IMG/VR virus record: IMGVR_UViG_3300047323_000428
Location: 21,208-85,207 of that record
Source of the DNA: a virus
Taxonomy: Duplodnaviria > Heunggongvirae > Uroviricota > Caudoviricetes
Reading direction: 5' to 3' (one strand)
DNA: 64,000 nt
Shown here: in pieces, positions 1-64,000 of the stretch
Position numbering within the stretch: position 1 is the stretch's first letter
How the letters are laid out: every line of letters starts with the position of its first letter
The notes under the pieces: model-generated
What the model was told of the DNA's origin: nothing
What the model saw: only the letters and a program-made list of their open reading frames with translations
Databases searched by the model: none
Program-made: the position numbers and the translations under genes

Positions 1-81
1 GCGGTCGATGATTTCGTCGATGACGCCAGCGACCAACTGGTTGTTGCTCAGCAGGTCGGCCGTATCTTTCAAAAGAGGCAT
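1..81 (-). CDS. N-terminal 27 codons of a gene that continues beyond the window start. By synteny (immediately downstream of the scaffold gene) this may be the major capsid protein.
   Basis: ATG at 79-81 on the minus strand, preceded by an AAGGAA ribosome-binding site. The frame stays open to position 1 (MPLLKDTADLLSNNQLVAGVIDEIIDR...). Confidence 0.45.
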   Translation of the reverse strand, partial: MPLLKDTADLLSNNQLVAGVIDEIIDR

Positions 82-180
82 TGCTTTTCCTTTAAGAGAG
101 AGGGAAACAGTTTCGTTTCGGGCCTAGGTCGCTTTAGTCACCGATAGGACGCCACAATACCACAAAATGGCGTCTTTGAA

Positions 181-198
181 CAGTCATCTTTGACTGTT
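181..198 (-). promoter_or_regulatory. Copy of the dispersed phage dyad motif, abbreviated PDM in later entries (CAGTCATCTTTGACTGTT; a perfect AACAGTCA/TGACTGTT palindrome)
   Basis: Matches the PDM consensus TAGTCAGTTTTGACTGTT. Lies between the scaffold stop and the capsid-like gene start. A CCTAGG site is nearby at about 123-128. Confidence 0.7.
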
Positions 199-219
199 CG
201 ACCAGGCCCGGAAACCGGA

Positions 220-1140
220 TCAGTTGAGCTGGATATTCAGCCCCTTCAGACCCGAGGCGATGCGCGAAACGCCCTTCGCTTCCGCGTCGGTCTTCGTCAC
301 ACCTGCCTGCTTGCCGGCGGGCACCGTCGAGGCGGAACCTGCACCAGCCTTCACCTTGCTTTTCAGCAGGAAGTCCTTCTCCGGGTCCGCGTCGATGATC
401 TTCTTGAGCGCTTCGTCAAACGACAGCGTATTGCCCGAGGCGTCGACGATCGGGGTGCGGCTCGCGGCCGACTTCGGCTTGTCGTAGCCGACGACCTTGC
501 CGTCGACCAGTTCGAAGTGCTCGCCGTAGATCACGCGGGCCTTGGCCGGGGTGAGCGCCAGTTCGTTGTTGATGAACTGCGAGGCGGAGAACTGCGTGCC
601 GATCGTGAGTTCGTTGATCTGGCCGTCGCGCGCCGAGAGGGCGCTCTGCAATTCGGCGATGCGGCTTTCGAGCGACTGCTTTTCCGTCGAGTGCTCGGCG
701 GCCATGCGTTCTTTCAGACGGCTCCACTCGCCCTTCGCTTCGAGCGCGGCGGTTTCGGCGTCGGACTTTTCCTTCAGCAGCGCGCGCACCGCTTCCGGGT
801 CGATGCCTTCGAAGCGCTTCAGTTGCTCGCGTGCTTCGGCCAGCGCAGTCTCCGACTCCTGCAGCTTCGCCTTCTTCTGCATCACGTCCTTGAGCAGCTT
901 CGCCTCTTCGTCGGTCGGCTTCTTCTCGCCGGAGGGCTCGCCCTTCTTGGCAGCTTCGGCGGCCGCAGCTTCTTCGGCCTTCTTCGTTTCGGCTTCAGCA
1001 GCGGCAGCCTTGGCTGCAGCGTCTTGCTCAGCCAGTGCGGCTGCGATCTTGTCGGCGCCACCGGACTTCGGGCCATCTTCGGCGGCCGCGTCCATGTAGC
1101 GTTGGGAGATCAGCAGTTTGCGCAGCAGTGCGTTCGGCAT
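220..1140 (-). CDS. Head scaffolding protein (Ala/Glu/Lys-rich coiled coil)
   Basis: 306-aa low-complexity alpha-helical protein located between the portal gene and the capsid-like gene. ATG start with an AAGGAA ribosome-binding site. Confidence 0.6.
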   Translation of the reverse strand: MPNALLRKLLISQRYMDAAAEDGPKSGGADKIAAALAEQDAAAKAAAAEAETKKAEEAAAAEAAKKGEPSGEKKPTDEEAKLLKDVMQKKAKLQESETALAEAREQLKRFEGIDPEAVRALLKEKSDAETAALEAKGEWSRLKERMAAEHSTEKQSLESRIAELQSALSARDGQINELTIGTQFSASQFINNELALTPAKARVIYGEHFELVDGKVVGYDKPKSAASRTPIVDASGNTLSFDEALKKIIDADPEKDFLLKSKVKAGAGSASTVPAGKQAGVTKTDAEAKGVSRIASGLKGLNIQLN

Positions 1141-1218
1141 TTCGTGTGTTCCTTTTCGACCAGTCTCTAGGTCAGTGGGTGTGAAAATGCCGCCCTATTC
1201 TCTTGGGCGGCGGGTTCT

Positions 1219-2856
1219 TTAACCTTCCGATTGGGTCTTGAGCGATTCGGTGCCCACGGCCCGGTCGGAGAGCTTTTGGGTTTGCTGCGCGGCCGTGTTG
1301 TTCGGGTCGAGCAGCGGGTCGATCGGCGGCCAGTCCTTCAAGTCGTTCAGCATCTTCGCCTTGATATCCTTGGCGAGCTGCGGGAAGAGCTTGTCGATGA
1401 CCGCCTTCATCTGTTCCTGACGCATCGAGTCGGGCGCGTCGATGAGCATCAGGCGCGCGGCGATATCGAATTCGTCGTAGAGGCCGCGCACATCGAAGTT
1501 GTCCGGGTAGGAAACAAGCGCGTCGGAACCGTCTGCCACCGTCTCGCCGTTCCAGAGCGCGACGAGCCGGGCAATCCTGTTCTCGATCACCTGCAACGAA
1601 TCAGCCTTGGCTGCCAACAGAGCGTTCACTCGCTCGAAGTCGTAGGCCTTGGCGACACCCGAAGAGTTGTCGATGCCGAGCGAGTTGTCCTGTTTGGTTC
1701 GCTCGCCTGCGAGGCCGCAGGTGTGGTAAATCTCGTTGATGATCTTGTGGATCACGTCGAGAATCATTTGGGCCTGTTTAGGGTCCGGGGAAATGTAGGC
1801 CGGCGCGCTGCCGCCCTCGCCGTCGTAGAGAAAGACTCGCTTGGTGCCCATCTCCAGCATCTTCGTGTAGTTGTCCTCGCCCGGCAGCATGTTCTGTGCG
1901 GGCATCGCCAACTGCGAAAACGTCTGGTCCTGGATGATCGCGTCGAGGTTCGAGAGGTAGTTCGCCACCGCCCGGTCCAGATAGGCAATGTCGTCGATCA
2001 TCGACGGCGCCACATACAGCTCGTCGTTGATGACGTGATCGCCCAGCACCACCGGCACTTCGCCCAGGTTGTGAGCGCCCTGGCCGATGCGCACGACCTT
2101 CTGCTTCTTGCCCTTGCCTTGCAGCTCGAACAATTGCCAGTCCGTCTTCGTCCAGAGCCGGAAGCGCTGCAGGATTTCGCCGGAGGAGTTCAGCGGATCG
2201 GCGTCATCGCGCGCGCTTTCCTGCAGGAGAATCCAGTTCAGGCCGCCCTTGTCGTCGTAGCTGTAGTCGAGCACCTGATCGGGGCCGACGATGTAGGCAT
2301 ACGTCTGCACGCCGAGCGCCTTCTCTTCGGCGCGGTTGGCGGGCAGCGTCTCGGCCGGCGGGTTGTCGACCACGATAGCGACACGGCCGGCGCGGGAGGT
2401 GCGCGAGGCAATCTGACGCGAGAGGTCGTTGATCGACAGACCGTTGCGCGTGGCCTTCGTCCAGAACTGCTTGACCGACTCGGGCGCGTCATCGAGGTTG
2501 CGCGTGATAGCCTGCTTGAAGAGGTATTTCGTCAGCAGGTCGACCACTTCCTTCGTGTGATTGAAGCGGTAGGCGCGCGCAAGCCGGTCGGAGAACTCGC
2601 GGTCGCCTTCCTTGATGTAGCGAAACACGTTCGTTGCAAACCACTCGCGGCCGCCCTCGTAGGTTTCCTCGATGAACTGCCAGTGGTTGATCGTGTTTTC
2701 GTATTCCGGGTGACGGCGCTCCACCAACGCGCGCAGCTTCTTCTGCTCGTCGTCAGCGGGCGTGAGTCCCATCGCGGAGGCGGAATCGACCTGTTTGGGG
2801 TCGAGCGTGGCCTGCTCTCCGGTCTGAAACTGCTTGGTGTTGAGGTTCGTTGGCAT
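1219..2856 (-). CDS. Portal (head-to-tail connector) protein
   Basis: 545 aa, positioned between the terminase large subunit and the scaffold gene. This size and position are typical of a portal protein. Confidence 0.6.
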   Translation of the reverse strand: MPTNLNTKQFQTGEQATLDPKQVDSASAMGLTPADDEQKKLRALVERRHPEYENTINHWQFIEETYEGGREWFATNVFRYIKEGDREFSDRLARAYRFNHTKEVVDLLTKYLFKQAITRNLDDAPESVKQFWTKATRNGLSINDLSRQIASRTSRAGRVAIVVDNPPAETLPANRAEEKALGVQTYAYIVGPDQVLDYSYDDKGGLNWILLQESARDDADPLNSSGEILQRFRLWTKTDWQLFELQGKGKKQKVVRIGQGAHNLGEVPVVLGDHVINDELYVAPSMIDDIAYLDRAVANYLSNLDAIIQDQTFSQLAMPAQNMLPGEDNYTKMLEMGTKRVFLYDGEGGSAPAYISPDPKQAQMILDVIHKIINEIYHTCGLAGERTKQDNSLGIDNSSGVAKAYDFERVNALLAAKADSLQVIENRIARLVALWNGETVADGSDALVSYPDNFDVRGLYDEFDIAARLMLIDAPDSMRQEQMKAVIDKLFPQLAKDIKAKMLNDLKDWPPIDPLLDPNNTAAQQTQKLSDRAVGTESLKTQSEG

Positions 2857-2868
2857 AGTGGCGATTAT

Positions 2869-2886
2869 TAGTCAATATTGACTGTT
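2869..2886 (-). promoter_or_regulatory. PDM copy (TAGTCAATATTGACTGTT)
   Basis: Lies 12 nt upstream of the portal ATG. On the minus strand it reads AACAGTCAATATTGACTA followed by ATAAT. Confidence 0.8.
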
Positions 2887-2893
2887 ATGCAAG

Positions 2894-4162
2894 TTAGACA
2901 GAGAGCCCGCCAAGTTCCAGACGGCGAACCGGGAATTCGAGGTCGATGCAGTAGCCCGCGGCGTCAGCCGAGTGCTCGGTGCCGGCGGCCTTGTCTACAT
3001 CCCGGCTGCCCGGCTTGTAGATGGTCTGCTCCAGCGACTTGATGAAGTGCTTGCACGAGGCGTCGATGCGAAGCCGCACCTGCCCGTCGGCCGAGCGCAG
3101 CATCCGGTTCACCGCATTCACCCGGTCGGCAACGAGCGGGCTCTTCCTGCGGAACTTGATGCGCTTGAAGCCCTTCTCGCGCAGAATGTCCAGATCGGTT
3201 TCGCCACGCGCGTGCTGGCGCTGCCCACCCGCCGGGTCGGGGTAGATCACCATCTGCTTCTGGTGGCGCCAGTATTTCTTCTCCAGCGCGTCGGCCGTCT
3301 CTTCGGTGTTGGATCCGAACTGCACGATTTCGTCGACCGCCCACAGCTCGCCGTTCTCCTGAAGCTGGAAAATGACGGTGGACATGGGATCGATGTTGAA
3401 GTCCATCCCCACCCAGATCGGCAGGCGCGGATTGAAGGCGTAGGTGCCCACGTGCGTCGCCCGATCGAACGGGTAATAGACGCGCCCGCTCATGGTCTCG
3501 AACGATGCTTCGAACTCCTGTTTATATGACTTGTCATCCATGTCCCGCTTTGCCGCTTCCAACTCCTGCAGCGGAATGAAGGGTGACGTGAATGTCGGGA
3601 ACTGCCAGCTCGCCCACTCGTTCATGCGCGGGCGGCCGTTCGCGTCGAGATACTGCTCGCCGCGCTGGCCCATCATGTAGACGGTGTGCAGGTAGTTGTA
3701 GGCCTTGGGCGTGCCGATGAACATCGCGTGGCCGCCGGTGTCGGCAAGCGTCGGTCGCAGCACCTTGGTCCACGTCTCTTCGCTCATGTCCTGGAACTCG
3801 TCCAGCACGAGGAAGTGGATACCCACGCCTCGCAGCGAGTCTGCCTTGTCGGCGCCCTTCAGTTCGATCCGGCTGCCATTACGCAGGTAGATCGTGAGGC
3901 TCGTCTCGTTGACCTTCTTGACCCACTTCTTCGGGATCGCCTCCAGCAGATCGGTCCACATGATCTGCTTAGCCATCTTGTAGGTCGGGGCCACATACCA
4001 AATCTTGCGCCGCTTGATCTGGGCGAACTTGATGAGCAAAACCTTAGACAATTGAGTTTTGCCCCAACGTCGCCCCGCGACGACCACCCGAAAGCGATGC
4101 CGGTCCTGATAGACCATCATCTGCTTCGGGTGCAGCGAGAGGTTCGCGGACTTGGCGGCCAT
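2894..4162 (-). CDS. Terminase large subunit
   Basis: Walker A box VVAGRRWGKT in an N-terminal ATPase domain and a C-terminal nuclease-like domain. Its start overlaps the terminase small subunit stop (ATGA). Confidence 0.8.
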   Translation of the reverse strand: MAAKSANLSLHPKQMMVYQDRHRFRVVVAGRRWGKTQLSKVLLIKFAQIKRRKIWYVAPTYKMAKQIMWTDLLEAIPKKWVKKVNETSLTIYLRNGSRIELKGADKADSLRGVGIHFLVLDEFQDMSEETWTKVLRPTLADTGGHAMFIGTPKAYNYLHTVYMMGQRGEQYLDANGRPRMNEWASWQFPTFTSPFIPLQELEAAKRDMDDKSYKQEFEASFETMSGRVYYPFDRATHVGTYAFNPRLPIWVGMDFNIDPMSTVIFQLQENGELWAVDEIVQFGSNTEETADALEKKYWRHQKQMVIYPDPAGGQRQHARGETDLDILREKGFKRIKFRRKSPLVADRVNAVNRMLRSADGQVRLRIDASCKHFIKSLEQTIYKPGSRDVDKAAGTEHSADAAGYCIDLEFPVRRLELGGLSV

Positions 4163-4818
4163 CAGTCGCCCTCGCCTTCGTCGACGATCTCGTCGTCATC
4201 GAGCGCGGCGAGTTCCGCCTCGAGCTCGGCCTGGTCGGTGCCCGGCAACTTCAGATCGTCGTCCTCGTCGCGCTCCCGCAGCGCCTCAATCTGCTCGGCG
4301 GTGAGTTCGGAAATCACGAGGTCCGGCAGCCCGTCTTCGTCCATCGCGTCGTCGCGGTCCAGACCCAGCACGGCCCAGCGCTCTTCGCGTGCCTTCTTGA
4401 GCACGGTCATTGCCGCATCGAGCGCCTTCAAGTTGTTCAGCGCGGTCGAGACAGCCCGACCCTCGCTCTTTGCCAGCAGAATTTCGTTCCAGGAGAGCTT
4501 CGCGAGGCCGGCGGCCATCTTGTAGTGCTCTTCCTTGGTTTCCTTGATGCGCGCAGCGAGCACGGTCGCGTCGTCGATCGCCGCCTTGGTGACTTCTTCC
4601 TTCACCGCGGCCTTGTGCTCCTCTTTCTTCTTGCCCTTCTCGATGCCTTTGGCCTTGAAGTGCGCGGAGAAGGCCGAGCGGTGCTTGCCAAAGCGCGCGG
4701 CCAGATCCTCGAGGGTGACTTCACCCGACTCCCAAAGCGCTTCAGCCTCGGCCCATTGCTTGGGCGTGAGGCGCGCGTGCTTGGTCTTCGGTGCCGCTAC
4801 AGCAGTTGCTTTCGTCAC
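4162..4818 (-). CDS. Terminase small subunit (helix-turn-helix DNA-binding)
   Basis: Sits immediately upstream of, and is translationally coupled to, the terminase large subunit. Has an N-terminal helix-turn-helix-like segment (LTPKQWAEAEALWESGEVTLEDLAARFG) and an acidic C-terminal tail. GTG start with an AAGGA ribosome-binding site. Confidence 0.55.
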   Translation of the reverse strand: MTKATAVAAPKTKHARLTPKQWAEAEALWESGEVTLEDLAARFGKHRSAFSAHFKAKGIEKGKKKEEHKAAVKEEVTKAAIDDATVLAARIKETKEEHYKMAAGLAKLSWNEILLAKSEGRAVSTALNNLKALDAAMTVLKKAREERWAVLGLDRDDAMDEDGLPDLVISELTAEQIEALRERDEDDDLKLPGTDQAELEAELAALDDDEIVDEGEGD

Positions 4819-4845
4819 TACCAGATCCTTCTCGTTTCAAAATCC

Positions 4846-4874
4846 AAAAAAAAAGGGCGCGTGAGGTGGCGCCC
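4846..4874 (-). terminator. Rho-independent terminator (GGGCGC-N8-GCGCCC followed by a T9 run on the minus strand)
   Basis: Stem-loop at 4855-4874, preceded on the plus strand by a 9-A run (which is the T run on the minus strand). Lies between hypothetical gene 4941-5336 and the terminase small subunit gene. Confidence 0.75.
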
Positions 4875-4937
4875 ATTTCGGAGAGAGAAACTTGCTTCGT
4901 AGGGCTCCACTGTAGCGGCCGCTTTAGCCGTTGTCAA

Positions 4938-4955
4938 CAGTCAATCTTGACTATT
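4938..4955 (-). promoter_or_regulatory. PDM copy (CAGTCAATCTTGACTATT)
   Basis: Overlaps the stop codon of gene 4941-5336. It lies upstream of the terminator and of the terminase small subunit gene. Confidence 0.65.
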
Positions 4956-5336
4956 GGCCTCCGCGAGCAAATGCAGCAGCCCCAGTGCGAGCGCGCAGCC
5001 TTCGTCGTCTTGCTCAAACGTGCGCACAAGCTCGCCATTGAGCTCGAACACGCAAACCCACACCCCGCCCGGTTCGGGGAGCAAGAAGAACGGTTTCCCG
5101 CGCTTCTGAAACGCTTCTGCGGTGAGGGATTGATTGAGCGCGAAATCGACCGCGGGAACCCAGTTCTGTTCGGTGGGCGTGCCGGCTTGTCGGTCCCAGC
5201 ACTTCACGATGCCGTCCTGGATCTCGACGAAGAAGCCGAGGGTCATCGCAATCTGGGCGTTGACCATCTGGGGCGACACCGGACCCGTGCCCAGCACCCG
5301 CGCCGCCGAGCATTGATCTATGTGTTCTTCATTCAT
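4941..5336 (-). CDS. Hypothetical protein (131 aa)
   Basis: ATG at 5334-5336, preceded by an unusually AT-rich approximately 60-bp island (5337-5400). The longer ORF 4941-5771 in the table is rejected as an out-of-frame N-terminal extension. Confidence 0.5.
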   Translation of the reverse strand: MNEEHIDQCSAARVLGTGPVSPQMVNAQIAMTLGFFVEIQDGIVKCWDRQAGTPTEQNWVPAVDFALNQSLTAEAFQKRGKPFFLLPEPGGVWVCVFELNGELVRTFEQDDEGCALALGLLHLLAEANSQD

Positions 5337-5446
5337 TACTTCTTTCTTCTTTGTATAAGTTATATGTTTTATATACGGGAGCGGTATGGGAGCCCAAGTC
5401 ATACCCGTGTGAGGTTGCGGACCCTGAAAACACGCTCCCGTCGTCA

Positions 5447-5758
5447 TTACACCGGCACCAGGAGCGCGTCTTCTTCGACACTGGTGACATACGCCGGCGC
5501 CTTCTTGCCCACGCTCACGTAACCGGCCCCTTCCGAGGTGATGCCGATCAGCACGTGGCGGCGGCCGCGCCGCTTTTCGCTGCCCACCTTCTCGATGAGC
5601 CCATGCTTGATGAGCGCGCGGATCGAAAACTGGATCGACGCCTTGGTCGTCTCGTAGTTGATGCGCTCGATGATCTGGTCGAGGTCGCACGCGGTTCCGT
5701 CCGGGTTGGCGGCGGCAATCACGTGCAAAAGCTCGATCTGCTTGACTGTCAGGTGCAT
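5447..5758 (-). CDS. MarR/winged-helix family transcriptional regulator
   Basis: Winged helix-turn-helix-like segment (LDQIIERINYETTKASIQFSIRALIKHGLIEKV...RRGRRHVLIGITSEG). Its ATG overlaps the stop of the upstream gene. Confidence 0.55.
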   Translation of the reverse strand: MHLTVKQIELLHVIAAANPDGTACDLDQIIERINYETTKASIQFSIRALIKHGLIEKVGSEKRRGRRHVLIGITSEGAGYVSVGKKAPAYVTSVEEDALLVPV

Positions 5759-6666
5759 CAGGCGGCTCCAACCGTGCGGTAGAGGGTCAAGGGTGCATCG
5801 ACCGGCTGGACGTCGAATTCGAGCAGGCTGATGCGCTCCGGCAGCTCACGGCCAAAGTCAGGGTTCTGGTAGACGCCGTAGAGCGGGCTTGCAAACACCA
5901 ACTGCTGGATTTGCTTGAGCAGCCACCCCGTGGCATACCCGTCGATGCGCTCCCGTGCGTCAAAGCGCTTGTTGCCCGACTTCTCGCGGCTGGAATTGCG
6001 GAAATAGAAGTCGCGCATCTCCTTCACGCACTTTTCCCGCACGGACGCCGGCATGGCCTCGAGCTCTTCCATCACGCCCACGTAGTCCGAGGGGATCGAA
6101 TCGAACCAGCGCCGGAAGAACACCAGGCCCGCCTCATACTTCTGCGACGGCTCGGGCTTCACAAAGCGCACGCCGGCCTTCCCTGCGAACGGGTTGAACT
6201 TGCTCATCGAGGACTGGAACTCCACGATGCGCGCGCCGCTCATGCGCATCATGAGGTTCTGCATCCGATACGCGATCCCGGCGCCGCGATACATGGTGTC
6301 GAGCACCAGGCGGCTGTTCGTGGTCGCGTTGTCGTTGATCCAGTTCAGGCGGTATTTGTTGATGAGCTTGGTGTCCATGCCGCCCTGGTTGGGACGTAGG
6401 TGCGTGAACGCCTTGTTGCGCCCGGAGGAGATCGCCGAAGACACCGTCATCACCCCGACGCCGATCGTCTGTCCGCGCAGCACGCAGCGGTAGAACTTGG
6501 GGCCAAACGGCAGGTTCTCCGCCTTGTAGTGGAGCTCGTGCAGCAGATCCCAGTCCGCCTTCGTGCCGCGCTCCACGTAAATCTCGGGCAGAAGCGACAG
6601 TGTGTGGTTGGTGGGCGCCGGCGTGCGCTCGATCAGCACATCGGCGTTGTCAGTGATGATGGTCAT
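5758..6666 (-). CDS. Putative GNAT-family acetyltransferase-like protein with a C-terminal extension
   Basis: GNAT motif-A-like segment LVLDTMYRGAGIAYRM. 302-aa ORF with a clean ATG. Confidence 0.35.
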   Translation of the reverse strand: MTIITDNADVLIERTPAPTNHTLSLLPEIYVERGTKADWDLLHELHYKAENLPFGPKFYRCVLRGQTIGVGVMTVSSAISSGRNKAFTHLRPNQGGMDTKLINKYRLNWINDNATTNSRLVLDTMYRGAGIAYRMQNLMMRMSGARIVEFQSSMSKFNPFAGKAGVRFVKPEPSQKYEAGLVFFRRWFDSIPSDYVGVMEELEAMPASVREKCVKEMRDFYFRNSSREKSGNKRFDARERIDGYATGWLLKQIQQLVFASPLYGVYQNPDFGRELPERISLLEFDVQPVDAPLTLYRTVGAA

Positions 6667-6669
6667 GAC

Positions 6670-7014
6670 TCAGTGCGCCTCCGAGCTCGAGCCGACGTTG
6701 GCCGTGTTGACGCACATGGTCGTCATGGTCGGGTCATAGCCGACGCCGACTGTGCCGCCAAGCGAGACGCCGGCCGGATTGGTGAGAAAGCCGCCCCGTG
6801 CGAGCCCGCCGCTAATGAGCGCATCGACGCTGACGCCGCGAAAGCCGTCATCTCGATCGACCGTCTTCGGCTTGTCGTTCTTCGGCTGAGCCTTGGCTGG
6901 CGCCTGACCGACGGACGCCAGCTTCAACTGCAGCTTTTCCTTGAGGTCGGCATCCATCAGCTCGTTGCCGTCGAGGAAGCCCTCGAGCCACATGCAGAAT
7001 TGTTCGGGCGTCAT
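6670..7014 (-). CDS. Hypothetical protein (114 aa, Gly-rich C-terminal half)
   Basis: ORF with an ATG at 7012-7014. Co-oriented with its neighbours. Confidence 0.45.
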   Translation of the reverse strand: MTPEQFCMWLEGFLDGNELMDADLKEKLQLKLASVGQAPAKAQPKNDKPKTVDRDDGFRGVSVDALISGGLARGGFLTNPAGVSLGGTVGVGYDPTMTTMCVNTANVGSSSEAH

Positions 7015-7157
7015 GCGGCCACCCCTCCCGTCGGCGGAAGGTCGTCGTCATCGAGCCGCTTGTGCCGCTTTTGCCACGAGCGTTCGAACACCGCGGCCGC
7101 CGCCAGCACGATCACGAGGATCGTGGGCAGCGCCACAACAAACGAGAGCGCGTCCAT
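7011..7157 (-). CDS. Small membrane protein (48 aa, one transmembrane helix)
   Basis: ATG at 7155-7157 immediately after the thioredoxin stop. Hydrophobic core FVVALPTILVIVLAAAAVF followed by a basic segment (not separately listed in the ORF table). Confidence 0.4.
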   Translation of the reverse strand: MDALSFVVALPTILVIVLAAAAVFERSWQKRHKRLDDDDLPPTGGVAA

Positions 7158-7158
7158 G

Positions 7159-7509
7159 TCAGAACTCCAGCTTGAGAGCGGATTCGGCCATCCCCAGGTC
7201 GCGGAAATACTCGCGCAGGGCTTCTTCGGTGCGATCGCCGTTGAAGCGCCCCTTGGGCACGCCCGCCTCGATCGTGATGACCGTGGGCACCGCACGCACG
7301 CCGAAAAGCGCTGCCAGCTCGCGCTCCTCGCCTGCGTCGACGATGGCGACCGTGAAGCCGTATTCGTCGGCGATCTTCGAGAGCTTGGGCTTGAGCAGCT
7401 TGCAGGGACCGCACCAGGATGCGGTGAAAGCGACCACGACCGCATCGTCGAGCGACTTCTCGGTCACGGCGATATCGAAGGTGTCGCGGGTCGGGTTAAT
7501 GGTCGGCAT
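7159..7509 (-). CDS. Thioredoxin
   Basis: WCGPCK active-site motif in a 116-aa thioredoxin fold. Confidence 0.85.
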   Translation of the reverse strand: MPTINPTRDTFDIAVTEKSLDDAVVVAFTASWCGPCKLLKPKLSKIADEYGFTVAIVDAGEERELAALFGVRAVPTVITIEAGVPKGRFNGDRTEEALREYFRDLGMAESALKLEF

Positions 7510-8155
7510 TTTTGAATCCTTCAGGTGCGTAGGCGATCTCGATCTTTTCCCGATATCGCTTGTTGATGAAGACGTCCGGCGCCAGGTCGTCGCGCAGATC
7601 GTCGTGTGTGGTTGCCACGATGAGCGTTGCGCCGACCTTTCGGGCGATGCGGCTCATGTTGTAGGCGATGACCTTGGCCGTCGTCCGGTCGACCACCGCC
7701 AGGAATTCGTCCGCAACCCAGACCTGAGCCTTCGACTCGATGAGCTTGGCAAGACGGAAGCGGTAGCGCTGGCCGTCCGACAGTTCACTGGGCTTGCGAA
7801 TGAAGAGGTAGGCGTCGTTCAGGCCGGCGATCGACAGCAGCCGCAGCGCGTCGTTGGTGTCGACACCGATCTGGTCGATGAGCGGGCAGTCGCGGAACTC
7901 GATGGCGTCGATATCGGCGACAACGAATCCGGCGTCAGCCATCATCGGCTTCAGTTCGCGCAGCACGGTTGACTTGCCCGAGCCGGACTGGCCCGTCACG
8001 TAGACGACGTCGCCTTGGTGGATATCGAGCGGCTGGTTGTCGAAGACGACGAACTCCTTGTCGTCCAGACCGAGCCCGAAGGCTTCGGCGACTTCCAGCA
8101 CGCGGTCGGAGCGCTCAACCGAGGCGGTGTAGCGCTTGTTGATGATGTAGGTCAT
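7496..8155 (-). CDS. Standalone ABC-type ATPase (no membrane domain)
   Basis: Walker A GQSGSGKST, signature LSDGQRYRFRLA, Walker B VWVADEF and H-loop TTHD. The true start is the ATG at 8153-8155 (M12 of the listed ORF). Confidence 0.6.
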   Translation of the reverse strand: MTYIINKRYTASVERSDRVLEVAEAFGLGLDDKEFVVFDNQPLDIHQGDVVYVTGQSGSGKSTVLRELKPMMADAGFVVADIDAIEFRDCPLIDQIGVDTNDALRLLSIAGLNDAYLFIRKPSELSDGQRYRFRLAKLIESKAQVWVADEFLAVVDRTTAKVIAYNMSRIARKVGATLIVATTHDDLRDDLAPDVFINKRYREKIEIAYAPEGFKNADH

Positions 8156-8157
8156 GC

Positions 8158-8676
8158 TCAGGCCGCCTGCTTGTTGATGCCGACCCACCAGGCCATCGCA
8201 GCCGGGTTGTCCTGCCAGAGCTGGCAGAGCCCGTGCGCGGTGCGCGTGGTGAAGTCCTCTTCGTCCACGTTCTCGCCCATCAGCTCGAAGTGCCAGTGAA
8301 TGGCGTGCAGCACCTCGTGGATGAAGGTGTCGGCGAGGTTCTGCGCGTTCTGGTCCGGGGCGAGCCGGATCGACTGGGAGATCGGGTTCATGTGGCCGAA
8401 AGCCATCATGGCCTGGCTGTCACCGCTCTCCTGCACCGACACGGAAAAGCGGAAGTTGCCGATCTTGAGCGACTTCGGGATGCCGTGATACGGGTCGAAG
8501 GGCTTGGCCTTCACTCCGCGTCGAGTAGCACCACCAGCAGCGCGAGCGCCAGGAGCTCGTCGTCGTTCAGACACACCAGCCTGTTCGGCTTCGCTGAAAG
8601 CCACGCCGCGAGGGCGATCGACGCTCCCACCAGCATCGCCACGATGATCGTCACTGTGTTCATTTCGCATAGTCAT
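8158..8676 (-). CDS. HExxH zinc-metallopeptidase-like protein
   Basis: FIHEVLHAIHWHFE motif (HExxH followed by an extra His). 172 aa. Confidence 0.4.
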   Translation of the reverse strand: MTMRNEHSDDHRGDAGGSVDRPRGVAFSEAEQAGVSERRRAPGARAAGGATRRGVKAKPFDPYHGIPKSLKIGNFRFSVSVQESGDSQAMMAFGHMNPISQSIRLAPDQNAQNLADTFIHEVLHAIHWHFELMGENVDEEDFTTRTAHGLCQLWQDNPAAMAWWVGINKQAA

Positions 8677-8687
8677 TTTTGAGTGTT
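8670..8687 (-). promoter_or_regulatory. Degenerate PDM copy (TAGTCATTTTTGAGTGTT) overlapping the start codon of 8158-8676
   Basis: Two mismatches to the consensus. The intergenic gap here is only 18 nt. Confidence 0.45.
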
Positions 8688-8694
8688 GGCCTGG

Positions 8695-9336
8695 TTACGC
8701 GCAGACGGCTTTGGCGTGAGCCACAAACGCGTCCGCACCCGTGAGTCCGGTTTGCTCTTCGATCAGCGCCATGAAGCGCGCCAGGTGCTTTTCATCTCGG
8801 CCGGCAACGGCTTTGAAGCCCAGCGCCTTCTCGAGCTTCACCTCACGCGCATCGGTCTTCTCGACGGTTTTGGCCGTCTCTGCCGCCTGCTCGCGCACTT
8901 CTGCGTCCAGATCCTCCACGAACGGAGCGTCGTTGATGATCGACAGGTCCGCGGTCATGAAGTCGAGCTCCTTCGGGTCGAAGATGCCTTCGAGGTCGAA
9001 GTCGAGGCTGGCAAGCTCTTCCTGCAGGATGCGCGCGTCGATCTCCGACAGGGCAACCCGGTTGTCCGCCAGGCGCAGCGCGCGTGCTTCCTCTTTGGAG
9101 AGGTCATCGCGCACGACCACCGGCACGTGGGTTTGTCCGAGCGAGAGTGCAGCCAGGCGCCGGCCGTGACCCGCGATGATGGTGCCGTCGGCTTCGGTGA
9201 CGATCGCCGTGTTCCAGCCGAAGGCCTTGATCGACTCGGCGATCTTCTTCACCTGTGCGTCGTCGTGGGTCTTCGCGTTCAGTTCGTAGGGCTTGAGCCA
9301 CTCGACGGGCTTGAGCACCGGTTTGAATTCGTTCAT
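8695..9336 (-). CDS. ParB-like nuclease domain protein (ParB/Srx fold)
   Basis: IVTEADGTIIAGHGRRLAA matches the ParB N-terminal GxxRxxA motif. ATG at 9334-9336 overlaps the upstream stop (ATGA). Confidence 0.6.
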   Translation of the reverse strand: MNEFKPVLKPVEWLKPYELNAKTHDDAQVKKIAESIKAFGWNTAIVTEADGTIIAGHGRRLAALSLGQTHVPVVVRDDLSKEEARALRLADNRVALSEIDARILQEELASLDFDLEGIFDPKELDFMTADLSIINDAPFVEDLDAEVREQAAETAKTVEKTDAREVKLEKALGFKAVAGRDEKHLARFMALIEEQTGLTGADAFVAHAKAVCA

Positions 9337-9551
9337 GCTTTTTCCTGATTCAGATAGGCGACCCACTGGCCTTTCGTCCAGCGACCCCAGTGCTTGGGCG
9401 TGAAAATCATTGCCTCGTAAGACGGCAGGCGCTTGAATTCGGTCGGCCAGAGCGTGCTGTCGTTGATGAAGGCGACTGACACGGTGTAGGCCATGTGGTT
9501 TCTAGCCAGCATGAGCATCACCAGGCCCATCAAAACCAAGCAGACGGTCAT
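9333..9551 (-). CDS. Small membrane protein (72 aa)
   Basis: N-terminal transmembrane helix MTVCLVLMGLVMLMLA. ATG at 9549-9551; the listed first codon is a GTG. Confidence 0.45.
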   Translation of the reverse strand: MTVCLVLMGLVMLMLARNHMAYTVSVAFINDSTLWPTEFKRLPSYEAMIFTPKHWGRWTKGQWVAYLNQEKA

Positions 9552-9745
9552 CACGCAGCCTCCAGTTCCAGCCAGATCGGTTCGTGTTCGTCGGCGCTCT
9601 TGTCGAGCGCCTGCAGCTTGCGCAGGTCTTCGTCGTAGCCGTCGTCGTCGCCGTTGTGCTCGTATTCCGAGCCCTCGTCACAGGAGCGGCAGGCGAACGG
9701 GTCGTATTCGAGGTTCACGCAGGTGCGGCAGAAGGGGTATTTCAT
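9551..9745 (-). CDS. Small Cys-rich zinc-ribbon protein (64 aa)
   Basis: CRTC...CRSC pairs followed by an acidic C-terminus. Confidence 0.45.
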   Translation of the reverse strand: MKYPFCRTCVNLEYDPFACRSCDEGSEYEHNGDDDGYDEDLRKLQALDKSADEHEPIWLELEAA

Positions 9746-9750
9746 GGCTT

Positions 9751-10161
9751 TCAGCAGGTGATCCAGTCGGTTGCCAGCAATTCCGCGTGCGTCGGCAGGA
9801 ACGTGCGCGGCTCGTCACCGTCGCGGAAGAGCACAAGCATTTCGCGGTGCAAGCTCACAGTGCTGAAGGTCCAGCCCACGCGCTTGATCGTCAGACCGCT
9901 CAGAACCGCGCGCAGCGCCATGCTGAAGTCCATCCCCACCGCAACCCTGTAGGAGCGCTCGAAGACGTCCTTGGGGCTCCACGAGACGTATCCCGCGCGC
10001 CCTTCGACGTTCGGTGCGCCGCCGTCAGCGTATTCAACGAGGTAGCCTTCGGTCGTGGCGGCTTCGTTCTCCGGCAACGCCCAGCCGCGCAGTTGGTTGT
10101 AGGCGCCGAGCGTCATGGGCTCTCCATAGACGACCTTGGTGCCGATGTAGCGTTGATTCAT
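9751..10161 (-). CDS. Hypothetical protein (136 aa)
   Basis: Clean ATG ORF co-oriented with its neighbours. Confidence 0.5.
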   Translation of the reverse strand: MNQRYIGTKVVYGEPMTLGAYNQLRGWALPENEAATTEGYLVEYADGGAPNVEGRAGYVSWSPKDVFERSYRVAVGMDFSMALRAVLSGLTIKRVGWTFSTVSLHREMLVLFRDGDEPRTFLPTHAELLATDWITC

Positions 10162-10163
10162 GG

Positions 10164-10811
10164 TTATTTCGTGAGGAGGTGAACGAGTGCGGCGCCGGCG
10201 TTCGAGAGCGAGTCGTCCTCGGTGAAGCGCTGGGCCTTCATGGTCTTTTCGATGAGGTCCGTGATGGTGCCGACGTCCTCGACGGGCACCTTGAACCGCA
10301 TGATCTGATGGGTCTGCACGACCGCTTCCTTGGGCAACGGGGTTGGGGCCGCGTCGTCATCCGGTATATCTAAATCATCCAGTTCTATATTTACGGATGA
10401 AAAGATTGAAGCGAAGTCCGCGTCCGTGTAGGGCAAGAACGTTGCGAGGTCTTCGGGCGCTCCCAGACCGTCAAGCAGTTCCGCCAGGCGTAGCGTGTCG
10501 TCGTTGCCGTAGCGGGCGTTGTCGACGAGGCCAATCTCCTTCGCTTTCTGGTCGTCGATGGCACCCACGTTCATCACGGGCACGCGGTCGAAGCCCAGAC
10601 GCATCGCAGCGTCGCGCCGATGAGCGCCACCGAGGATCTGATAGCTGCCGTCGGCAAGGGTGCGCACGATGATCGGCTTGAACATGCCGAGGCGCTTCAG
10701 AGACGCCTCGATCTTGGCCTCCTCTTCCGGGCTGCACACGTTGGTGTTCCAGGGATTGGGCTTGAGCGCGGAAGGCGCCAGTTCGAGCGTTTCGATGTGG
10801 GGCTTACCCAT
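10164..10811 (-). CDS. Second ParB-like nuclease domain protein
   Basis: ILGGAHRRDAAMRLG motif. The likely ATG at 10809-10811 is M4 of the listed ORF, which begins with a TTG. Confidence 0.55.
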   Translation of the reverse strand: MGKPHIETLELAPSALKPNPWNTNVCSPEEEAKIEASLKRLGMFKPIIVRTLADGSYQILGGAHRRDAAMRLGFDRVPVMNVGAIDDQKAKEIGLVDNARYGNDDTLRLAELLDGLGAPEDLATFLPYTDADFASIFSSVNIELDDLDIPDDDAAPTPLPKEAVVQTHQIMRFKVPVEDVGTITDLIEKTMKAQRFTEDDSLSNAGAALVHLLTK

Positions 10812-10833
10812 AGGTTTCAATGGCTTAGTTGGA

Positions 10834-10851
10834 TAGTCAGTTTTGACTGTT
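10834..10851 (-). promoter_or_regulatory. PDM consensus copy (TAGTCAGTTTTGACTGTT) in a divergent intergenic region
   Basis: 22 nt upstream of the ParB-like ATG on the minus strand and 30 nt upstream of the plus-strand helicase ATG. Confidence 0.85.
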
Positions 10852-10880
10852 GGCGCTTATACTACGCCTTACACAACAGG

Positions 10881-12452
10881 ATGGCAACTCAGGACATGGC
10901 AACGATCACGCTGGCATACAACGCAACCACCGCGAAGCTCGTGGAAACCGACCGCGCGCTCAAGCTGGAGGTGCAAAAGCTCGTTTCCTACCGGGTGAGC
11001 GGCGCGGAGAACACGCTGCCCTTCAAAACCGGTGGCTGGGACGGCCGCAGCTCCTTCTTCGACTTTCGCAAGGGCACCTTCCCCGCCGGCTTCGTGCATT
11101 TCGTGGCAGCGGGCCTGCGTCGGGCCGGTCACACGGTGCGCTTCGTGGCAAAGGAAGCCCCGGAGCCGCTCGGACCGCTCAACCCCAAGATCGACAGCTT
11201 CCCGGAAGACGCGCGCTACGACTACCAGATGGAGACGGTCAACCGGCTCGTGAAACACCGCCAGATCATCGCCCAGCTCGCCACGGGCGCGGGCAAGAGC
11301 CGGGTCGCACGCCTTGCCTTCGCGCGTATCCGCCGGCCGACGCTTTTTCTCACCACGCGCTCGATCCTCATGTATCAGATGAAGGACGCGTTCGAAGAGT
11401 TGGGCGTGAAGTGCTCGGTGCTGGGCGACGGACAGTTCGGAACGGTCACAGTCGGCGCCGACGGTGAAGAACGACACTCGGTGAAGATGATGAGCGTTGG
11501 CATGGTTCAGACGCTTGTTTCGCGTCTTGCTGAACCGTGTCCGGACGATGACGTCGACAAGCAAAACGAGCAAGTGCGAATCCGCAACAAGACGATCGCG
11601 CTCTTGGAGAAGTTCGAGTTCGTGATCGGTGAGGAGGCGCACGAGGCGTCGGGCAACAGCTACTACGAGATCCTGCGCCACTGCAAGAACGCGCACTACC
11701 GGCTCGCACTGACAGCCACGCCCTTCATGAAGGACGATGAAGAGTCGAACATGCGCTTGATGGCCGCGTTCGGTCCGATCGGCATCAAGGTCAGCGAGAA
11801 GATGCTGATCGAGCGCGGCATCTACGCCCGCCCCTTCTTCAAATACGTGGCGCTCAAGACCAAGCCGCCCAAGCTCTTTCGGGGCACCACGTGGCAGGCC
11901 GCCTACCGCCTGGGGATTGTCGACAATGCCGAGCGCAATGCCCATATCGTCTTCGAGGCCCGCCGCGGCGTCGCATTGAAGCAGCCGGTGATGATCCTCG
12001 TGCAGCAGACACGCCACGGTGAGCTTTTGCGGGAGATGCTGGCTGCGAAGGGCGTGAAGGTGGAGTTCCTGCAGGGCGAGAACAACGCGAAGGAGCGCAA
12101 AGCGGCGCTCGGGCGTCTTCGGGAGCGGGAAACCGAGGTGCTGATCGGCACGACCATCATGGACGTTGGGGTCGACGTGCCGGCCATCGGGCTGGTGATC
12201 CTCGCCGGTGGTGGGAAGGCGCAGGTGGCGCTGCGTCAGCGGATCGGCCGCGGTGCGCGCGAGAAGAAGAAAGGCCCGAACTGCTTTTTCGTGGTCGACT
12301 TCGATGACCCCTGGAACAGCCACACGAAGGAGCACGCTCTGGCTCGCCGTGCGATCGTGGAGTCGACGCCGGGCTTCGTCGAAAACATCCTCCCGCCGGG
12401 CCGCGACTTCGATTTCGTGGGGCTGGGTTTTGCGACTCGCAAGGCAGCGTGA
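10881..12452 (+). CDS. SF2 DEAD/DEAH-box (type III restriction Res-like / UvsW-like) DNA helicase
   Basis: Walker A QLATGAGKS, DEAH-like VIGEEAHE, motif III LTATP and motif VI QRIGRGAR. ATG at 10881; the listed N-terminal extension overlaps the ParB gene. Confidence 0.75.
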   Translation: MATQDMATITLAYNATTAKLVETDRALKLEVQKLVSYRVSGAENTLPFKTGGWDGRSSFFDFRKGTFPAGFVHFVAAGLRRAGHTVRFVAKEAPEPLGPLNPKIDSFPEDARYDYQMETVNRLVKHRQIIAQLATGAGKSRVARLAFARIRRPTLFLTTRSILMYQMKDAFEELGVKCSVLGDGQFGTVTVGADGEERHSVKMMSVGMVQTLVSRLAEPCPDDDVDKQNEQVRIRNKTIALLEKFEFVIGEEAHEASGNSYYEILRHCKNAHYRLALTATPFMKDDEESNMRLMAAFGPIGIKVSEKMLIERGIYARPFFKYVALKTKPPKLFRGTTWQAAYRLGIVDNAERNAHIVFEARRGVALKQPVMILVQQTRHGELLREMLAAKGVKVEFLQGENNAKERKAALGRLRERETEVLIGTTIMDVGVDVPAIGLVILAGGGKAQVALRQRIGRGAREKKKGPNCFFVVDFDDPWNSHTKEHALARRAIVESTPGFVENILPPGRDFDFVGLGFATRKAA

Positions 12453-12493
12453 ATCGTGGTATTTTCACACTCACTATTGACTATGGAGCGCAA

Positions 12494-12679
12494 ATGAAGC
12501 ACGCCCTGTTTCTGAACCTCATGATCCTCGCGCTCATCCTCGCCGCTCTCTGGATCACTGGCCGCGGAGAAGTGCTGATTGCGCTTGTTATGCTGCGCGA
12601 TATGCCTTTCGGGTTGCTCATGCAGCAGCCGCCCGAAGAGGATGGTGATCCGAAGATCGGCTTCACCGCCGAAGTCTGA
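12494..12679 (+). CDS. Small membrane protein (61 aa)
   Basis: ATG with a GGAG ribosome-binding site; the transmembrane segment is LFLNLMILALILAALWITG. Confidence 0.45.
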   Translation: MKHALFLNLMILALILAALWITGRGEVLIALVMLRDMPFGLLMQQPPEEDGDPKIGFTAEV

Positions 12680-12757
12680 TTTCCGACTGAAAAAGCCGAG
12701 ATTGAGGCGTTCCGGTCGCCAACCACACAGGCGCCTCTTCCCGGTTGCGGAACTTTA

Positions 12758-12789
12758 GCCCCGAGCTAACCACTCGGGGCTTTTTCTTT
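12758..12789 (+). terminator. Rho-independent terminator (GCCCCGAG-N7-CTCGGGGC followed by TTTTTCTTT)
   Basis: 8-bp GC-rich stem followed by a T-rich run on the plus strand, immediately after the helicase and small-membrane-protein unit. Confidence 0.8.
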
Positions 12790-12819
12790 GCACGTGAGTC
12801 TCCTGGACACACTATAATG
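12788..12819 (+). promoter_or_regulatory. Sigma70-like promoter (TTGCAC/CACGTG ... TATAAT)
   Basis: Perfect TATAAT at 12814-12819. TTGCAC sits 20 bp upstream; alternatively CACGTG sits 17 bp upstream. An AAGGAA ribosome-binding site precedes the ATG at 12855. The word TTTTTCTTTGCACGTG recurs at 16031-16046. Confidence 0.55.
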
Positions 12820-12854
12820 CGTGCAGTTATTATTTTTCACGTAAGGAATACAAC

Positions 12855-13124
12855 ATGACCACGGAACGGAAACGCTACACCATCATTATCGGTGCGGAGC
12901 ATCAGGAAAAGCTCGCACGCATGGCGACCGACAACACCATCAGCCAGGCCGACGTGATCGAGGTGCTGGTCGAGCAAGCCGACGAGGCGAAGCTCAAGAA
13001 GGTGTTCGCCGCCAAGAAGGAATCGAAGGTCGAGACGCGCGGGCGCAAGAAGGATCTGGTCAAGGCGATCAACGCGCTCACGCCGGAGGAGAAAGCTGCC
13101 ATTCTCGAGCAGTTGCAGGCGTGA
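12855..13124 (+). CDS. Small DNA-binding-like protein (ribbon-helix-helix/CopG-like, 89 aa)
   Basis: N-terminal KRYTIIIGAEHQEKLARMA...ISQADVIEVLV pattern typical of ribbon-helix-helix regulators, with a Lys-rich C-terminus. Confidence 0.4.
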   Translation: MTTERKRYTIIIGAEHQEKLARMATDNTISQADVIEVLVEQADEAKLKKVFAAKKESKVETRGRKKDLVKAINALTPEEKAAILEQLQA

Positions 13125-13501
13125 TGCGGCTGCTCGTCTGTGGTGGGCGAGACTTTGAAGATCAGCAGTTCACGGATTGGGCGCTCGATGCGATACATGC
13201 ACGGCGCCCAATTTCATTGCTGATCGAAGGAGGCGCTCGAGGAGGAGATCGGTGCGCTCGCAACTGGGCGAAAAGCCGCGGTGTGCCGTTTCGAACGTTC
13301 GACGCTGACTGGACGCGCTATCGTCACCGCGCCGGCCCGATCCGAAACCAGCAGATGCTCGATGAAGGGTGCCCGGACCTCGTAGCAGCCCTTCCAGGCG
13401 GCAAGGGCACGACGGATATGGTGATGAAGTCCAGAGCCGCGGGTGTGCGCGTCATCACGCTCTGGAGCCACTACGATCGTTACAGATTGGCACTCAGGTA
13501 G
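13121..13501 (+). CDS. SLOG-fold (DUF2493/DprA-LOG-like Rossmann) protein
   Basis: LLVCGGRDFEDQ...LLIEGGARGGDRCARNWA...PGGKGTTDM pattern. Its start overlaps the upstream stop (ATGA). Confidence 0.4.
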   Translation: MMRLLVCGGRDFEDQQFTDWALDAIHARRPISLLIEGGARGGDRCARNWAKSRGVPFRTFDADWTRYRHRAGPIRNQQMLDEGCPDLVAALPGGKGTTDMVMKSRAAGVRVITLWSHYDRYRLALR

Positions 13502-13932
13502 TCGCGGAATTTGCGCTGCGGGATGCCAATCTTCTTCGCGCATTCGTCATAGACCGGTCCCGGCTGTCCGTTGCTCTGATACATGCCTCGGCACACTCCG
13601 TCGAGCGCAATCACCATCCCACCACCCGCTGCAGGGGTGCGACGCGCATAGAAGCTCACGTATCCGGTGTGGATCGGCGTATAGGTGTCGATCGCTCCCA
13701 CGTCCATCACCCTCACCCGCATGTCGGAATTCGCTTCGACGTAGGCTCGCGTGAGCAACCACATGCGGTCGCACTCCGACTGGCTTGAGCACGACACCTG
13801 TGCGGCCTGTCGGACGGTGGCAAGCGCCTGTTCGATATCTTGGATGTTCTTCGCCTGCTCGGGCGTGTATTGAGTCGCGCAGCCAGTGAGTGCGAGCGCA
13901 GCGAGCCCGAAGGCGATGGTGGTTTTGAGCAT
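13480..13932 (-). CDS. Lipoprotein (150 aa)
   Basis: Signal peptide with lipobox MLKTTIAFGLAALALTGC. ATG at 13930-13932 with a GGGAGG ribosome-binding site. It converges on the plus-strand cassette. Confidence 0.6.
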   Translation of the reverse strand: MLKTTIAFGLAALALTGCATQYTPEQAKNIQDIEQALATVRQAAQVSCSSQSECDRMWLLTRAYVEANSDMRVRVMDVGAIDTYTPIHTGYVSFYARRTPAAGGGMVIALDGVCRGMYQSNGQPGPVYDECAKKIGIPQRKFRDYLSANL

Positions 13933-13963
13933 GTTGTGGGCCTCCCTCGAAATTGTCGGAGGG

Positions 13964-13969
13964 ATTATA
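13964..13969 (-). promoter_or_regulatory. Candidate -10 hexamer TATAAT for the lipoprotein gene
   Basis: On the minus strand, TATAAT lies 20 nt upstream of the GGGAGG ribosome-binding site. No convincing -35 element is present. Confidence 0.3.
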
Positions 13970-14216
13970 GATGCGGCACTCGCCGCCGGACCCAAACTAT
14001 AAGAACCCCGCTTACCCGTCCCCACTCCCAAGTTCCCAAGAACCCAGTCCCAAGGTGGAAGTGTGCGGTGGTGCGGTTGGTGTGTGGAAGTATAAGGAGC
14101 CGAGGCCTAGGCCTACCGGGAAATATAAGGGAGCGCTTTTGGCGGTCTGGAACGAGGAAGGGAGGGCCATCGCACCGCGCGAGATTTTCTAGGACTTCGC
14201 TCTCTCGCGGTTTCGA

Positions 14217-14402
14217 CTACTGCACGCGTCGCACGTTGACGCTTGCAATCGCGCGGTGCGTCGCATTGTCTTCAGCAAGCTTGCGAATCGCTGCGAGACG
14301 CTTTGCATAGTGACGTTCGTTCGATTCGATGAACGCTGCGAGCAAACCGAACATAACGACAGCGCTGATGATTGCGAAGAGTGAGAACGGTTCGAAGTGC
14401 AT
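14217..14402 (-). CDS. Small membrane protein (61 aa) inside the compositional island
   Basis: Transmembrane segment FSLFAIISAVVMFGLLAAFI. ATG with an AAGGGA ribosome-binding site. Codon usage is GCA/GAA/CGT-rich, unlike the rest of the window. Confidence 0.5.
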   Translation of the reverse strand: MHFEPFSLFAIISAVVMFGLLAAFIESNERHYAKRLAAIRKLAEDNATHRAIASVNVRRVQ

Positions 14403-14412
14403 GCTAGTCCCT

Positions 14413-14445
14413 TAGTCAGTTTTGAGTGTTTCACGTGAAACACTC
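14413..14445 (-). promoter_or_regulatory. PDM variant (TAGTCAGTTTTGAGTGTT) fused to a 22-bp perfect palindrome GAGTGTTTCACGTGAAACACTC
   Basis: The palindrome spans 14424-14445 around a CACGTG core, 10 nt upstream of the 14402 start codon. An identical palindrome occurs at 15104-15125. Confidence 0.8.
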
Positions 14446-14604
14446 GTTGCGGTGTGTAGCAACGTGCTACAGAAAGAATACTAACACGCGATTAAATCAG
14501 CGTGCAAGTATTTTGTGTCACGTATGCAAAAACTTTCTGTTCAAACGTGAAACCGGAACCGTGAACCGTGCGAGTAATGACGATATACATAGCTGAGAAG
14601 CGAT

Positions 14605-14619
14605 TAGAGACGTTTTGAG
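14605..14619. repeat. Direct repeat TAGAGACGTTTTGAG (second copy at 18886-18900)
   Basis: Exact 15-mer shared by two non-coding regions. A partial third copy lies near 14671. Confidence 0.6.
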
Positions 14620-14682
14620 ACGTTCGCACGGTGCGCTAGTGTGTTGACTAGCATTGAACCGTGCGAACGCGCTAGAGACGGT

Positions 14683-15075
14683 TTAAACGAGTGTGAGCGC
14701 AAACGGATAAAACGCTTTGAGCGCTTCGTCAAACTCAAGTTCGAGCGCAGACAATTCGACTTGATACGCTGCACGCATGCGCTCTTTCGAGAAAACGACG
14801 TCAGATTCATGCACGATGCACGCGGTATGCTCTGCGTTGTCATACGTGACAACGATCGCGTATTCATACGCACCGTTAGCAACGTAGAGCAATTCGACGC
14901 TCTGCGAGTAGTTGACGATACGAACGCGTTCGCTGAGTTCGTCTGCGTTGTCTAGCAAGTCATTTGCTGCGCTGAGTGCGAGCGGTGCAAAGACAACCGG
15001 TTTAACCGCTTGCGCTTCGTTGCGCGCGTCGCGTGCATCTGCGAGTTCTGCGAGTGCTTTTACGAGAGTGTTCAT
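14683..15075 (-). CDS. Hypothetical protein (130 aa) in the compositional island
   Basis: ATG at 15073-15075. The listed N-terminus MFHVKHS is merely the translation of the upstream palindrome. Codon usage is atypical. Confidence 0.5.
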   Translation of the reverse strand: MNTLVKALAELADARDARNEAQAVKPVVFAPLALSAANDLLDNADELSERVRIVNYSQSVELLYVANGAYEYAIVVTYDNAEHTACIVHESDVVFSKERMRAAYQVELSALELEFDEALKAFYPFALTLV

Positions 15076-15103
15076 TCTGTGCGTCTCTGAGTGTTGAGAA
15101 AAT

Positions 15104-15138
15104 GAGTGTTTCACGTGAAACACTCATCATTGACTGTT
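15104..15138 (-). promoter_or_regulatory. Second copy of the palindrome GAGTGTTTCACGTGAAACACTC plus a half-PDM (CATCATTGACTGTT)
   Basis: Perfect 22-bp palindrome at 15104-15125, about 30 nt upstream of the 15075 start codon. Confidence 0.8.
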
Positions 15139-15143
15139 ACGCG

Positions 15144-15989
15144 TTACGCGTTAAACATCGCTTGCAGCTTTTGCGCTGCTTTCGATTCCGTAAACGTCAT
15201 TGCATCGTCTTTTTTCGACTTCGCAACGTTGCAGACATTCAGAAAGCGCATTGCTTGTCGCGTGCTGCTTGCTTGCGTGCTTGCGGTTGACGGTGCGCAA
15301 TCTTTGTATGCGCGCACCGCTTCGGTTTGCATCGCTTCGTCAAACACGATTGCACGCGAGAGCGCACGTTGTGAACCGCGGTTCGAGAGCGAATGCAGCG
15401 AAACAAGATTCTGCATGATCGAGCGCGTGTAACCGTCAAAAACCGAAGTCATACCGGTTGCGAGTGCGAAAAGCGACTTGCGGATTTTTTGCGCTGCGTA
15501 AATCGCAACGTAATCGTGCGCTTTGTCGTCTGCGATTGCGTAAGCGGTTGCAAGCGATTCAAAATCAACTTCGAGTTCTACGCACTTTTCAATTGCGATC
15601 AGCGCATTGCGACCGCTCAGCGCGTTGAGTTCTGCGAGCATGTTCTTTGCGAAGTTCGCAGACGGTGCGTTGTCAATGCGCACTTGAACCGATTCGAGCA
15701 AGAGCGCTTGCGCTGCTTCTGCTTTTGCGCGCAACTCTTCTGCGCTCAGCACAACCGGTTGCGCTTCGTCTGCTTGCGCTTCGTTCGCTTCGGTTTCGAC
15801 TGCAAGCGTTTCGACTGCTTGCGCTTCGTCTGCGCTGAGCGCTTCGTCTGCTTGCGCTGCGAGTTCAGCGTTTTGCGCTGCGATCATTGCTGCTTCTGCT
15901 TGCGCTGCTTTCTCTGCTTTCGTGAGTCGCTTCGTCATTTTCGTTTCTCGCTTAGTGTGTTGTTTTGTTTTCGTCGCTGCACCGTGCAT
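15144..15989 (-). CDS. Hypothetical protein (about 280 aa; Ala/Glu/Gln-rich coiled-coil N-terminal part and a C-terminal domain) in the compositional island
   Basis: First ATG at 15987-15989; an alternative ATG lies at 15938. Strong GCA/GAA/CAA/AAA codon bias unlike the surrounding genome. Confidence 0.5.
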   Translation of the reverse strand: MHGAATKTKQHTKRETKMTKRLTKAEKAAQAEAAMIAAQNAELAAQADEALSADEAQAVETLAVETEANEAQADEAQPVVLSAEELRAKAEAAQALLLESVQVRIDNAPSANFAKNMLAELNALSGRNALIAIEKCVELEVDFESLATAYAIADDKAHDYVAIYAAQKIRKSLFALATGMTSVFDGYTRSIMQNLVSLHSLSNRGSQRALSRAIVFDEAMQTEAVRAYKDCAPSTASTQASSTRQAMRFLNVCNVAKSKKDDAMTFTESKAAQKLQAMFNA

Positions 15990-16000
15990 CGACAAGACGA

Positions 16001-16029
16001 ATTATGCACGTATCTTTTGCGACGTGCAA
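16001..16029 (-). promoter_or_regulatory. Sigma70-like promoter TTGCAC-N17-CATAAT driving gene 15144-15989
   Basis: On the minus strand the -35 element is TTGCAC (16024-16029), the spacer is 17 bp, and the -10 element is CATAAT (16001-06). This leaves a leader of about 10 nt. Confidence 0.6.
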
Positions 16030-16075
16030 CCTTTTTCTTGCACGTGTTTTAGAGTGCGTTCTCTAAAAATAATTG

Positions 16076-16105
16076 TTGCACGTTAGAAAAACGACGTGCT
16101 ATAGT
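16076..16105 (+). promoter_or_regulatory. Sigma70-like promoter TTGCAC-N18-TATAGT pointing into the T-depleted region
   Basis: The -35 element is at 16076-16081 and the -10 element at 16100-16105. A weaker upstream element (TTGCACGTG ... TAAAAAT, 16038-16070) repeats the TTTTTCTTGCACGTG word seen at the 12788 promoter. Confidence 0.55.
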
Positions 16106-16112
16106 TCTATCA

Positions 16113-16360
16113 CTGCAACGCGAAACGGAGTGACGAACGAAACGAACGAAAGCGAGAATCGACCGAAGACTGAAACCGAGCGACGCGAGACGCGACGCGA
16201 CGAACCGAAAAACGGTGCGCTCGAACCGAGCGACGGAAAAACGGAACGCGCGACGCGACGAAGCGAAAAACGGATCGCACGCAGTGAGACTGCGCGACAC
16301 GTGACGCTCGAACCGCGCGAGATGCGCGACGCACGCGCTGCGCCGGCGGCCGGCGCATGA
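16113..16360 (+). ncRNA. Candidate non-coding transcript with an extreme T-depleted composition
   Basis: About 250 nt with very few T on the plus strand (CGA/ACG/GAA-type repeats), directly downstream of the 16076-16105 promoter. It ends at the GCGCCGGCGGCCGGCGC palindrome (16340-16356). It contains no convincing ORF. Confidence 0.3.
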
Positions 16361-16396
16361 GGGAGACGGCCTAGGAGGTTTGCCTGCCGCCTTGGT

Positions 16397-16469
16397 CAAA
16401 ACTCCCTATCAGTGTCGGGCGAGGCTCCCGTTCAAATTCCCTATCAGTGTCGGCGACGGCTCCCGTTCC
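16397..16469. repeat. Two tandem iteron-like units (U1 16397-16433, U2 16434-16469)
   Basis: CAAAACTCCCTATCAGTGTCGGGCGAGGCTCCCGTTC and AAATTCCCTATCAGTGTCGGCGACGGCTCCCGTTCC. The conserved core is GTGTCGG-N6-GCTCCCGTTYC. Confidence 0.75.
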
Positions 16470-16554
16470 TTTCCATTCCACTCCACACCCCTAGGCCGAT
16501 CCCCTAGGCCGTGAGCAACAGCACCAAAAGGCGCCACACGGGCGCCCTTCTCCC

Positions 16555-16743
16555 TCAATACAGCTCCATCACACCCACACGGCCGTTGGTGCGCACTTGG
16601 CGACGCAGGTGCAGGATCTCCGCCTCTTCCTGCTGCTCCTCGAGCCAGTCGATAAGTTCGTGCGGCTTGGCGGCGCGGTGCTGGTGGTCGATGGGCTCAG
16701 CAGCGGTGATGGTCGATTCGAAGGCGCGGTGCGTGGTGTTCAT
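16555..16743 (-). CDS. Small hypothetical protein (62 aa)
   Basis: ATG at 16741-16743 (M60 of the listed ORF) and an acidic C-terminal half. The support is weak. Confidence 0.3.
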   Translation of the reverse strand: MNTTHRAFESTITAAEPIDHQHRAAKPHELIDWLEEQQEEAEILHLRRQVRTNGRVGVMELY

Positions 16744-16751
16744 GGCAGTAA

Positions 16752-16892
16752 TCAGGTTTGAGTATTGGAGCGGATACGACGGGAAAGAAACAGGATGAGG
16801 TCGACGAACTTCATCCAGGCAAAGGTGATGCCGGCGCCCGTGAGGGCGATCAGCAACACCGCGAGAATCAGTTGGGCGGTGTCTTGGGTCAT
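16752..16892 (-). CDS. Small hydrophobic membrane protein (46 aa), not in the ORF table
   Basis: ATG at 16890-16892. The sequence is MTQDTAQLILAVLLIALTGAGITFAWMKFVDLILFLSRRIRSNTQT. It abuts the stop of 16896-17180. Confidence 0.35.
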   Translation of the reverse strand: MTQDTAQLILAVLLIALTGAGITFAWMKFVDLILFLSRRIRSNTQT

Positions 16893-16895
16893 GGC

Positions 16896-17180
16896 TTATC
16901 CGACGAGCATCGGGGAGCACTCGGGATCGACTTCAGGGTTCAAGTCGAAATACAGGGCGCGCTGACAGGCGCGGTTGCAGGCGTCGATGTGATCGGCTCG
17001 GGCAATCTCGTAGACGGCGAAATCGCAACCGTGGGTTTCTTGTTGGAGCGCGACGAACTCGTCACCGTCGGAGGTGATGAGGAACTGGGAGAACGTCGAG
17101 TCGAGGAACAAGAACACGTCGGTCTTCGTGTTGTAGAAAGCGCGCAAGTCAGTGATCGGCAGCGTCGTCGGTGTTTTCAT
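16896..17180 (-). CDS. Hypothetical protein (94 aa)
   Basis: ATG at 17178-17180 (M23 of the listed ORF), downstream of an approximately 600-bp non-coding repeat region. Confidence 0.4.
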   Translation of the reverse strand: MKTPTTLPITDLRAFYNTKTDVFLFLDSTFSQFLITSDGDEFVALQQETHGCDFAVYEIARADHIDACNRACQRALYFDLNPEVDPECSPMLVG

Positions 17181-17408
17181 CGCGTTTCTCGCGTTGTTTG
17201 AAAGTGATGCTATTGTCTCGACCCGCGAGAGGGACAACTGTGGCAATCGTTCGAGGCGGCTCGGGAGCTGGTCAGGCTCTCTCCCTACCGCGGCCTAGGC
17301 GTTTTCCCAAGGCCTTCCCCTGCTCTCCTCTCTCCTACCGGCCTAGGCCGTCTCCCATAGGCGGCTACCCAAGGGGATCGGCCTAAAAGGGGCCGAGGAC
17401 AATCCAAT

Positions 17409-17446
17409 CAAAACTCCGTAGGGTGTCGGCCGCGGCTCCCGTTTCC
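17409..17446. repeat. Iteron-like unit U3 (CAAAACTCCGTAGGGTGTCGGCCGCGGCTCCCGTTTCC)
   Basis: Same GTGTCGG...GCTCCCGTTTCC core as U1 and U2. Confidence 0.75.
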
Positions 17447-17483
17447 ACGGGGATCGGCCTAGGCCTCGCAGGTGCGCGGGGCG

Positions 17484-17522
17484 AAAAATTTGGAATGGGT
17501 GTCGGCACCGGCTGCCGTTTCC
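17484..17522. repeat. Iteron-like unit U4 (AAAAATTTGGAATGGGTGTCGGCACCGGCTGCCGTTTCC)
   Basis: Core conserved. Its hairpin is CGGCA-N5-TGCCG. Confidence 0.7.
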
Positions 17523-17548
17523 TCGACGCTCTCCCCACGCACGCGCAC

Positions 17549-17590
17549 GGGGTTTGGGTTGGTTTGGTTTTAGGGGTTGGTTTTGGGTTT
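17549..17590 (+). repeat. Telomere-like G/T tract with G-quadruplex potential (GGGGTTTGGGTTGGTTTGGTTTTAGGGGTTGGTTTTGGGTTTT)
   Basis: Runs of GGGG/GGG separated by T-rich loops. It is followed at about 17633-17646 by CCCCCCCTCCCCCC. Confidence 0.6.
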
Positions 17591-17809
17591 TAAACTGCAT
17601 CCGATGAGGAACCCTACGGTGAAGAACCAAGTCCCCCCCTCCCCCCACAGACCTATAATCAGTGAGAGCAGGGGAGAACTCGATCCCACCAAGGGCACAC
17701 ATCGGAGGCTATCCGCGTATGGCAACCCAACAGGCAAGAACCAAGTCCCCCAGAAGAAGAAGCGACTCCCGACGCCAAGTGCTCGTCGGCAAACAATGTG
17801 CGGGAATCA

Positions 17810-17827
17810 TAGTCAATGGTGACTGTT
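17810..17827 (-). promoter_or_regulatory. PDM copy (TAGTCAATGGTGACTGTT) about 600 nt upstream of the nearest minus-strand CDS
   Basis: The motif matches, but the long non-coding stretch downstream of it contains iteron units U3 and U4 and the G-tract. Confidence 0.65.
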
Positions 17828-18010
17828 GGGTCAAGCGGCAATGTTGCGTGCGGGTAACGTGGGAGGGATCGGTTGGCAGGTGGGAAGTGTAAGAGTTGGG
17901 CGGCGCGGAACATTTTTCGTCGCTCCATAGCCATCCCCTCTTCCACCCGCGCTACTCCCCTTCCACGCAGCCCCTCTCCTCTGTTCCCCACACCTACCGC
18001 CCCTCTCTCT

Positions 18011-18253
18011 CTACCAGCTCCCATACTCTCCATACGCCTCCCGTGCGGGATCGTATAGGTCTTCCTCCGTCACTCCCGAGAACGTCGCGTTCATCATCCA
18101 TTCCAGATCCACGTGGTCGAACTCCGAGAGCCTGAATCTCCTACAAAGCGTCTCGTCCAGCACCATCACCTCTCTGCCTGTCTTGGTGTCGTGGGCGGTG
18201 TAGTAGCGGCTGCCGTCCTTTGTGTGCCCGCTGTCGTCGAGCTTGAGCTCCAT
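18011..18253 (-). CDS. Small protein (80 aa), paralog-array member with a C-terminal YGEYGSW
   Basis: The ATG overlaps the upstream stop (TGGTAGATGG junction). The C-terminal tail is ...EAYGEYGSW. Confidence 0.55.
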   Translation of the reverse strand: MELKLDDSGHTKDGSRYYTAHDTKTGREVMVLDETLCRRFRLSEFDHVDLEWMMNATFSGVTEEDLYDPAREAYGEYGSW

Positions 18254-18556
18254 CTACCATACCTCTCCATACCCCTGTGCTCGATCCCCTCTCCCCTTGA
18301 GCACCGTCGTCTTCACCTTCTTCCCGATGTTGTTGAACTGGAACTGTAGGTCGTAGATGTTGAGCTCCATGAAGCCGGGGAACTGCATTCCGACGATGGA
18401 TTCGCCTGCGTCGAGTGCGTCACGAACTGCCGCGTAGACCGTGAGTTGGTTTTCGTAGACCGAGCCGGTGCCTATGTCGCCGGTGCTGTCGCTCACTACG
18501 GTGACAGGGTAACGGCCGGCTGCGCTTTTCTTGTCTGTGATCTTGATGGTTGCCAT
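18254..18556 (-). CDS. Small protein (100 aa), paralog-array member with a C-terminal GYGEVW
   Basis: The ATG overlaps the upstream stop (TGGTAATGG). The C-terminus is ...RAQGYGEVW. Confidence 0.55.
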   Translation of the reverse strand: MATIKITDKKSAAGRYPVTVVSDSTGDIGTGSVYENQLTVYAAVRDALDAGESIVGMQFPGFMELNIYDLQFQFNNIGKKVKTTVLKGRGDRAQGYGEVW

Positions 18557-18798
18557 TACCAGACCTCTCCATACCCGGTTACTTCGTCCTTCTCGGTGTA
18601 GGGCGTGTCGTCCGGGTCGGTCAGGGCAAACCTAAGCCATTTGGTGTCGAAGCTGCCGAGCTTCTGGCCTACCTGGATTGGTGCTGGGTATTTGCTCTGG
18701 AGCAGGGTCGTCGGCATGGTGTAGTCCTCGAACGTCTTGGAGATGTGAATCTCGGTCCAGGTGTCGTTGTGTGCCAGGACGCTCACGTCGATTAGCAT
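18556..18798 (-). CDS. Small protein (80 aa), paralog-array member with a C-terminal GYGEVW
   Basis: The C-terminus is ...VTGYGEVW. It is the first gene after the 18.8-19.2 kb non-coding region. Confidence 0.55.
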   Translation of the reverse strand: MLIDVSVLAHNDTWTEIHISKTFEDYTMPTTLLQSKYPAPIQVGQKLGSFDTKWLRFALTDPDDTPYTEKDEVTGYGEVW

Positions 18799-19146
18799 AG
18801 GCCTTCTCTCTGCGGTTTCATTGCTTGATTGTCTCGTCTGCGGTGTGGGGTTGCTGCGGGAATCGTCGATTGGCTCTGAGCGCTTTAGAGACGTTTTGAG
18901 CGATCGGGGCGCGCGCTGCTGTCTGCGTGCGTCTTGAGCTTGGTGGCGCGCTTGTAGCGCGTTTTGACGCGTCCCTGAAGCGGTTGTGTCGCTCGGTTCG
19001 TCTGCGCTCGGTGCGCTTAGTCGGGTGTCAGAGTTGGCTTATACTTCTGTCGCAGATACGGCCAACTATAAGAGTGGAAATTCCCTTATAGATCAATGGC
19101 TTAGGAGTGATGGCCAAGGATCTCGGCCTAGGGCCGGTAACTCGAC

Positions 19147-19174
19147 AAGAAAAGGGGCTCCGAAGAGCCCTTTT
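19147..19174 (-). terminator. Rho-independent terminator after mazF (GGGGCTC-cgaa-GAGCCC flanked by an A-run and a T-run; bidirectional)
   Basis: Stem-loop at 19154-19170, with AAGAAAA upstream and TTTT downstream. Confidence 0.75.
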
Positions 19175-19177
19175 GCC

Positions 19178-19516
19178 TCACAGTTGGAGAAATGCGCGGA
19201 TCGCATATTTGGCGGCCGCGAGCTCGTCCTCTGTCGCCTGCTCGCCCTTGAAATCCACCTTTCGCTCGGTGTAACTCCAGGTGCTTATCTGATCGACCTG
19301 GGCCACACCTGGGCGAGCCAGGCTGTCGATCGGGATTTCCGTCTCCCACCCTCTCACGGTGGAGGTGATGGGCAGCCCAGTGAAGCGGCTGGTGATCTGA
19401 TTTACAACAAAGCTGGAGATCACCAACACCGCACGATAGCCGTCCTGCTCGTTACCTTTGGACGGGCCGATGTGCAGTCTCACGATATCGCCCGCTTCCG
19501 GAATGCCGTTCTTCAT
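19178..19516 (-). CDS. mazF: MazF/PemK-family endoribonuclease toxin
   Basis: PEAGDIVRL...GNEQDGYRAVLVISS...LPITS profile typical of Kid/PemK/MazF. Lies 3 nt downstream of the antitoxin. Confidence 0.8.
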   Translation of the reverse strand: MKNGIPEAGDIVRLHIGPSKGNEQDGYRAVLVISSFVVNQITSRFTGLPITSTVRGWETEIPIDSLARPGVAQVDQISTWSYTERKVDFKGEQATEDELAAAKYAIRAFLQL

Positions 19517-19519
19517 GTG

Positions 19520-19807
19520 TCACCAATTGTCGTTTCGGTCAGGATCGTCGGGGCCGCCCGTTTCGTTGCCGACGGGATCGCCCCAGTCGATTGTTTCGTG
19601 CGGAACGAGCTTGCCCTCCTCATGCTGCTGAATCAGGCGCTCAAGCGAGAATCGCCTGATCGCGGTGTGCGGCCGCACCTGTAGGCGCCCGTCTTCGACC
19701 ACCACATCCACTTCTTGGCCCTCTTGCAGAGCCACCTCGTCGGCCAAGCTGGCCGGAATACGCACTGCGAGGCTGTTGCCCCAGCGCTTTACTGTCTGAA
19801 TGGCCAT
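19520..19807 (-). CDS. mazE: MazE/AbrB-type (SpoVT/AbrB domain) antitoxin
   Basis: VKRWGNSLAVRIPASLADEVALQEGQEVDVVVEDGRLQVRP is a SpoVT/AbrB swapped-hairpin domain. Sits upstream of mazF. Confidence 0.8.
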   Translation of the reverse strand: MAIQTVKRWGNSLAVRIPASLADEVALQEGQEVDVVVEDGRLQVRPHTAIRRFSLERLIQQHEEGKLVPHETIDWGDPVGNETGGPDDPDRNDNW

Positions 19808-19853
19808 TTCCGCACTCCATTGCGTTGCTGCGTTGAAACACTACTCCGTGAGG

Positions 19854-19919
19854 CGTATAAACACGTTGCTACGTTTCTATCGTAGCGCTCGACTCTTGGA
19901 GTGTCAACGCGTTTATACG
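19854..19919. promoter_or_regulatory. Candidate mazEF operator: a 15-bp inverted repeat CGTATAAACACGTTG / CAACGCGTTTATACG flanking an inner palindrome GCTACGtttctatCGTAGC
   Basis: The inverted-repeat arms lie at 19854-19868 and 19905-19919, with the inner palindrome at 19868-19886, immediately upstream of mazE. Confidence 0.5.
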
Positions 19920-19922
19920 TTC

Positions 19923-20153
19923 CTACCAGGTGCCCATGTCCGCGTAGGCCGGCTCGGGTCTCAGGATGGGCACCTGGTAGTCCGACAACAGGCTATAGGC
20001 CACGTTGTCGACGAACTGGAAGCTCTCGCCGGGCAACAACTGCATCTGGGCGTAGATGCGCGCGGTTTGCATGTTGGGCGTGCGGCAGGTGTTCTCCAAC
20101 CACGCCCGGTAGCCGCCCTTCATGCTTCGGGCGATTTCGTCGCATTCGGTCAT
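19923..20153 (-). CDS. Hypothetical protein (76 aa; C-terminus ...ADMGTW)
   Basis: ORF coupled (ATGA) with the next gene. Confidence 0.45.
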   Translation of the reverse strand: MTECDEIARSMKGGYRAWLENTCRTPNMQTARIYAQMQLLPGESFQFVDNVAYSLLSDYQVPILRPEPAYADMGTW

Positions 20154-20515
20154 CGCGGCATCTCCGGCATTGGGCCGATCCGATGCACGACGCTCGTTGG
20201 CAGCTCGGCCATCGTGGTCGGCGTCTTCTTGGGGCGGCCGCGCTTCTTGGCTGGCTCTGCGGGAGTCTCCACCTGCGGCATCGCAATACTTGCGGCCACC
20301 CGCCTTTCGAGGCCGAGCGCCGTGAAATGCGCCTTCGCCTCGTCCTTGTCGTTCGGGAACAGGGTATAGAGCGTGTTCGGGTCCGGCAGCAAGGCGACGT
20401 CGAGCACCAGGGTCATCGAGCCGTTCTCATTGCACCAAAGTGCGCCGATCTTGCCCGAGCGGTGCTCCGTCACCTTGTTGAGCGCCTTTAGGATGAAGTC
20501 AGGGCTGCGGCTCAT
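20150..20515 (-). CDS. Hypothetical protein with an AT-hook-like KKRGRPKK segment (121 aa)
   Basis: ATG at 20513-20515 (M57 of the listed ORF). Confidence 0.4.
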   Translation of the reverse strand: MSRSPDFILKALNKVTEHRSGKIGALWCNENGSMTLVLDVALLPDPNTLYTLFPNDKDEAKAHFTALGLERRVAASIAMPQVETPAEPAKKRGRPKKTPTTMAELPTSVVHRIGPMPEMPR

Positions 20516-20870
20516 TTTCTCCCTCCGCCCGATCCGCGCAGTTTCCGCACAGGCCGTCAAAGCCATCGCCGTTGTCGTTGGGCTCGCCGCACTCCCGGCA
20601 GGTGTCTTGGTCGTGCGGCAGCCACACCCACGCCTGCACCCACGTTCCCTCGTCGCCTGCCGATGTGAGCGCGCCGTCGTCAATCTCCACGTCGTCGTTG
20701 CTGCCGAGCGCGTATTTGTCGCGGGCGCGGGCGATTTCCTTGTCGTCGGCGAAGGTCGTCTCTTGCCGGGCCTTCCTGAGCAGGTTCAGGGTATGGCCCA
20801 CTTCGCCGTCGGTGCCGTTGTCCAGCTTTTCCAGGTAGGCGTCGAGCGCCTCAATGACTGCCAGCGTCAT
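20499..20870 (-). CDS. Hypothetical acidic protein with a C-terminal CxxC...CxxC zinc ribbon
   Basis: Motif CRECGEPNDNGDGFDGLCGNC. Confidence 0.45.
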   Translation of the reverse strand: MTLAVIEALDAYLEKLDNGTDGEVGHTLNLLRKARQETTFADDKEIARARDKYALGSNDDVEIDDGALTSAGDEGTWVQAWVWLPHDQDTCRECGEPNDNGDGFDGLCGNCADRAEGENEPQP

Positions 20871-21222
20871 CCTTCTTCTCCCGTGCTTGCATCATGGCGT
20901 CGGCGAACTTGTAGGCAAGGCAGGAGGTGTGATCGGCATAGGCCGAGAGGTCGTCGCGTCCGGCCAACAATCCCTCGAGCGCGGCCATTGCGAACTTGTC
21001 GCGCAGCATTTGGCGCGAGTTTTCCCTGTCACGCGCGAGGCGCACCCGGTCGCGCACCACTTCCACCGCCTCCGGCATGGAAAGACCGCCCGCGACCAAG
21101 ACCTCGCGCAGTCGTTCGTTGGTGATTGGCTTTGCCACTTTCTTTCTCCTATAAGAGCCGTTGTTCTCAAGGTTGGCGCCTCCGCGCTTTCCCCCGATTA
21201 CGCGCCCGTCCGATTCAGGCAA
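20851..21222 (-). CDS. Hypothetical protein (123 aa)
   Basis: ORF overlapping the neighbouring gene by 20 nt. Confidence 0.4.
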   Translation of the reverse strand: MPESDGRVIGGKRGGANLENNGSYRRKKVAKPITNERLREVLVAGGLSMPEAVEVVRDRVRLARDRENSRQMLRDKFAMAALEGLLAGRDDLSAYADHTSCLAYKFADAMMQAREKKDDAGSH

Positions 21223-21360
21223 CTCCGACGATTAGGAGCATGGACAACCGCCCATCACAGCGGTCTGCCTTTATTGAGCGCGCCAACCTTGAGAACCCAC
21301 CTATTGGTAGGTCAGCTTTGGCAAGAAATTGCGGGGTTGGCGCAACTTCTTGCAGGGTGT

Positions 21361-21789
21361 TCAGTGGGCGGCGGGCGGCTGCTTGCCGAAGATGCCGCCG
21401 AGAAGCGAAGCGACTTGCGCCTGGATCTCTTCCTGAGAGCCGCGCATCACAAACACGCCTTCGGGCAGACGCGCGGGCTGCTCGCTCATCTCCTTCAGTT
21501 CGGCGATGCCCGCGTGGTCGGGCTTTTCGGTCCAGGACTTGAGGTATTGCTCGCGGCTCATCGAGGGCTTCGGCTGGGCCTTCTTCGGCAGCTCGACGAC
21601 GATGGTGCCGGACGGCAGCAGGTGGGTCATGTCCTGATCGGCGACCTGGCCGAGCGTCTCGGCCACCGCACGGCGGGTGTCCAGGCCCAGCGTGCAGCCG
21701 TCGGCCAGCGCGTTGACGAGTTTATGCACGTGGTGCTGGATGCGATCGAGTGTTTCCATCTTGGCAAGCGTGGTGAGAATCTGATTCAT
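21361..21789 (-). CDS. Hypothetical protein (142 aa)
   Basis: Clean ATG ORF. Confidence 0.45.
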   Translation of the reverse strand: MNQILTTLAKMETLDRIQHHVHKLVNALADGCTLGLDTRRAVAETLGQVADQDMTHLLPSGTIVVELPKKAQPKPSMSREQYLKSWTEKPDHAGIAELKEMSEQPARLPEGVFVMRGSQEEIQAQVASLLGGIFGKQPPAAH

Positions 21790-21894
21790 AGTGTGTTGCT
21801 CCTTGTCTTGTGCGCTTCGTTGTGCGCGTTGTTTCGATGAATGAATTGTCGCAACCGGTGCGCGGGGTTTGTGCGCCGCCGGTGCGGTTCCCGG

Positions 21895-22215
21895 TTAGTT
21901 ACCCGCTTCGGCCGTAAAGACCCACCAGTTGCCCTCTTCCTTCACCGAGCCGTAGGCGACCGCGTCCTGCATGTTGGTGAAGGGGCCGATCACCTCGAAG
22001 CCTTCGAGGATCGGGTCGCCGCGGACCAAGAAGGTGTGGCCGTCGGGATCTTGGATGCCGCCTTCGGGCACCATGACCTCGACGATCTCGGAGGGCTTCA
22101 GGCTCACCTGCGCCATGTAGGCGTCGAGGGCGTCGCCGTGCTCCATCGGCGCGCTGAATCGGAATCCGTCCGTGAAACGGCCCGTCACCACCACAAACAA
22201 TCCGCCTTTACTCAT
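21895..22215 (-). CDS. Hypothetical protein (106 aa)
   Basis: ATG at 22213-22215 with a GAGGAA ribosome-binding site. This choice overlaps the upstream gene by only 8 nt, whereas the longer listed N-terminus overlaps it by about 100 nt. Confidence 0.45.
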   Translation of the reverse strand: MSKGGLFVVVTGRFTDGFRFSAPMEHGDALDAYMAQVSLKPSEIVEVMVPEGGIQDPDGHTFLVRGDPILEGFEVIGPFTNMQDAVAYGSVKEEGNWWVFTAEAGN

Positions 22216-22474
22216 TGCCGTCTTCCTCTTCCTCGTCAACCACCTTGCACTCGGACTGCTTCCAATGATTGCCGCCCTCGTCCGCAACCATGATGGTGTC
22301 GCCACCTTGCACGTCCTCCGCCTGAATGGGGCGCTGGTTGTCCCAATCGACTTTCGTGGTGCCGGCGTAAATGGGCGAGCCGTCGTCCTCGAACCCGTCG
22401 ATGAGAGCGATCGCCGGAAGGACGTCGGCCGTGCCGATGACCTTCAGCCCATTGGGCGCGTAAAGCTGCTTCAT
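22208..22474 (-). CDS. Hypothetical acidic protein (88 aa)
   Basis: ATG at 22472-22474, coupled (ATGA) to the upstream gene. Confidence 0.45.
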   Translation of the reverse strand: MKQLYAPNGLKVIGTADVLPAIALIDGFEDDGSPIYAGTTKVDWDNQRPIQAEDVQGGDTIMVADEGGNHWKQSECKVVDEEEEDGNE

Positions 22475-22719
22475 GACGTCTCTCCTTGATCCAAAAGGTT
22501 GCGTTCGAGGTTGATCCACTCACACAGGTGGAATTCACGAAGCCAGGCGGGGTGCTCCGCCCAATCGTCGCCCGCCGGGCCGCTGAAATAGATCCCGGCG
22601 CCGCCGCCATCGGTAATGCCCGCGATGGTCTGCAAATGCAGGCACGCCGCGTCCAGATCAGCCATCGTTGCGGCCGCGCTGATCGCGTCTTCGGTGATTG
22701 CGCAAAGGTTGGTAGTCAC
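22471..22719 (-). CDS. Hypothetical protein (82 aa, GTG start)
   Basis: The ORF starts at a GTG. A PDM-like word TAGTCACTTGAC overlaps that start. Confidence 0.35.
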   Translation of the reverse strand: MTTNLCAITEDAISAAATMADLDAACLHLQTIAGITDGGGAGIYFSGPAGDDWAEHPAWLREFHLCEWINLERNLLDQGETS

Positions 22720-22789
22720 TTGACCGTCTCTCGGTTCGTTTCGACACAGAAATTGTCGCGTAACGATGCAGGAATGTATGCGGCTATCG

Positions 22790-22807
22790 TAATCAGTTTT
22801 GACTGTT
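22790..22807 (-). promoter_or_regulatory. PDM copy (TAATCAGTTTTGACTGTT)
   Basis: Lies 70 nt upstream of the 22719 start in a 340-bp non-coding gap. Confidence 0.75.
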
Positions 22808-22976
22808 GCCGCAAGCCCAATTTTGCATCGTTGTTCGCACGAAACACGCGCATTTAGGCCGCGCTATGCGAGCGTTTTAGCGCGTTGGTGTGCGATAGGT
22901 ATGCTGCGCACGTATCTCAGCATTGACTAACGCAAGATGCGCACACCTCGCTTCTGGCCTAGGCCGCGAGCAGACG

Positions 22977-23003
22977 AAAAAAGAGGCGCCACTAGGGCGC
23001 CTC
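22977..23003 (-). terminator. Rho-independent terminator (GAGGCGCC-actag-GGCGCCTC with an A6/T6 run)
   Basis: 8-bp GC stem. The A-run at 22977-22982 is the T-run on the minus strand. Located downstream of gene 23062-23439. Confidence 0.75.
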
Positions 23004-23061
23004 GAAGCTACAACACACTATGGAGCAAAGGGTTTGGGCCTGCTCCGCGCCCGTCAAAATT

Positions 23062-23439
23062 CTACCAAGCGGCCCCTGGCGTGACTGGCTTATCCGAGCG
23101 CGAGGCAGGCAGTGCGGGCTTGATGCCCATCGCCTTCACGGTAGCCCGCATCTCCTCGTCCGATCGCAGCAGGCTCGGGGCGACGCGCCAAGTCTTGGGC
23201 AGGCGCTTGCCGCTCACGTCCACCTCCGTGCAGTTGATGCTCTTGGTGTTGATCTTGTCGATCACCACGTTCACGAGGTGGCCGTATTTCGACACGAACA
23301 TCGCCCGCTGGCCGACACGGAACTTCGAGCCCGCCATCACCTGCTTTTGCGTCTGGCGTTGGCGCAAGATGCCGACGATCGCGTTGTTGAGCTCCATCAG
23401 CGTTTCGGTCGAGAGGACGTTGAGCTTGGCGTGATCCAT
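23062..23439 (-). CDS. Hypothetical protein (125 aa; C-terminus ...TPGAAW)
   Basis: ATG at 23437-23439 (M32 of the listed ORF). Confidence 0.45.
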   Translation of the reverse strand: MDHAKLNVLSTETLMELNNAIVGILRQRQTQKQVMAGSKFRVGQRAMFVSKYGHLVNVVIDKINTKSINCTEVDVSGKRLPKTWRVAPSLLRSDEEMRATVKAMGIKPALPASRSDKPVTPGAAW

Positions 23440-23539
23440 GATTCTTTCCTGAAAAATGAATGGTGGTTCAATCGGGGGAGCGCTCGCGCGGTGCGAACGC
23501 TCACCGGATTGGAGGGGCGCGCAGCCCCTCACACCCGAA

Positions 23540-24472
23540 TTACAGGCCGAGCACCGAGTTCACCTTCGCCAAGAGCAGCGAGTCCGGGTTCGGGATCAGC
23601 TTGCCCTTCTCCTTGATTGCGATCTTCAAGGCCGGGAACAGCATGAAAATCTGATTGCCTTGCGACGCTGCGGTGGGTCCGCTGTAAGGCTTCGCAAGGA
23701 GCGTTGCGTGCAGATTCCCCTGCTTGCCCGACGTGAGATAACCGTCCTTCGCCATCTCGACGAACGCCCGACGCATCACTTCGTTGAGGGTGCCGCCGTT
23801 CTTCAACCAACCGAACAACTGACGGGCCTTGTCGCCGACCTTGATCGCGGTGGCGTCGATCGAGGCGAGAATCTGCTCTTGGCGCGCCTTCAGCTCGGCC
23901 TCCTCCAGCTCCGCATCGGAGATTTCGAGCAGCAGGAATTCACCCGCCTTGTCACCGAGCTTGGCGACGAGCTTCTGCGACTTCGTCATCGGCGCAACCG
24001 GTGCGCTCTTGGGCTTACCCTTCGACTTGCCCTTGTCAGCCCCCGCGACCGACTCGTCGGCCGGCTTGTCGGCGTCGCTCACCGCTTCGTCGGCCGCGCC
24101 CGCTTCTGCGTAGGCGGCTTGCGTGGCTTCGACGAGTTCGGCAGCAGCAGCGACTTCTTCCAGCACCGCGTCGTCGTGCGCTTCGGCTTCGACGGCAGCT
24201 TCGTCGGCAGCGTCAGCGGCTTCGACAACCGGCTCGGCAGCTTCGGCTTCGGGTGCGACCGCCGCTTCGACTTCGACTTCGATGGCCGACTCCTCGACGA
24301 TTTCGTCGGGCTCGATCACGGCGTGGGCGGAGGCGATCGACTCTTCGACCGTTTCGACGCCCAGCTCGGCCATCAGATCGTTCAGCACGGCGTTCTCGTC
24401 AACGGTGTTGGCGGAAGCGAGTTCGACTTGGGCGGTCATGTTGATTTTCTTTGCCATGATTTCTTTCTCCAA
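23540..24472 (-). CDS. Protein with a highly acidic Ala/Glu/Val-rich N-terminal low-complexity region and a C-terminal globular domain (310 aa)
   Basis: About 150 aa composed only of A, E, V and D, followed by a Lys-rich linker and a conserved-looking C-terminal domain. Confidence 0.55.
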   Translation of the reverse strand: MEKEIMAKKINMTAQVELASANTVDENAVLNDLMAELGVETVEESIASAHAVIEPDEIVEESAIEVEVEAAVAPEAEAAEPVVEAADAADEAAVEAEAHDDAVLEEVAAAAELVEATQAAYAEAGAADEAVSDADKPADESVAGADKGKSKGKPKSAPVAPMTKSQKLVAKLGDKAGEFLLLEISDAELEEAELKARQEQILASIDATAIKVGDKARQLFGWLKNGGTLNEVMRRAFVEMAKDGYLTSGKQGNLHATLLAKPYSGPTAASQGNQIFMLFPALKIAIKEKGKLIPNPDSLLLAKVNSVLGL

Positions 24473-24907
24473 AGGTTAGTGTGTATCGCAGCAAGTGTTA
24501 GTCTGACGTGCGATTCGAGGACAGTGAACAGTCACCGCTGAGTCCCCCGAACCGCTTCGTTTCTTGCTGTATCGCGTTGTTTGCTGCGATGAGTGAATAT
24601 TAAAGACTGACTGTTGGAGTGTGGTCGGGCACCGGCGAGGAGTTGCCAGGCGGAAAACGCTGTATGAATGTGCATGCCGGCGTGCGCGAATAGCACGTGG
24701 CGCCAGGGGTGTCTGCGGGTATCGGCTAGGCCGGTGGCGGTGGACGTTGGGAGAGATGGAGAGGCCTAGGGGCTCGGCCTAGGCCACTCACCTAGGCCGT
24801 GGCGCCAGGGCGCGCGAGGAAGTGGCGAGGCGTTGGCTTGGGAGTGGCGAGGGACATGGCATGGCAGCGCCGTGGGGTAACGCCAACAGGTAAAGCGCCC
24901 GCACACC

Positions 24908-24948
24908 TTAAAAGTCCCAGTATGTGTCGGGCGCCGCTCCCGTTTCAG
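24908..24948. repeat. Iteron-like unit U5 (TTAAAAGTCCCAGTATGTGTCGGGCGCCGCTCCCGTTTCAG)
   Basis: Same core as U1-U4. It sits at the edge of a 470-bp non-coding gap that also holds three CCTAGG and one GCTAGG site, and two short direct repeats (GTGGCGCCAGGG twice, AGTGGCGAGG twice). Confidence 0.7.
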
Positions 24949-25130
24949 TCACAGGGCTTGTAGAGGCCGTTGATGGCGTTGTCGATCGCCTCGCGCCAGT
25001 CTTTGCCGTAGGCCACGCATCGACCGACTTCGGGCACGTGAAACGTGACCCAGTGCCGGTTTCGGTCGCGGTCGAATTCGGGGAAGCTGTGGAGCACGAA
25101 GTCCAGGCGCGGGGTGTCGTAGAGATTCAT
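24945..25130 (-). CDS. HicB-like (UPF0150) antitoxin-fold small protein
   Basis: HVPEVGRCVAYGKDWREAIDNAINGL resembles the HicB/UPF0150 core. The ATG at 25128-25130 overlaps the upstream stop. Confidence 0.35.
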   Translation of the reverse strand: MNLYDTPRLDFVLHSFPEFDRDRNRHWVTFHVPEVGRCVAYGKDWREAIDNAINGLYKPCD

Positions 25131-25591
25131 CACCACGCCCCGACGTCGTCGTCCACGTCAGTCGTGGGCTTATTCGGATCGGGCGGCTTGGGCGGCTCTA
25201 CCGGCGCGAGAGTGTTGCCTACCTCGTGCAGCACCTCCTCGCCCGTCTCCAGATCCACCTCCAGCTCGCTCTCGGTCCACTTGGCGATGAACGCGGTGTA
25301 GAAGTCGAGGGCATCCTTCTCGTTGGAGAAGGTCTTGCCGTCATCGACCGGGTCCGTGCGCAGCCGGCCATCGCTCGCGTAGTTGCCGACGGTCAAGATG
25401 AAAAGTGGCCACGTGTCCGAAAAGCTGCTGTCGGCGTTGGGCACGCGACCATTCCACTCGAGGATCACCCGGACCTTGCCGTTGTCGAACTGCTTGAGCG
25501 TCGTGTAGGACTCGTCCGCCTGCTTTTCCTTCCAGGCCGCGAGGCTGATCTTCTCGCCGTCGCGGTCGTAAAAACTGATCTTGGGCATCAC
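25130..25591 (-). CDS. Hypothetical protein (153 aa; C-terminus ...DDDVGAW)
   Basis: ORF coupled to its neighbours. Confidence 0.5.
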   Translation of the reverse strand: MMPKISFYDRDGEKISLAAWKEKQADESYTTLKQFDNGKVRVILEWNGRVPNADSSFSDTWPLFILTVGNYASDGRLRTDPVDDGKTFSNEKDALDFYTAFIAKWTESELEVDLETGEEVLHEVGNTLAPVEPPKPPDPNKPTTDVDDDVGAW

Positions 25592-26076
25592 TGCTCCTTC
25601 TTTTCGTAGGCGGCGAGCTTTGCCTGGAGCTCACCGATGAGTTCGTAGGCGTCCACACGCTCATACGGCATATCCAGACGCTCTTTCAGAATCCGCGCAC
25701 GATTGACCTCGTTCGCGTGATTGGCCTTCCAGTGGTCGCGCTCCTTCTCGGCCGCCTTCGCACGGTGAAGAGCCGTGTTCAGCAATTGCGCGTAGCTAGG
25801 CGGCTCGCTGACGTTGGCGGTGCCGTTGGCGATAATGCACGCCATCTCGTTCCAAATGCCGTGCTGCTTGCCCAGATCACGCAGCCGCTCAAACCGCACG
25901 GCATACCACTCCTGAGTGAATGCCATCTGCCGGCGCAGCCGAGTCGCCTCCTTCTGCAAATTCTCGATCTCATCCATCGCCGTTGCCAGCAGCCGGCGAG
26001 AGGTGGCCTCGACGCTGTTACGACCGATATGGCGCTTGATAAGCTGCCGCAAGGCTGCCTGCTCATGCTCGTTCAT
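25588..26076 (-). CDS. Hypothetical protein (162 aa)
   Basis: Clean ATG ORF. Confidence 0.5.
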   Translation of the reverse strand: MNEHEQAALRQLIKRHIGRNSVEATSRRLLATAMDEIENLQKEATRLRRQMAFTQEWYAVRFERLRDLGKQHGIWNEMACIIANGTANVSEPPSYAQLLNTALHRAKAAEKERDHWKANHANEVNRARILKERLDMPYERVDAYELIGELQAKLAAYEKKEQ

Positions 26077-26381
26077 GCCTGCTCCTTAAATCCGGTTGGA
26101 TATCGCTTCGCCAACCACTCGTTGTATTCCTGATTCTCTTTCCAGCCGAGCCACCCTTGCCGATAGCCGCGCTCCTGACACCAATCCCTGAGCGTGTGCG
26201 CATTCCAGGCGATGAAGCCCGCCATCGGCGCGCCTCGATGCTTCTTTCTGTCGCGTGCCATCATTTCAGCCGGACTCTTCGCGCCATGTGCGATGCAGTA
26301 GGCGACGTAGCGTGGCTGTTGATGGCGCCAGGGATTGACGCCGTTGGTGCCGATCTTCATCGGGCGCTCCAACACCTTCAC
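26073..26381 (-). CDS. Hypothetical protein (102 aa, GTG start)
   Basis: ORF overlapping both neighbours. Confidence 0.4.
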   Translation of the reverse strand: MKVLERPMKIGTNGVNPWRHQQPRYVAYCIAHGAKSPAEMMARDRKKHRGAPMAGFIAWNAHTLRDWCQERGYRQGWLGWKENQEYNEWLAKRYPTGFKEQA

Positions 26382-26626
26382 GCCTTGATCTCTGCGGGGC
26401 GCGTGCGCTCGATCACGGCCACACGCAGCGTTTGGCGGTAGTAGCCAAGCGGGAGCTTGCCGATCAGCTCCTCGACCGCGGGGATTGGGGCCGTCTGGGC
26501 GGCCGCGAGCACCGGGTCCATGATCGTGTCCATCTGCGCGTAGAGCGCGGGCTGGACGGCTGCTGATACCTTCAGCGTCTCGGCGGTGAGGTTGTGCAGG
26601 CGCTTAAGCTGCGAGGCGTTCAACAT
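26378..26626 (-). CDS. Hypothetical protein (82 aa)
   Basis: ATG ORF. Confidence 0.45.
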   Translation of the reverse strand: MLNASQLKRLHNLTAETLKVSAAVQPALYAQMDTIMDPVLAAAQTAPIPAVEELIGKLPLGYYRQTLRVAVIERTRPAEIKA

Positions 26627-26840
26627 CGACGATCTCCTTCATCAAGCGCACCGCCTCATCGAACGACGGCGCATCGGTTTTGTGGGGGCCGAGCACGACT
26701 TCGAACGTGCGGCCCTTGCAGGCGTAGCGGATTTGGCGCTCTTCCACCATGTCGGCGAACCAGCGCCAGAGGTCGGCGTCGGCCTTGTTGGCGTTCGCGC
26801 GGGCGTTGAGGCGAATGTTGTCGAAGTGGGCGGCGGTCAC
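26604..26840 (-). CDS. Hypothetical protein (about 78 aa)
   Basis: GTG at 26838-26840 overlapping the upstream stop (GTGA). The Arg-rich N-terminus of the listed ORF is rejected. Confidence 0.4.
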   Translation of the reverse strand: MTAAHFDNIRLNARANANKADADLWRWFADMVEERQIRYACKGRTFEVVLGPHKTDAPSFDEAVRLMKEIVDVERLAA

Positions 26841-27103
26841 CAGATCACCTCCGCGGTTTCGACGGCATCGGCCTCGACGTAGACCTTGCGGTCGGTGGCT
26901 TGAAAGTGTTCGGACGGACCGGCTGACGGGCTCATGCAAGTCACCTTCTCCCAGACCTGAAGAATCACGACCAGGCCGTCGACTTTGACCACCGCCCCGT
27001 GAATCTCCTGACCGGAGCGCGTGACGATGTGAATCGTGTAGGGATTGCCCTCGTCCCGTGAGCCGTGCTCGGCGTCCGCAATGGCGTAACGAAGCGCGCT
27101 CAT
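26837..27103 (-). CDS. Hypothetical protein (88 aa; C-terminus ...AEVIW)
   Basis: ATG at 27101-27103 (M9 of the listed ORF), coupled (ATGA) to the upstream gene. Confidence 0.45.
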   Translation of the reverse strand: MSALRYAIADAEHGSRDEGNPYTIHIVTRSGQEIHGAVVKVDGLVVILQVWEKVTCMSPSAGPSEHFQATDRKVYVEADAVETAEVIW

Positions 27104-27564
27104 TGGCCGCTCACCGGGAAGTGCCACGCGCCGGTGTGAGCGGTGGCGGGGTTGGGGTAGTTGGGCTTCTCATCCAGGTAGCGGAGTAGGCGCACCTCGA
27201 AGGCGGGAAGTGCGTCGTCTTCGGCGTAGCTGTCAAAATTCGCCTGCAGCCAGCAGGAATCCCACGACGTCATGGCCGTCATCGCCTCGATGTTGCGCGC
27301 GCCGAACCAAGTCGCAAGGCGAGAAAGCCCCTTGCCGTTCATTCCCTCATCGAGGATTTCAGCCAACTGTTCCCGCGTCAGCAGCGCGCCGATGGCGCAC
27401 ATGCAGGTGTCGCCTGCGAGGTTGACTTGCTTGACATAGCGGCGCGCGGCTTTTGCCGTGACCTGCCCTTCCTTGATGGCGACGAGGAGCTTTTTGATGG
27501 CGTCATTGCGCGTCGCCGGCACGATGTGGCCGTTGATGTTGATGACGTTGTAGGCGCGCGGCAT
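27100..27564 (-). CDS. Hypothetical protein (154 aa)
   Basis: Clean ATG. Confidence 0.5.
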   Translation of the reverse strand: MPRAYNVININGHIVPATRNDAIKKLLVAIKEGQVTAKAARRYVKQVNLAGDTCMCAIGALLTREQLAEILDEGMNGKGLSRLATWFGARNIEAMTAMTSWDSCWLQANFDSYAEDDALPAFEVRLLRYLDEKPNYPNPATAHTGAWHFPVSGQ

Positions 27565-27595
27565 TTTTCTTCTCTCCGTGTTGTGTGTTGCGAAT

Positions 27596-27613
27596 GAGTC
27601 AATTTTGACTGTT
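27596..27613 (-). promoter_or_regulatory. PDM copy (GAGTCAATTTTGACTGTT)
   Basis: 32 nt upstream of the 27564 start. Confidence 0.8.
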
Positions 27614-27638
27614 TATCGCAGGGAACGTGTTGGGCGTT

Positions 27639-28283
27639 TCAGTGGAGTGCAGCGTGCGCTCGGGCGGCGCGGTCGTATCGGATGGCGGTCAGCGTGTCGC
27701 GCGTGGCGATGTCGGCAAGCGGGTCGGAAATCACCAGCGCGCCATCGGCGGGCCGCACCATCAGGTTCTTGGAGTGCAGATCCAGCCCCCAGCCGTCCTC
27801 GACGTTGCTGGCGAACTTGTGCAGATCGGCAAATGCCTCTTGTAGCGACTCGGGCAGCGCCTCATCCATCGACAGTTCTTGAAGGGCGAGCGTGAGCCCT
27901 TCGCGCCGCTTGTGAAAGCGCAGGTGCGTATTGGCATGGGTCGTCGCCTGCGTGCAGATACGGCGGGCCAGGGCGCGGTTCTCGCCACCCTTCGGCAGCG
28001 GCTCCAGCTTTTCGCACTCGAAGAGGTAGACGGCGTGACCGTCCACCTCGCCCACGTCGCCGTAGTTGTAGGAAACCTCAGTGAAGTGTCGGCCCTGGCA
28101 GCCGATCACCTGATCGGTGCCAAGCATGTAGGCGTATTGGTCGAGCGTGAGCTTCAAAACCGTGTCGCCATTGTCGAATACGGCGGAAAACGCTCCGCGC
28201 GCCATGATCTTCTTGCCGGCGATCGCCGGGTGCATCCTCGCCTTCTTGATTCCTGCGTCGCTCGTGCGCAAAGCCTTCCACAT
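27639..28283 (-). CDS. Protein-kinase-like fold protein (putative Ser/Thr kinase)
   Basis: Gly-rich loop-like segment ARGAFSAVFD, a VLKL segment (VAIK-like), a catalytic-loop-like segment GLDLHSKNLMV (D...N), and ISDP (DFG-like). ATG at 28281-28283 with a GGAGGTG ribosome-binding site (M5 of the listed ORF). Confidence 0.4.
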   Translation of the reverse strand: MWKALRTSDAGIKKARMHPAIAGKKIMARGAFSAVFDNGDTVLKLTLDQYAYMLGTDQVIGCQGRHFTEVSYNYGDVGEVDGHAVYLFECEKLEPLPKGGENRALARRICTQATTHANTHLRFHKRREGLTLALQELSMDEALPESLQEAFADLHKFASNVEDGWGLDLHSKNLMVRPADGALVISDPLADIATRDTLTAIRYDRAARAHAALH

Positions 28284-28310
28284 AAACACCTCCAAAACGT
28301 CTTCTTTCGA

Positions 28311-28361
28311 TAGTCAATTGTGACAAACGAAGCGTGGATGATAAAGTCAGTTTTGACTGTT
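28311..28361 (-). promoter_or_regulatory. Tandem PDM pair: a degenerate copy TAGTCAATTGTGACAAAC (28311-28328) and a consensus-like copy AAGTCAGTTTTGACTGTT (28344-28361)
   Basis: Both lie upstream of the 28283 start. Confidence 0.7.
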
Positions 28362-28498
28362 ATGCAAGGGTTGTTTTGTTGCGTTTTAGCGACCGTCTGA
28401 GCGCGCCATTCGTGTTTCTTGAGCGCTGACACACCGCACGCGCAGTGGTCGTCTCTGATAGCTTGGTATCAAGCTACCAAGATAGCAACGTAGCAGCG

Positions 28499-28525
28499 AA
28501 AAAGCAGCGCATAGCGCTGCCTTTT
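28499..28525 (-). terminator. Rho-independent terminator (GCAGCGC-ata-GCGCTGC flanked by A5 and T4 runs; bidirectional)
   Basis: Perfect 7-bp stem located immediately 3' of gene 28525-28740. Confidence 0.7.
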
Positions 28526-28740
28526 CAGTTTGAGGATTGAGGGAGACAGAGCGCGTGAACGCGCGGCCTGGGGCTGTTTGGCGGGCTGCTGGCGTATATC
28601 TGGTGACGCGCGGCATCTGCCGCTTCAGCGCAGGAACGGAAGTCCGCGAACTGGGCGGTTGCGACTTGCGCACCCACCTGGTCCTGTCCGCGCGCCGGCA
28701 GCAGAAACGTGATGGAGATGAGCAGGACGTAGCCGTTCAT
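28525..28740 (-). CDS. Small protein with an N-terminal signal-peptide-like segment (71 aa)
   Basis: MNGYVLLISITFLLPARG hydrophobic N-terminus and high GC at third codon positions. The support is weak. Confidence 0.3.
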   Translation of the reverse strand: MNGYVLLISITFLLPARGQDQVGAQVATAQFADFRSCAEAADAARHQIYASSPPNSPRPRVHALCLPQSSN

Positions 28741-29072
28741 GCGCCCTTCCCCAATGCCTTTTGCACCTGCGCGACTAGCTTTTCCGCTTCGGATGACAGA
28801 CAGCCAAGCTCGCTGCGTCGCAGGGCGAAAAAGTCATCGACTTCCTTCAAGGCCTTCGCCAACCCCGTGACGTAGTTGCCGTAGCCATCGGTCACGTGCT
28901 GGCACTCGGGGTTCGTGCAAATGAAATCGGCCGTCTCCCACAGCACGCCCTTGAGCTCCACGTCCTTGCGTCGGTAGGCGGCTTTGGGGAGGTTCCGAAA
29001 GAGATCGCCTGGCGCCGTGATGACCGTCTGCACCATCATGCGCGTGTCGGAGCCGCACTTGAGGCACTTCAT
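28737..29072 (-). CDS. Zinc-ribbon protein (CxxC...CxxC, 111 aa)
   Basis: MKCLKCG...CTNPEC. Confidence 0.5.
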   Translation of the reverse strand: MKCLKCGSDTRMMVQTVITAPGDLFRNLPKAAYRRKDVELKGVLWETADFICTNPECQHVTDGYGNYVTGLAKALKEVDDFFALRRSELGCLSSEAEKLVAQVQKALGKGA

Positions 29073-29434
29073 GTGCTCTCCGTTGGCTTCTTGCCGAGCA
29101 CAGCCAACACGTCCTTGAGCGCGTCGTTGTATCCGAGCTTGCGCGCCAATGTCGGATTGTTGGCCGGGTTGCCGAGAAAGTCGCCGGGGATCTTCTTGGA
29201 CATGCCCTTGATTTCTGAGAGCCCTGCCTCGACGCGCGAGCGGTGGAAGCCCTCCGCGTAGTCGCGCATCTGATCCATCGTGTAGAGGGCGTCGCTCGGC
29301 GTGGCGAAGCTCCGCAGGTCATCGACCGTAAGCGTCACTACAGTGCCAGGTCCGTCCTGCACCGTGGCAACCGTCTTGCCGACGCCGTTCATCTCCCAGG
29401 CGTCGAGGAAGTATTTGATCTTGTTCATAGCCAA
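29069..29434 (-). CDS. Hypothetical protein (121 aa)
   Basis: ATG ORF coupled to its neighbours. Confidence 0.5.
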   Translation of the reverse strand: MAMNKIKYFLDAWEMNGVGKTVATVQDGPGTVVTLTVDDLRSFATPSDALYTMDQMRDYAEGFHRSRVEAGLSEIKGMSKKIPGDFLGNPANNPTLARKLGYNDALKDVLAVLGKKPTEST

Positions 29435-29790
29435 TACACCTTGCCTTCGGCCACAAACTCCTTGTAGGCGCGGATCGTTTCCTTGAAGGTGTAGCCGCCG
29501 GTCTGATGCTCGCGCGAGAGCATGGCCTGGTCGACATTCAGCAGATCGCGGCCATATGCCGCCTCGAACTCGCGTTGCGTCGGCGTGCGAGCTGGCAAAC
29601 CCTGGCGCCAGGCCTGCGGATCATCGTGCGGGCATTCCTTCGTGGTCGCTTCGAGCTTGCGCTGCTCCAGATAGCCTGCCGCGAGCAGATCGTCGGCCGC
29701 CGCATAAACGTAGTCCTTGAGGTCGGTCTGCCCTTCCTTCACGGTGAAGCCATTCTTCAGGAAGATGGCGCGAATTTGCTCTTTGTTCAT
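29425..29790 (-). CDS. Hypothetical protein (121 aa; C-terminus ...GKVYWL)
   Basis: ATG at 29788-29790 (M128 of the listed ORF). The listed Arg/Ser-rich N-terminus is an out-of-frame overlap. Confidence 0.45.
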   Translation of the reverse strand: MNKEQIRAIFLKNGFTVKEGQTDLKDYVYAAADDLLAAGYLEQRKLEATTKECPHDDPQAWRQGLPARTPTQREFEAAYGRDLLNVDQAMLSREHQTGGYTFKETIRAYKEFVAEGKVYWL

Positions 29791-29791
29791 T

Positions 29792-30202
29792 TCACTGTTC
29801 CTCGAATCGTTGCCAGTTGGTGATTGCCACTTCCTTGAAGCCCTTCTCGGCGAGCACCAAGTCCCTGATGAACTCCAGGTCGGCCGTGCCGCGGATCGGC
29901 TTCTTGAGATCCACTTCGACCCAGCCGTTGCCGAACGAGCCGTCGCGCCCCGAGTAGCTGTAGGAGACGAAGTAACGGCGCGTCTTGGGCTCGCTCCCGC
30001 CGGCCGGACCAGGCAGAGCGGCGTCCGGCAGCGTGCGCTTGAAAAAGTCCACCGACTCCTGCGTCTTTTGCAGGTCGGTTGCGTCCTTGAACGCCTCATA
30101 GGCGAAGGTTCGCTCGTAATCGGTGCCGCCTGCGCGCAGGTATTGACCCTTCTGTTCCCACCAACGGTCAAAGGCGGGAATGTCAGTCTTGACCCAACTC
30201 AT
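29792..30202 (-). CDS. Hypothetical protein (136 aa)
   Basis: ATG at 30200-30202 (M44 of the listed ORF), coupled (ATGA) with the upstream gene. Confidence 0.45.
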   Translation of the reverse strand: MSWVKTDIPAFDRWWEQKGQYLRAGGTDYERTFAYEAFKDATDLQKTQESVDFFKRTLPDAALPGPAGGSEPKTRRYFVSYSYSGRDGSFGNGWVEVDLKKPIRGTADLEFIRDLVLAEKGFKEVAITNWQRFEEQ

Positions 30203-30417
30203 GCCTGCACCTCGCCTTTCACGAACACGCCCATGTCTTCCACGCGCGCATCGGTCCAATAAACCCGGTTCACGTCGGTGCCGTGAATGTCGCCGGGGTC
30301 CGGGCTGTAATGGGTGCCCCACTCGTGCCACTCGACTTGCAGCACGAGCACGGGCGATCGGAACAGCCTGCGTTGCGCACGGAACCGCGTGCGCCCGGTG
30401 AGCCTGATATTGGTCAT
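30199..30417 (-). CDS. Hypothetical protein (72 aa)
   Basis: ATG ORF overlapping the exonuclease stop. Confidence 0.4.
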   Translation of the reverse strand: MTNIRLTGRTRFRAQRRLFRSPVLVLQVEWHEWGTHYSPDPGDIHGTDVNRVYWTDARVEDMGVFVKGEVQA

Positions 30418-30986
30418 GCCGCCACCTTCAGCTTCTCAGTGAAGTCGGCCGGCAGCACCCACGTGCCGCGCTTCACGCCTTCGAAGAACGCGGCCATCAT
30501 GCGCTCCACGTCGTATTCCGCTGCGTGGGCAGCAGCAGCGTCGAATGGCACGTTCAGGGCGAAGCACAGTTCTTCCAGACGCGGTAGCTTTCCGTCCGGG
30601 CAGGCCCAGCGCGATTCCGAGCACGTGTCCCAGCCATCGACGTCGGGCAGCGTCATGCCGCACGCCTTGAACTCCTCGTAGAGAAAGCTCAGGTCGAAGA
30701 AGATGTTGTGGGCGATTACGAGGTCGCTCTTGGCAAAGCGGTCACGCACCTCGCCTGCGATATCGGCGAACTTCGGGCAGCCCACGAGGTCGCTGTAGGC
30801 GATGCCGTGAACTTCCTGCGCCTTCGCGGTAATCGGCCGCTCGGGATCCATGCGCTGGACGTATTTGTCGACCAGCTTGCGCGTGTGGAAGTCATACGTG
30901 AGCAAGGCGACTTCGATGATCTTGTCGCCCTTCTCGGCGTCGAGGCCGGTGGTTTCGGTGTCGAAACCGGTGACGAGGAGACTCAT
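30414..30986 (-). CDS. DnaQ-like DEDDh 3'-5' exonuclease
   Basis: Exo I GFDTETTG, Exo II AHNIFFDLSFL and Exo III HAAEYDVERM. Confidence 0.8.
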   Translation of the reverse strand: MSLLVTGFDTETTGLDAEKGDKIIEVALLTYDFHTRKLVDKYVQRMDPERPITAKAQEVHGIAYSDLVGCPKFADIAGEVRDRFAKSDLVIAHNIFFDLSFLYEEFKACGMTLPDVDGWDTCSESRWACPDGKLPRLEELCFALNVPFDAAAAHAAEYDVERMMAAFFEGVKRGTWVLPADFTEKLKVAA

Positions 30987-31372
30987 GCCGGCACCGCTCC
31001 CTTCGCCTTCAGTTCGGCTTCGAGGCGCTTGACGTAATCCTTCACGTCGCCCGGCACGAACTCAGGCTTCTTGCCGTAGTTGATGAGGTAATGGGCTTCA
31101 GGCAGCTCGCCGAGATTGACGAGATCCTGCAACCACAGCTCGGCCGTCATGAACGGGGTGATCGCCTTGAGCTCCTCGTTGAATGCGGCACGCACGCTCG
31201 GCTCGAATGCCTTCTTTTCGACGCGGCCCATATCCACGAGCATTTCAGCGCGCGGCAGTTGACGTTGAATGTAGGCTTCGGTCCGGTAGGCCGCCTTCAC
31301 GAGTGCTGCCAGGTCGTCGAATTGCACCACCAGGGCGCGCACTTCTTTGGTTTCGATCAGCAACGTTGCCAT
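30983..31372 (-). CDS. Hypothetical protein (129 aa)
   Basis: ATG ORF. Confidence 0.5.
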   Translation of the reverse strand: MATLLIETKEVRALVVQFDDLAALVKAAYRTEAYIQRQLPRAEMLVDMGRVEKKAFEPSVRAAFNEELKAITPFMTAELWLQDLVNLGELPEAHYLINYGKKPEFVPGDVKDYVKRLEAELKAKGAVPA

Positions 31373-31417
31373 CGATCTCTCCTCTAACGAATTGTTGAAC
31401 GCTTATTCTAGCGTCAG

Positions 31418-31435
31418 ACAGTCAGTTTTGACTGT
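31418..31435 (-). promoter_or_regulatory. PDM copy (CAGTCAGTTTTGACTGTT)
   Basis: 45 nt upstream of the 31372 start. Confidence 0.8.
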
Positions 31436-31474
31436 TGACGCTATGATAAGCACTCAGCTTAGGGGTTGCAACGA

Positions 31475-32311
31475 TCAGCGCGCATTGATGAGCGTGTTGC
31501 CGTTCTGCCCGATAATCATCGTGCAGTGTTCGTTGGTCGCACAGGCTTGCAGCGCTTGGTTGTATTCGTGCTGCAGGAACGCCGGCGTCAACGATTTCTG
31601 GAGCTGGTCGTTGGCGTTGCTCTGCCCTTCCGCACGAATCTTGGCGATCTCAGCATCCTTCTTCGCCACTTCCGCCTGATTGGCCTTTTGCGTCAGTTGT
31701 TGCTGAGCCAAAACAGTCTGTTGGATCGCCTGATCGATGGTCGGATCGGTCTGGATCTTTCGCACGACCACGCGCGTCACCGCGAAGGTGCCCTTTACCG
31801 ACGTGTCGGCATCGAGCAAGGCCTGCGTCTGCGCTTTGATCTTGCCCTCCAGTTCCGAGCGGTTCTGGTTCAGGGCCAGGCTGTCGAACTCGGTCACGCT
31901 GTCATAGACGGCGCCTTTGGCGAGGTTGGCGACGAGGTAGTAGCCGGGACGCAGGAACCCCTCGTGCTCGAACTTGGCGCTCTGGCCGGCGTGAGTCGAG
32001 ACGAACTTGGCGATGGTGCCGGGCATGCCGCGGTAGTAGATCGTGACTTCCAGATCCTTGACCGTGAGCTTGTCTTTGGCGCGCGGGGTGAGGTCGTTCA
32101 GGTCGATCGACGTCTCCTTGACCGTGTATTCGTCCACGTGCGAGAAGAACGCGCCATAGATGCCCTGCCCTTCTTCCTGCTGCGAAATGTCGCCCATCGT
32201 CGTGCGCACGCCGACCGAGCCCGTTTCGATGATGCCGCCACAACCGGACAGGCCGATGCTGAGTGCGAGCGCCGCGAAGGCGCCGAAGATGAAGCGTTTG
32301 GTGCGTTGCAT
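31475..32311 (-). CDS. Lipoprotein with an SPFH/band-7 (prohibitin/HflC-like) domain
   Basis: Signal peptide with lipobox LSGCGG and an SPFH-like core followed by a Gln/Ala-rich coiled-coil tail. Confidence 0.4.
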   Translation of the reverse strand: MQRTKRFIFGAFAALALSIGLSGCGGIIETGSVGVRTTMGDISQQEEGQGIYGAFFSHVDEYTVKETSIDLNDLTPRAKDKLTVKDLEVTIYYRGMPGTIAKFVSTHAGQSAKFEHEGFLRPGYYLVANLAKGAVYDSVTEFDSLALNQNRSELEGKIKAQTQALLDADTSVKGTFAVTRVVVRKIQTDPTIDQAIQQTVLAQQQLTQKANQAEVAKKDAEIAKIRAEGQSNANDQLQKSLTPAFLQHEYNQALQACATNEHCTMIIGQNGNTLINAR

Positions 32312-32325
32312 GAGGGTGTTGCTCC

Positions 32326-32523
32326 TTAGTGTCGTTCGACCGTTATGATCGTCGCCAAAGTCGCTACGGTCACAGCGACAGAGACGGTAATGAGGAAACT
32401 GCGGCGAAGGATGCGGCGCACTCGGGCGCGGTCTTTGAAGTAAGGCGTGGAGCTGGCAAGCCAGAGCACGCCATACAGACCGAACGAGAGCAGCGCCACC
32501 ATCAGGTAGGCGCGTGCGAGCAT
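32326..32523 (-). CDS. Small membrane protein with two transmembrane helices (65 aa)
   Basis: Two hydrophobic helices separated by a basic loop (KDRARVRRILRR). Holin-like topology. Confidence 0.45.
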   Translation of the reverse strand: MLARAYLMVALLSFGLYGVLWLASSTPYFKDRARVRRILRRSFLITVSVAVTVATLATIITVERH

Positions 32524-32524
32524 G

Positions 32525-33115
32525 TCAGGCGTGCTCCTCCAGACTTTTGCGCAGACCGTTCACCCAGTCGGCGCGGCCGGCGTTGCGTTCTGCCTCCTGC
32601 CGTGCGCCTTCCGCCATTTGCTTCAGCCAGCGCTGCCGATATTCGAGTTCTTCGGCCTTGTATTCCTCGACGCTGACGGGCTCCGGGCGCGGCGCGTCCC
32701 AGCAGTCGTGTTGCATCGACTCCACGATCTGCCTGCGCATGAAGTCCTTCAGTTCGACGTGTTCCGCCGACGGCGGCACCCAGGCGCTCACCTGAGCGAG
32801 CATCGCCTGATACTTCTCACGCAGCGCAGCGTGGCGCACGCAGGACTCTTCCCAATACTTCAGGCTGTCCGCGTTGGCCTCCTGCACCTTCGCTTCCAAT
32901 TGCTCGGGTGTGAGCGCGAGGAATTCCGCGAGATTGGCCTCCGCCTTCACGACCTGCTCGGCGTAGTAGGCGTCGACCGGCAACTGCTCGGGGATCGGTG
33001 CGTCGATCGGCAGATCGCGCATGAACATCAGCGGACCAAAGCCGCGCGCACAGAGCAGGGCGAATTGCTTGAAGGAGATGCCGTCGGCAATGTCGGCGGT
33101 GTATCCGTTTGCCAT
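32525..33115 (-). CDS. Hypothetical protein (196 aa)
   Basis: ATG at 33113-33115 with an AAGGAGAA ribosome-binding site (M83 of the listed ORF). The listed extension overlaps the upstream gene. Confidence 0.5.
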   Translation of the reverse strand: MANGYTADIADGISFKQFALLCARGFGPLMFMRDLPIDAPIPEQLPVDAYYAEQVVKAEANLAEFLALTPEQLEAKVQEANADSLKYWEESCVRHAALREKYQAMLAQVSAWVPPSAEHVELKDFMRRQIVESMQHDCWDAPRPEPVSVEEYKAEELEYRQRWLKQMAEGARQEAERNAGRADWVNGLRKSLEEHA

Positions 33116-33125
33116 GTGGTTCTCC

Positions 33126-33494
33126 TTATGCTTCAGCGAGTTCTTCGACCTGGATGCCAGCGCCTTCTTGCGAGGACTGATCGACTTCGCCCGAACCCGG
33201 CAGTGTCGGCTCGTCGGCGATCGTCTTGGCGGCGCGCTGCGGGAGCAATTCGCGGATCGCGTCGGCGTTGTTAGCGATGAAGTAAGCCAACTCGCCGTAT
33301 GTGATTTCGAGGAGGTTCTCGCGGGTGTGCTCGCCGGGACTCGAAAGCGTGCCGTAGACACTCGCCTTGTCGTCGATCAAGGCGATCAGGGATTCGATGC
33401 GGTCCAGCTTCTTTTGATGCGCCTGAGCGTCTTTCTTCTCGGCGAAGGTCAGGCCGTCCGAAGTCTGGTATTGGGCGACGCGCTTGATTTTCAT
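33126..33494 (-). CDS. Hypothetical acidic protein (122 aa)
   Basis: ATG ORF. Confidence 0.5.
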   Translation of the reverse strand: MKIKRVAQYQTSDGLTFAEKKDAQAHQKKLDRIESLIALIDDKASVYGTLSSPGEHTRENLLEITYGELAYFIANNADAIRELLPQRAAKTIADEPTLPGSGEVDQSSQEGAGIQVEELAEA

Positions 33495-33521
33495 GTGTGT
33501 TGTCCTCGTGTTACGGTAAGT

Positions 33522-33539
33522 TAGTCAGTTTTGACTGTT
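33522..33539 (-). promoter_or_regulatory. PDM consensus copy (TAGTCAGTTTTGACTGTT)
   Basis: 27 nt upstream of the 33494 start. Confidence 0.85.
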
Positions 33540-33558
33540 GATATTGTTGCAGCAAAAG

Positions 33559-33972
33559 TCAGGGGTTTTGTTGGGAATCGTCGCTCCCGCTCATGCTTGC
33601 CAGATACTTGCCGTGATCGAACGCCTTCTTCATGGCGCGCAACTGGGCGAGCGTGGGCTTGTCCTTCGAGTCGTGCCAGGAGATGGCCGACAGCCACGAA
33701 CGCAGGCGAGCCTCATCGCGCGAATCCTTCACCTTCTGCGTGATCGGGTCGATACAACCAGAGGCGGCGCCGATAAAGTAGCCCGTCTCCCGGTTGGCGC
33801 GATGTTCGTTTCCCTTCGCATCTTTCAGGACGAACTGCGTGCGCGTCAGGCGATCGATCGTGAACAGCACATAACCGTGGTGGCGCGTTCGGTGCGCGAC
33901 TTCCTGACCGGGTCGAAGCGACTTCAGCCACTCGGCGCGTTCTTCTCTTTCATCCATCACCAGCTCCCCCAT
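33559..33972 (-). CDS. Hypothetical protein (137 aa)
   Basis: The ATG lies 16 nt inside the end of the upstream gene. Confidence 0.5.
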   Translation of the reverse strand: MGELVMDEREERAEWLKSLRPGQEVAHRTRHHGYVLFTIDRLTRTQFVLKDAKGNEHRANRETGYFIGAASGCIDPITQKVKDSRDEARLRSWLSAISWHDSKDKPTLAQLRAMKKAFDHGKYLASMSGSDDSQQNP

Positions 33973-34607
33973 TGTTCGTGTGCGACAGTTGCGCCGCTTC
34001 GCTTGGCGTATTCGTCGGCCGATAGCGACCGTGCCTGTGCCTTCAGGTTCTCACGCAACTGCCGATCACCTTCCGGCTCGTTGAGCACCATGTTCGCGGG
34101 CGTGAAGCAACCAACGAAGCCAGGGTAATAGTCGTCGGTGTTGCACGTGCCGAACTCGATCACAACCTTGCCCGTCTCAACGTCGACCAGCTCCACGACG
34201 TCATGATTTTTATTGGCGCACTTCCGGCCAATCACCTTCACGGGCGCGAAGGTGTTCTTGATCGTGGTGTCGCGCGTCACCCAAACGGCGCTCAACGAGG
34301 ACCGGTAGCCGTCGTTGGGATCTTCCATCGCCGTGTAGCACTGGTTGTTCAGGACGAAGGAGAACGCGGTTGCGTGCTCGGCGCCCCAGCCCTTGCTGCA
34401 AGCGACGTTCTCCGAGCCGACGCCGGTGAGCACAAAGCTCTTGCCGATGAAGAAGTCGAAGTCCACTTCCTTGACGTTGCGGCCCGAGAACTCGCCGGCG
34501 GGCTTGCCATCGTCTTCAGGCAGCTCCTCCGGGAGTTTGACCTCGCTGTTATAGCCGGCAAGCTCCATAAACTCGTCGGCAAGCTCGTCCAGGTTCAGCT
34601 TGGGCAC
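33957..34607 (-). CDS. Hypothetical protein (216 aa; C-terminus ...HEQWGSW)
   Basis: ATG ORF. Confidence 0.5.
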   Translation of the reverse strand: MPKLNLDELADEFMELAGYNSEVKLPEELPEDDGKPAGEFSGRNVKEVDFDFFIGKSFVLTGVGSENVACSKGWGAEHATAFSFVLNNQCYTAMEDPNDGYRSSLSAVWVTRDTTIKNTFAPVKVIGRKCANKNHDVVELVDVETGKVVIEFGTCNTDDYYPGFVGCFTPANMVLNEPEGDRQLRENLKAQARSLSADEYAKRSGATVAHEQWGSW

Positions 34608-34608
34608 C

Positions 34609-35808
34609 TTAGTTCCCCTTCACGCAGAGAATCGCCTTGAGCGTATGCACGACCTCGACCAGATCGGCCTGATTCGCCATCACGACGTCCAAGTTCTTGT
34701 AGGCACCCGGAATCTCGTCGATCACATCGGCGTCCTTGCGGCACTCCACACCCTCGGTCTGAGCCTTGAGGTCGTCGATGTTAAAGAAGCGCTTGGCAGC
34801 GGCCCGGCTCATCTTCCGACCGGCACCGTGCGAGCACGAGCAATAGGACTCGAGATTGCCCTTGCCGCGCACGATGTAAGAGCGCTGACCCATCGAGCCC
34901 GGAATGATGCCGAGATCGCCTTCACGCGCACGGATGGCGCCCTTGCGCGTCACCCACAAGTTCTTGCCGAAGTGGTTCTCACGGGCGATGTAGTTGTGGT
35001 GACAGTTGATTGCCTCCTGCGTAATCGTGAAGTCGAGCGCGATGCGCCGGCGAAGCGCCGCGATCACGACTTCCATCATCAGCTTGCGGTTCTCCAGCGC
35101 GTAGGCTTGCGCCCATTCGACAGCCGCCACATATGAGGCGAAGTCTTCGGTGTCGTCCGGGATATACGCCAGGTCTTCGTCGGGCAGGTTGATGAAGTAG
35201 CCACGCATGGCCTTCTTCGCCTTCTCGATGAAATACGTGCCGATCATGTTGCCGATGCCACGCGAGCCGGAGTGCAGCATCACCCACACGTCCTGGTTTT
35301 CGTCGATGCAAAGCTCGATGAAGTGGTTGCCCGAGCCGAGACTTCCAAGCTGTGGCGCTGCCTTCTCCAACAAAATGCGCGCCCCACCCACCTTGCTCAA
35401 GGCATCCGTCACCTGAAGCGTCATGAACGGTAGGCGATCGAGGTTGGCCTCGCGGTCCTCGTTGCGTCGGTGTGCTCCACCAGCGCCGAGCGGCACGTCA
35501 CGCTCGATCTGGTGGCGAATCTCGGTGAGGCTGTCGGGCAGGTCGCTCGCCTTCAACGAAAGGCGCACCGCGTTCATTCCACAGCCTATGTCAACACCGA
35601 CGGCCGCCGGGATGATCGCCTTCTCGGTAGCGATGACCGAACCTACCGTTGCGCCCTTCCCCGCATGGACGTCGGGCATGAGCGCGACGCCATTGCCTGC
35701 GATGAACGGCAGCCGAGCGATGTTCTTCGCCTGCTGAAGCGCCGCATCCTCGATTTCGTCGGTCCACGCCTTGATCGGGCGCGCGCCGTCTTCCTTGATT
35801 ACCTGCAT
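34609..35808 (-). CDS. rtcB: RtcB-family RNA 3'-phosphate ligase
   Basis: Conserved metal-site and catalytic motifs: MPDVHAGKGATVGSV, DIGCGM, and an NHAGRK-like segment. Confidence 0.85.
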   Translation of the reverse strand: MQVIKEDGARPIKAWTDEIEDAALQQAKNIARLPFIAGNGVALMPDVHAGKGATVGSVIATEKAIIPAAVGVDIGCGMNAVRLSLKASDLPDSLTEIRHQIERDVPLGAGGAHRRNEDREANLDRLPFMTLQVTDALSKVGGARILLEKAAPQLGSLGSGNHFIELCIDENQDVWVMLHSGSRGIGNMIGTYFIEKAKKAMRGYFINLPDEDLAYIPDDTEDFASYVAAVEWAQAYALENRKLMMEVVIAALRRRIALDFTITQEAINCHHNYIARENHFGKNLWVTRKGAIRAREGDLGIIPGSMGQRSYIVRGKGNLESYCSCSHGAGRKMSRAAAKRFFNIDDLKAQTEGVECRKDADVIDEIPGAYKNLDVVMANQADLVEVVHTLKAILCVKGN

Positions 35809-35818
35809 GTTCTTCTCC

Positions 35819-36241
35819 TCAAAACGGAATCAGATCGTCTTCGTCCTTCACGAACCGACTGTTGGCCGCATAGACAACCTTGTATGCACGCTTGGCAGCG
35901 CCACACGCCCGGAAGAATCTGCTTGCGCGCGAGTGGACTGCCACGCGCAGCGCATACCACCGCTGCCGGAACCACTGCACGCTGCCAAAGCACAACAATT
36001 CGTTGTTCACCCACTCGATCGCCGCTTCGTAGTCGTAGCGGTTGATATCGGATGGGAGCCGCCCTTGCCACACAATCTCGACCGGGCGGCTTTCCTTCGT
36101 GTGGTGGCAAGTGAGCACGCCATCCTTGAGCGTGAAGCTCCACTCGCCGTTGATGACCATGCCCTCGATTGCGCCATCTACCGGCGCGCTGCACTCGCAG
36201 AACAGATCCACCTTCCGGTCGCGACCAATGGCAATCAGCAT
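35819..36241 (-). CDS. Hypothetical protein (140 aa)
   Basis: ATG ORF overlapping the upstream gene by 7 nt. Confidence 0.5.
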   Translation of the reverse strand: MLIAIGRDRKVDLFCECSAPVDGAIEGMVINGEWSFTLKDGVLTCHHTKESRPVEIVWQGRLPSDINRYDYEAAIEWVNNELLCFGSVQWFRQRWYALRVAVHSRASRFFRACGAAKRAYKVVYAANSRFVKDEDDLIPF

Positions 36242-36690
36242 GGCGTCACCATTTCAACCTTGTTGACGTCGTCCAACTTGGCCCAGAAGCGCACGCTTTT
36301 CTTCAACTCCCGCTTATTCAGCGTGACGGGCACCTGCTTGCCCTTGAGCCAAAACGAAACGCTGTTAAAGTCCTCGACGCCCTTTCGAATGTAGATTCGG
36401 TCGATCGTGAGGAGCGCGCCGGCCGGAATCGTCAACGGATGAGCCAAGCGCGAATACTGGTAGTCCGTATCCGGTAGCGTCCCGTCAGCCATGCGCCATT
36501 TCGTGCGGCTGACGATGTTGATGCGCTCCTCGCGCGGGCGCTGCCAGAAGCCCTCGACGCCGTCCGAGTAGTGCTTCAGACCGGCCGCCTTGATGAGTCC
36601 GTCGTTGCGGTGCTCGTAGAACAGGCGAAACGACCAGTCTTTGGCGAGGACAATTTCGGTGCCGAGCGTGGGAATGTGCAGGCGGGTCAC
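36235..36690 (-). CDS. Hypothetical protein (about 151 aa, GTG start)
   Basis: GTG at 36688-36690 overlapping the upstream stop (GTGA). The listed Arg-rich extension is rejected. Confidence 0.4.
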   Translation of the reverse strand: MTRLHIPTLGTEIVLAKDWSFRLFYEHRNDGLIKAAGLKHYSDGVEGFWQRPREERINIVSRTKWRMADGTLPDTDYQYSRLAHPLTIPAGALLTIDRIYIRKGVEDFNSVSFWLKGKQVPVTLNKRELKKSVRFWAKLDDVNKVEMVTPC

Positions 36691-37175
36691 GCTTTCCCCC
36701 GCACCTTCAGCATCAGGCCGCGACCAACCTTCGGATCGAACGGCTCGTTGTATTCCTGGAACAGACGCAGCACGCGGCGCTTCCAGAGGCGCTTGCCGGA
36801 CATGCGCTCGATTTGAGCGTCGGCCAGCTCGTGATCCTTGTAGCCGAAGCCATGCGCCTCGAACAGATTGACTTCGCCGCTGCCATGAAGGCCGAAGACC
36901 TCCTGAAGTGCGCCGAAGCCCCAACGCAGCGGCCAGTCGCTAAACGGCTTCGTAGCCGTTGTCACTGGTGTGCCTTCCGCATCGGCTCTGAGGCCCGCCT
37001 GGTTCATCGTCGGATGCATGGCAAGCCAGCCGCCGGCGCATGCAATCGTGCCGCAGGCTGGGCCATCACCATTTTCCCGCCAGGAATCGAGCTTGAACGC
37101 CTTGTTCGGAATGCCGTCGATGATGGCAAACGCATCGCGCAGCAGTTCGAAGTTGGGTCGAGTGGTCGTATTCAT
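36687..37175 (-). CDS. Hypothetical protein; a paralog of 59928-60383 that shares the motif ACGT(I/A)ACA(G/C)G
   Basis: Contains DGPACGTIACAGGWLAMHP. Confidence 0.5.
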   Translation of the reverse strand: MNTTTRPNFELLRDAFAIIDGIPNKAFKLDSWRENGDGPACGTIACAGGWLAMHPTMNQAGLRADAEGTPVTTATKPFSDWPLRWGFGALQEVFGLHGSGEVNLFEAHGFGYKDHELADAQIERMSGKRLWKRRVLRLFQEYNEPFDPKVGRGLMLKVRGKA

Positions 37176-37178
37176 CGT

Positions 37179-37616
37179 TCAAACCTCCTTGTAGCCTTTG
37201 GGCGCCAACTTCTCACCGACGCCGTTGAAAAAATCCCGCGCCTCTCGCGCGGTGTCGAAATTCATGTAACGCGGGGTGCCGTGCGCCTCGCCCATCAACA
37301 CGCGGTCCTCGCCCACAGTCCACGTCACGCGCAGCAAGCTCGCATTCCGAAAACCGGGCGCGCGGCTGAACACCCGCTTCAATTCGAGCGGCGCATCGGG
37401 GCACAACGCCTGCGCCTCCGATATCAATTCGATGAAATCCTTCCTGAGCAGCCCCGACACGGTCATAAACAGCACATCTACGCCCGTCGAGAATTGGTGC
37501 GCGCTAATGCGCCCCTGTGCGACCGAGTGCGTGAGCCATTCGAGCGTCTCGAACGCTTTTCGATCGACTTCTTCCTGCAGTGTTGGCAACTCACTTCTGA
37601 CTGGCGACGAGCCCAT
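37179..37616 (-). CDS. Hypothetical protein (145 aa)
   Basis: ATG ORF. Confidence 0.5.
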   Translation of the reverse strand: MGSSPVRSELPTLQEEVDRKAFETLEWLTHSVAQGRISAHQFSTGVDVLFMTVSGLLRKDFIELISEAQALCPDAPLELKRVFSRAPGFRNASLLRVTWTVGEDRVLMGEAHGTPRYMNFDTAREARDFFNGVGEKLAPKGYKEV

Positions 37617-37677
37617 ATTTTCGTTCTCTCGCTAAATCGCGCAACGTTGCGCACAAACAGAATCTTATAGTTTGCAG

Positions 37678-37711
37678 CTAGGGAACACAATCACTTTTGA
37701 CTGTTCCCTAG
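37678..37711 (-). promoter_or_regulatory. PDM copy (AATCACTTTTGACTGTT) embedded in a 10-bp perfect inverted repeat CTAGGGAACA ... TGTTCCCTAG
   Basis: The inverted-repeat arms are at 37678-37687 and 37702-37711, about 70 nt upstream of the 37616 start. The same architecture occurs at 63162-63198. Confidence 0.8.
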
Positions 37712-37726
37712 CGCAAACCCAACACT

Positions 37727-38365
37727 TCAGTGGATCAGGATCGCCCCGCTCTCGCGCGACTCCTTCACCGTTTGCAGCGTTTTCTCAGCCACCCGACCGA
37801 CCGAGAACTCCAGCGCCTCGACCCGCTGATTGAGCGTCATCAGGCGGCGCGGCAGATAGAAGTGGGCGCACTTCACCCGCTCATCCACCGTCAGGCCCAG
37901 CATGAGGCTATTCAGGTGCTCGATATACGCCCGGTTCGCCGCGGCCTTGCCCTCCTCCGCGACAATCGGGATGCCCGGCTGCACCAGCACCACCACCCCG
38001 AGCCGGCGGTTAGTGACGTCGATGCAGTCTTGCACGTAGCGCGCAAGGCGCTCCTGGTCTTCTTCGGCCACCCGGTCGTTGATCGCTTCTGCCACCGTGT
38101 AGGCGATCAGATCGAGCGGGGTTCGGTCGGTGATGTAGTCCACCCCGACGTGCGCCTCATAGACCGCGTCCAGACGCACGAGGATCTTCTCCTGATGATC
38201 CAGGCGCTCGGCGAAGCTGTGCTCCTTCGTGCAGTCGAAGCCCAACTCGCGGTTGATGGCACTGACCGACGTTTCGAGGAACTTGGCGCCGGTCTTGAGC
38301 GCATAGGCCTTCGCAAGCGAGGTCTTCCCGGTGCGGTGGGCACCCACCAAACCAACTCCCATCAC
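37727..38365 (-). CDS. P-loop NTPase; putative deoxynucleoside monophosphate kinase
   Basis: Walker A GAHRTGKTS in a protein of about 210 aa, within the nucleotide-metabolism cluster. Confidence 0.45.
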   Translation of the reverse strand: MMGVGLVGAHRTGKTSLAKAYALKTGAKFLETSVSAINRELGFDCTKEHSFAERLDHQEKILVRLDAVYEAHVGVDYITDRTPLDLIAYTVAEAINDRVAEEDQERLARYVQDCIDVTNRRLGVVVLVQPGIPIVAEEGKAAANRAYIEHLNSLMLGLTVDERVKCAHFYLPRRLMTLNQRVEALEFSVGRVAEKTLQTVKESRESGAILIH

Positions 38366-39051
38366 GCCGCCTTCGCGTCAGCGTCGTTGGCTGCTGCTTC
38401 CAGCAAGGCGCGCTCGGCATCGACGTCGCGGTTCACTGCGGCGTTCGGGTCGAAGGCGCCCTTGTAGCGGCCGTTCTTCTTGTCGGTGAGCTTCTTGATG
38501 TTGGCAAACTGCGCCTGCTCGCGGGTGTAGCCGAGCGCGTCGAGGCCGATCTCGTCATACCAGCCGCCATCGCCCAGTTCTTCGAGCGCGTTGACCTTGT
38601 CGAAGCCACCGCCGACGAGCATCTTGGCGACCGGAGCGATGAATTCGCCTGCTTCGGTGAAGCGGCCGATCGCCGCGTGCAGGATGCGCAGGTCGAGGTG
38701 AGCGGCGTTCAGGCCTTGTGCGACTTCCGGCGCCAACTGCTGCGTGAAGAAGTCCACGTCGCGCGGATCGCGGTAGCGCTCCGTTGCCACCGGAAAGGCG
38801 AGCGCCTGAGCGATGCCAGCCACGCCCTGCAGCGCGCCGAGCATCTTCTGCTGGTCGATATCCTTGCCGTAGTAGATGGCGCGCTTGACTTGATCGAGCA
38901 CGTCGCTCGCGGCAACGGCCAGATTCAGAGCCATCAGGAGCGTGGCCGGGCCGAAGTTCAGTTCGGTCGGCTTCGATTCGGTCTTGAGGACTTCGGCGCG
39001 GTATTCGGCGTTGTTCAGAGTGGTCATGCTGTGTTTCTCCTTTGTTTGCAA
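38362..39051 (-). CDS. Putative MazG-like all-alpha NTP pyrophosphohydrolase
   Basis: All-helical protein of 229 aa with acidic EExxE/D-type clusters, located between the kinase-like gene and ThyX. The assignment is tentative. Confidence 0.3.
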   Translation of the reverse strand: MQTKEKHSMTTLNNAEYRAEVLKTESKPTELNFGPATLLMALNLAVAASDVLDQVKRAIYYGKDIDQQKMLGALQGVAGIAQALAFPVATERYRDPRDVDFFTQQLAPEVAQGLNAAHLDLRILHAAIGRFTEAGEFIAPVAKMLVGGGFDKVNALEELGDGGWYDEIGLDALGYTREQAQFANIKKLTDKKNGRYKGAFDPNAAVNRDVDAERALLEAAANDADAKAA

Positions 39052-39065
39052 AAATGGATGTGTGG

Positions 39066-39749
39066 TTAAGCGAGGCGGTGCTTGCGATATGCCTTGACTG
39101 CTTCGGGGACGATCGGCTCGATCAGCTCCAGCATGGCTTCGGCATACACGCGGATTTCCTTCTGAGCGTGCGAGTGCATGCGCAGGCCCAGGAAGTGCAT
39201 GAGGTTGTGCAGCGAGACGGTGCAGAACATATGGCTGTAGGTGCCAAGCGGCAGCACCGTGCGCGCGAGTTCACGCGGGCAGCCGTTTTCGATCAGGTAG
39301 TGGTATTGCCTGAAGGCTTGCTCACAGGTTGACCGAATAATGTCGGCAAACTCTTGCGCCATCGGGTGCTGCGTATCCGTGCGCATCTGCTTGTTGGACG
39401 ACGACTGCTCGGTGATATCGGCCAGAATCGGCACGTAGAACTCTTCCGGCAGCTCGGCGTAGCGGCCCGAGATTTCGTTGTAGGCCGCCGTGCGATGGCG
39501 GTGCCACTGGCGGAACACGAAGATCGGCGCCTTCACGTCGAAGGTGAACGTCACGGCCTCGAACGGGCTCGTGTGGCGGTTCTTGACGAGGTAGTCGATC
39601 AGCTTCGCGTCCTTGCCGGCGTCCTCACCCGAGCGCCATTCCGCGTCGTAGGAGACGCGTGCGTTGCGCACGATGGACAGGTCCGAGCCCATCGACTCGA
39701 CCAGGCGGATATGGCCGTGATCGAGCAGCTTGATTGCGTTGTCTTGCAT
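39066..39749 (-). CDS. thyX: Flavin-dependent thymidylate synthase ThyX
   Basis: ThyX signature RHRxxxxxxxSxRY (QWHRHRTAAYNEISGRY). Confidence 0.85.
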   Translation of the reverse strand: MQDNAIKLLDHGHIRLVESMGSDLSIVRNARVSYDAEWRSGEDAGKDAKLIDYLVKNRHTSPFEAVTFTFDVKAPIFVFRQWHRHRTAAYNEISGRYAELPEEFYVPILADITEQSSSNKQMRTDTQHPMAQEFADIIRSTCEQAFRQYHYLIENGCPRELARTVLPLGTYSHMFCTVSLHNLMHFLGLRMHSHAQKEIRVYAEAMLELIEPIVPEAVKAYRKHRLA

Positions 39750-39825
39750 GTATTCCTCAACGTGGAGTCTGAAAAGCCCCGATCTGTGCGACCGGGGCGG
39801 TGCTGCTTAACTGATACGTGAATTA

Positions 39826-39843
39826 TAGTCAGTTTTGACTATT
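39826..39843 (-). promoter_or_regulatory. PDM copy (TAGTCAGTTTTGACTATT), with TATAAT immediately downstream on the minus strand
   Basis: On the minus strand it reads AATAGTCAAAACTGACTATAAT. Lies 77 nt upstream of thyX. Confidence 0.8.
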
Positions 39844-39865
39844 ACTCGACCGGCAAGATGAGAGG

Positions 39866-40858
39866 TTAGTCCCAGTCACCGAGCGTGCCGACGGCATAGT
39901 CCCCGACCTTTGCCTCGAAGAAGTTCGACTCTTCGCCTTCGCTGAACTTCTTGAACCACGGCACCGGGTTCTTTGCACCCGGATAGAGGTCGGACAGGCC
40001 GATTTCCCGCGCGTGTTCGTTCGCCGTGAATTCGAGAAAGCCACGCACGATCGGCTCGGTAATGCCCAGCACGCCCTTGCTGACGATGTAGCCGCCCCAC
40101 TTCGCCTCCAGATCCACCGCGCCGCGCAGGATCGCTTCCGCATCGCTCCAGAACTTGGCGTCGTAAAGCTCCGGGCGCTCCTGAATGTTCGTCTGGTGCA
40201 TCAGCTTGAACAGCTTCAGGTGGTTTCGCTCGTCGCGGTGAATCAATTTCACGCTGTCAGCGCTGCCAGTCATCTTTCCGTTACGTGCGAGCGCGTAGAA
40301 CGTCAGAAAAGCCGAGTAAAAATACAGGCCTTCTAAAGCGATGTTGGCGACGATCGAGCGTGCGAACTGCGCCGGCGTCTTGTCGCCTTCGAGCAAGCGC
40401 ACCTGTTCGAGAATGTGATCGTTCTTGGCCGCCAGCATCCCATCCTGCTCGAAGCGCATGTAGACCGCCATCGGATCGGCCGACACCGTCTCGACCATTT
40501 CGCTGTAGGCGTCCACGTGCAGCGCCTCTTCATACATTTGGCGCTTGATGCACATTTCGACCTCGGGGCTCGTGATGCACGCCTCGACGTTCGACAGACT
40601 GTGGAGCTGGAAGCCATCGAGGTTCGAGGCGAAGGCAAGCGCGCTGTCATAGGCGAAGCGCTCACCTTCCGTCAGGCGGTTGCGATAGCACGGGCCGTCC
40701 TCGGTTAAATCGGTTTCGTGCAAATCCCAGTTCGCGGCCTTCATGGTCTTCCACATATCGCGCGCCCACTTGTGCTTGGCAGGCGAGATCGCCATCAGGT
40801 CCGATTTCGGGCCGAAGGCGAGACGGCGATCATTGATGATTTTGGCGTGGTTGCTCAT
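39866..40858 (-). CDS. nrdB: Ribonucleotide reductase small subunit NrdB (class I)
   Basis: Ferritin-like di-iron motifs (LEGLYFYSAFLTFY, ERNHLKLF). ATG at 40856-40858 (M107 of the listed ORF). Confidence 0.8.
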   Translation of the reverse strand: MSNHAKIINDRRLAFGPKSDLMAISPAKHKWARDMWKTMKAANWDLHETDLTEDGPCYRNRLTEGERFAYDSALAFASNLDGFQLHSLSNVEACITSPEVEMCIKRQMYEEALHVDAYSEMVETVSADPMAVYMRFEQDGMLAAKNDHILEQVRLLEGDKTPAQFARSIVANIALEGLYFYSAFLTFYALARNGKMTGSADSVKLIHRDERNHLKLFKLMHQTNIQERPELYDAKFWSDAEAILRGAVDLEAKWGGYIVSKGVLGITEPIVRGFLEFTANEHAREIGLSDLYPGAKNPVPWFKKFSEGEESNFFEAKVGDYAVGTLGDWD

Positions 40859-41127
40859 GCAACTGCTCCAGGTGTGGGGTTCTGAACGAAGGGAAAGAGC
40901 GCGCGCTGCGCCTTCACCCCATGATCGAAGCCTGCGCGGCTGTAGAAAATGAGCGCGTCGCACATTTCGTCCAGCACGGATATCGGCAGCGTCGCCACGA
41001 GATCGGTCGGATCGCGCACGACAGGCGGCTGCGGCACCGGCATGATCGGCATGGCCGGAATCGGCACCGGCTGAACGGGTGCAGGCGCGCTCGCTTGCTG
41101 GCGCGGCTTGAATTCGAGGACTGTCAT
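40855..41127 (-). CDS. Small proline-rich protein encoded between nrdA and nrdB (90 aa)
   Basis: ATG ORF coupled (ATGA) to nrdB. Pro-rich N-terminal segment APAPVQPVPIPAMPIMPVPQPPV. Confidence 0.45.
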   Translation of the reverse strand: MTVLEFKPRQQASAPAPVQPVPIPAMPIMPVPQPPVVRDPTDLVATLPISVLDEMCDALIFYSRAGFDHGVKAQRALFPFVQNPTPGAVA

Positions 41128-41169
41128 TTCGGGTTCTCCAGGGAAAGCTCCCCGCGCGTGGCGGGGAGG

Positions 41170-41187
41170 TAGTCACTTTTGACTGTT
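41170..41187 (-). promoter_or_regulatory. PDM copy (TAGTCACTTTTGACTGTT)
   Basis: Immediately after the nrdA stop and 42 nt upstream of the 41127 start. Confidence 0.8.
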
Positions 41188-41190
41188 ATA

Positions 41191-43467
41191 TCATTGGCAC
41201 GAGGTGCAATCGGGGTTGTCGATCGAGCACAGGTTGATTTCCTGCTCCATGACGTCCACTGCGGCGGCCGCGGCCGAAGCGGAGACGGCCGGCGTCTCGT
41301 CTTCCTTCGCCTTCACCGACTCGGTGCGCAGGTAGTAGGTCGTCTTCAGACCGAGCTTCCACGCCGTCAGGTAAATGTCCGAAAGCACCTTGCCCTTCGT
41401 GCCGGCCTTGATCCAGATATTGGTGCTCTGGGCCTGGTCGATCCACTTCTGGCGGCGCGCGGCAGCCTTAACGATCCACATCGGGTCGATTTCGAAGGCC
41501 GTCTTCACCTTTTGACCGATGCGCTTGGCGTAGCGCAGGCTCGGCGCGATCACGAGGAACTTGCCGCCCATGTTCTTCTTGCTGTGGAACAGTTCGAAGT
41601 TCGGCTCGATGCAGGGCGACACGCCGATGATGTTGCTGATCGTCGCGGTCGGTGCAATCGCCATCGTGTTGCAGTTGCGCATGCCGTAGGTCATGACCTT
41701 GTGGCGCAGTTCGTCCCAGCCGTAATAGCCCGAGGTCGTCTTGTCGCGTGCCGTGTCGATCGGCAGAATGCCTTGCGACCACTTCGATCCTGCGAAAGTC
41801 GAATACGCACCGCGCTCCTTCGCCAGATTGCACGAGGCGTTGATCGCCTCGAACGACAGCGCTTCGAGCAGGTGGTCGTTGAGGTTCAGGCACTCGTCCG
41901 ACTCCCAATCGACGTCCATCTGCGCCATCAGGTCGGAAAGACCCATCAGGCCCAGACCGACCGGGCGGTGACGCAGGTTCGACGCCTTCGCCCGATCCGA
42001 CGGGTAGAAGTTAATGTCGATCACGTTGTCCAGCATGCGCATAGCCGTCTGCACCACGCGAGCAAAGCGCGCTTCGTCGGAGAAGGGATTGACCCGCGCG
42101 ACGTTCACGCTGCCGAGATTGCACACGAACGTCTCGTCCGGGCCATTGTTCAGGGCGATTTCCGTGCAGAGGTTCGAGTTGTGGATCGTGCCGACGTGCG
42201 ACTGCGGATTGCGCCGGTTCATTTCGTCCTTCCACGTCATCCACGGATTGCCCGTCTCGAACAGCGCGGTGAGCATTTCGCGCCAGAGGGTGACGGCTTC
42301 CGTCTCGCCCACATAGGCGCCCGCGGCCTCGAGCTCCTCATAGCGGGCCTTGAAGGCTTCGCCATGCAGCTCGTGCAGTTCCGGGTAGCTGTGCGGGTCG
42401 AAGAAGTGCCACTTGCCCTTCTGCTCGACGCGCTCCATGAAAAGATCGGGGATCCAGTTCGCCGGGAAGATATCGTGGCAGCGCTCGTGGTCATCGCCCG
42501 TGTTCTTGCGCAGCAACAGGAACGCCGGCAGGTCCGGGTGCCAGGTTTCCAGATACGGCGCGAACGAGCCCTTGCGCTTGCCGCCTTGGTTCACGGCGAC
42601 CGCCGTGTCGTTGTAGACCTTTAGGTAAGGCACGACACCGCTCGACTTGCCGTTGGTGCCCTTGATGTAGCTGTTCTTGCCGCGCACCGGGGTCCAGTCC
42701 GTGCCGATGCCGCCCGCGTATTTCGAGAGCAGCGCGCATTCGGTGATGGCGCCATAGATCGAGTCGTAGGGATGCTGGCCCGGATCGGAGACGATGGAGT
42801 CGCCCACCTGATTGCCGTAGCAGGACGACATTTGCTGGTGCAGCGTCGCGGAGTTGAACAGCGTTGGCGTCGAATTGATGAATTCGAAGCTCGACAGGAC
42901 GTTGTAGAACTCGATGGCGCGCAGCGTCGGATTGTCCTCGCGCAGCGCCAGGCCCATTGCGACGCGCATGAAGAAGTGCTGCGGCAGCTCCATGATGCGG
43001 CCTTCCGGCGTCTCACGGATGAAATACCGGTCGGCCAACGTCTGCATGCCGAGATAGTCGAATTGGTCGTCGCGCTCCGGGCGGATTGCGCCTTCGAGCA
43101 TCGTCAGGTCAAAGCGGCCGTCGAGGAGCTGCGGCGTGAGCTTTTCCGCGGCGACAGCGGCGGTCACATACGCCTGCAGCGGCGGATAGTTGATCGAGCC
43201 GACCGCTTCCTTGAAAATCTGCTGGCGCAACAGGCGCGCGGCGACGAACGTGTAGTCGGGCGCTTCGAGGCTGATGAGGCCACCGGCTGCGAGGATCGTG
43301 GCGCGGTGAATGTCGGTGGTGCTCATGCCGTCAAACAGCATGTCGCCCACGCTTGTCTCCAGTTCCGACTGCGAGACGTCCAGACCCGCGCAGGCCCAGG
43401 CCACGCACTTTTGGATCTTTTCGATGTTCAGGGCTTCGCGCGATCCGTCGCGCTTTTTGACTTCCAT
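41191..43467 (-). CDS. nrdA: Ribonucleotide reductase large subunit NrdA (class Ia, with an ATP-cone)
   Basis: ATP-cone at the N-terminus (VKKRDGSREALNIEKI), a catalytic core, and the C-terminal CxxC tail ...DCTSCQ. Confidence 0.85.
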   Translation of the reverse strand: MEVKKRDGSREALNIEKIQKCVAWACAGLDVSQSELETSVGDMLFDGMSTTDIHRATILAAGGLISLEAPDYTFVAARLLRQQIFKEAVGSINYPPLQAYVTAAVAAEKLTPQLLDGRFDLTMLEGAIRPERDDQFDYLGMQTLADRYFIRETPEGRIMELPQHFFMRVAMGLALREDNPTLRAIEFYNVLSSFEFINSTPTLFNSATLHQQMSSCYGNQVGDSIVSDPGQHPYDSIYGAITECALLSKYAGGIGTDWTPVRGKNSYIKGTNGKSSGVVPYLKVYNDTAVAVNQGGKRKGSFAPYLETWHPDLPAFLLLRKNTGDDHERCHDIFPANWIPDLFMERVEQKGKWHFFDPHSYPELHELHGEAFKARYEELEAAGAYVGETEAVTLWREMLTALFETGNPWMTWKDEMNRRNPQSHVGTIHNSNLCTEIALNNGPDETFVCNLGSVNVARVNPFSDEARFARVVQTAMRMLDNVIDINFYPSDRAKASNLRHRPVGLGLMGLSDLMAQMDVDWESDECLNLNDHLLEALSFEAINASCNLAKERGAYSTFAGSKWSQGILPIDTARDKTTSGYYGWDELRHKVMTYGMRNCNTMAIAPTATISNIIGVSPCIEPNFELFHSKKNMGGKFLVIAPSLRYAKRIGQKVKTAFEIDPMWIVKAAARRQKWIDQAQSTNIWIKAGTKGKVLSDIYLTAWKLGLKTTYYLRTESVKAKEDETPAVSASAAAAAVDVMEQEINLCSIDNPDCTSCQ

Positions 43468-43505
43468 GTCTTACCTTTGCTTTGCGTTGGAGGGGTTGGA
43501 ATAAT

Positions 43506-43523
43506 AAGTCAATTTTGACTGTT
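43506..43523 (-). promoter_or_regulatory. PDM copy (AAGTCAATTTTGACTGTT)
   Basis: 38 nt upstream of nrdA. On the minus strand it continues ...GACTTATTATTCC. Confidence 0.8.
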
Positions 43524-43541
43524 GCTCTATAAGCGCCGAAA

Positions 43542-44045
43542 TCACCATGCGTCGTCTGTGGTCATCGGCACGTCACGGCTTGGCCCCATGACCGAGGCCG
43601 CGTAGGCCGCCGCGTCGACCTGGTGGTATCGCCCAAACTCATCGACGCGACCTTTGGCGCTCAGGTCGAGCATGTATTCCTTCTCGAAGTGGCTTTTCAG
43701 GTCTTTATGCACGCCGGCTCTTATGTCGTAGGGGTCCGAGAATCGCGCCTCGAAAGCGGTCGCCGTCAGCTCCTTTGCACAACGGTTCTCATTGGCATGG
43801 CCGCGGTCGCAGTAAAGGCTCAACTTCGCGCCGTTCAGGCCCGAAGGCGACGGAATGAACTCCTGTTCGGCCACCCGGTGGCTGCACCGAGCGCATTTAG
43901 CAGCAACGTTCTCGCTCAGTCGAAGGAAATTCTCCTGGCAGATTTGCTCGGACGTGCGACCGTTGGAGAAGTGAAGCTCCATTTCGGAAATGCGCAAGCT
44001 GATCGGCTTCTCTGCGAGGTTGGGTTTGGTGGCGACGGCGCCCAT
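43542..44045 (-). CDS. Hypothetical Cys-containing protein (167 aa; C-terminus ...TTDDAW)
   Basis: ATG at 44043-44045 with a GGAGAG ribosome-binding site (M7 of the listed ORF). Confidence 0.5.
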   Translation of the reverse strand: MGAVATKPNLAEKPISLRISEMELHFSNGRTSEQICQENFLRLSENVAAKCARCSHRVAEQEFIPSPSGLNGAKLSLYCDRGHANENRCAKELTATAFEARFSDPYDIRAGVHKDLKSHFEKEYMLDLSAKGRVDEFGRYHQVDAAAYAASVMGPSRDVPMTTDDAW

Positions 44046-44058
44046 ATTGCTCTCCGGG

Positions 44059-44101
44059 GTCAAAACTGACTACGTGCAGATTATAGTCAGTTTTGACTGT
44101 T
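44059..44101. promoter_or_regulatory. Inverted pair of PDM copies: GTCAAAACTGACTA (44059-44072, opposite orientation) and TAGTCAGTTTTGACTGTT (44084-44101)
   Basis: This is the only copy in the window in the reverse orientation. The two copies together form a 43-bp palindromic arrangement between the RuvC-like gene and gene 43542-44045. Confidence 0.75.
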
Positions 44102-44116
44102 ACTCAGCAGGAAACT

Positions 44117-44701
44117 TCAGGCAGCTACCCGAAGACCCCGCATAAACGACAGCACGCTCTTGAGTTGGTCGGTCTTGAGGCCCGCCTCGATCGCCCCAAC
44201 CGCGTCGGCCAGGTGCTCGTTGGCCGCCACCGGCACCATCTGGCCTGCGCGCTTCGTGAGCAGCCAGTTGGCCTCCGGGAACTTCGTCATGGCCCACTCG
44301 ATCATTTCGTCCTTCGTGCCCGACTTGTAGCCGGTGCCGGCGAGCTTCACTTCGGTGGGCGTGACCTGAATGAGCGGAATCGGGCATGCCGCCAGGACGC
44401 CGATACAGACGCCATACGACGCCATTGCGCGCGCAGACTGCGAACCCACGGGAACTTCTGCGAACGCAAAGGAGGCGCCGTGACAAGCCTGAATGAGCCC
44501 TTCGTAGAGCTTCCTCGCGCGCTCCAGGTCTTCCGAGTTCTTGCGCACCACCTTCTTCACCTTCTTGTCCTTCTCGTTCTCGGTTTTCACGAGCACGAGG
44601 TCGTCGACGGTGTAGGCGAGCGTCTCGGGGTCGAGCGTCGCGCGTGCGATGCCGAAGTTGGACAGGCTCGGATCGAGCCCGACGATTTTGATGCCGTGCA
44701 T
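44117..44701 (-). CDS. RuvC-like Holliday-junction resolvase
   Basis: IVGLDPSLSNFGIA N-terminal catalytic-Asp motif and EHLADAVGAIEAGL C-terminal motif, characteristic of the RuvC/RNase H fold. Confidence 0.65.
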   Translation of the reverse strand: MHGIKIVGLDPSLSNFGIARATLDPETLAYTVDDLVLVKTENEKDKKVKKVVRKNSEDLERARKLYEGLIQACHGASFAFAEVPVGSQSARAMASYGVCIGVLAACPIPLIQVTPTEVKLAGTGYKSGTKDEMIEWAMTKFPEANWLLTKRAGQMVPVAANEHLADAVGAIEAGLKTDQLKSVLSFMRGLRVAA

Positions 44702-44702
44702 T

Positions 44703-44897
44703 TCAATATCTCCGCTTTTGCTGCTGGGCGTGTTCGCCTGCGATGGCGCCGGCCCAAATTAATAGGATGGCGGTTGCTGTTGCCGCCAGTGCAGCCGCTC
44801 CGCGCGTGGCGCAAATTGCTGCCGCGATCCACGCAAAGAGAAGGCCGCTGAACAGATAGCGCTGCGCCAGCGTGAGCTTGTTCCAGAGTGTTTTCAT
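44703..44897 (-). CDS. Small membrane protein (64 aa)
   Basis: ATG at 44895-44897 (M19 of the listed ORF). Two hydrophobic segments. Confidence 0.4.
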   Translation of the reverse strand: MKTLWNKLTLAQRYLFSGLLFAWIAAAICATRGAAALAATATAILLIWAGAIAGEHAQQQKRRY

Positions 44898-45154
44898 TCC
44901 ATCGCCTTTTGAAGCGCTGCCACAGCAGCAGTGAACAATTCCGCCTGCCAACCGCGGCCTCGGTAAACGTCAACGCCCAACACCGTGCGGCGCGGACGCA
45001 TCACGCCGAGCACGAAGGAGCGCTCCTTTACATTCACCGTAACCGCGCCATGCGGACTTGTGCCAACAGCCGGCTTGTGGATCGTCACGCAATCCGTGTC
45101 GTAGCGTCGAGCCTCCCACCCTTCCGGCAGGTTGATTGGCAGTTCCATCACCAT
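44894..45154 (-). CDS. Hypothetical protein (86 aa)
   Basis: ATG at 45152-45154 (M65 of the listed ORF), overlapping the upstream gene by 7 nt. Confidence 0.4.
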   Translation of the reverse strand: MVMELPINLPEGWEARRYDTDCVTIHKPAVGTSPHGAVTVNVKERSFVLGVMRPRRTVLGVDVYRGRGWQAELFTAAVAALQKAME

Positions 45155-45579
45155 GATCCGAACTCCGCGTATTGGGTCATCTTCTCGGCGTTGGCCTCGA
45201 GCTCGTCCTGGCGCTTCGCCTGCGCGGCGAGCTCCTCCTTCGCCTCCATCACGTCGGCGAGAATTGTGCGCATGTAGACAGGGAAGCCCGCGCCGAACAC
45301 TTCGCGGCATTGCTTCTCCGGCACTTCGAGGAAGTGGAAGTCGCACGGGTCGCGCGGCTTGAACACGATGATCGTGCCGTGCTTCTTGCCCACATACGCG
45401 CGCACCGGCTCGAATTCCTCGCCACCGATGAAGGGCTTGATGCTGAATTGGTCGTTCGTCTTTGTGGTGAGCTTTTGCGGGGCGCTCACCAAAAATCCGC
45501 TAGGCGCCTCCTTGAACGCGTCCGCGTATTGTTCGACCAGCTTGGCGAGTTCGGTTTGCTCGCCGGTTGCTTCTGCCAT
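45148..45579 (-). CDS. Hypothetical protein (143 aa; C-terminus ...YAEFGSW)
   Basis: ATG at 45577-45579 with a strong GAGGAGG ribosome-binding site. The frame stays open a further 300 nt upstream, so an N-terminal extension (GTG at 45885) cannot be excluded. Confidence 0.5.
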   Translation of the reverse strand: MAEATGEQTELAKLVEQYADAFKEAPSGFLVSAPQKLTTKTNDQFSIKPFIGGEEFEPVRAYVGKKHGTIIVFKPRDPCDFHFLEVPEKQCREVFGAGFPVYMRTILADVMEAKEELAAQAKRQDELEANAEKMTQYAEFGSW

Positions 45580-45838
45580 ATCGACCTCCTCGTCGAGTTT
45601 TGCCTTCGGTCGGGGCCGAGGCTTGGTTCCGTTGCGATAGTGGAGCTCTTCCCGGTAGGCATCGGGCCCGCCGGGGAATGAGTCAGCCTCCCGACTGCTG
45701 AAGCCGGGAATGAGGGCGTCGGAGGCTAGAATCGCCCCCGCGCGCTTCGTGGAGACGGTGCGCTCCGAAGCGCGCGACCGTCCAAGAGGATCAGAGGGTT
45801 CGACCATGCTCAGTGACTTGCCAAAGAACGCGTCGCTG

Positions 45839-47791
45839 TTAAACGGAGCCACGTTCGGTTGCTCCTGAGACGGTCGTGACGCCACCGCTCTTTTCTGCCG
45901 TGATGACCGTGTCGACCCAGTCGGCGAGGCTGTTGTGGGAGATCACCAACACCGTGCCGCGCTCGCGTGCTTTCTTCTCCAGCACCGTCATCAGCCGCTC
46001 GAGGCCCGCCTCGTCGAGTGCGTGATCCACTTCGTCGGCGACATAGAGGTTGATCGGCTTCGTTGCGCGCGTCGCCACCATGTCCTGCAGCGCCATCGAC
46101 GCAGCAAGGCGTGCCTTGCGCTTCTCACCGCCCGACAGACCCGCGAACGACTTCGCACCCTTGTCGTTGGTGACTTCGATGTTGAACTTCTCCTTCAACT
46201 CGCCCTTCGCCGTCTTGGCGAGCGTGTTCCAGGTCGCGTGAATGTTGCCGTCGGCCAAGATGCCGAGATAGTCGCTCGTCTGGTCGTTGAGAATCGGCGT
46301 CACGGTGTCGAGAATGTGGGCGCGCACGCCGGCCGGTCCGTAGACCTTCGCCACCGTCTGCGCGATTTCGTTCTCGGTGACGGCCTTCTCCAGCGCCTTC
46401 TCAGCTTCTTCGAGCCGGCGCTTTATGTTTTCTTCCTTCACGCGCGCGGTGGCTTCGACCTTTTGCCAGGGGTTTTCAGCTTCCAGGTGCGCTTTCGCCG
46501 CATCCTTGATCGTGTTGATCTGCAAGCCGAGCGTCGTGCTATGCCGCGTGAGTGCGCGCACTTCGTTGAGGGTGTCGTTCAGATGCTTGTGCTCGCGCGC
46601 CACTTCGCTCACGTCAGTCATCGACGCTTCGAATTTCGTGGCGACGTCTTGCAGCGCTTTGAGTTCTTCCTGCGCGGTGCGAATGGCTTGTGCGATCGGC
46701 AGCAATCCCGCCTTCTGCTCGCTGATCGTTTTGACGCGCGCAGCCTTCGCAGCCTCCAAGTCGTGCTCGCAGTAGGTCTTGCCGCACTCACCGCACGGTT
46801 TGCCAATCTGCGATTCGATTTCGGCGAGCATCTTTTGCTGCGCTTCCAGCCCCTTCTTGCCACCGGCGAGCGAACCCATCGCGGTCGCAATCTCGCGCTC
46901 CTTCCTCGCCACCGCCGCCTTGTGAGCGTCGAGCGTCTTTTGTTCCGCCTTCTGCCCATCAAGCCGCGACTGACAACCTGCCACGCGCTTTTCGAGCGTG
47001 GCTTCGTCGGGCAGCTCGCCGCGCTTCTTGGTGTTTTCAACGATCTGGGCGTTGATCGGTGGGATCTTGGCAAGCTCGGCGCGCGCACGGTCCTTGCGCT
47101 GCGCTTCGAATAGCGCCTTTTGCTCCTCTGCAGCCTTCACTTCATCGCCCGCCACAGTGAGCGCGGCCACCTCACGGTCACGGTCGGCACGCGCAGCCTT
47201 CTCTGCAGCTTCGGCGGTGAGCGCACGCTTTCGCGCCTCCGCATAGGCTTCGGTCAGCACTTCGACGCCGGCCGCTTCCTCGATGAGCGTCTTGAGCGCC
47301 TTGTCGGTCATTCCAGGCAAATCTGGCATCTTCTCCTGGCCCGCATAGACGGCAGCGGCGAACACTTCTTTGGAGGCGCCGACGATCTTCTCGACCACCT
47401 TCTGCGTCTCCTTGTCGGTGCCCTTGCTCAGATCGACAGTCGGGCTGCCGGCGACAAGTTGCTTGACGATCAAGGCGTTCTTGATTTCCTTGCTCTTGCG
47501 ACCGCGCGAGATTTCGTAGGTGTCGTCACCGTCCTCGATCACAATGCTGACGTGGCAGTCCTTGCCGGCCGTGTCGTTGATAACGTCATCGCCCGAGACG
47601 CCACGCGCAGTTTCGCCGTAGAGCACCCAGAACAGCGCGTCGACGATGGACGATTTGCCCGCACCGTTGGACTTGGCTGACGGATCATCGAGGTTCGAGC
47701 CCTGAATGAGCAGCAGACCGCGGTTGTCCAGCTCCAGCTTGGCGGAGCCGATGGTCAGAAAGTTGCGTATGAAAAGCGATTTGACGTCCAT
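45839..47791 (-). CDS. SbcC/Rad50-like (gp46-like) recombination ATPase
   Basis: Walker A GAGKSS, a central coiled coil with a CxxC zinc hook (CGECGKTYC), ABC signature LSGGEKR and a D-loop ADEVD. Confidence 0.85.
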   Translation of the reverse strand: MDVKSLFIRNFLTIGSAKLELDNRGLLLIQGSNLDDPSAKSNGAGKSSIVDALFWVLYGETARGVSGDDVINDTAGKDCHVSIVIEDGDDTYEISRGRKSKEIKNALIVKQLVAGSPTVDLSKGTDKETQKVVEKIVGASKEVFAAAVYAGQEKMPDLPGMTDKALKTLIEEAAGVEVLTEAYAEARKRALTAEAAEKAARADRDREVAALTVAGDEVKAAEEQKALFEAQRKDRARAELAKIPPINAQIVENTKKRGELPDEATLEKRVAGCQSRLDGQKAEQKTLDAHKAAVARKEREIATAMGSLAGGKKGLEAQQKMLAEIESQIGKPCGECGKTYCEHDLEAAKAARVKTISEQKAGLLPIAQAIRTAQEELKALQDVATKFEASMTDVSEVAREHKHLNDTLNEVRALTRHSTTLGLQINTIKDAAKAHLEAENPWQKVEATARVKEENIKRRLEEAEKALEKAVTENEIAQTVAKVYGPAGVRAHILDTVTPILNDQTSDYLGILADGNIHATWNTLAKTAKGELKEKFNIEVTNDKGAKSFAGLSGGEKRKARLAASMALQDMVATRATKPINLYVADEVDHALDEAGLERLMTVLEKKARERGTVLVISHNSLADWVDTVITAEKSGGVTTVSGATERGSV

Positions 47792-48066
47792 TATTCTTGC
47801 CCCTCGATGTATTCCTTGATGACGTCGCCATGACAGGCGAGCGGTTTGCAGAAGCAGCCCAAGCGCTTACCCTTGAGAGCCATCACACGGTCGTGAAAAC
47901 CGGGGTCGGCACGCAGCCTCTCCCTGAAATGCGAGCGATAGCCCTCGATCACCTCGTCGCGCGTGCCATTCGGTCCGATCTGATACGGGTTGCCGAACTC
48001 GGAGCCGCGCCCGATGTAGACGTCGAAGGCGTCGCGGTGCTTGTTCACAACGACGGTTTGGCTCAT
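47791..48066 (-). CDS. DUF4326 family protein (91 aa)
   Basis: ATG at 48064-48066 with a GGAGG ribosome-binding site (M111 of the listed ORF). Conserved NPY/CxC pattern ...GSEFGNPYQ...LGCFCKPLACHGDV. Confidence 0.55.
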   Translation of the reverse strand: MSQTVVVNKHRDAFDVYIGRGSEFGNPYQIGPNGTRDEVIEGYRSHFRERLRADPGFHDRVMALKGKRLGCFCKPLACHGDVIKEYIEGQE

Positions 48067-48434
48067 TCCGACACCTCCATGCCAAATCTCGAAGCGACGA
48101 AGCAGCGCATTGCGGCGATAAGTGGCGTTGGGCCGTCCGCATAGAGAGCCTCTTTGTCCTGCTCGCCAATCAACAAGCTCGCCTGCCAGCCCGCCTTCGT
48201 TCGGGAATAGCGTTCTGCCGGGCTTACCTCGATTCGCTCCCGCTCGAAGATCGGGCCGCCTTCGTTCCAGCGTGTCGACGGCGCATAGCTGTCGAAGTAA
48301 ACGCGCGGCAGCGGGCCGCCAGTCGTTCGGGAGAGAATCGCCGTGTCGCTCGCGGCGCTCAAACGCACCGTCAGTCCTTCGGCCTTCCCGACCCAATAGT
48401 CGAGCAGCGCGCCGGTCATATCCGCGACCTTCAT
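48063..48434 (-). CDS. DUF2591-like phage protein (123 aa)
   Basis: N-terminus MKVADMTGALLDYWVGKAEG is typical of this family. The ATGA junction overlaps the next gene. Confidence 0.5.
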   Translation of the reverse strand: MKVADMTGALLDYWVGKAEGLTVRLSAASDTAILSRTTGGPLPRVYFDSYAPSTRWNEGGPIFERERIEVSPAERYSRTKAGWQASLLIGEQDKEALYADGPTPLIAAMRCFVASRFGMEVSE

Positions 48435-49504
48435 GCTTCTACCGCGCGAACGGAATCGAGCACGTCTTGGCAGGCCTTTGCGACCGCCGCTTCGTGAGGG
48501 CTGCCGATGCTCTTCACATAGTCGAAAACCGAGCCATCGAGCGTCGTGCTTCGAATGGCCGAGCCTGCGGCGCGCGTCACCGCCGTCGCGCTCTTTTGCA
48601 CGTTCAGCACCACGCCGGCCGCGCCCTTCTCGACGAGGAATGCACGCAGCGCTTCGACTTCTTCCATCTTCGCGGTGTGAATGGTCGCGCGCACGTAGTT
48701 GCCATCGACGATCATCGGCACGTCATCGGGGTCGGTAGAAGCGTCGAGCTCCACGAACTCGGGCGCGTGCGACTTCATCCACGTAACCGCCTTCTCTTCG
48801 ACGATGAGGAAGCCCGACTTGGCGCCGACGTCGCTCCAGGTCTGCGGCGTGAGTGAGCCGATGCTGTAGACGCCTTTGCCCAGGTTCTTGTGAGCGTGGT
48901 AGTGGCCTGCAAAGACGCGACGGAAGCCGAGCGAGCCCAAATAGGCGGGGTCGAGTCCGTGATCCGGGATGCCGGGGATGACGCCATCGACCGGTGCGTG
49001 GATCATCAGGTCACAGGCGGCGCGGTCTGCCGGGTCGATGGACTCGATCTGCTTTTTCAGCCCTTCGATCGACGGATTCCAGGGGATCATGGCGACGTCA
49101 TCGCTCGCAGCGAGCCCGCCGAGATTGAAGCCGTTGACGACCTTGCAGCCGATGCCTTCGAGCGCGGTGATGGCGCTGCTGATGCGCGACGCCTCTTTGT
49201 GCTCTAAATCATGATTCCCTGCGAGAATCACAATTTGCACGCCCATGTCCAAGATGGACTTGTAGGTATCGATCGTCGGATTCAAAACGGACGGAGCAAT
49301 GGAACCCCGAACGTGAAACAAATCACCGGCGTGATACATGACGCTTCCGCCAGCTTTCTTGACCTCCTGAGCGCACCGGACAGTCTCATCCAGGATCATT
49401 TGCAAACGACTGTTCACGCCATTAGGCAGCGTTGTCGAAAACGCGTGCCACGAATGATTGTGCGTGTCAGAAATTACGCCATACGGTTTCATAACCACCC
49501 CCAT
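48431..49504 (-). CDS. SbcD/Mre11-like (gp47-like) nuclease
   Basis: Calcineurin-like phosphoesterase motifs DTHNH, GDLFH and GNHD. Confidence 0.85.
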   Translation of the reverse strand: MGVVMKPYGVISDTHNHSWHAFSTTLPNGVNSRLQMILDETVRCAQEVKKAGGSVMYHAGDLFHVRGSIAPSVLNPTIDTYKSILDMGVQIVILAGNHDLEHKEASRISSAITALEGIGCKVVNGFNLGGLAASDDVAMIPWNPSIEGLKKQIESIDPADRAACDLMIHAPVDGVIPGIPDHGLDPAYLGSLGFRRVFAGHYHAHKNLGKGVYSIGSLTPQTWSDVGAKSGFLIVEEKAVTWMKSHAPEFVELDASTDPDDVPMIVDGNYVRATIHTAKMEEVEALRAFLVEKGAAGVVLNVQKSATAVTRAAGSAIRSTTLDGSVFDYVKSIGSPHEAAVAKACQDVLDSVRAVEA

Positions 49505-50040
49505 GCTCTGCCGCTCTTGATTGCGTTAATCAAGCCGCGCGTTACTCCATAAATTGCAGCGATGGCATCTGACGTCTCGCCCTTCGCTACCCTCTCTCGA
49601 ATCTCTAGCACCTGTGCCGGTGTCAGCTTCACTGCACGATTGCGCTCACCTCGATTGCTCCTGCCGTGCGCGATCTTGTCCTCCTCGTTCCCGCTGCGCG
49701 TGTCCCATCGCAAGTTGCCGAGAACGTTGTTAGTCGGATTCCCGTCGCGGTGGCAGCCGTGCCACTCAAGGCAGTCGCCAGGACGTGGCCCCACAAACGC
49801 TTCCAGCACCAGCGTGTGAACCTGATAGGTCTTACTTCTTCCCTCTTTGGCAAGAGAGACGGTCAAGTGACCGGACTCTGCCGGGCCCGGCGCCAAGATT
49901 CGCTCTGGCTGCTCGCGGTAACGGTCGCCAACCGGATGACGAATCAGCAGCATGCGGCGCAGGCTCTTGACTCGACCGAGATTGGAGACTTGATAAAGCC
50001 CCTCATATCCCGCTATGTCTTTCCACTTTTCGCCACTCAT
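49489..50040 (-). CDS. HNH homing endonuclease (NUMOD4 plus HNH)
   Basis: IAGYEGLYQVSNLGRVKS (NUMOD4) and an HNH core ...WHGCHRDGNPTNN. It stands alone between the SleB-like gene and sbcD. Confidence 0.8.
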   Translation of the reverse strand: MSGEKWKDIAGYEGLYQVSNLGRVKSLRRMLLIRHPVGDRYREQPERILAPGPAESGHLTVSLAKEGRSKTYQVHTLVLEAFVGPRPGDCLEWHGCHRDGNPTNNVLGNLRWDTRSGNEEDKIAHGRSNRGERNRAVKLTPAQVLEIRERVAKGETSDAIAAIYGVTRGLINAIKSGRAWGWL

Positions 50041-50050
50041 TTTTGACTGT
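50034..50050 (-). promoter_or_regulatory. Degenerate PDM-like word (ACTCATTTTTGACTGTC) overlapping the HNH start codon
   Basis: The intergenic gap is 14 nt. The motif appears to be interrupted or abutted by the HNH gene. Confidence 0.4.
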
Positions 50051-50054
50051 CAGT

Positions 50055-50456
50055 TCACTTATAGAAGACGTGGTTTCCGGCCGCGTATACGCGCTCCATC
50101 CCACGATCCCAAACCGGATGCACTTCGCGCGTGTGGTAATACGTCGCTCCGTGCGTGAAATCATGGGCTTTTTTGCTCAACGTCACATACGCCACCGCTC
50201 GCGCTGTGCGCCACGCATTCTCGTCACGAGGCAGCGCGCGATTGGTAATCTTCCAACGCCCTTTTTGCCGAATCACAAGCCTGTTGGCCCACGAAAACTG
50301 CTTGGGCTTAAACACGACCTCGCACACTTTTGCGGGATCGCCCTCTGCTCGATTCATCGTTGTCATTGCGACGGCTAACTGCCCCTGAATGGGTTCCCCG
50401 CGTGCTTCGTGGAAGATATTCAGCGCCAGGCATAGAAAAGCACTCGCCAAGATCAT
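50055..50456 (-). CDS. SleB/CwlJ-family cell-wall hydrolase
   Basis: Signal-anchor-like N-terminus plus a FHEARGE motif and a conserved C-terminal region. Confidence 0.65.
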   Translation of the reverse strand: MILASAFLCLALNIFHEARGEPIQGQLAVAMTTMNRAEGDPAKVCEVVFKPKQFSWANRLVIRQKGRWKITNRALPRDENAWRTARAVAYVTLSKKAHDFTHGATYYHTREVHPVWDRGMERVYAAGNHVFYK

Positions 50457-50498
50457 TCAACTCCTCGCTACTCGACTTAAAATTCATTATACACCGAG

Positions 50499-50516
50499 TA
50501 GTCAGGGTTGACTGTT
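50499..50516 (-). promoter_or_regulatory. PDM copy (TAGTCAGGGTTGACTGTT)
   Basis: 42 nt upstream of the SleB-like start. On the minus strand a TATAAT lies 10 nt further downstream (50486-50491). Confidence 0.75.
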
Positions 50517-50880
50517 ATCGCATCGACATTGCCGACGCGATCCCCTTTGCTGTCTTGCCCGGATGATGACGGAACCGGATCAGCGGCAGCCCTCTTTGCC
50601 GCGTCGTGCCCCAATGGGCGAACGAGTGCGGATCGTCAAAGAAGTCTTCCACGAACGTCAGGTAGAGCTTGCCGGCCTTGCCCCTCGTCTTGATGCCGAT
50701 CACCTTAATGCCGCGCGCACGGCACTCCTCGAGCGTCGCCACGTCAATGCACCAGGCGTTGCGCTTTTGGTAGACCTCGCGGCTCTTCCTTGAAGCGATG
50801 TAGCAGGCGCGGCCGCTGTCGAGATAGTGCCACCACCCGTATTTCTTGCCATGCACGGTGTGTATGTAGCGGTTTGCCAT
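50515..50880 (-). CDS. Hypothetical basic protein (121 aa)
   Basis: ATG ORF. Confidence 0.45.
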   Translation of the reverse strand: MANRYIHTVHGKKYGWWHYLDSGRACYIASRKSREVYQKRNAWCIDVATLEECRARGIKVIGIKTRGKAGKLYLTFVEDFFDDPHSFAHWGTTRQRGLPLIRFRHHPGKTAKGIASAMSMR

Positions 50881-51141
50881 TTAGGCCCACTCCGACTCGC
50901 CGTAGTGCTCTGCGCGCTCCAGCGCCTCAAGTTCGCGGTTAAGCTCCTCCATGCGCCGCTGCACCTTCATCGCGCGACGATGGGCCTTGCCGGTCTTACC
51001 AAGCGCCGGTTGCTTCTGCTCGCCGCTCATGATGACTAGCGGCGCTACCTTGCCCTTCGGCACGTAGTCAGGCACGACGTAGCGCAGCGCTTCCCTCTTA
51101 TTCCACCGCTCCTGCTCTCGATACATCAGAAACCTCCCCAA
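50881..51141 (-). CDS. Hypothetical protein (86 aa)
   Basis: ORF overlapping the upstream gene by 16 nt. Confidence 0.4.
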   Translation of the reverse strand: MGRFLMYREQERWNKREALRYVVPDYVPKGKVAPLVIMSGEQKQPALGKTGKAHRRAMKVQRRMEELNRELEALERAEHYGESEWA

Positions 51142-51506
51142 CCCATTTCGTCATAAACCTTCGCCTGCTCGGCCGCCTCGCGTTCAGCCTTGCGCTTCTC
51201 TTCCCGCTTCTCTGCCGTGTATTCGTCAGGCAGGAGGAACGTGTAATTCACGCACTCGGGGTTGTCGATGATTTGATCCAGCACCGCGGTGAGGAGCTCG
51301 TCGCCGAAGCTGACCTTCATTTCTGCATTCGGGTGCGCATCGACCACAAACTTGTCGACCAGCCAGCACATATAGGTAGGGCGCTCGGCAAGCAACACTC
51401 TTGGCGTCTTGCCCGCATATTTGCCGAACGGCAGCGGCGTGTCGAAATCGAGGCTCACGCGCCAGGTCTTGTTCTTGATGTTGACTTCGCTCACCACGAC
51501 CCCCAA
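51126..51506 (-). CDS. DUF3820-like protein (126 aa, TTG start)
   Basis: FGKYAGKTPRVLLAERPTYMCWL matches the DUF3820 FGK(Y/F)KG...Y..WL motif. Confidence 0.5.
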   Translation of the reverse strand: MGVVVSEVNIKNKTWRVSLDFDTPLPFGKYAGKTPRVLLAERPTYMCWLVDKFVVDAHPNAEMKVSFGDELLTAVLDQIIDNPECVNYTFLLPDEYTAEKREEKRKAEREAAEQAKVYDEMGWGGF

Positions 51507-51880
51507 TCAGCAGAAGGCGTGTAGGCGACGACCGGCTCGGGCATCGGCGTGTGGCCGTTGAGAGGCGTGCGGCCGCTGAGGATATCCGCGATGGCTTGCT
51601 CATCCTCGTCGAGCGCGGCGTCGGTGGTGACTTTCACCAGGAACGTCGGCGGATTCTTCGTCCAGTGCCGGAACCGCGCCGCGTCTTTCTTGTGCAGAGC
51701 GATCCACATGTCCAGCTCGTCGTTGACGTCCTGATCGAAGAACGCCTGGCTGCTGTCCTTTGCAACCTTGTCCCGTAGCCAGCAGCAATACTGCGGGTCA
51801 ATCTTCAGGACGTCGGCGATCTTCCTGCCCTTGAACTTGCCAAAATTGAGCGCGTCGCTTTTGCCGTTTCCAGTGCTCAC
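51491..51880 (-). CDS. DUF3820-like protein, tandem paralog (129 aa; C-terminus ...SADWGSW)
   Basis: FGKFKGRKIADVLKIDPQYCCWL. Confidence 0.5.
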   Translation of the reverse strand: MSTGNGKSDALNFGKFKGRKIADVLKIDPQYCCWLRDKVAKDSSQAFFDQDVNDELDMWIALHKKDAARFRHWTKNPPTFLVKVTTDAALDEDEQAIADILSGRTPLNGHTPMPEPVVAYTPSADWGSW

Positions 51881-52227
51881 TCAAGCCTCCTCAAATACAC
51901 CACCGTCGCCTTCTTGGTCGGGGTGGCAATGTGCGGGCCGTTGATCTTCTGCAACAGCCCCATCAAACGTTGCGCGTGATTGCCATCAGGCGCGTCCAAT
52001 TCGGTGTGATTCATGTGGGCGTGCTGCGCGCACAACTCAGCGAGACGCCCCACCTCCACCTTCTCGACAACTGCTTTGCCAAATACCTCGCGGGCCTTCG
52101 AGTCCATCAGAAAGACTTCCTCGCCCTGCTGTAGATGCTTGGCGTAGAAGCCGCCAATGCGAAACGTGTTGAACTGCCCTTCGGTGCCGACGATCGGCGG
52201 AATAAAATCAACTACGCGTGTTTTCAT
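51877..52227 (-). CDS. Hypothetical protein (116 aa, possibly ASCH/PUA-like)
   Basis: ATG ORF. Confidence 0.45.
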   Translation of the reverse strand: MKTRVVDFIPPIVGTEGQFNTFRIGGFYAKHLQQGEEVFLMDSKAREVFGKAVVEKVEVGRLAELCAQHAHMNHTELDAPDGNHAQRLMGLLQKINGPHIATPTKKATVVYLRRLE

Positions 52228-52235
52228 GGGACGCC

Positions 52236-52270
52236 CCTGACTAAGAAGTGATGCTCTAATCTTAGTCAGG
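52236..52270. promoter_or_regulatory. 11-bp perfect inverted repeat CCTGACTAAGA-N13-TCTTAGTCAGG containing the PDM half-sites TGACTA/TAGTCA
   Basis: Lies between the RecA-like gene stop and the 52227 start. No T-run follows the stem. Confidence 0.6.
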
Positions 52271-52285
52271 AGCGACTAATTGCCG

Positions 52286-53323
52286 TTAGGCGGCCGCCGC
52301 AATGGGTGCTGCGGGCAAGAACTTGAGCAGTTCAGCCTGCTGGCCCGTCGCGCGGATATGCTGCGCGAGCGCCTTAACGTGATACTTCTTGCCGTCGATC
52401 CACGTCACATACGGCTTCGAGTAAGGCAGCGCGCCCTTGTCCTTCAAGAAGTCGATGGTCGAGAACTCGCGGTCAAAGCGCGCCACACCCGCCTCGTCGA
52501 ACGTCATGCGCATGTTCGCTTCCTTGAACGGCTTGGTGAGCTTCGACTTCGTGACCTGCGCCGTGATGTTCTGCCCGACGAACTCCTTGCCACCCGCGAC
52601 CGCTTCCATGATCTTCTGGCGACCCAACGCGATACGCGCCGTCGAGTAATACTCCATCGCCTTACCGCCCGGCGTCGTGCGCGGATCACCGTAGACCACG
52701 CCCGGCTTCAGGCGAATCTGGTTCAGGTAGAGGAACGTCGCGTTCATCTCCTCGCAGTGCTGCGCCATCGCTTTGAGCGTGGTCGACGTCACGCGGGCGA
52801 GCGCCGTCGTGTCGTTCATGGTGTATTCGTCGATCTCCTTTTCCGCCTGCGACTTCGGCAGCGCCGCTGCGATCGAGTCGAACACGAACAGGATCGGCGC
52901 GTCGTCTGCGATGGCGCCGCTCTTGCGGATTGCCTGACAGGCCTTCGCCGCAAAGACGTTGCCCTCTTCCCACGTGCGCGGCTTGCCATAGATCCAGTGC
53001 GGGCGCTTGTCGTTGAGGTCAAAGCCTTGCGTCGCCAGATCCACCGAGAACGAACGCTCCCAGTCGACGAAGCCCGCCACACCGCCCGCTTGCTGTGCGC
53101 GGCTCATCCAGTCGGTAGCGAGCGCCGTCTTACCGGAAGACGATTCGCCGAACATTTCACACATGCGCCCGAACGGCAGGCCGCCGTCATACTTGCCGCT
53201 GATGGCGTAGTTCAGCTCGGGAAAGCCCGTGTCGATGAATTGCGTCACCGCCTGGTTGTCAGCGTTCGCGCCGATGGCGGCGTCGAGTGCATCACAGAGG
53301 TCGTCAAGTTTGCTCATTGTCAT
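52286..53323 (-). CDS. RecA/UvsX-like recombinase
   Basis: Walker A FGESSSGKTALA. The L2-region QIRLKPGVVYGDPRTTPGGKAMEYYSTARIALGRQ aligns with RecA [30 protein letters not shown]. Confidence 0.75.
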   Translation of the reverse strand: MTMSKLDDLCDALDAAIGANADNQAVTQFIDTGFPELNYAISGKYDGGLPFGRMCEMFGESSSGKTALATDWMSRAQQAGGVAGFVDWERSFSVDLATQGFDLNDKRPHWIYGKPRTWEEGNVFAAKACQAIRKSGAIADDAPILFVFDSIAAALPKSQAEKEIDEYTMNDTTALARVTSTTLKAMAQHCEEMNATFLYLNQIRLKPGVVYGDPRTTPGGKAMEYYSTARIALGRQKIMEAVAGGKEFVGQNITAQVTKSKLTKPFKEANMRMTFDEAGVARFDREFSTIDFLKDKGALPYSKPYVTWIDGKKYHVKALAQHIRATGQQAELLKFLPAAPIAAAA

Positions 53324-53341
53324 TACTCAATTTTGACTGTT
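53324..53341 (-). promoter_or_regulatory. PDM copy (TACTCAATTTTGACTGTT) directly abutting the RecA-like ATG
   Basis: Zero spacing to the start codon. It also overlaps the last codon of the FEN gene. Confidence 0.7.
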
Positions 53342-54359
53342 ACAGAGAGGGATTGAAAGCGCGGGCCCAGGCTTTCGCGTCTTTGGTGATCGAGCGGAAG
53401 GCCAACTCCTCGCAGACTGCGGTGAACTTCTCCAGGTCGAACTTGCCCATCACGACCCGCATATCCTCCTTCTGCGGCTTCTCGACCTTCAAAAGCTGCA
53501 TCAGGCGCAGATTGCGCGGGAAGATCAGGCGGCCCTGACCGGGGTAGGCGTCCATGTGCTTCTTGAGCGCCTTGTCGGCCGTCTTTGCGTCGGCTCCGGG
53601 CGGTGCCAGAAAGCGAGCCTTCCATTCGTCCTTCGTGAATTCGCTTCGACCGCAATAAAGCGAGCGCAACGCTTTTGACTTGGGGACGTATTCACCGCTC
53701 TCACAGCGTCGCCAAAACTCGCGCACCGATCCGAACTCAGCGATGAACTCTGGCGCTCCGCCCTCACCGATCCCACCGACGCCGCCAATGACGTCAGAGC
53801 CGTCGCCTTGCAGCGCTTTGCCTTCGAGAAAGGCATACGGAGTCGGGAAGCCCGTCATGTCCATGAAGTTCGCAAGCGTGATGCGCTTGTCCTGATCCCG
53901 ATGGTCTTGCCACGTCACGTTGCGTCGAACGAGTTGCGCCCAATCTTCATCGCCGGTGATAAGCAGGATCTCGTTCTCGGGCTTCTTGGTCAGTTCCGCC
54001 ACGAAGTAACCGGCCATGTCGTCGGCTTCGTGTTTCATCGCCGTGACCTGACGGATGCCCAGATGCTCCAGCGCGCGAGAGATATAAGGGCGCTGCTGCT
54101 TGTAGGACTCGCGCTCGGCTTTCTTCTTGGCGTCGTTGTCGCGGTTCGACTTATACGGCGGGTGCATGTCGAAGCGCCACTGTGCGCGACCGTCCCACAG
54201 CCAGAGCAGCGTCGCGCCCGGATGGGTGCGGCGAATGTCGCGCGCCGTGTGGATCGTGCCGTAGATCGCCTGAGTTTCGAGATCGCCGGAGCGCAGCTTC
54301 GTGCCGCGGTGTGCCGCGTGCCCAACGCTGTTGCCGTCGATGATGATGGTCTTGCTCAA
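53340..54359 (-). CDS. 5'-3' exonuclease / flap endonuclease (PIN-like; RNase H / Pol I 5'-exonuclease family)
   Basis: IIIDGNSVGHAAHR, LITGDEDWAQLV and a helix-3-turn-helix region GDGSDVIGGVGGIG. TTG start at 54357-54359 with a GGAGAA ribosome-binding site. Confidence 0.8.
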   Translation of the reverse strand: MSKTIIIDGNSVGHAAHRGTKLRSGDLETQAIYGTIHTARDIRRTHPGATLLWLWDGRAQWRFDMHPPYKSNRDNDAKKKAERESYKQQRPYISRALEHLGIRQVTAMKHEADDMAGYFVAELTKKPENEILLITGDEDWAQLVRRNVTWQDHRDQDKRITLANFMDMTGFPTPYAFLEGKALQGDGSDVIGGVGGIGEGGAPEFIAEFGSVREFWRRCESGEYVPKSKALRSLYCGRSEFTKDEWKARFLAPPGADAKTADKALKKHMDAYPGQGRLIFPRNLRLMQLLKVEKPQKEDMRVVMGKFDLEKFTAVCEELAFRSITKDAKAWARAFNPSL

Positions 54360-54380
54360 TTCGTTCTCCACGTGGACGAG

Positions 54381-54410
54381 AAAAAGGACTGGCACCCGAA
54401 AGTGCCAGCC
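54381..54410 (-). terminator. Rho-independent terminator (CTGGCAC-ccgaaa-GTGCCAG followed by a T5 run on the minus strand)
   Basis: Perfect 7-bp stem. The A5 run at 54381-54385 is the T run on the minus strand. Lies between the SSB and FEN genes. Confidence 0.75.
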
Positions 54411-54435
54411 CTCTAAGGCTGGGCCGGCTTGAGGC

Positions 54436-55275
54436 TTACGCCGCTGCTTCCAGATCGCCCAGCAGATCGTCCAGCTCGCTGTCGAGCGCAACGCTTGCCG
54501 CCGACGGACCCGCTTCGACCTTCGTGCCGCGCATTTCCAGCTCGCGCAACTCGTCGTCGCCATCGAGCTCGGGTGCTGCCAGCGCCTTCGTCTTCGGCAC
54601 GTCGCGGTTCTCGGCGGCCGGCAGAAGACCTGCGACCGACGAAATTGCCGTCAGTGCGCGGCGCGTCTGCTCTTCGTTTTCCTGCGCGACGTATTCGTCC
54701 AGGTTGTGCAGCTTTGCCTGGATGCCCGCCGGCAGCGTGTGCTTCTTCGGCGAAATCTGAACGGAATACTTGGTGTTCAGACCCTTGCCGTCGCGCTGGA
54801 TCACGACGATTTGCGGGGTGGAGGCGTCGAACATCTGCGGACCCCACTCTTCGATCGTGTCGACCAGTTGCGTGAACGCCGACTTGCCGAGTTCGTAGAT
54901 CACCGGCTCTTCCTTCGTCGGGCCGTCGAGGTCGAGCACGTTCAGGACGAAGCCCTGCTTGCTCTTGGCGCCCTTGAGCGCTTCCACGGTTTCGTCGTCG
55001 GTCGTCACACGCATGGCCTTATTCAGACCGTCGCACGCGGCGCACGGCTTGCCGAAGGTGGCGTCCGCACACGGGATCACTGCCTGGATTTCACCTGCTG
55101 CGTTCTTGATGAAGTGCTGACCCCACTCGTGGAAGAACGTCTCGCGGTCTTCCTCGCGCCAGCCACCGAGAATCACGAGGCGGTTTGCGCCCGGACGGGG
55201 CTTGACGGTCTTTTCCTTCGGCTTGAGCGCGGCCTTCTTTTGCTTCATCAGGGCCATCAGCTTGCTCGTATCCAT
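54436..55275 (-). CDS. gp32-like single-stranded DNA-binding protein
   Basis: Zinc-site pattern H-x14-C-x8-C-x2-C (HFIKNAAGEIQAVIPCADATFGKPCAAC) resembling T4 gp32 His64/Cys77/Cys87/Cys90, plus an acidic C-terminal tail. ATG at 55273-55275 with an AGGAA ribosome-binding site. Confidence 0.6.
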   Translation of the reverse strand: MDTSKLMALMKQKKAALKPKEKTVKPRPGANRLVILGGWREEDRETFFHEWGQHFIKNAAGEIQAVIPCADATFGKPCAACDGLNKAMRVTTDDETVEALKGAKSKQGFVLNVLDLDGPTKEEPVIYELGKSAFTQLVDTIEEWGPQMFDASTPQIVVIQRDGKGLNTKYSVQISPKKHTLPAGIQAKLHNLDEYVAQENEEQTRRALTAISSVAGLLPAAENRDVPKTKALAAPELDGDDELRELEMRGTKVEAGPSAASVALDSELDDLLGDLEAAA

Positions 55276-55365
55276 CTTTGTTCCTTTTTCAGTTTGGTAG
55301 TAGAAAGTTGCCTTTTGGACTTCGCGGTGGAATATCACCGCTTCATCGTTTCAGCATGCTAATTA

Positions 55366-55383
55366 TAGTCAGCTTTGACTATT
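55366..55383 (-). promoter_or_regulatory. PDM copy (TAGTCAGCTTTGACTATT), with TATAAT immediately downstream on the minus strand
   Basis: 87 nt upstream of the SSB gene. Confidence 0.8.
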
Positions 55384-55399
55384 ACCCGTAGGCAATTTG

Positions 55400-56470
55400 T
55401 TACCCGTTTGCGACCCGTGCGGCAGACGTTGCGCGGTCCCGCAGGCTCTCGCGTTCCATGTCGCGCGCCATCGTGCGCACTTGCCCCTTCGAGTCTTCAC
55501 GGCGATCGGCGCCGAGTTGAATCACCATGTCGCGGCGATCCGCGAGCGCACCGACGCAGGCCTTCGCAACGGCCGCAATCGACTCGGCCTCGATGACCAT
55601 GACCTTGAGCGCAATCCACTTCGGATCGAGCTTCACCGCGTTTTCGATGGCCTTCTCGGTCGCCTTCTCGCCCGCTTCGACGAACGCCTTGCGGTGGTTG
55701 GCGTAGAGCTGTGCTTCCTTGACCTCGAAGCGCGCCTTGATCGACGCAGCTTGCGCTTCTGCGCGCGCGGCCATCGCACCATGATAGGCACGCAGCGCGG
55801 CCTGGCTCATCATGCAGTTGTCGAGGTTGGTTTCCGTCACCTGCATTTCGCGCTTGAAGTCGTCCACGTCGATGTAGAAGTCGAGCGAGGCCTTCGCCTT
55901 TTTCTTGACCGCTTCGGCAAGGGCTTCTTCTTCCTCTGCCGAGATCGGCGTCGGTGCGGGCTTTGGGGCGACCTTCATACCTTCCTCGCGCTTGCCAGCG
56001 GGCGGCGTCGGCACGGTGAGGTCAACGGGGTCGGGCGTGTGGACTTGTCCGAGCGTATCGACCGCCTTCTCTTCCTCCCAGGGCGGCGTCTCGGGCGGCG
56101 CAACGGTGCCCGATGCAATCTCAGCTTCGAGCGCGGCGAGGTCGTCGTCGACGCTGGTGTCGGCCGGTGCCGAGAGCGATGCAGGCAGCACGAACGTCGA
56201 GCCGCTTTCGTCTTCCATCACCACCGAGCCTTCGTCGGTCGCTTCGGGCGTCGGCACGGGGGCGACAGGGGTCGGCGCGGCCGGCTCGTCGTCGAGCTCC
56301 AGGCCGTCCAGTTCTTCGTCGCTCACCTCATCTGCGGTGGGCGGCGTGGGCGTTGCAGGTGCTTTCGGTGCGGGCGGTTTGGTGGCGACGGCAGACACGC
56401 CGGTCGACTCTTCCAGTTCGGCCATCAACGCATCCAGTTCCTCGTCCGATGCCGGAATCTCGTTTGCCAT
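55400..56470 (-). CDS. Replisome-associated hypothetical protein: acidic Pro/Ala/Glu-rich disordered N-terminal half and an alpha-helical C-terminal domain
   Basis: 356 aa. Located between the DnaE-like and SSB genes. A GAGGAG ribosome-binding site precedes the ATG. Confidence 0.55.
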   Translation of the reverse strand: MANEIPASDEELDALMAELEESTGVSAVATKPPAPKAPATPTPPTADEVSDEELDGLELDDEPAAPTPVAPVPTPEATDEGSVVMEDESGSTFVLPASLSAPADTSVDDDLAALEAEIASGTVAPPETPPWEEEKAVDTLGQVHTPDPVDLTVPTPPAGKREEGMKVAPKPAPTPISAEEEEALAEAVKKKAKASLDFYIDVDDFKREMQVTETNLDNCMMSQAALRAYHGAMAARAEAQAASIKARFEVKEAQLYANHRKAFVEAGEKATEKAIENAVKLDPKWIALKVMVIEAESIAAVAKACVGALADRRDMVIQLGADRREDSKGQVRTMARDMERESLRDRATSAARVANG

Positions 56471-56505
56471 GTTGTTTGCTCCTCGATTTGTGAGACGTTC
56501 TCTAA

Positions 56506-56534
56506 CTGACGCACATTTTAGCGATGTGCGTCAG
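56506..56534 (-). other. Perfect 11-bp stem hairpin in the 5' leader (CTGACGCACAT-tttagcg-ATGTGCGTCAG)
   Basis: Lies between the PDM copy at 56542 and the ribosome-binding site and ATG of gene 55400-56470. No T-run follows it. Confidence 0.6.
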
Positions 56535-56541
56535 GGTTGCA

Positions 56542-56559
56542 TACTCAATTTTGACTGTT
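56542..56559 (-). promoter_or_regulatory. PDM copy (TACTCAATTTTGACTGTT)
   Basis: Immediately after the DnaE stop and 70 nt upstream of the 56470 start. Confidence 0.75.
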
Positions 56560-56565
56560 GCCTAG

Positions 56566-59500
56566 TTACGACAGAATCTCCGCCGTCTTCTCGAACACCG
56601 CCGCGAGCACGTCAGCCTTCGCCGGGTCAAAGAGGACTTGCTGCGCGTTGATACCGCACACAACGCTGGCGTCCAGCGTCTTGTCGAAGATCACCTTGCC
56701 AGCAAGCTCGGCCGTGCCGCCCTTGATGCCCGGCACAAAGTGCTTGATCGTGGCCGAGCCGAGCGCGACGATCACCGCCGGCTTAATGAGCTCCAACTCG
56801 CGCTGCAGGAAGCCCTTGCAGTTGTTGATCTGGCCGTTGGAGAGGAACTTGTCGTTCTTCTTCGCCTTGACGAGCGACGTGTAGTAGCCCTCTGCCGGAT
56901 TCAGCCCCGCCGCCTTGATCGCTTCCTTGATGAAATCCGCGGCGTCGCCTTCGAGCATCTTGTCGGCCTTCTCCTCCTGCCAGCTTGGGCAGTCGGACAC
57001 CACCATGAACTTCACCGTGTGCTTGGCGCGCACCGTCGGGTGAGGCTGTCCCGCGAGGTCGCAGCTTTCGCAGCCCTTGTATTCCTGCACGAGCGAAATC
57101 ACCTTCGCCCGCAAGAACTTCTCCTTCAGGTCGGTCGTGCGATCGGCCTTCACCGCGTCGATAATCAGCCCGCCCATGAGTTCGGTCTGGTCACGCCGGC
57201 GGTCCAGGTGTCGCGCGGGCAACGATCCGGGTTTAATCGGCACGAGCGCACCGACCTTGTCCAGCACATCACGCACCTTCGAATTGACTTTCGAGCCCTT
57301 CGCCTCTGTGATCTTGAGGAAGTGCTCCTCGTCACGGAAGGCGCCGCCCTCGAGATTGCGCAGCTCCACCATCCGCTTGGCCGTGTTCTCGGAGATCCCC
57401 TTCACTGCCGAGAATGGCGCGAGCAGGTGGTTGTCGTCGGGGATGGTGAAGCGCTCGCGCGAGAGGTTGATATCGGGCGGCAGCACCTCGATCCCGTATT
57501 CACGCGCTTCCTCGACGAGCTTGGGCAACTTGTCCTCGTCCACGATCGACATACAGGCAGCGAAGTATTCCGCCGGGTAGCGCACCCGCACCCAGAGCGA
57601 CCAGTAGCTAATGATCGAATACTCGACCGCGTGGCTCTTGTTAAAACCGTAGCCTGCAAAGGCCTCGATCTTGTCGAAGATGCGACCCGCGACCTCTTCG
57701 TTCATGCCGGACGTGGAGTGACAGCCATCGACCCACTTCTGTCGCATTTCGGCCATCTTGTCCTTGTCCTTCTTGCCCATCGCTTTCCGCAGGTGGTCCG
57801 CTTCCGCCTTCGTGAAACCTGCGAGGTCGACCGCGACCTGCATGACCTGTTCCTGGTAGACGATGACGCCATAGGTGTCCTTGAGCGCCGCCTCCATGTT
57901 CGGGTGGTCGTAGCTGATCGACTTCACGCCCTGCTTGATCTGGATGAAGTCGTCCATCAGGCCCGAGTCCATTGGGCCCGGTCGATAGAGCGCGGTGGCC
58001 GCTGTCACGTCATCGAACGTAAGCGGCCCACCCATCGCCAGATTCCTGAGCAGCGCCTTCATGCCGCCTGAGTCGAACTGGAACACACCCGTCGTGTCGC
58101 CCGCGCCAAATGCCTGCATGACGTCCGATTCACCCAGCGGAATGTCGAGGTAGTTGACCTTCACCCCGTGCCGCTCTTCGATGTAGCTCTTGGCGATCTC
58201 CAGCACATCGAGCGTGGAGAGCCCCAGAATGTCCATCTTGACCAAGCCCCAGTCCTCGACGACCCGCTTGTCCCAGTTCACCACCGGCGACTCGCCACGC
58301 GTTTCAACGACCGCACGGTTCACAAGCGGCTCGCCCGCGACCACGATACCCGCTGCGTGCTGGCCGAAGTTGCGCATGGCGCCTTCGAGCTTCAGGGCGT
58401 GGCCCCACACCTCCGGGTGCTCGTCGCGGAACTTCTCCAGCTCGGGCACGGCTTTGGCCGATTCCGTGAGCGTGAGGGAATTGCCGTGCTCTTTGGGCAC
58501 GAGCTTGGTAGCGGTCAGTTCGAGCGGCTGCATGCCATGCACGCGGCCGGTGTCGCGTAGCGCGGAGGCAGAAGCGAGCGTCGAATAGTTGGAGATGCCG
58601 GCGACGCGATCCTTGCCGTATTTGGCGGTCAGGTATTCGATCACCAGATGGCGCTTGCTTGACATGAAATCGAGGTCGGCGTCGGGCAAGTCCAGACGCT
58701 CGGGGTTGATGAAGCGCTCGAACAGGAGATTGAACCGGATTGGATCCACATCGGTGATGCCAAGCAGGTAAGCGACGAGCGAGCCGCCCACCGATCCGCG
58801 GCCTGGGCCGACGATGATGCCGTTTTCCTTCGCCCACATCACGAGGTCTTCCACGAGCAGGAAGTAGCCCGCGAAGCCCATTTTCTTGAGCACCGACAAC
58901 TCGTATTGGAGTCGCTCCTTGTAGACGGGCATGTCGGCCGCCGTCGGCATGTAACCGAGCACGGCCACCGAGAAGCGCCGCTTCCAGCCTTCGAGACACT
59001 TCTTGCCGAGCGCCATGAACTCGTTTTCGGCCATCTGCGGCAGCGACACCGGCTGCTTCTTGAACTCGTAGCCACAGGCGGCCGCGATCTTCTCGACGTT
59101 CTGCAGGCCGGCGAGCCAGAGCTTCGGTTCGTTCACGCCATAGAACTTGACCGCGCGAGCGTGCGCGGCCTTCATCTTGTCGACCAGGTGCTTCGGTTCG
59201 TGAAAGCCGAAGTCCTTCACGTGCTGAATCGAGCGGAACTTCGTGTCCATCTTGTCGCCGTCGGCGATCACCTTCAGCACCGCGAGCGTGTCAGCGTCCT
59301 CGTTCTCCCGATAGTAGGTCGGGAACGTGATGATCGGCTGAATGTCGAGGATGCGCGCAATCGTCAGCGCCTTTGCGTTGAGCGTGTCGTAGAGCGGCGT
59401 GTCGATCGGCACGAGCTCCACGAAGAAGTCGTCGGCGAAGAAGTCCTTGAGCTTTCGCGCGTGCGCTTCGGCTTGCGGGTGATGGAACAGGCCGTTGTAG

Positions 59501-59931
59501 TCGCCGGTCGTGACGACCACGCCCTCGAGCTCCAGCACGTCGTTCAGGCCCACGCGCGAGACATAGTAGAAATACTCGGGCGAATTGGCCTTCGACAGCA
59601 GCTTGATAAGGCTCGACACCCCGCGCTCGTCCTTCGCGTAGACCTTGAGCGTCACCATCGGGTTCGGCTTGTCTGCGTGCGTGTCGCCCTTCTTGGGCTT
59701 GCGGTGCGTCGGATCGTCGACCACGCGCAACTCGCAGCCGATGATCGCCTTGATGCCGACTTTCTTCGCACGATTGGCGAAGTCGACCATCGCGTGCAGG
59801 CTCATCGCGTCGGTGAGCGCAACCGACTCGTAGCCCAGCTCCTTCGCCTTTGTGACGAGTTGGTCGACCTGAAGCATCGAGCGGCCGATGGAGAAGTCGC
59901 TCCTTACGCCGAGCGCGTGCCCGAGATTCAT
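56566..59931 (-). CDS. dnaE: DnaE-type (Pol III alpha-like, PHP domain) DNA polymerase with a C-terminal UDG-like (family 4/5 fold) domain
   Basis: PHP domain at the N-terminus, polymerase core, and a (HhH)2 motif GISENTAKRMVELR. The last ~200 aa align with the family-4 uracil-DNA glycosylase fold (…CKGFLQRELELIKPAVIVALGSATIKHF…), but the GEAPG and GrPFvG motifs are replaced by SDCPSW and DKMLEG. Confidence 0.8.
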   Translation of the reverse strand: MNLGHALGVRSDFSIGRSMLQVDQLVTKAKELGYESVALTDAMSLHAMVDFANRAKKVGIKAIIGCELRVVDDPTHRKPKKGDTHADKPNPMVTLKVYAKDERGVSSLIKLLSKANSPEYFYYVSRVGLNDVLELEGVVVTTGDYNGLFHHPQAEAHARKLKDFFADDFFVELVPIDTPLYDTLNAKALTIARILDIQPIITFPTYYRENEDADTLAVLKVIADGDKMDTKFRSIQHVKDFGFHEPKHLVDKMKAAHARAVKFYGVNEPKLWLAGLQNVEKIAAACGYEFKKQPVSLPQMAENEFMALGKKCLEGWKRRFSVAVLGYMPTAADMPVYKERLQYELSVLKKMGFAGYFLLVEDLVMWAKENGIIVGPGRGSVGGSLVAYLLGITDVDPIRFNLLFERFINPERLDLPDADLDFMSSKRHLVIEYLTAKYGKDRVAGISNYSTLASASALRDTGRVHGMQPLELTATKLVPKEHGNSLTLTESAKAVPELEKFRDEHPEVWGHALKLEGAMRNFGQHAAGIVVAGEPLVNRAVVETRGESPVVNWDKRVVEDWGLVKMDILGLSTLDVLEIAKSYIEERHGVKVNYLDIPLGESDVMQAFGAGDTTGVFQFDSGGMKALLRNLAMGGPLTFDDVTAATALYRPGPMDSGLMDDFIQIKQGVKSISYDHPNMEAALKDTYGVIVYQEQVMQVAVDLAGFTKAEADHLRKAMGKKDKDKMAEMRQKWVDGCHSTSGMNEEVAGRIFDKIEAFAGYGFNKSHAVEYSIISYWSLWVRVRYPAEYFAACMSIVDEDKLPKLVEEAREYGIEVLPPDINLSRERFTIPDDNHLLAPFSAVKGISENTAKRMVELRNLEGGAFRDEEHFLKITEAKGSKVNSKVRDVLDKVGALVPIKPGSLPARHLDRRRDQTELMGGLIIDAVKADRTTDLKEKFLRAKVISLVQEYKGCESCDLAGQPHPTVRAKHTVKFMVVSDCPSWQEEKADKMLEGDAADFIKEAIKAAGLNPAEGYYTSLVKAKKNDKFLSNGQINNCKGFLQRELELIKPAVIVALGSATIKHFVPGIKGGTAELAGKVIFDKTLDASVVCGINAQQVLFDPAKADVLAAVFEKTAEILS

Positions 59932-60383
59932 GCCTGCTCCTTGATGAAGTCACGGATGCGTTTCGCCACGTCGGCAGCCTCGCCAGCTTGGTCGCTGAAC
60001 ACGTAGGCACTCTTCGTGAACAGTTCAGTCGCTTCGTGGTCTTCCAGGTCGAAAAACTTCTGCACCGCGAGCCAGCCCGTCAAGCCATCGAAATAAGGCA
60101 CGGCCTGGTTGTCGCAGCAGTCGGCGAGGAGCTTGAGGCCTTCGGCCTGAAATTCCGGCATCATCGCTGCGTGTCCGCAGGCGCACGCAGCGGTGCCACA
60201 TGCGATCGAGGTCGGGTCGACCTGCCACATTTCGCCTTCGTTCGTCTCAATGGCTTCGCCGAAGATCTTGAAGTTCTCGTGGCTGTCGGCTTCGAACCAC
60301 TCGTCCAGCTTGAACTCGGCCTTCGCCACGAACTTCTGCGCTTCGAGCACTTCGGCCAGGCGCGTCAAACGCTCCACGTTCAT
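59928..60383 (-). CDS. Hypothetical Cys-rich protein; a paralog of 36687-37175
   Basis: Shares the motif IACGTAACACGHAAMMPEF with 36687-37175. Confidence 0.5.
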   Translation of the reverse strand: MNVERLTRLAEVLEAQKFVAKAEFKLDEWFEADSHENFKIFGEAIETNEGEMWQVDPTSIACGTAACACGHAAMMPEFQAEGLKLLADCCDNQAVPYFDGLTGWLAVQKFFDLEDHEATELFTKSAYVFSDQAGEAADVAKRIRDFIKEQA

Positions 60384-60425
60384 TTCGTTCTCCAGTGTTT
60401 GTGTGTTTCGCGTGCTGCTATTGTT

Positions 60426-61184
60426 TCAAGCGCGCGCAGGGGTTAGTTCGAGGCGACCGTCGTTTTCGACGGCAATGTGAAAGCGCGTCATCAGCGGGAA
60501 CACCTGCGAGACGTGCGACGAGGCGGCCGAGTCGCCCCAACCCAATTCGTCGGTGAATCGCTGCTTTAGAGCGCTTCTCGTCGCGCCACCGCTAATGAGT
60601 GCGTCGCAGACAATGCGCATGAATTCTGGCTTCGCTGTAGCGAACGGATTCGAGCCGGCCGACAAGTCTTTGCGCATTGCATCGATCAATCCGGCTTTGA
60701 TGAAGCGCGCCGCGTGCTCGGCGGCTTTCTTGGGCAACGCGGCGAGAATGGCTGCGTCGTCGTCGGTGACGGGCATCTCCACCTTCTCCACCTTCGTCGT
60801 GCGGGCGACGGGCTTTTTCGGCAGCTCGGCCTGCGTGACCGGCACGGCCGCAACCACTTCGTCCTCTTCCTGCTCCAGCATGGCGCGCGCAACGTCCGAC
60901 ACGACCGGCGCTTGACGCTCGACCTGCATCGCCTGAGCCTGTGCAAGCAGTGCCGGGCCCGGCATCGGTCCCCGCACCTTCTTCCTTGCCGCTTCGTGAC
61001 GCGCCAGCAAGTCGCGCACGTTGACCGTGCTTTGGATGGCCTCCAGCGTTTTCACCGCCTCGCCCGCGCACTGGTCGAACACACCGCACTGGCGGCACAC
61101 CTGCGAGTCGTGGCTGAAAACGCTCGCTGCGGCAAAGCACCCCGGCGCCATCGCAGGTGCCGCAACTTGAATGGACTGCTCCAT
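60426..61184 (-). CDS. Hypothetical protein with an N-terminal Cys4 cluster, encoded immediately downstream of the sigma-factor gene
   Basis: Contains CFAA...CRQCGVFDQC. Confidence 0.5.
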   Translation of the reverse strand: MEQSIQVAAPAMAPGCFAAASVFSHDSQVCRQCGVFDQCAGEAVKTLEAIQSTVNVRDLLARHEAARKKVRGPMPGPALLAQAQAMQVERQAPVVSDVARAMLEQEEDEVVAAVPVTQAELPKKPVARTTKVEKVEMPVTDDDAAILAALPKKAAEHAARFIKAGLIDAMRKDLSAGSNPFATAKPEFMRIVCDALISGGATRSALKQRFTDELGWGDSAASSHVSQVFPLMTRFHIAVENDGRLELTPARA

Positions 61185-61197
61185 GCTGGATATTCCC

Positions 61198-61845
61198 TTA
61201 CAGTGTGTCGATCAATTCACGCACTTCCCTGCCGGCTGCCGTGATCTCTTTGGCGCGTTCGGGCATGGTCATGCGCAAAAACTTGCAGATGAAGGAGACG
61301 TTCACGCCCGCGAAGCTCCTCATGTTCTCGCCGACGCTGCGTGCGTATTCGGCGTGAGCCTGATGCTTGGCGATTTCCTCGAGCAGCGCCTTCGGCGGCT
61401 GTGCGATCCACTCGACGATGAGCCCGGCGATCGGCGACAGGCGCTCGACGACCCGCTCCATTGCGTCGGCGGCCTCGCGCTGCTCCATCCACTGCTCCGG
61501 CGTGATCGCCTGGCAGGCAATGCGCTCGACCGCGTGCATGTCGTCATCGGTGGTCAGCTCCTCGAAGCTGCGCACGCCGTTGGTGATGCGCTCCTCCTCG
61601 ACGTCGCCCGCAACACGGTTCAGCTTGTTGTAGGCGCTGCGCGCGAAGTAGGTATTGAATTCGAACCCTTTTGTCGGGTCGAATTTCTGGTGGGCTTCGA
61701 GAAAGGCGATGCGAACATCGCCAAACACGTCGTCATAGTCCAATGCGGCACCCATCCCCTGGAGTCGTCCGTAGCACTTGCGTGCGATCGTGTGGACGAA
61801 CCCCAGGTTGCCCGCATAGCACTCGGAAACGTCGGCGCTATACAT
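61198..61845 (-). CDS. Phage-encoded sigma-70-family protein (recognisable region 2 only)
   Basis: YDDVFGDVRIAFLEAHQKFDPTKGFEFNTYFARSAYNKL aligns with sigma70 region 2.1-2.3 ([37 protein letters not shown]). No obvious region 4 is present. Confidence 0.6.
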   Translation of the reverse strand: MYSADVSECYAGNLGFVHTIARKCYGRLQGMGAALDYDDVFGDVRIAFLEAHQKFDPTKGFEFNTYFARSAYNKLNRVAGDVEEERITNGVRSFEELTTDDDMHAVERIACQAITPEQWMEQREAADAMERVVERLSPIAGLIVEWIAQPPKALLEEIAKHQAHAEYARSVGENMRSFAGVNVSFICKFLRMTMPERAKEITAAGREVRELIDTL

Positions 61846-61857
61846 TTGGCTCCTCTC

Positions 61858-61875
61858 TAGTCAACTTTGACTGTT
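61858..61875 (-). promoter_or_regulatory. PDM copy (TAGTCAACTTTGACTGTT), 13 nt upstream of the sigma-factor ATG
   Basis: On the minus strand it reads AACAGTCAAAGTTGACTA, followed by GAGAGGAGCCAA and then ATG. Only the ribosome-binding site fits between the motif and the start codon. Confidence 0.8.
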
Positions 61876-61882
61876 ACGCCGA

Positions 61883-63085
61883 TTAGCCGAAGATGCGCTG
61901 AGCCAAGCCGTCGACAACCTCCCGGTCGACTTTGGAGAGCTTGTTGATGAAGGAGAGTTGAATCCCCTGGCGCCACGAACCGCGCTTCACGCCGATCTTT
62001 GCCGCGTAAATCAGCGTGCGAGGCGAAATGACGTCGCTGATCTTGGCGCCGTCATACGATTCACGAACAAGCGCGGCGAAGTCCACGAGCTTGTCGGCGT
62101 CGTCAGCGCGCAGCCCGCAGCGCTTTTGCAGAATCAGGCTCTCGAACTTCTTCGCCATGTATTGCTTGTGAACCACCATGCCGAAGCGGTCGTAGTTGGC
62201 GCTGTTCTGAAGCGACGTGCCCTGATACAGACCGGTTTCGTCGCCCGAGCCGTTCGTGTTGCCCGTTGCGGCGAAGCGGAAGTTCGGGTGCGGCTTGATG
62301 ATGCGGTTTTCGGCGTCCGCTTCCTTGATGACGAGCGGCTTGCCTTCGAGCACGGCCTGATAGACCGACAGCACGCTCGGCAGCGCAAAGTCGTATTCGT
62401 CAGCGGCGTAGACCCAGCCGTTTTTCATGGCGAGCGGCAACGGTCCCAGCTCGAACTCGGTTTGGCCGTTCTTCACAACCCACTGGCCCACGATGTGGCT
62501 TTCTTCCGTGTTGACCGTATGCTGCACGCGGATCATGGCGCGGCCGGTGCGAGCGCAGATTTGCTCGTAAAGCTCCGACTTGCCCGAGCCCTTGTGGCCC
62601 CACACGTAAGTCGGAATGTTGAGCTCCAGCGCCAAGATGACGTTCTTGAGTTCGTCCACGTCGTAGACATAATCGTCCGAGACGGTCGGCACCAGGTCCG
62701 GGTTTTCCGGGTTGGTGATGACGCTGATGGGGATCGCTTCGCCCTTAGCCGAGAGCGCAGCCTTAATCTTGCCCAGGTTGAAGGTTTCGTGGAAGGCGGC
62801 GCGGGTTGGCGTGCCCTTCGGAATCAGTGCCGACACGCTTGCGAGCGCAGCACCCGTGCCCGCCATCTCGACGGCGGCCGGCGCAGGCGCTTCGGCTTCA
62901 GCGGCCTTTGCCGCGCGCTTCTTGTCCAGTTGCTCTTGCGCCAGCGCCGAGAGAATCGACGCACCGGGGAACTTCGTCTGATACTCGCTGATGGACAGTT
63001 CCGGGTGGTCTTGCTTGAGGTGCGACTGGATCACGTGGACTTGCGCGCCGCAGATTTTGCATTCGATCTTGTTCGTGTCGGCCAT
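61883..63085 (-). CDS. MoxR-family AAA+ ATPase (CobS/CbbQ/NorQ-like) with an N-terminal zinc-finger-like segment
   Basis: Walker A WGHKGSGKSE and Walker B AADEYDF. The N-terminus carries CKICGAQVHVIQSHLKQDH. Confidence 0.75.
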   Translation of the reverse strand: MADTNKIECKICGAQVHVIQSHLKQDHPELSISEYQTKFPGASILSALAQEQLDKKRAAKAAEAEAPAPAAVEMAGTGAALASVSALIPKGTPTRAAFHETFNLGKIKAALSAKGEAIPISVITNPENPDLVPTVSDDYVYDVDELKNVILALELNIPTYVWGHKGSGKSELYEQICARTGRAMIRVQHTVNTEESHIVGQWVVKNGQTEFELGPLPLAMKNGWVYAADEYDFALPSVLSVYQAVLEGKPLVIKEADAENRIIKPHPNFRFAATGNTNGSGDETGLYQGTSLQNSANYDRFGMVVHKQYMAKKFESLILQKRCGLRADDADKLVDFAALVRESYDGAKISDVISPRTLIYAAKIGVKRGSWRQGIQLSFINKLSKVDREVVDGLAQRIFG

Positions 63086-63161
63086 TTTTCTTCTCCAAGA
63101 GTGTGTGAGTCGTTACTGATTGCAGCAACGTTGCTGCGATAAGTGAATGATAAAGATGAGC

Positions 63162-63198
63162 GGTAGGGAACGCTAGTCACTTTTGACTGTTCCCTACC
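63162..63198 (-). promoter_or_regulatory. PDM copy (TAGTCACTTTTGACTGTT) embedded in a 10-bp perfect inverted repeat GGTAGGGAAC ... GTTCCCTACC
   Basis: Same architecture as 37678-37711. Lies between the vWA gene and the MoxR gene start. Confidence 0.8.
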
Positions 63199-63209
63199 GA
63201 AAACAACAA

Positions 63210-64000
63210 TCACCCGATCAACAGGTGGCGCAGCTCCTTCATCACGCGCGCTGGCAGTTCGGTCACGTCATTGAGGACCATGTTGCGCTTGTAGAAGTGG
63301 GTCACTTCGCTGGACTCGATGCCGATGCCTACGACGCGCACACCCGCCTTCTCGATCTGCTCCACCGTCTTTTTAAGGTGGTGGCGAAGCGCGGAACCGC
63401 CGTAGTAGGCAGCGGGTGCGCCATCGGACAGGACGATCATGATCTTGCCCGCTTCACGCCGAGCCAAGAGGCGGCGCGCGGCCACTTCGATCGACTCGCC
63501 ATCGACGTTGTTGGCGAGCGACGACGAATGCGGCAGCCAGGCGAAGCGGTTGCGCGTTTCCGTGCTGGTCATGCGGTCGTTGAAGCCTTTCAGAATCGGC
63601 ATGTAGAGGCTTTCCACCCGCGAGAAGCTCTTGCCCTTGCCAAGCAAGGCGAGCTCCTTCTCCATGCGCTCCCGATCTTCGATCGGACCAGTGGTGAAGC
63701 ACACCACTTCGCACTTGATGTTGAGGCGATCGAGCACCGATGCGAGCGCATACGCTGCCTTCGCTGCAGTGTGGATCTTCGAGCCGGACATTGAGCCCGA
63801 CATATCGACCACGAGTTCGACGGCCACGTCCTTGCTCGTCGATTCGTGCTTTTTACGGAACACGCGCGAGTCGCCCACCGCCAGGCGCGAGAGATTGCCC
63901 GCATGCAGCCGACCGGAGCGACGGCCGTTCTCCCACACCGACAGCGATCGGGCGGAAATGGCGCGCTCCAGATCCTTTTGCAGCGGCCCGACCATGTGGT
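63210..64000 (-). CDS. von Willebrand factor A domain protein (CobT-like partner of the MoxR ATPase); probably 5'-truncated by the window end
   Basis: MIDAS motif VVDMSGSMSG and IMIVLSDGAP. The ORF reaches the window edge. Confidence 0.7.
   Translation of the reverse strand, partial: HMVGPLQKDLERAISARSLSVWENGRRSGRLHAGNLSRLAVGDSRVFRKKHESTSKDVAVELVVDMSGSMSGSKIHTAAKAAYALASVLDRLNIKCEVVCFTTGPIEDRERMEKELALLGKGKSFSRVESLYMPILKGFNDRMTSTETRNRFAWLPHSSSLANNVDGESIEVAARRLLARREAGKIMIVLSDGAPAAYYGGSALRHHLKKTVEQIEKAGVRVVGIGIESSEVTHFYKRNMVLNDVTELPARVMKELRHLLIG

What the first reader, a model, noticed from the sequence alone, without database searches (positions are those of the whole stretch)
18011..18798. Tandem array of three small paralogous genes with a conserved C-terminal (G)YGE(V/Y)(GS)W tail and near-identical stop/start junctions
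The proteins of 80, 100 and 80 aa end in GYGEVW, GYGEVW and YGEYGSW. The gene junctions are GGGTATGGAGAGGT(A/C)TGGTA(G/A)ATGG, so each stop overlaps the next ATG. The body sequences have diverged while the tails have not. The array sits between the repeat-rich non-coding region and the mazEF module, which is a typical hot spot for accessory or anti-host genes.
Basis: seen in the sequence. Interest (0 to 1): 0.55.

Follow-up and report, generated by a model that had tools for sequence, protein, structure and literature searches.

The report
Shared C-terminal tag on phage cassettes
Three small, mutually unrelated phage genes end in the same short tryptophan-ending peptide; about a tenth of this phage's proteins, and many proteins of its relatives, carry versions of it, so it is most likely a common docking tag for one still unknown partner protein.

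Summary
The three minus-strand ORFs (80, 100 and 80 aa), their tails and the repeated junction are real. The genes are not detectable paralogues: BLASTP and profile-profile comparison find nothing shared except the tail.

The tail is conserved as a peptide. In four sister phages it persists through synonymous changes and all three stop codons. It also sits on the last gene of an array, where nothing follows.

Between genomes about 97% identical, gene C is replaced by an unrelated gene that also ends GYGEVW. In other relatives the cassette order is permuted.

The tail belongs to a wider motif: aromatic-Gly-x(1-2)-Trp/Phe at the C-terminus, preceded by an acidic residue. It ends 9 of 83 genes in this window (0.02 expected). 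In related ~110-kb DnaE phages it ends roughly 20-30 unrelated protein families. Pseudomonas phage nickie carries a version with one extra residue.

AlphaFold2 models gene A as a small barrel followed by a disordered linker and the tail.

Within the array, the tail codons (GGAGAGG) also lie 7 nt before the next ATG, where they can act as its ribosome-binding site.

Best reading: plug-in accessory cassettes that carry a clade-wide docking tag. The receptor is unknown, and a degradation signal is not excluded.

The parts
18556..18798 (-). Gene A, 80 aa. Small beta-barrel-like domain (residues 1-59), disordered acidic linker (61-74), tail GYGEVW.
   Evidence: ORF. GC3 0.80. AF2 pLDDT is 81-85 for residues 1-55 and 39-51 for residues 61-80. 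Weak cold-shock/S1/OB-like fold matches. Only 3 homologues, at 71-89% identity. Nothing further among 1.84e9 representatives.
18254..18556 (-). Gene B, 100 aa. Body unrelated to A and C. Tail GYGEVW.
   Evidence: ORF. No Pfam, PHROG or NCBIfam hit. Only itself found in the 5.8e9-protein database. A 60%-identical orthologue lies in L348/L273 at a different array position.
18011..18253 (-). Gene C, 80 aa. Body unrelated to A and B. Tail YGEYGSW. Last gene of the array.
   Evidence: ORF. Orthologues in L347 end RYGEVW and in L274 end YQGYGSW. Replaced in L001 by an unrelated 93-aa gene ending QGYGEVW.
18554..18576 (-). Junction 1: tail codons GGG TAT GGA GAG GTC TGG (18559-18576), stop TAA (18556-18558) and the ATG of B (18554-18556), with a 1-nt overlap. 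GGAGAGG lies 7 nt before the ATG.
   Evidence: Sequence. Repeats. The junction and the first codons of the next gene are conserved in four phages.
18251..18274 (-). Junction 2: tail codons GGG TAT GGA GAG GTA TGG (18257-18274), stop TAG (18254-18256) and the ATG of C (18251-18253), abutting. Homology with L001 breaks here.
18011..18034 (-). Tail of C: TAT GGA GAG TAT GGG AGC TGG TAG (YGEYGSW plus stop). No gene follows for about 760 nt.
19155..19170 (-). Terminator-like hairpin after mazF. About 350 nt of non-coding DNA then precede gene A, so the array looks like its own transcription unit.
   Evidence: The hairpin is conserved in L001 and L273.
19923..20153 (-). 76-aa gene ending YADMGTW, another carrier of the motif. 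No start codon follows closely.
   Evidence: Orthologues end YADMGTW, YADAGSW and YPDLGSW.
25130..25591 (-). 153-aa gene ending DDDVGAW.
   Evidence: An orthologue in L179 ends GGVGAW.
33957..34607 (-). 216-aa gene downstream of RtcB, ending HEQWGSW.
   Evidence: An orthologue in L263 ends GWGSF.
45148..45885 (-). 245-aa gene just downstream of SbcC, ending YAEFGSW. This is the best-sampled carrier of the motif.
   Evidence: About 30 orthologues at 26-75% identity all end Y-x-[DE]-x(0-1)-[FY]-G-[STA]-W; one ends in F. FGSW is invariant in alignment A3. In the AF2 model the tail has pLDDT below 50.
51491..51880 (-). 129-aa gene (ExoX-like_C Pfam domain) ending SADWGSW.
   Evidence: Orthologues end W-G-[AST]-[FW].
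51126..51506 (-). 126-aa neighbour and paralogue of the previous gene, ending YDEMGWGGF.

Best explanation
The three genes are independent plug-in cassettes in a hypervariable accessory array of a ~110-kb DnaE-encoding phage. Each encodes a different small folded domain, a flexible acidic linker and the same C-terminal peptide. That peptide is the local form (Y-G-E-V-W or Y-G-S-W) of a clade-wide short linear motif, aromatic-Gly-x(1-2)-Trp/Phe at the C-terminus. Many unrelated non-structural phage proteins carry this motif.

The most likely mechanism is that the tail is a ligand that docks all these proteins onto one shared receptor, either a phage or a host hub protein. The variable bodies would then be delivered to, or compete at, the same site.

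Inside the array the tail codons have a second job. GGAGAGG (or GGGGAGG) lies 7 nt before the next start codon and can serve as its Shine-Dalgarno sequence, so any cassette placed downstream is translationally coupled. The repeated ~25-40-nt junction also offers homology for cassette replacement and reordering.

Shown: peptide-level conservation, the tail on unrelated bodies, enrichment at C-termini, a disordered linker, cassette swaps, and an SD-like sequence with suitable spacing.

Inferred: binding to a common receptor, actual use of the SD, and recombination at the junctions. The receptor is unknown.
For: 1. The bodies are unrelated. BLASTP aligns only the tails, and hhalign gives 0.2-38% with the tails trimmed.
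2. Selection acts on the peptide. Nine A/B/C' tails in four phages keep GYGEVW while varying Gly, Tyr and Val codons and using all three stops. The last gene of each array keeps the tail with no gene downstream. Homologous C bodies carry YGEYGSW, YQGYGSW or RYGEVW, so the two tail forms are interchangeable.
3. The motif is clade-wide. About 30 orthologues of 45148-45885, at 26-75% identity, all end [FY]G[STA]W. Orthologues of 51491-51880 end WG[AST][FW].
4. Codon usage in 91 such tails is unconstrained. Gly codons are GGA 30, GGC 27, GGG 21 and GGT 13. Ser is AGY 23 and TCN 22. Stops are TGA 50, TAA 26 and TAG 15. An SD-like sequence is present in only 36 of 91.
5. With the tails removed, 104 unique carriers fall into 36 BLASTP clusters.
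6. The motif is enriched at C-termini. It ends 9 of 83 window genes against 0.019 expected, and it ends none of 362 plus-strand ORFs. Twelve of 83 genes end in W (P = 3.5e-9).
7. The architecture is typical of a short linear motif. The AF2 model of A has a folded core followed by residues 61-80 at pLDDT 39-51. The tail of 45148-45885 has pLDDT below 50.
8. Cassette behaviour. Homology between the window and L001 breaks at the B/C junction and resumes about 65 nt after the stop. The order is A-B-C' in L001, A-C'-B in L273/L348 and X-A-C'-C in L347.
9. The array proteins evolve faster than core genes. They are 51-71% identical where the helicase and SbcC are 93% and 89%.
10. The dual SD layer. 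Every internal junction carries GGAGAGG, GGGGAGG or GAGGAGG. The L347 A tail changed to GYEEAW yet keeps GAGGAGG. The only GAA Glu codon is in a last-in-array gene.
11. Pseudomonas phage nickie gp090, gp091 and gp108 carry the motif plus one extra residue.
Against: - No receptor was identified. No clamp, PDZ, TPR or other known C-terminal-peptide-binding domain was found among the window genes scanned.
- Binding itself is untested.
- The motif regular expression was defined after seeing the data, although the excess is very large.
- Many of the tail instances are orthologues and not independent events.
- The GYGEVW form has only 13 distinct instances, all from close relatives, so the SD-layer statistics are weak.
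- In nickie the aromatic residue is not the last one, so a free Trp carboxylate cannot be a universal requirement.
- Proteolytic targeting would produce the same sequence pattern.
Confidence: 0.55

Rival explanations
1. The tail is a C-terminal degradation signal. A host or phage protease or adaptor recognises it, so early and accessory proteins are short-lived. This is still receptor binding, but the outcome is turnover and not recruitment.
For: The sequence evidence is the same as for docking. All carriers are non-structural genes at 18-52 kb, and none lies in the portal/terminase module. MazE, a labile antitoxin, also ends in Trp, both in E. coli (Trp82, PMC4333400) and in this window (NDNW).
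Against: The tail does not resemble the C-terminal degrons I know (ssrA-type LAA, MuA RRKKAI); this comparison is from memory and not tested. Carriers include widely conserved genes of the replication/recombination module (45148-45885 and 51491-51880), which are not obvious candidates for instability. No half-life data exist.
Confidence: 0.17
2. The conserved junction is only a nucleotide element, and the peptide is a by-product. The element would be a ribosome-binding site or translational-coupling signal, and/or a recombination boundary for cassette exchange.
For: GGAGAGG lies 7 nt before each next ATG. Stops overlap or abut the starts. Of 13 YG[DE]xW tails, 12 are SD-like, and their Gly codon is only GGA or GGG. 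The L347 A tail changed its peptide (GYEEAW) but kept GAGGAGG. The window/L001 homology break lies exactly at a junction. The first codons of the second gene (ATGGCAAC.ATCAAGAT) are shared by unrelated bodies.
Against: Last-in-array genes keep the peptide with nothing downstream. Synonymous sites vary while the peptide stays fixed. The related [FWY]G[STA]W tails use all Gly and Ser codon families and are SD-like in only 36 of 91 cases, with varied downstream DNA. This reading explains a second layer of constraint in the array, not the tail itself.
Confidence: 0.1
3. The tails mimic the C-terminal tail of MazE. They would bind a MazF/PemK-type toxin, either the neighbouring phage MazF or host toxins, and A, B and C would act as extra antitoxin-like decoys.
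For: The array lies next to mazEF. E. coli MazE has ...IDWGEPKDKE followed by two residues, the last being Trp82; the V-W ending is from memory. Many tails read [DE]-W-G-x-[WF], and the array tails read E-V-W.
Against: mazEF is an insertion. It is absent at this place in L273 and L348, which keep the array and the tails. The motif is conserved in phages and genes unconnected with mazEF. A, B and C have no SpoVT/AbrB domain. The resemblance covers only 3-4 residues.
Confidence: 0.06
4. The array is an ordinary tandem duplication. The three genes are old paralogues whose bodies have diverged beyond recognition, and the tail is the only surviving remnant.
For: The genes are of similar small size and are tandemly arranged with a shared tail. 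There is a weak C versus C' profile match of 38% probability.
Against: No body similarity is detectable. The same tail ends much larger and clearly different proteins elsewhere in the genome and across the clade. That distribution requires independent acquisition or retention of the tail as a module.
Confidence: 0.05

Closest known systems
C-terminal hub-docking tails in phage replication and transcription: the T4 gp45 clamp binding the C-terminal tails of gp43, gp55 and gp33, and the bacterial beta-clamp-binding motif QL[SD]LF (from established knowledge)
   Same: Many otherwise unrelated proteins carry one short, flexible, often C-terminal hydrophobic/aromatic peptide that docks them onto a single hub. 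The carriers are non-structural proteins.
   Different: The sequence differs: there is no Gln and no Leu-x-Leu-Phe, and the motif here is aromatic-Gly-small-Trp/Phe. No clamp gene was seen in the window. The hub is unidentified.
SSB C-terminal tip (DDDIPF) and the acidic C-terminal tails of T7 gp2.5 and gp4 that end in Phe (from established knowledge)
   Same: An acidic, disordered linker ends in a hydrophobic residue, a turn and a terminal aromatic residue. DDDVGAW and GDEWGAF read much like DDDIPF.
   Different: In SSB one tail serves many partners. Here many proteins share one tail. The turn uses Gly-x in place of Pro, and Trp is preferred. The window also has a separate protein with a canonical DEDDLIPF end (35819-36241), so the two codes coexist.
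Chemoreceptor C-terminal pentapeptide NWETF, which tethers CheR and CheB (from established knowledge)
   Same: An aromatic-x-x-aromatic C-terminal motif sits at the end of a flexible linker and acts purely as a tether. WGSW, WGAF and FGSW have the same spacing.
   Different: The biological context is different. The motif here has an invariant Gly at the third position from the end (the third-from-last codon, 91 of 91). No CheR-like fold was found.
MazE antitoxin C-terminal tail
   Same: It is a disordered acidic tail containing DWG and ending in Trp, and it lies next to the array.
   Different: A, B and C lack the SpoVT/AbrB domain. The tails persist in phages without mazEF.
Mosaic gene-boundary sequences and cassette arrays of phages (modular exchange at conserved junctions), and integron cassette arrays (from established knowledge)
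   Same: Unrelated small genes are swapped and reordered at short conserved junctions in a single hot spot.
   Different: The repeat is itself coding (the tail) and also carries the SD. No integrase or attC-like site was seen, and exchange by homologous recombination is only inferred.

Membership tests
Tandem paralogous gene family | Detectable homology between the bodies of the members | tested here: not met
   BLASTP aligns only the tails. hhalign of family profiles with tails trimmed gives probabilities of 0.2-38%.
Short linear motif (SLiM) / docking tail | Lies in a disordered region outside the folded domain | tested here: met
   In the AF2 model of A, residues 61-80 have pLDDT 39-51 against 81-85 for the core. 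The tail of 45148-45885 has pLDDT below 50. Both alignments are shallow.
Short linear motif (SLiM) / docking tail | Conserved in orthologues while the flanking sequence varies, with selection at the amino-acid level | tested here: met
Short linear motif (SLiM) / docking tail | The same motif occurs on unrelated proteins | tested here: met
   36 BLASTP clusters among 104 carriers with the tails removed; some of the singleton clusters may be spurious ORFs.
Short linear motif (SLiM) / docking tail | Binds a defined partner domain | not testable with these tools
   No complex prediction or binding assay was available, and no candidate receptor domain was recognised.
Translationally coupled operon | Stop and start overlap or abut, and an SD-like sequence lies 5-9 nt upstream of the start inside the preceding gene | tested here: met
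   TAATG and TAGATG junctions, with GGAGAGG 7 nt before each ATG. Actual coupling was not measured.
MazE-type antitoxin | N-terminal SpoVT/AbrB (MazE_antitoxin) DNA-binding domain next to a MazF toxin gene | tested here: not met
   A, B and C have no Pfam hit. The neighbouring true MazE scores 3.8e-13.
SSB C-terminal tip motif | Acidic run followed by [IL]-P-F at the C-terminus | tested here: not met
   The tails have no Pro and end mostly in Trp. A separate window protein does match this motif.
Beta-clamp-binding motif | Q-L-[SD]-L-F-like consensus | tested here: not met
   By inspection of all tails. The consensus is taken from established knowledge.
Integron cassette array | Integron integrase plus attC recombination sites flanking each cassette | not tested
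   No integrase appeared among the genes scanned near the array, but attC structure was not searched for.

The most novel reading that the evidence does not exclude
A family of ~110-kb DnaE-encoding phages may use a private 'address tag', aromatic-Gly-x(1-2)-Trp/Phe at the C-terminus. About a tenth of the encoded proteins carry it. Carriers range from conserved proteins of the recombination/replication module to fast-evolving accessory cassettes, and all would converge on one receptor. In the hypervariable array the tag codons double as the ribosome-binding site of the next gene. Tag, translation signal and recombination homology would then be one compact module that lets new genes be plugged in and become functional at once.
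Probability: 0.4. Interest if true: 0.75.

Novelty: new variant of a known kind. Interest (0 to 1): 0.6.

Why it matters
If the tail is a docking tag, it gives a single experimental handle on a whole set of phage proteins of unknown function. One peptide pull-down would reveal the hub on which roughly 10% of the proteome converges. Known examples of such hubs are few (clamps and SSB). Each ORFan cassette could then be classed as a client, competitor or inhibitor at that hub.

The dual use of the tag codons as the next gene's ribosome-binding site would also show how phages keep freshly shuffled accessory genes both expressed and targeted.

A cultured relative, Pseudomonas phage nickie, carries the motif, so the idea is directly testable.

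Tried and rejected
- Family searches. Pfam, PHROGs and NCBIfam scans of A, B and C gave no hit.
- Deep protein searches. B is found only as itself. A has 3 close homologues. A profile of A finds nothing else among 1.84e9 representatives.
- Isolated phages. Megablast of the region found no match. tblastn of 45148-45885 and 51491-51880 gave no useful match.
- Tail-pattern scans. In IMG/VR the hit count was about what I estimated for chance, apart from the sister contig.
- Literature. A search for the motif strings and a conceptual search found nothing relevant.
- Receptor search. Pfam scans of about 40 window genes found no clamp or known peptide-binding domain.
- MazE-mimic idea. Downgraded because mazEF is absent from sister phages that keep the array.
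- Stop-codon recoding. Rejected because all three stop codons follow the motif.
- RNA elements. Rfam and tRNA scans around the array found nothing.
- Ideas from memory with no supporting gene context, left untested: RiPP or carrier-protein tails (LysW EDWGE, pearlin scaffolds) and VWA/MIDAS binding by the phage CobT-like protein.
Full report
**1. What is in the sequence**

On the minus strand, three ORFs run head to tail:
- A, 18798..18556, 80 aa, ending ...DEVTGYGEVW.
- B, 18556..18254, 100 aa, ending ...DRAQGYGEVW.
- C, 18253..18011, 80 aa, ending ...REAYGEYGSW.

All three look like real genes. GC at codon position 3 is 0.75-0.80 against about 0.40 at position 2, as in the rest of the genome. 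Against orthologues, dN/dS is 0.35-0.54.

The junctions read GGGTATGGAGAGGTCTGGTAATGG and GGGTATGGAGAGGTATGGTAGATGG. The first stop overlaps the next ATG by one base. The second abuts it. The 17-mer TATGGAGAGGTNTGGTA occurs only at these two places, against 0.06 expected, and a repeat search finds the same 20-nt pair.

mazE and mazF lie just upstream. They are followed by a terminator-like hairpin at 19170-19155 and about 350 nt of non-coding DNA before gene A. Tandem repeats lie further downstream at 15.2-16.5 kb. The observation therefore holds, with one small correction about the overlap.

**2. The genes are not paralogues**

Pairwise BLASTP aligns only the tails. I built small family alignments from relatives, trimmed the last eight residues and compared the profiles. 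The probabilities were 0.2-38%.

None of the three has a Pfam, PHROG or NCBIfam match. B is found only as itself among 5.8 billion proteins. A has three close homologues, and a profile of A finds nothing else among 1.84 billion cluster representatives.

**3. The genome**

The window is part of a ~110-kb phage. It encodes portal, terminase, a DnaE-type polymerase, RNR, SbcCD, RecA, RtcB, ThyX, CobS/CobT-like proteins and a sigma-like protein. Its DnaE is only 43-45% identical to those of Rhizobium, Stenotrophomonas and Pseudomonas phages. One relative lies on a contig of a Paraburkholderia MAG.

**4. Sister phages show that the tail is selected as a peptide**

Contig L002 is identical to the window. 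L001 is about 97% identical across the aligned flanks. In L001, homology breaks exactly at the B/C junction and resumes about 65 nt after the stop of C. In between lies an unrelated 93-aa gene, C', that ends QGYGEVW.

Array order differs between relatives:
- L273/L016 and L348: A-C'-B.
- L347: X-A-C'-C.
- L274: three genes ending HGYGDTW, KGYGEAW and YQGYGSW.

Across these arrays the tail codons vary synonymously (GGG/GGA, TAT/TAC, GGA/GGG, GTC/GTA/GTG) and all three stop codons are used, while the peptide stays the same. The last gene of every array keeps the tail although no gene follows it. Homologues of C end in YGEYGSW, YQGYGSW or RYGEVW, so the two tail forms can replace each other.

**5. 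The tail is not special to the array**

Listing the ends of all 83 heuristically called genes in the window shows that 12 end in Trp, against a Trp frequency of 1.46% (binomial P = 3.5e-9). Nine end in the motif hydrophobic/aromatic-G-[STAG]-[WF] or YG[DE]xW, against 0.019 expected from the internal frequency of the same pattern. None of 362 plus-strand ORFs of 50 aa or more ends this way.

The other carriers are:
- 19923-20153, ending YADMGTW.
- 25130-25591, ending DDDVGAW.
- 33957-34607, ending HEQWGSW.
- 45148-45885, ending YAEFGSW.
- 51491-51880, ending SADWGSW.
- 51126-51506, ending EMGWGGF.

All of them lie in the non-structural part of the genome.

I fetched about 200 loci from related viral contigs around RtcB, SbcC and the helicase. 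About 30 orthologues of 45148-45885, at only 26-75% identity, all end Y-x-[DE]-x(0-1)-[FY]-G-[STA]-W (one ends in F). Orthologues of 51491-51880 end W-G-[AST]-[FW].

Codon usage over 91 such tails shows no nucleotide-level constraint:

| Position | Codons used |
|---|---|
| Gly | GGA 30, GGC 27, GGG 21, GGT 13 |
| Ser | AGY 23, TCN 22 |
| Stop | TGA 50, TAA 26, TAG 15 |

Only 36 of the 91 tails contain an SD-like sequence.

With the tails removed, the 104 distinct carriers fall into 36 BLASTP clusters. Some singleton clusters may be spurious ORFs, so I take this as roughly 20-30 unrelated families. Other relatives have their own runs of tail-bearing small genes. L302 has five within 4.5 kb. 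L335 has three ending YGD[HA]W.

In the cultured Pseudomonas phage nickie, the two genes after SbcC end TDFGGWA and YDIGGWA, and gp108 ends GSGWGAFG. This is the same motif with one extra residue.

**6. Architecture**

AlphaFold2 was run on the four-sequence alignment of A. It gives a confident small beta-rich domain (residues 1-55, pLDDT 81-85) followed by residues 61-80 at pLDDT 39-51. The fold matches are weak and point to cold-shock/S1/OB-like barrels.

The model of 45148-45885 has a small barrel core and a long C-terminal helix, and its last residues have pLDDT below 50. It has no informative structural neighbour.

In every carrier, the residues before the tail are hydrophilic and acidic. 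A folded domain, a flexible linker and a short invariant terminal peptide is the usual layout of a docking motif.

**7. A second layer of constraint in the array**

In the GYGEVW form, the Gly codon before Glu is only GGA or GGG, and Glu is GAG. Every internal junction therefore reads GGAGAGG or GGGGAGG, 7 nt before the next ATG.

In L347 the A tail has changed to GYEEAW but still reads GAGGAGG. The only GAA Glu codon occurs in a last-in-array gene. The instances are few and closely related, so this evidence is suggestive only. It fits the tail codons doubling as the Shine-Dalgarno sequence of whichever cassette lies downstream.

The junction plus the first codons of the second gene (ATGGCAAC.ATCAAGAT, encoding MATIKI) are shared even when the gene bodies differ. 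Together with the breakpoint at the B/C junction, this suggests the repeated junction is where cassettes are exchanged. That step is inferred.

The array proteins are 51-71% identical between phages whose helicase and SbcC are 93% and 89% identical. They therefore evolve quickly, while the tail stays almost unchanged.

**8. Mechanism**

Best reading (confidence 0.55): the tail is a peptide ligand for one shared receptor, and A, B and C are interchangeable accessory modules that use it.

I could not identify the receptor. No clamp or known C-terminal-peptide-binding domain appeared in about 40 window genes scanned.

Rivals:
- A degradation signal gives the same sequence signature and cannot be separated from docking in silico (0.17).
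- A purely nucleotide-level element is contradicted by terminal cassettes and by the codon census. It survives only as the second layer described above (0.10).
- A MazE-like, MazF-binding tail is an attractive resemblance. E. coli MazE has ...IDWGEPKDKE followed by two residues, the last being Trp82. However, mazEF is an insertion that is missing from sister phages which keep the array (0.06).
- Ancient paralogy has no support (0.05).

**9. Comparison with known systems**

Functionally, the closest parallels are hub-docking tails. These include clamp-binding motifs and the T4 gp45-binding tails, the SSB C-terminal tip, the Phe-ending acidic tails of T7 gp2.5 and gp4, and the NWETF tether of chemoreceptors.

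The motif here matches none of their consensus sequences, so it is not a member of any of them. The array resembles mosaic gene-boundary exchange in phages, with the twist that the boundary repeat is itself coding.

I found no description of this motif, although the literature search was limited.

**10. Verdict**

The interesting feature is larger than the finding: a clade-wide C-terminal tag on many unrelated phage proteins, reused in the array as a ribosome-binding site and probably as a recombination junction.

- Novelty: new variant of a known kind.
- Interest: 0.6.

Noticed in passing
window, 19 sites (e.g. 2878-2886, 22799-22807, 41179-41187, 56551-56559); sigma-like gene at 61198-61845: AACAGTCAA occurs 19 times against 0.34 expected. 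Eighteen sites are on the coding (minus) strand, in gaps just after stop codons. The phage also encodes a Sigma70_r2-containing protein. This looks like a phage-specific promoter core. There is no copy directly upstream of the three-gene array.
   Followed up: partly
window 14104-14113, 16368-16510, 17292-17465, 19125-19132, 22956-22965, 24763-24798: The palindrome GGCCTAGG(CC) occurs 18 times against 0.76 expected. It is clustered in intergenic regions and flanks the array on both sides. It may be an operator or another protein-binding site.
   Followed up: partly
window 35819-36241 (-): A 140-aa protein ends in DEDDLIPF, a near-canonical SSB C-terminal tip. Its body has no SSB domain, no PDB relative and no relative in the fetched loci. 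It may be a mimic of the SSB tail on a non-SSB protein.
   Followed up: partly
window 19178-19807 (mazF, mazE); compare L273 and L348: mazEF is inserted between the stop of gene 19923-20153 and that gene's terminator. Sister phages L273 and L348 have the terminator directly after the ...GSW stop and no mazEF, so the toxin-antitoxin pair is a recent accessory insertion.
   Followed up: yes
L347 3-215: An extra cassette upstream of gene A ends ...PEYGEA followed by TAG, where relatives have TGG (Trp). This is a natural allele that has lost the terminal Trp, or else a sequencing polymorphism.
   Followed up: no
window 43542-44063, 23062-23532, 26837-27127, 19520-19807: Four more genes end in Trp without the full motif: TTDDAW, PGAAW, AEVIW and, for MazE, RNDNW. 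The first is conserved as TETTDAW in the Paraburkholderia MAG locus L349. A looser acidic-x-Trp ending may belong to the same system.
   Followed up: partly
L350 (Pseudomonas phage nickie NC_042091.1) 41459-42154, 42151-43029, 21773-22546: gp091, gp090 and gp108 end in TDFGGWA, YDIGGWA and GSGWGAFG. gp091 and gp090 sit directly after SbcC, like window gene 45148-45885, but show no BLAST similarity to it. This phage is a cultured model for testing the motif.
   Followed up: partly
window 15759-15858, 16191-16278, 16399-16468, 17421-17540, 17610-17751: The non-coding stretch downstream of the array holds several tandem and dispersed repeats: 15-nt x 6.5, 29-nt x 3, 35-nt x 2, a 44-nt pair and a 28-nt pair. 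No tRNA or Rfam match was found. Their function is unknown; an origin or a regulatory region is possible.
   Followed up: partly
window 49489-50040 (-); L348 6634-7161: An HNH/NUMOD4 homing-endonuclease gene lies between SbcD and a cell-wall hydrolase gene. A similar endonuclease sits at a different place in the relative L348, which suggests mobile endonuclease insertions.
   Followed up: no
L349 (NZ_JASGFN010000003.1, MAG Paraburkholderia sp., 450-kb contig): The only genome-collection relative of 45148-45885 lies on a large contig of a Paraburkholderia MAG, together with other tail-bearing genes. This hints at a Burkholderiales host or at an integrated or mis-binned phage.
   Followed up: no

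Follow-up and report, generated by a model that had tools for sequence, protein, structure and literature searches.

A short aromatic-glycine C-terminal tail shared by unrelated non-structural proteins of an uncultivated phage and its cultured relatives

The window analysed here is a stretch of 64,000 nt (positions 21,208 to 85,207 of IMG/VR record IMGVR_UViG_3300047323_000428) from an uncultivated caudoviricete phage of ~110 kb. Its gene set (99 genes) was obtained with our own codon-usage caller, with which the JGI calls agreed for the genes checked. All 12 Trp-terminated ORFs listed in a preliminary description of this DNA were recovered with their tails, on the minus strand (Table 1), and the Phe-terminated product of 51126..51497 and the small subunit of ribonucleotide reductase (RNR) matched a relaxed form of the motif. 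One of the 12, first delimited as 45148-45579, represents only the C-terminal 143 aa of its gene, the true start of which lies at 45852.

Table 1. Window genes with Trp-terminated or motif-like C-termini
Coordinates	Strand	Product	C-terminus	Basis or remark
45148..45852	-	core tail carrier, 234 aa	...TQYAEFGSW	JGI call
51491..51880	-	129 aa, N-terminal ExoX-like_C domain	...PSADWGSW	Pfam PF20600, E=8e-10
51126..51497	-	123-aa paralog of 51491..51880	...YDEMGWGGF	blastp E=1.6e-4 to 51491..51880; Phe-ended form of the shared tail
33957..34607	-	216-aa ORFan	...HEQWGSW	called ORF
25130..25588	-	152-aa ORFan, long Pro-rich linker	...TDVDDDVGAW	called ORF
19923..20153	-	76-aa ORFan	...PAYADMGTW	stop codon TAG; not directly followed by a gene
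18011..18253	-	80-aa ORFan	...EAYGEYGSW	stop codon TAG; 830 nt to the next called gene
18254..18556	-	100-aa ORFan	...QGYGEVW	called ORF; variant tail Y-G-x-x-W
18556..18798	-	80-aa ORFan	...TGYGEVW	called ORF
43542..44045	-	167-aa ORFan	...SRDVPMTTDDAW	second tail class
23062..23439	-	125-aa ORFan	...KPVTPGAAW	called ORF
26837..27103	-	88-aa ORFan	...ETAEVIW	weakest motif match
19520..19807	-	MazE-type antitoxin	...DRNDNW	Pfam MazE_antitoxin, E=4e-13
39866..40858	-	RNR small subunit	...DYAVGTLGDWD	Pfam Ribonuc_red_sm; relaxed-motif match

The preliminary description had pointed to an excess of C-terminal Trp among about 100 proteins, and this excess proved stronger than first described: 12 of the 99 called genes end in Trp against 1.4 expected (binomial P=1.6e-8), with Trp accounting for 1.39% of residues in the window proteins. 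Motif tails are in excess as well in the loci of the window's own family, whose 799 genes include 44 of them where 5.5 would be expected (P=3e-25). TGG directly precedes the stop in only 15 of 837 uncalled, wrong-frame ORFs of at least 40 codons (1.8%), so a bias of the TGG-stop hexamer is not the cause. As an independent control, we used 80 RtcB-anchored loci of similar GC content, approximately 76 of which belong to phages unrelated to this one, processed with the same caller. These showed no excess, either of Trp-terminated genes (12 of 1,660, or 0.7%) or of motif tails (6 versus 15 expected). Overall, tail-bearing proteins make up approximately one tenth of the proteome in the uncultivated phage and in its cultured relatives.

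The core motif can be written as [F/Y/W/M]-G-x-[W/F]-COOH; it follows a Pro/Glu-rich linker and is frequently preceded by P-[E/A]-[N/D] and/or Y-A. In the 20 residues upstream of the tail, Pro is enriched 2.3-fold and Glu 1.65-fold, and L, I, F and W are depleted. The notion of one common tail applies to six window genes with an aromatic or hydrophobic residue before G-x-W (18011, 19923, 25130, 33957, 45148 and 51491), but the other six Trp-enders are heterogeneous, comprising two with GYGEVW, three with acidic or small residues before Trp (43542 TTDDAW, 23062 PGAAW, 26837 AEVIW) and the MazE antitoxin. Judged by their sequences, the Trp-ending carriers are not paralogs, in line with the earlier suggestion of a short motif common to unrelated proteins, and 49 carriers still fell into 15 homology groups after tail removal. 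The Ser codons of the tails do differ among genes (TCA, AGC, AGC and TCG), as had been noted. The junction sequence TGGGGG(A/T)(G/C)(C/G)TGGTGA, offered as an additional signal, adds nothing, because it is the trivial outcome of W-G-S-W-stop codons.

The best-conserved carrier, 45148..45852, lies directly after sbcC, overlapping its stop by 14 nt, and members of its family (463 clusters at 50% identity) follow sbcC in every context examined. An [FYW][GA]x[WF] ending was found in 149 of 155 sampled diverse members, exactly at the C-terminus in 136, and the tail residues Y228, F231, G232 and W234 are among the 23 invariant columns of alignment A1. A profile HMM stripped of the tail columns still linked the Trp-tailed window protein with the Phe-tailed gp068 of Rhizobium phage RHEph10 (E=1.7e-5). 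The AF2 model of the window protein (pLDDT 85) gave no significant fold match. Terminal W and F are likewise exchanged within the ortholog group of 51491..51880, a gene downstream of recA whose tail is preserved by orthologs from 13 loci, in the forms EWGAW, DWGTW, EWGAF and SWGSF.

Most of the ORFan carriers can be followed into related loci, above all L146, where the orthologs of 25130..25588 (78% identity, ...DTDDEVGAW), 19923..20153 (53%, ...PTYADAGSW), 18254..18556 (52%, ...QGYGEVW, one of three such genes there), 18556..18798 (72%), 23062..23439 (67%, ...TPVTPGGGW) and 26837..27103 (84%, identical ending) all retain the tail. A second ortholog of 25130..25588, in L095 (46% identity), ends ...DDVLGGVGAW. 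The blastp match between 18556..18798 and 18254..18556 is confined to the last 10 residues, i.e., to the tail. A distant ortholog of 23062..23439 in L102 (34% identity) is devoid of it, so the tail is gained or lost as a module; it is borne by unrelated folds. For 33957..34607, Pfam gave no match and PHROG a single marginal one (E=0.01, unknown function), and there was no full-length ortholog in the relatives' loci. The second tail class, seen in 43542..44045, consists of a P/T-rich linker, then acidic or small residues, then W. Its bearer had no homolog in the relatives' loci (blastp, 1e-5); genes of the relatives slightly downstream of the 45148..45852 ortholog end in ...PRSPDTPTTESDTW, ...QRSPDQPTTASDAW and ...PRSPDLPTGITDAW and, by position and tail alone, would be its equivalents.

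Two endings were set apart. The terminal Trp of the MazE antitoxin, which adjoins a PemK/MazF toxin gene (19178-19516, E=1e-13), is probably a feature of the MazE family outside the shared-tail system; E. coli MazE itself ends in ...KEVW. The ending of the RNR small subunit is the R1-binding tail expected of a class I RNR beta subunit, and the NrdB tails of the relatives do not track the lineage dialects described below.

Each of four cultured relatives, which differ in host and GC content, has its own dialect of the tail: YGxW on 11 proteins of Stenotrophomonas phage BUCTxx99, FG[RM]F on 7 of RHEph10, ΦGx[W/F] plus one residue ([AGS]) on 10 of Pseudomonas phage nickie and WATW on 2 of Salmonella SSU5 (examples are ...PENYGGW and ...NPNFGRF). 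The tail system spans a large group of DnaE-encoding siphophages and phage-plasmids of ~100-120 kb, in which three features are invariant: the aromatic residue in position -3, Gly in position -2 and the final W or F. The acidic residues remarked upon before the tails are present in the window, but the tails of BUCTxx99, nickie and RHEph10 are mostly N/P-rich and not acidic. An extra residue past the terminal aromatic, present in all nickie tails, also occurs in ~8% of the 45148..45852 family, so that the tails need no strict alpha-carboxylate anchor of the type known from SSB-Ct or PDZ ligands. The tail is confined to non-structural modules (7 of 7 carriers in RHEph10, 10 of 10 in nickie). Three cultured lineages have carriers adjoining the primase gene; other carriers bear WGR, BRCT-like or Mu Gam-like domains, and the domain-bearing ones adjoin recA, sbcCD, or primase and ligase genes. 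We found no prior description of a shared tail of this kind in the literature.

The proposed conservation at the protein level was borne out, and the motif is selected at that level: tails persist in orthologs down to ~30% identity, whether or not another gene follows, and before any of the three stop codons (TGA seven times, TAG four times and TAA once among the 12 Trp-ending genes). A nucleotide-level or annotation artefact, be it a downstream ribosome-binding site or start codon (GGGAGC..TGGTGA and [AG]TGGTGA overlaps were the sequences considered), stop-codon context, high GC or mis-called ORFs, has a negligible chance of accounting for the tails. Start codons do lie inside the tail codons (ATGGTGA/GTGGTGA at 45148, 25130 and 51491, GTGA at 26837), and tail genes are coupled to the next gene slightly more often (55% versus 41%, P=0.065), but 45% of them have no adjacent downstream start, and start codons cannot arise from Phe-terminated tails. 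Moreover, the strongest Trp excess belongs to BUCTxx99, with 53% GC, mostly TAA stops and no excess of C-terminal Ala. Together with the controls from wrong frames and from unrelated high-GC phages, the stop-codon usage and the Phe tails, this refutes the artefact for practical purposes.

Our preferred explanation, for which we would claim slightly better than an even chance, is that the tail is a docking peptide by which fast-changing accessory proteins are tethered to one putative receptor, probably belonging to replication or recombination. The motif would sit at the tip of the flexible Pro/Glu-rich linker, an arrangement that fits a docking peptide, on unrelated and fast-evolving non-structural proteins; a Gly turn would hold the two aromatic side chains (positions -3 and 0), which would insert into a hydrophobic pocket of the common receptor, phage-encoded or host. 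The body of each carrier would then provide its own activity and the tail a common address. Replication and recombination are suggested by the translational coupling of the best-conserved carrier to sbcC, by the recurrence of primase-adjacent carriers, and by carriers with ExoX-like_C, WGR, BRCT-like and Mu Gam-like domains next to genes of DNA metabolism. No PDZ, TPR or SH3-type module was evident in the window. A crude phylogenetic profile, with the sigma factor, RtcB and the SPFH protein, collapsed once nickie proved to be tail-bearing. The SSB and the 55400-56470 protein, put forward earlier as partners, are conserved in all lineages, and nothing was found that links them to the tails. The window tails comprise at least two or three sub-classes, which may differ in receptor.

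These sub-classes, the lack of a PDZ, TPR or SH3-type module in the window, the collapsed profile and the extra residue past the aromatic all count against docking. So do the many very small ORFans among the carriers that show no connection with DNA metabolism, such as nine consecutive genes in BUCTxx99; a generic fate signal, be it a degron or a localisation tag, would suit these no less well. As a degron, the aromatic tail would be recognised by a host AAA+ protease (Lon, which recognises exposed aromatic residues, or ClpXP/ClpAP) or by the phage HslV-like peptidase with host HslU, and early and accessory proteins would be short-lived on a set schedule. Most carriers are indeed small, non-structural ORFans that lie in gene blocks of early type, the tail is portable and borne on a disordered linker, the MazE antitoxin, of a protein class proteolytically unstable by design, is likewise Trp-terminated here, the Lon degrons beta20 and sul20 depend on aromatic residues, and RHEph10 and nickie encode an HslV-family peptidase. 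We nevertheless regard this as unlikely. An HslV-like gene is missing from the annotations of BUCTxx99 and SSU5 and from the window; aromatic-G-x-W/F matches no known class of C-terminal degron; and the sbcC-coupled carrier, with its tail kept in 96% of the 155 diverged relatives, looks more like a stoichiometric partner than like a protein destined for degradation.

Less likely again is a localisation or partition signal that, instead of docking one-to-one, sends its clients to a compartment, a condensate, a membrane scaffold (e.g., a phage SPFH/prohibitin) or the virion, to which we give the slimmest chance of the three protein-level alternatives. Client signals are typically stickers of the aromatic-Gly kind, the window, RHEph10 and BUCTxx99 each encode an SPFH/Band_7 protein, and the invariant C-terminal Trp of McdB is described as binding carboxysomes (PMC11321042). 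However, nickie and SSU5 bear tails with no SPFH gene annotated (nor did blastp detect one in nickie), the window carriers showed neither signal peptides nor transmembrane segments on inspection, nothing points to a compartment in these siphophages, and the location of carriers in non-structural modules argues against virion packaging. Finally, the tail might mimic a host motif and hijack or block a host hub (the beta sliding clamp, the SSB-tail-binding pocket or RNA polymerase), making the carriers host-takeover effectors. We consider this improbable too, a little less so than localisation. A motif common to phages of alpha- and gamma-proteobacterial hosts is expected for a conserved host target, [N/D]-Φ-G-x-[F/W] bears a loose resemblance, at 4 of 5 positions, to the clamp motif Q-L-[S/D/G]-L-F, and the host clamp is probably used, given that RDQxEL[LM], an internal clamp motif of canonical appearance, is present in the phage DnaE. 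Yet the position of the hydrophobic fourth residue, Leu or Met in the ligands of a clamp review, is freely G, R, A, S, T or D in the tails, the Gln which that review calls an important contributor to affinity is absent, and the tails of three lineages are not acidic, unlike SSB-Ct. The lineage dialects and the extra residue of nickie are more easily explained by a co-evolving phage receptor than by a host target.

Among known systems, the acidic, Phe-terminated C-terminal tails with which T7 gp2.5 (SSB) and gp4 (helicase-primase) dock on T7 DNA polymerase were the analogy drawn originally. It is a loose one: the short C-terminal peptide on unrelated phage proteins, its key terminal aromatic with interchangeable Trp and Phe and the replication context are shared, but the T7 tails are strongly acidic and occur on two clients, whereas here there are 8-13 clients per genome, aromatic -3 and Gly -2 are conserved, and acidity is limited to the tails of the window. 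The C-terminal tip of bacterial SSB (...DDDIPF) similarly joins a disordered linker to a short hydrophobic or aromatic tip serving as a general address, and the window protein 35819-36241 ends in exactly this kind of tail (...DEDDLIPF); the SSB motif differs from that of the shared tails, and one SSB tail serves many partners, whereas here many tails presumably serve one. With sliding clamps, too, many clients are recruited to one hub of DNA metabolism by short, often extreme C-terminal motifs (bacterial QL[S/D]LF; the tails of T4/RB69 gp43, gp33 and gp55 that bind gp45). The present tails differ in lacking Gln and in their variable fourth position, the motif in the phage DnaE is unlike them, and no phage clamp was identified. 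McdB, whose invariant C-terminal Trp mediates carboxysome binding (PMC11321042), also has its Trp at the tip of a disordered region, where it is the key determinant of association with a large assembly. McdB is, in comparison, a single bacterial family of a ParA-type positioning system with no Gly-x-aromatic core, phage context or multi-client set. Disordered, Trp-ending tails are also used by antitoxins, MazE and CcdA (...NRDW) binding their toxins through them, and one Trp-ender of the window is a true MazE; such one-to-one binding does not explain why more than 15 unrelated families have tails of the aromatic-G-x-W/F type. The two ORFans that end in ...GYGEVW are neighbours of this MazE gene.

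Twelve of the 99 genes called in the window by a simple codon-usage caller trained on its long ORFs encode proteins ending in Trp, against 1.4 expected (P=1.6e-8), and these coincide with all 12 Trp-ending ORFs named in the preliminary description. TGG precedes the stop in wrong-frame ORFs of the window at the background rate (15/837). The same caller found 12 Trp-enders among 1,660 genes (0.7%) in 80 control loci chosen by the presence of the mobile RtcB gene; some 76 of these come from unrelated phages with similar GC and ORFan density. The 12 window proteins resemble one another only in their last residues (all-against-all blastp), their genes use TGA, TAG and TAA stops, and the Ser codons of the tails vary from gene to gene, as had been noticed before. 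Paralogy of the carriers, i.e., the proteins bearing the tail, was rejected by all-against-all blastp and by clustering after removal of the tail. Overall, the tail is a genuine protein-level, modular C-terminal motif common to many unrelated proteins of a widespread phage group, which confirms and considerably extends the original observation.

The window (61% GC, transcribed almost wholly from the minus strand) lies in a 110.8-kb JGI metagenome contig and holds the non-structural half and the packaging genes of a large phage. Apart from terminase and portal, the identified genes comprise a UvsW-like helicase, a MazE/MazF pair, RtcB, class I RNR, an SbcCD-like nuclease, RecA, a 5'-3' exonuclease, a gp32-like SSB, a sigma-70-family protein, CobS/CobT-like AAA+/VWA proteins and a DnaE polymerase with a C-terminal UDG-like domain. 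No close cultured relative was found at the DNA level. DnaE identity of 37-45% and clear synteny link the window to the Rhizobium phage RHEph10 and its relatives, Stenotrophomonas phage BUCTxx99, Pseudomonas phage nickie and the Salmonella/Klebsiella SSU5-type phage-plasmids, while its own clade in IMG/VR includes at least 53 contigs (DnaE 60-99% identical, genomes of about 105-114 kb).

Features of the window discussed in the text
Feature	Position	Strand	Annotation or remark
Portal	1219-2856		
Terminase	2894-4162		
Genes of low GC3	14217-15887	-	GC3 0.55-0.65 against ~0.8 elsewhere; low coding scores
PemK/MazF toxin	19178-19516	-	PF02452 PemK_toxin, E=1.2e-13; downstream of MazE
MazE antitoxin	19520-19807	-	PF04014 SpoVT/AbrB-like N-terminal domain, E=3.8e-13
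Protein with SSB-like tip	35819-36241	-	140 aa; ends ...DEDDLIPF
NrdB (RNR beta)	39866-40858	-	PF00268 Ribonuc_red_sm, E=2e-56
Gene after sbcC (g45148)	45148-45852	-	234 aa; most conserved tail carrier
Dropped receptor candidate	50515-50880		
Tail carrier ending GWGGF	51126-51497		
gp32-like SSB	54436-55275		
DnaE with family-4 UDG-like domain	56566-59931	-	UDG-like domain C-terminal
Sigma factor	61198-61845		dropped receptor candidate

For all five lineages, genes were counted whose products close with the relaxed pattern [FYWMIVL]-[GA]-x-[WF], its final position falling on any of the last three residues, with expectations taken from the rate of the pattern at internal protein positions. The counts stood above expectation in the window (8 genes vs 0.7, P=6e-7), RHEph10 (7 vs 1.3, P=3e-4), nickie (10 vs 1.0, P=8e-8) and BUCTxx99 (13 vs 1.2, P=5e-10); the three genes of SSU5 (0.95 expected) were not significant. 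Clade loci anchored on DnaE yielded 44 tails against 5.5 expected (P=3e-25), and the unrelated control loci six against 15. A nucleotide artefact, such as TGG-stop hexamer bias, overlap with an RBS or start codon, or high GC, was rejected by these controls. At several window junctions the start codon of the next gene does lie inside the tail codons (ATGGTGA/GTGGTGA). However, the share of genes with a start within 5 nt of the stop is no more than 55% for those with tails, against 41% for the others (P=0.065), a Phe tail cannot create a start codon, and the stop is often TAA or TAG; no downstream gene occurs within 100 nt of four of the 12 window Trp-enders. BUCTxx99, with 53% GC, mostly TAA stops and no excess of C-terminal Ala, indicates that the phenomenon is independent of base composition. 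The overlap sequence noted earlier as shared by two of the junctions proved to be simply the W-G-S-W-stop codons.

Of the window tails, six have the form [F/Y/W/M/V]-G-[S/T/A]-W, and a seventh protein ends in GWGGF. The other Trp-enders are two proteins with GYGEVW, three with an acidic or small residue before Trp, and the MazE antitoxin. Examples of tails from the lineages are ...EKMTQYAEFGSW, ...TPSADWGSW, ...IPENYGGW, ...YAGNPNFGRF and ...RPENFGSWA. When 41 tails were aligned on their last aromatic residue, Gly occupied position -2 in 39 and Y/F/W position -3 in 33; N/D/G/T stood at -4 and E/P/A at -5, and -1 varied freely among G, R, A, S, T and D. Pro is enriched 2.3x and Glu 1.65x in the 20 residues upstream of the core, where Leu, Ile, Phe and Trp are depleted, indicating a flexible linker. 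Where orthologs exist, the tails persist even on proteins that are otherwise diverged. Indeed, 13 complete orthologs of g45148, the gene after sbcC, are about 30% identical and end in YKDLGFGSW, YEGFGSW, KYNEYGSW and similar peptides; orthologs of g51491 end in EWGAW, DWGTW, EWGAF or SWGSF, so W and F are interchangeable within one ortholog group. L146, the closest relative, retains the tails of g18254, g18556, g19923, g23062, g25130 and g26837 (window genes named by their lower coordinate), and a g25130 ortholog at 46% identity ends in LGGVGAW. One distant g23062 ortholog is without the tail, showing that proteins gain and lose it as a module.

The tail version, or dialect, differs from one cultured lineage to the next. 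RHEph10 uses Y-A-x-N-P-x-[FY]-G-[RM]-F in seven proteins and has no Trp-ending proteins. BUCTxx99 uses [NT]-Y-G-x-W in 11, nine of which are encoded by consecutive small genes, none of them paralogous. The nickie version, [RK]-P-x-x-Phi-G-x-[WF]-[AGS], is one residue longer and occurs in ten proteins including a Mu Gam-like one, and in SSU5 G/T-W-A-T-W occurs on the products of two genes, one following the primase gene and the other following sbcC.

The family of g45148 comprises 463 clusters at 50% identity. In a sample of 155 members, 149 have the motif no more than a few residues from the C-terminus, and in 136 it stands exactly at the C-terminus (FGSW 59, FGSF 20, YGSW 12, others); 12 members carry one extra small residue after the aromatic and a thirteenth carries three. 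An alignment of seven sequences has only 23 invariant columns, with the tail residues among them. The gene is translationally coupled to sbcC, which it follows in every context examined; the two overlap by 14 nt in the window and, in a distant relative, by 11 nt. A family HMM built without the tail recovered RHEph10 gp068, which ends in NPNFGRF at the same position (E=1.7e-5); thus, the Trp and Phe versions sit on homologous proteins. The same HMM did not detect nickie gp091 and SSU5_076, which are positional analogues only, and tblastn of g45148 against cultured phages gave no match because the family is too divergent. The predicted fold (pLDDT 85) had no informative structural relative. Domain fusion was discarded: the sole fusion (P0141), an SbcC N-terminus joined to a g45148-like domain, resembles a deletion and lies in a decayed prophage of this phage group. 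The bacterial genome in question (L152; GCA_030155485.1, JALYFC010000024.1) also encodes in its prophage an integrase, CobT and a truncated CobS; the fusion is in frame and still ends in ...APEFASW.

The best reading of the tail, which we infer with slightly more confidence than doubt, is docking to a common receptor in the replication/recombination machinery. A carrier consists of a folded domain, a flexible linker and a motif of 4-7 residues with two aromatics held by a Gly, and this architecture is the reason for reading the tail as a docking peptide. The tail would serve as a common address tag by which accessory proteins, in a set that changes, are tethered to a single receptor, a view based on the coupling to sbcC, the DNA-metabolism domains of carriers and their location outside structural modules. 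Besides g45148, the carriers with recognizable domains are all, by our reading, DNA-metabolism adaptors: an ExoX-like_C protein adjoining recA in the window, a WGR protein after the primase gene of RHEph10 and the nickie Mu Gam-like protein (the latter two by annotation), and a putative BRCT-like protein of BUCTxx99, read from the sequence by eye. None of the carriers of RHEph10 and nickie falls within a structural module. A further, tentative step, somewhat easier to doubt than to accept, is a plug-and-play address system that spans the proteome, with a dedicated receptor for aromatic-G-x-W/F-COOH. A new accessory gene would then join the replication/recombination factory by evolving four to seven C-terminal residues, and such wiring would account for both the acquisition of tails by unrelated ORFans and the lineage-specific dialects. 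Its logic would be comparable to that of the clamp and SSB interactomes, with a polarity opposite to that of SSB.

In its logic the tail resembles the T7 gp2.5/gp4 tails, SSB-Ct and clamp-binding motifs, but the sequence features that define each of these are absent from it. The likeness to the T7 gp2.5/gp4 tails, suggested in the preliminary description, is sustained for the terminal aromatic residue (136/155 of the g45148 family and all tails of the window, RHEph10 and BUCTxx99, nickie excepted). It fails for the acidity: the T7 proteins have an acidic run in the last ~15-25 residues, whereas D/E in the 41 tails is common only at -4 and -5, mainly in the window, and the tails of RHEph10 (NPNFGRF), BUCTxx99 (NYGxW) and nickie (RPxxFGxWA) are non-acidic. 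The SSB-Ct is D-D-D-I-P-F at the end of an OB-fold SSB, unlike aromatic-G-x-W/F on non-SSB proteins. The protein at 35819-36241, outside the tail set and without a Pfam family, has the tip of a canonical bacterial SSB and may be a second SSB-like protein beside the gp32-like one. Clamp-binding motifs have Q at position 1, a hydrophobic L/M at 4 and then F/L, as in QL[S/D]LF or QLxLxL (PMC11139829). The tails, with N/D/G/T at -4 and a free -1, do not follow this consensus, and DnaE has an RDQxEL[LM] of its own; the tail was therefore rejected as a clamp motif. This internal DnaE motif is conserved in all five lineages and looks like a canonical beta-clamp-binding motif. The nearest conceptual parallel, as an analogy only, is McdB with its invariant C-terminal Trp (PMC11321042). 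McdB belongs to a system with a ParA-type partner, McdA, and a microcompartment shell as target; the annotations of the window showed no genes for a microcompartment. Full-text literature searches for phage C-terminal Trp motifs and SLiM docking returned no earlier description of the tail.

Of the other functions considered, mimicry of a host motif is unlikely; the host-type motifs compared with the tails have other consensus sequences. A degron is a serious rival, above all for the many tiny ORFans, and we regard it as improbable by a slightly smaller measure. The ssrA-like ClpX C-motif-1 degron has a non-polar ...L-A-A-COOH terminus, whereas the tails end in W or F, and the proteins behind an excess of ...AA termini are a different set from the carriers. 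A localisation signal is given the least credence of the three; the architecture of a short motif on a linker and the DNA-metabolism domains of the carriers are the evidence on which docking is preferred.

The search for the docking receptor removed several candidates, and a batch Pfam scan of 40 window proteins found no obvious peptide-binding module. Phylogenetic profiling with nickie taken as tail-free pointed to the sigma factor, RtcB, an SPFH protein and one further gene (see table). These were dropped when nickie proteins turned out to bear the motif plus one extra residue; profiling failed because the tail is present in all five lineages. RNR alpha was considered since the NrdB tail ...YAVGTLGDWD resembles the motif, and rejected because the NrdB tails of RHEph10, SSU5 and BUCTxx99 are off the local dialect. 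The idea that the UDG-like domain of DnaE had been repurposed to receive the peptide found no support: in alignment with family-4 UDGs the domain retains the Fe-S cysteines as well as an acidic motif-A residue, and it looks like a genuine family-4 glycosylase. It replaces the usual OB and tau-binding domains, and its motif B has Asn at the position of the His which we take to be usual in UDG families.

MazE and NrdB of the window are ordinary members of their families, with the terminal Trp explained separately. MazE has the AbrB-type N-terminal domain and an adjacent toxin gene. NrdB ends in ...DYAVGTLGDWD, including the conserved Tyr of class I RNR beta tails, and this is its predicted R1-binding tail. 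The complete MazE/MazF pair (19178-19807, minus strand) lies within a block of small early-type genes. Several ORFans with tails flank it, and the ...GYGEVW ending of two of them resembles the ...KEVW of E. coli MazE. In nickie (L058, 23500-24264 and 24846-25862), three proteins end in Trp: NrdB, with ...YEDKGLEW, and the small products of two genes lying between nrdA and nrdB, with ...LLIPEW and ...LDVKW; these endings are off the main motif and may be RNR-alpha-binding tails.

Most genes of large phages are ORFans, and the shared tail brings 8-13 of these in each genome together as a single functional set that is experimentally approachable. One peptide pull-down in any of four cultured systems (Pseudomonas syringae/nickie, Stenotrophomonas maltophilia/BUCTxx99, Rhizobium etli/RHEph10 or Salmonella/SSU5) could identify the receptor and hence the pathway. 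If the address system is real, many clients of a virus would share one hub through a motif and a receptor that are both new. Short linear motifs are much studied in eukaryotic viruses and, to our knowledge, barely described in phages; confirmation would provide a clear phage case of motif gain and loss on unrelated proteins and of dialect drift between lineages. Among the members of the group are the SSU5-type phage-plasmids of Enterobacteria as well as phages under consideration as biocontrol agents, and the tail might be used as a portable tag to recruit engineered proteins.

Several minor features of the sequences were recorded. Trp-enders prefer TAG, a rare stop: four of the five TAG stops in the window (those of g18011, g18254, g19923 and g23062) follow Trp (Fisher P=6e-4), and in the family loci TAG terminates 16/60 Trp-enders vs 77/937 other genes (P=5e-5). 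Ala, and above all Ala-Ala, is in strong excess at C-termini, with 29/99 window proteins ending in Ala and 11 in AA (1.3 expected), 45/157 and 23, respectively, in RHEph10 (L054-L056), and 74 AA termini vs 11 expected in the family loci (L001-L053). This AA excess is weaker in unrelated control phages (64 vs 20) and absent from BUCTxx99; its cause may lie in spacers rich in GC ahead of coupled starts, or in a signal of the ssrA kind. The low GC3 at 14217-15887 suggests recently acquired or mis-called genes. A Pfam batch of 40 window proteins, whose output does not assign domains to ORFs, included Tad2-like (Thoeris anti-defence), P22 NinX, YebG, phage ProQ-C-like, thioredoxin, ThyX and HNH/NUMOD4 homing endonuclease domains. 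The RtcB gene is evidently highly mobile among phages, with copies 65-78% identical to that of the window (L066-L145, L048-type) on widely differing phage contigs of 5 kb to 424 kb.
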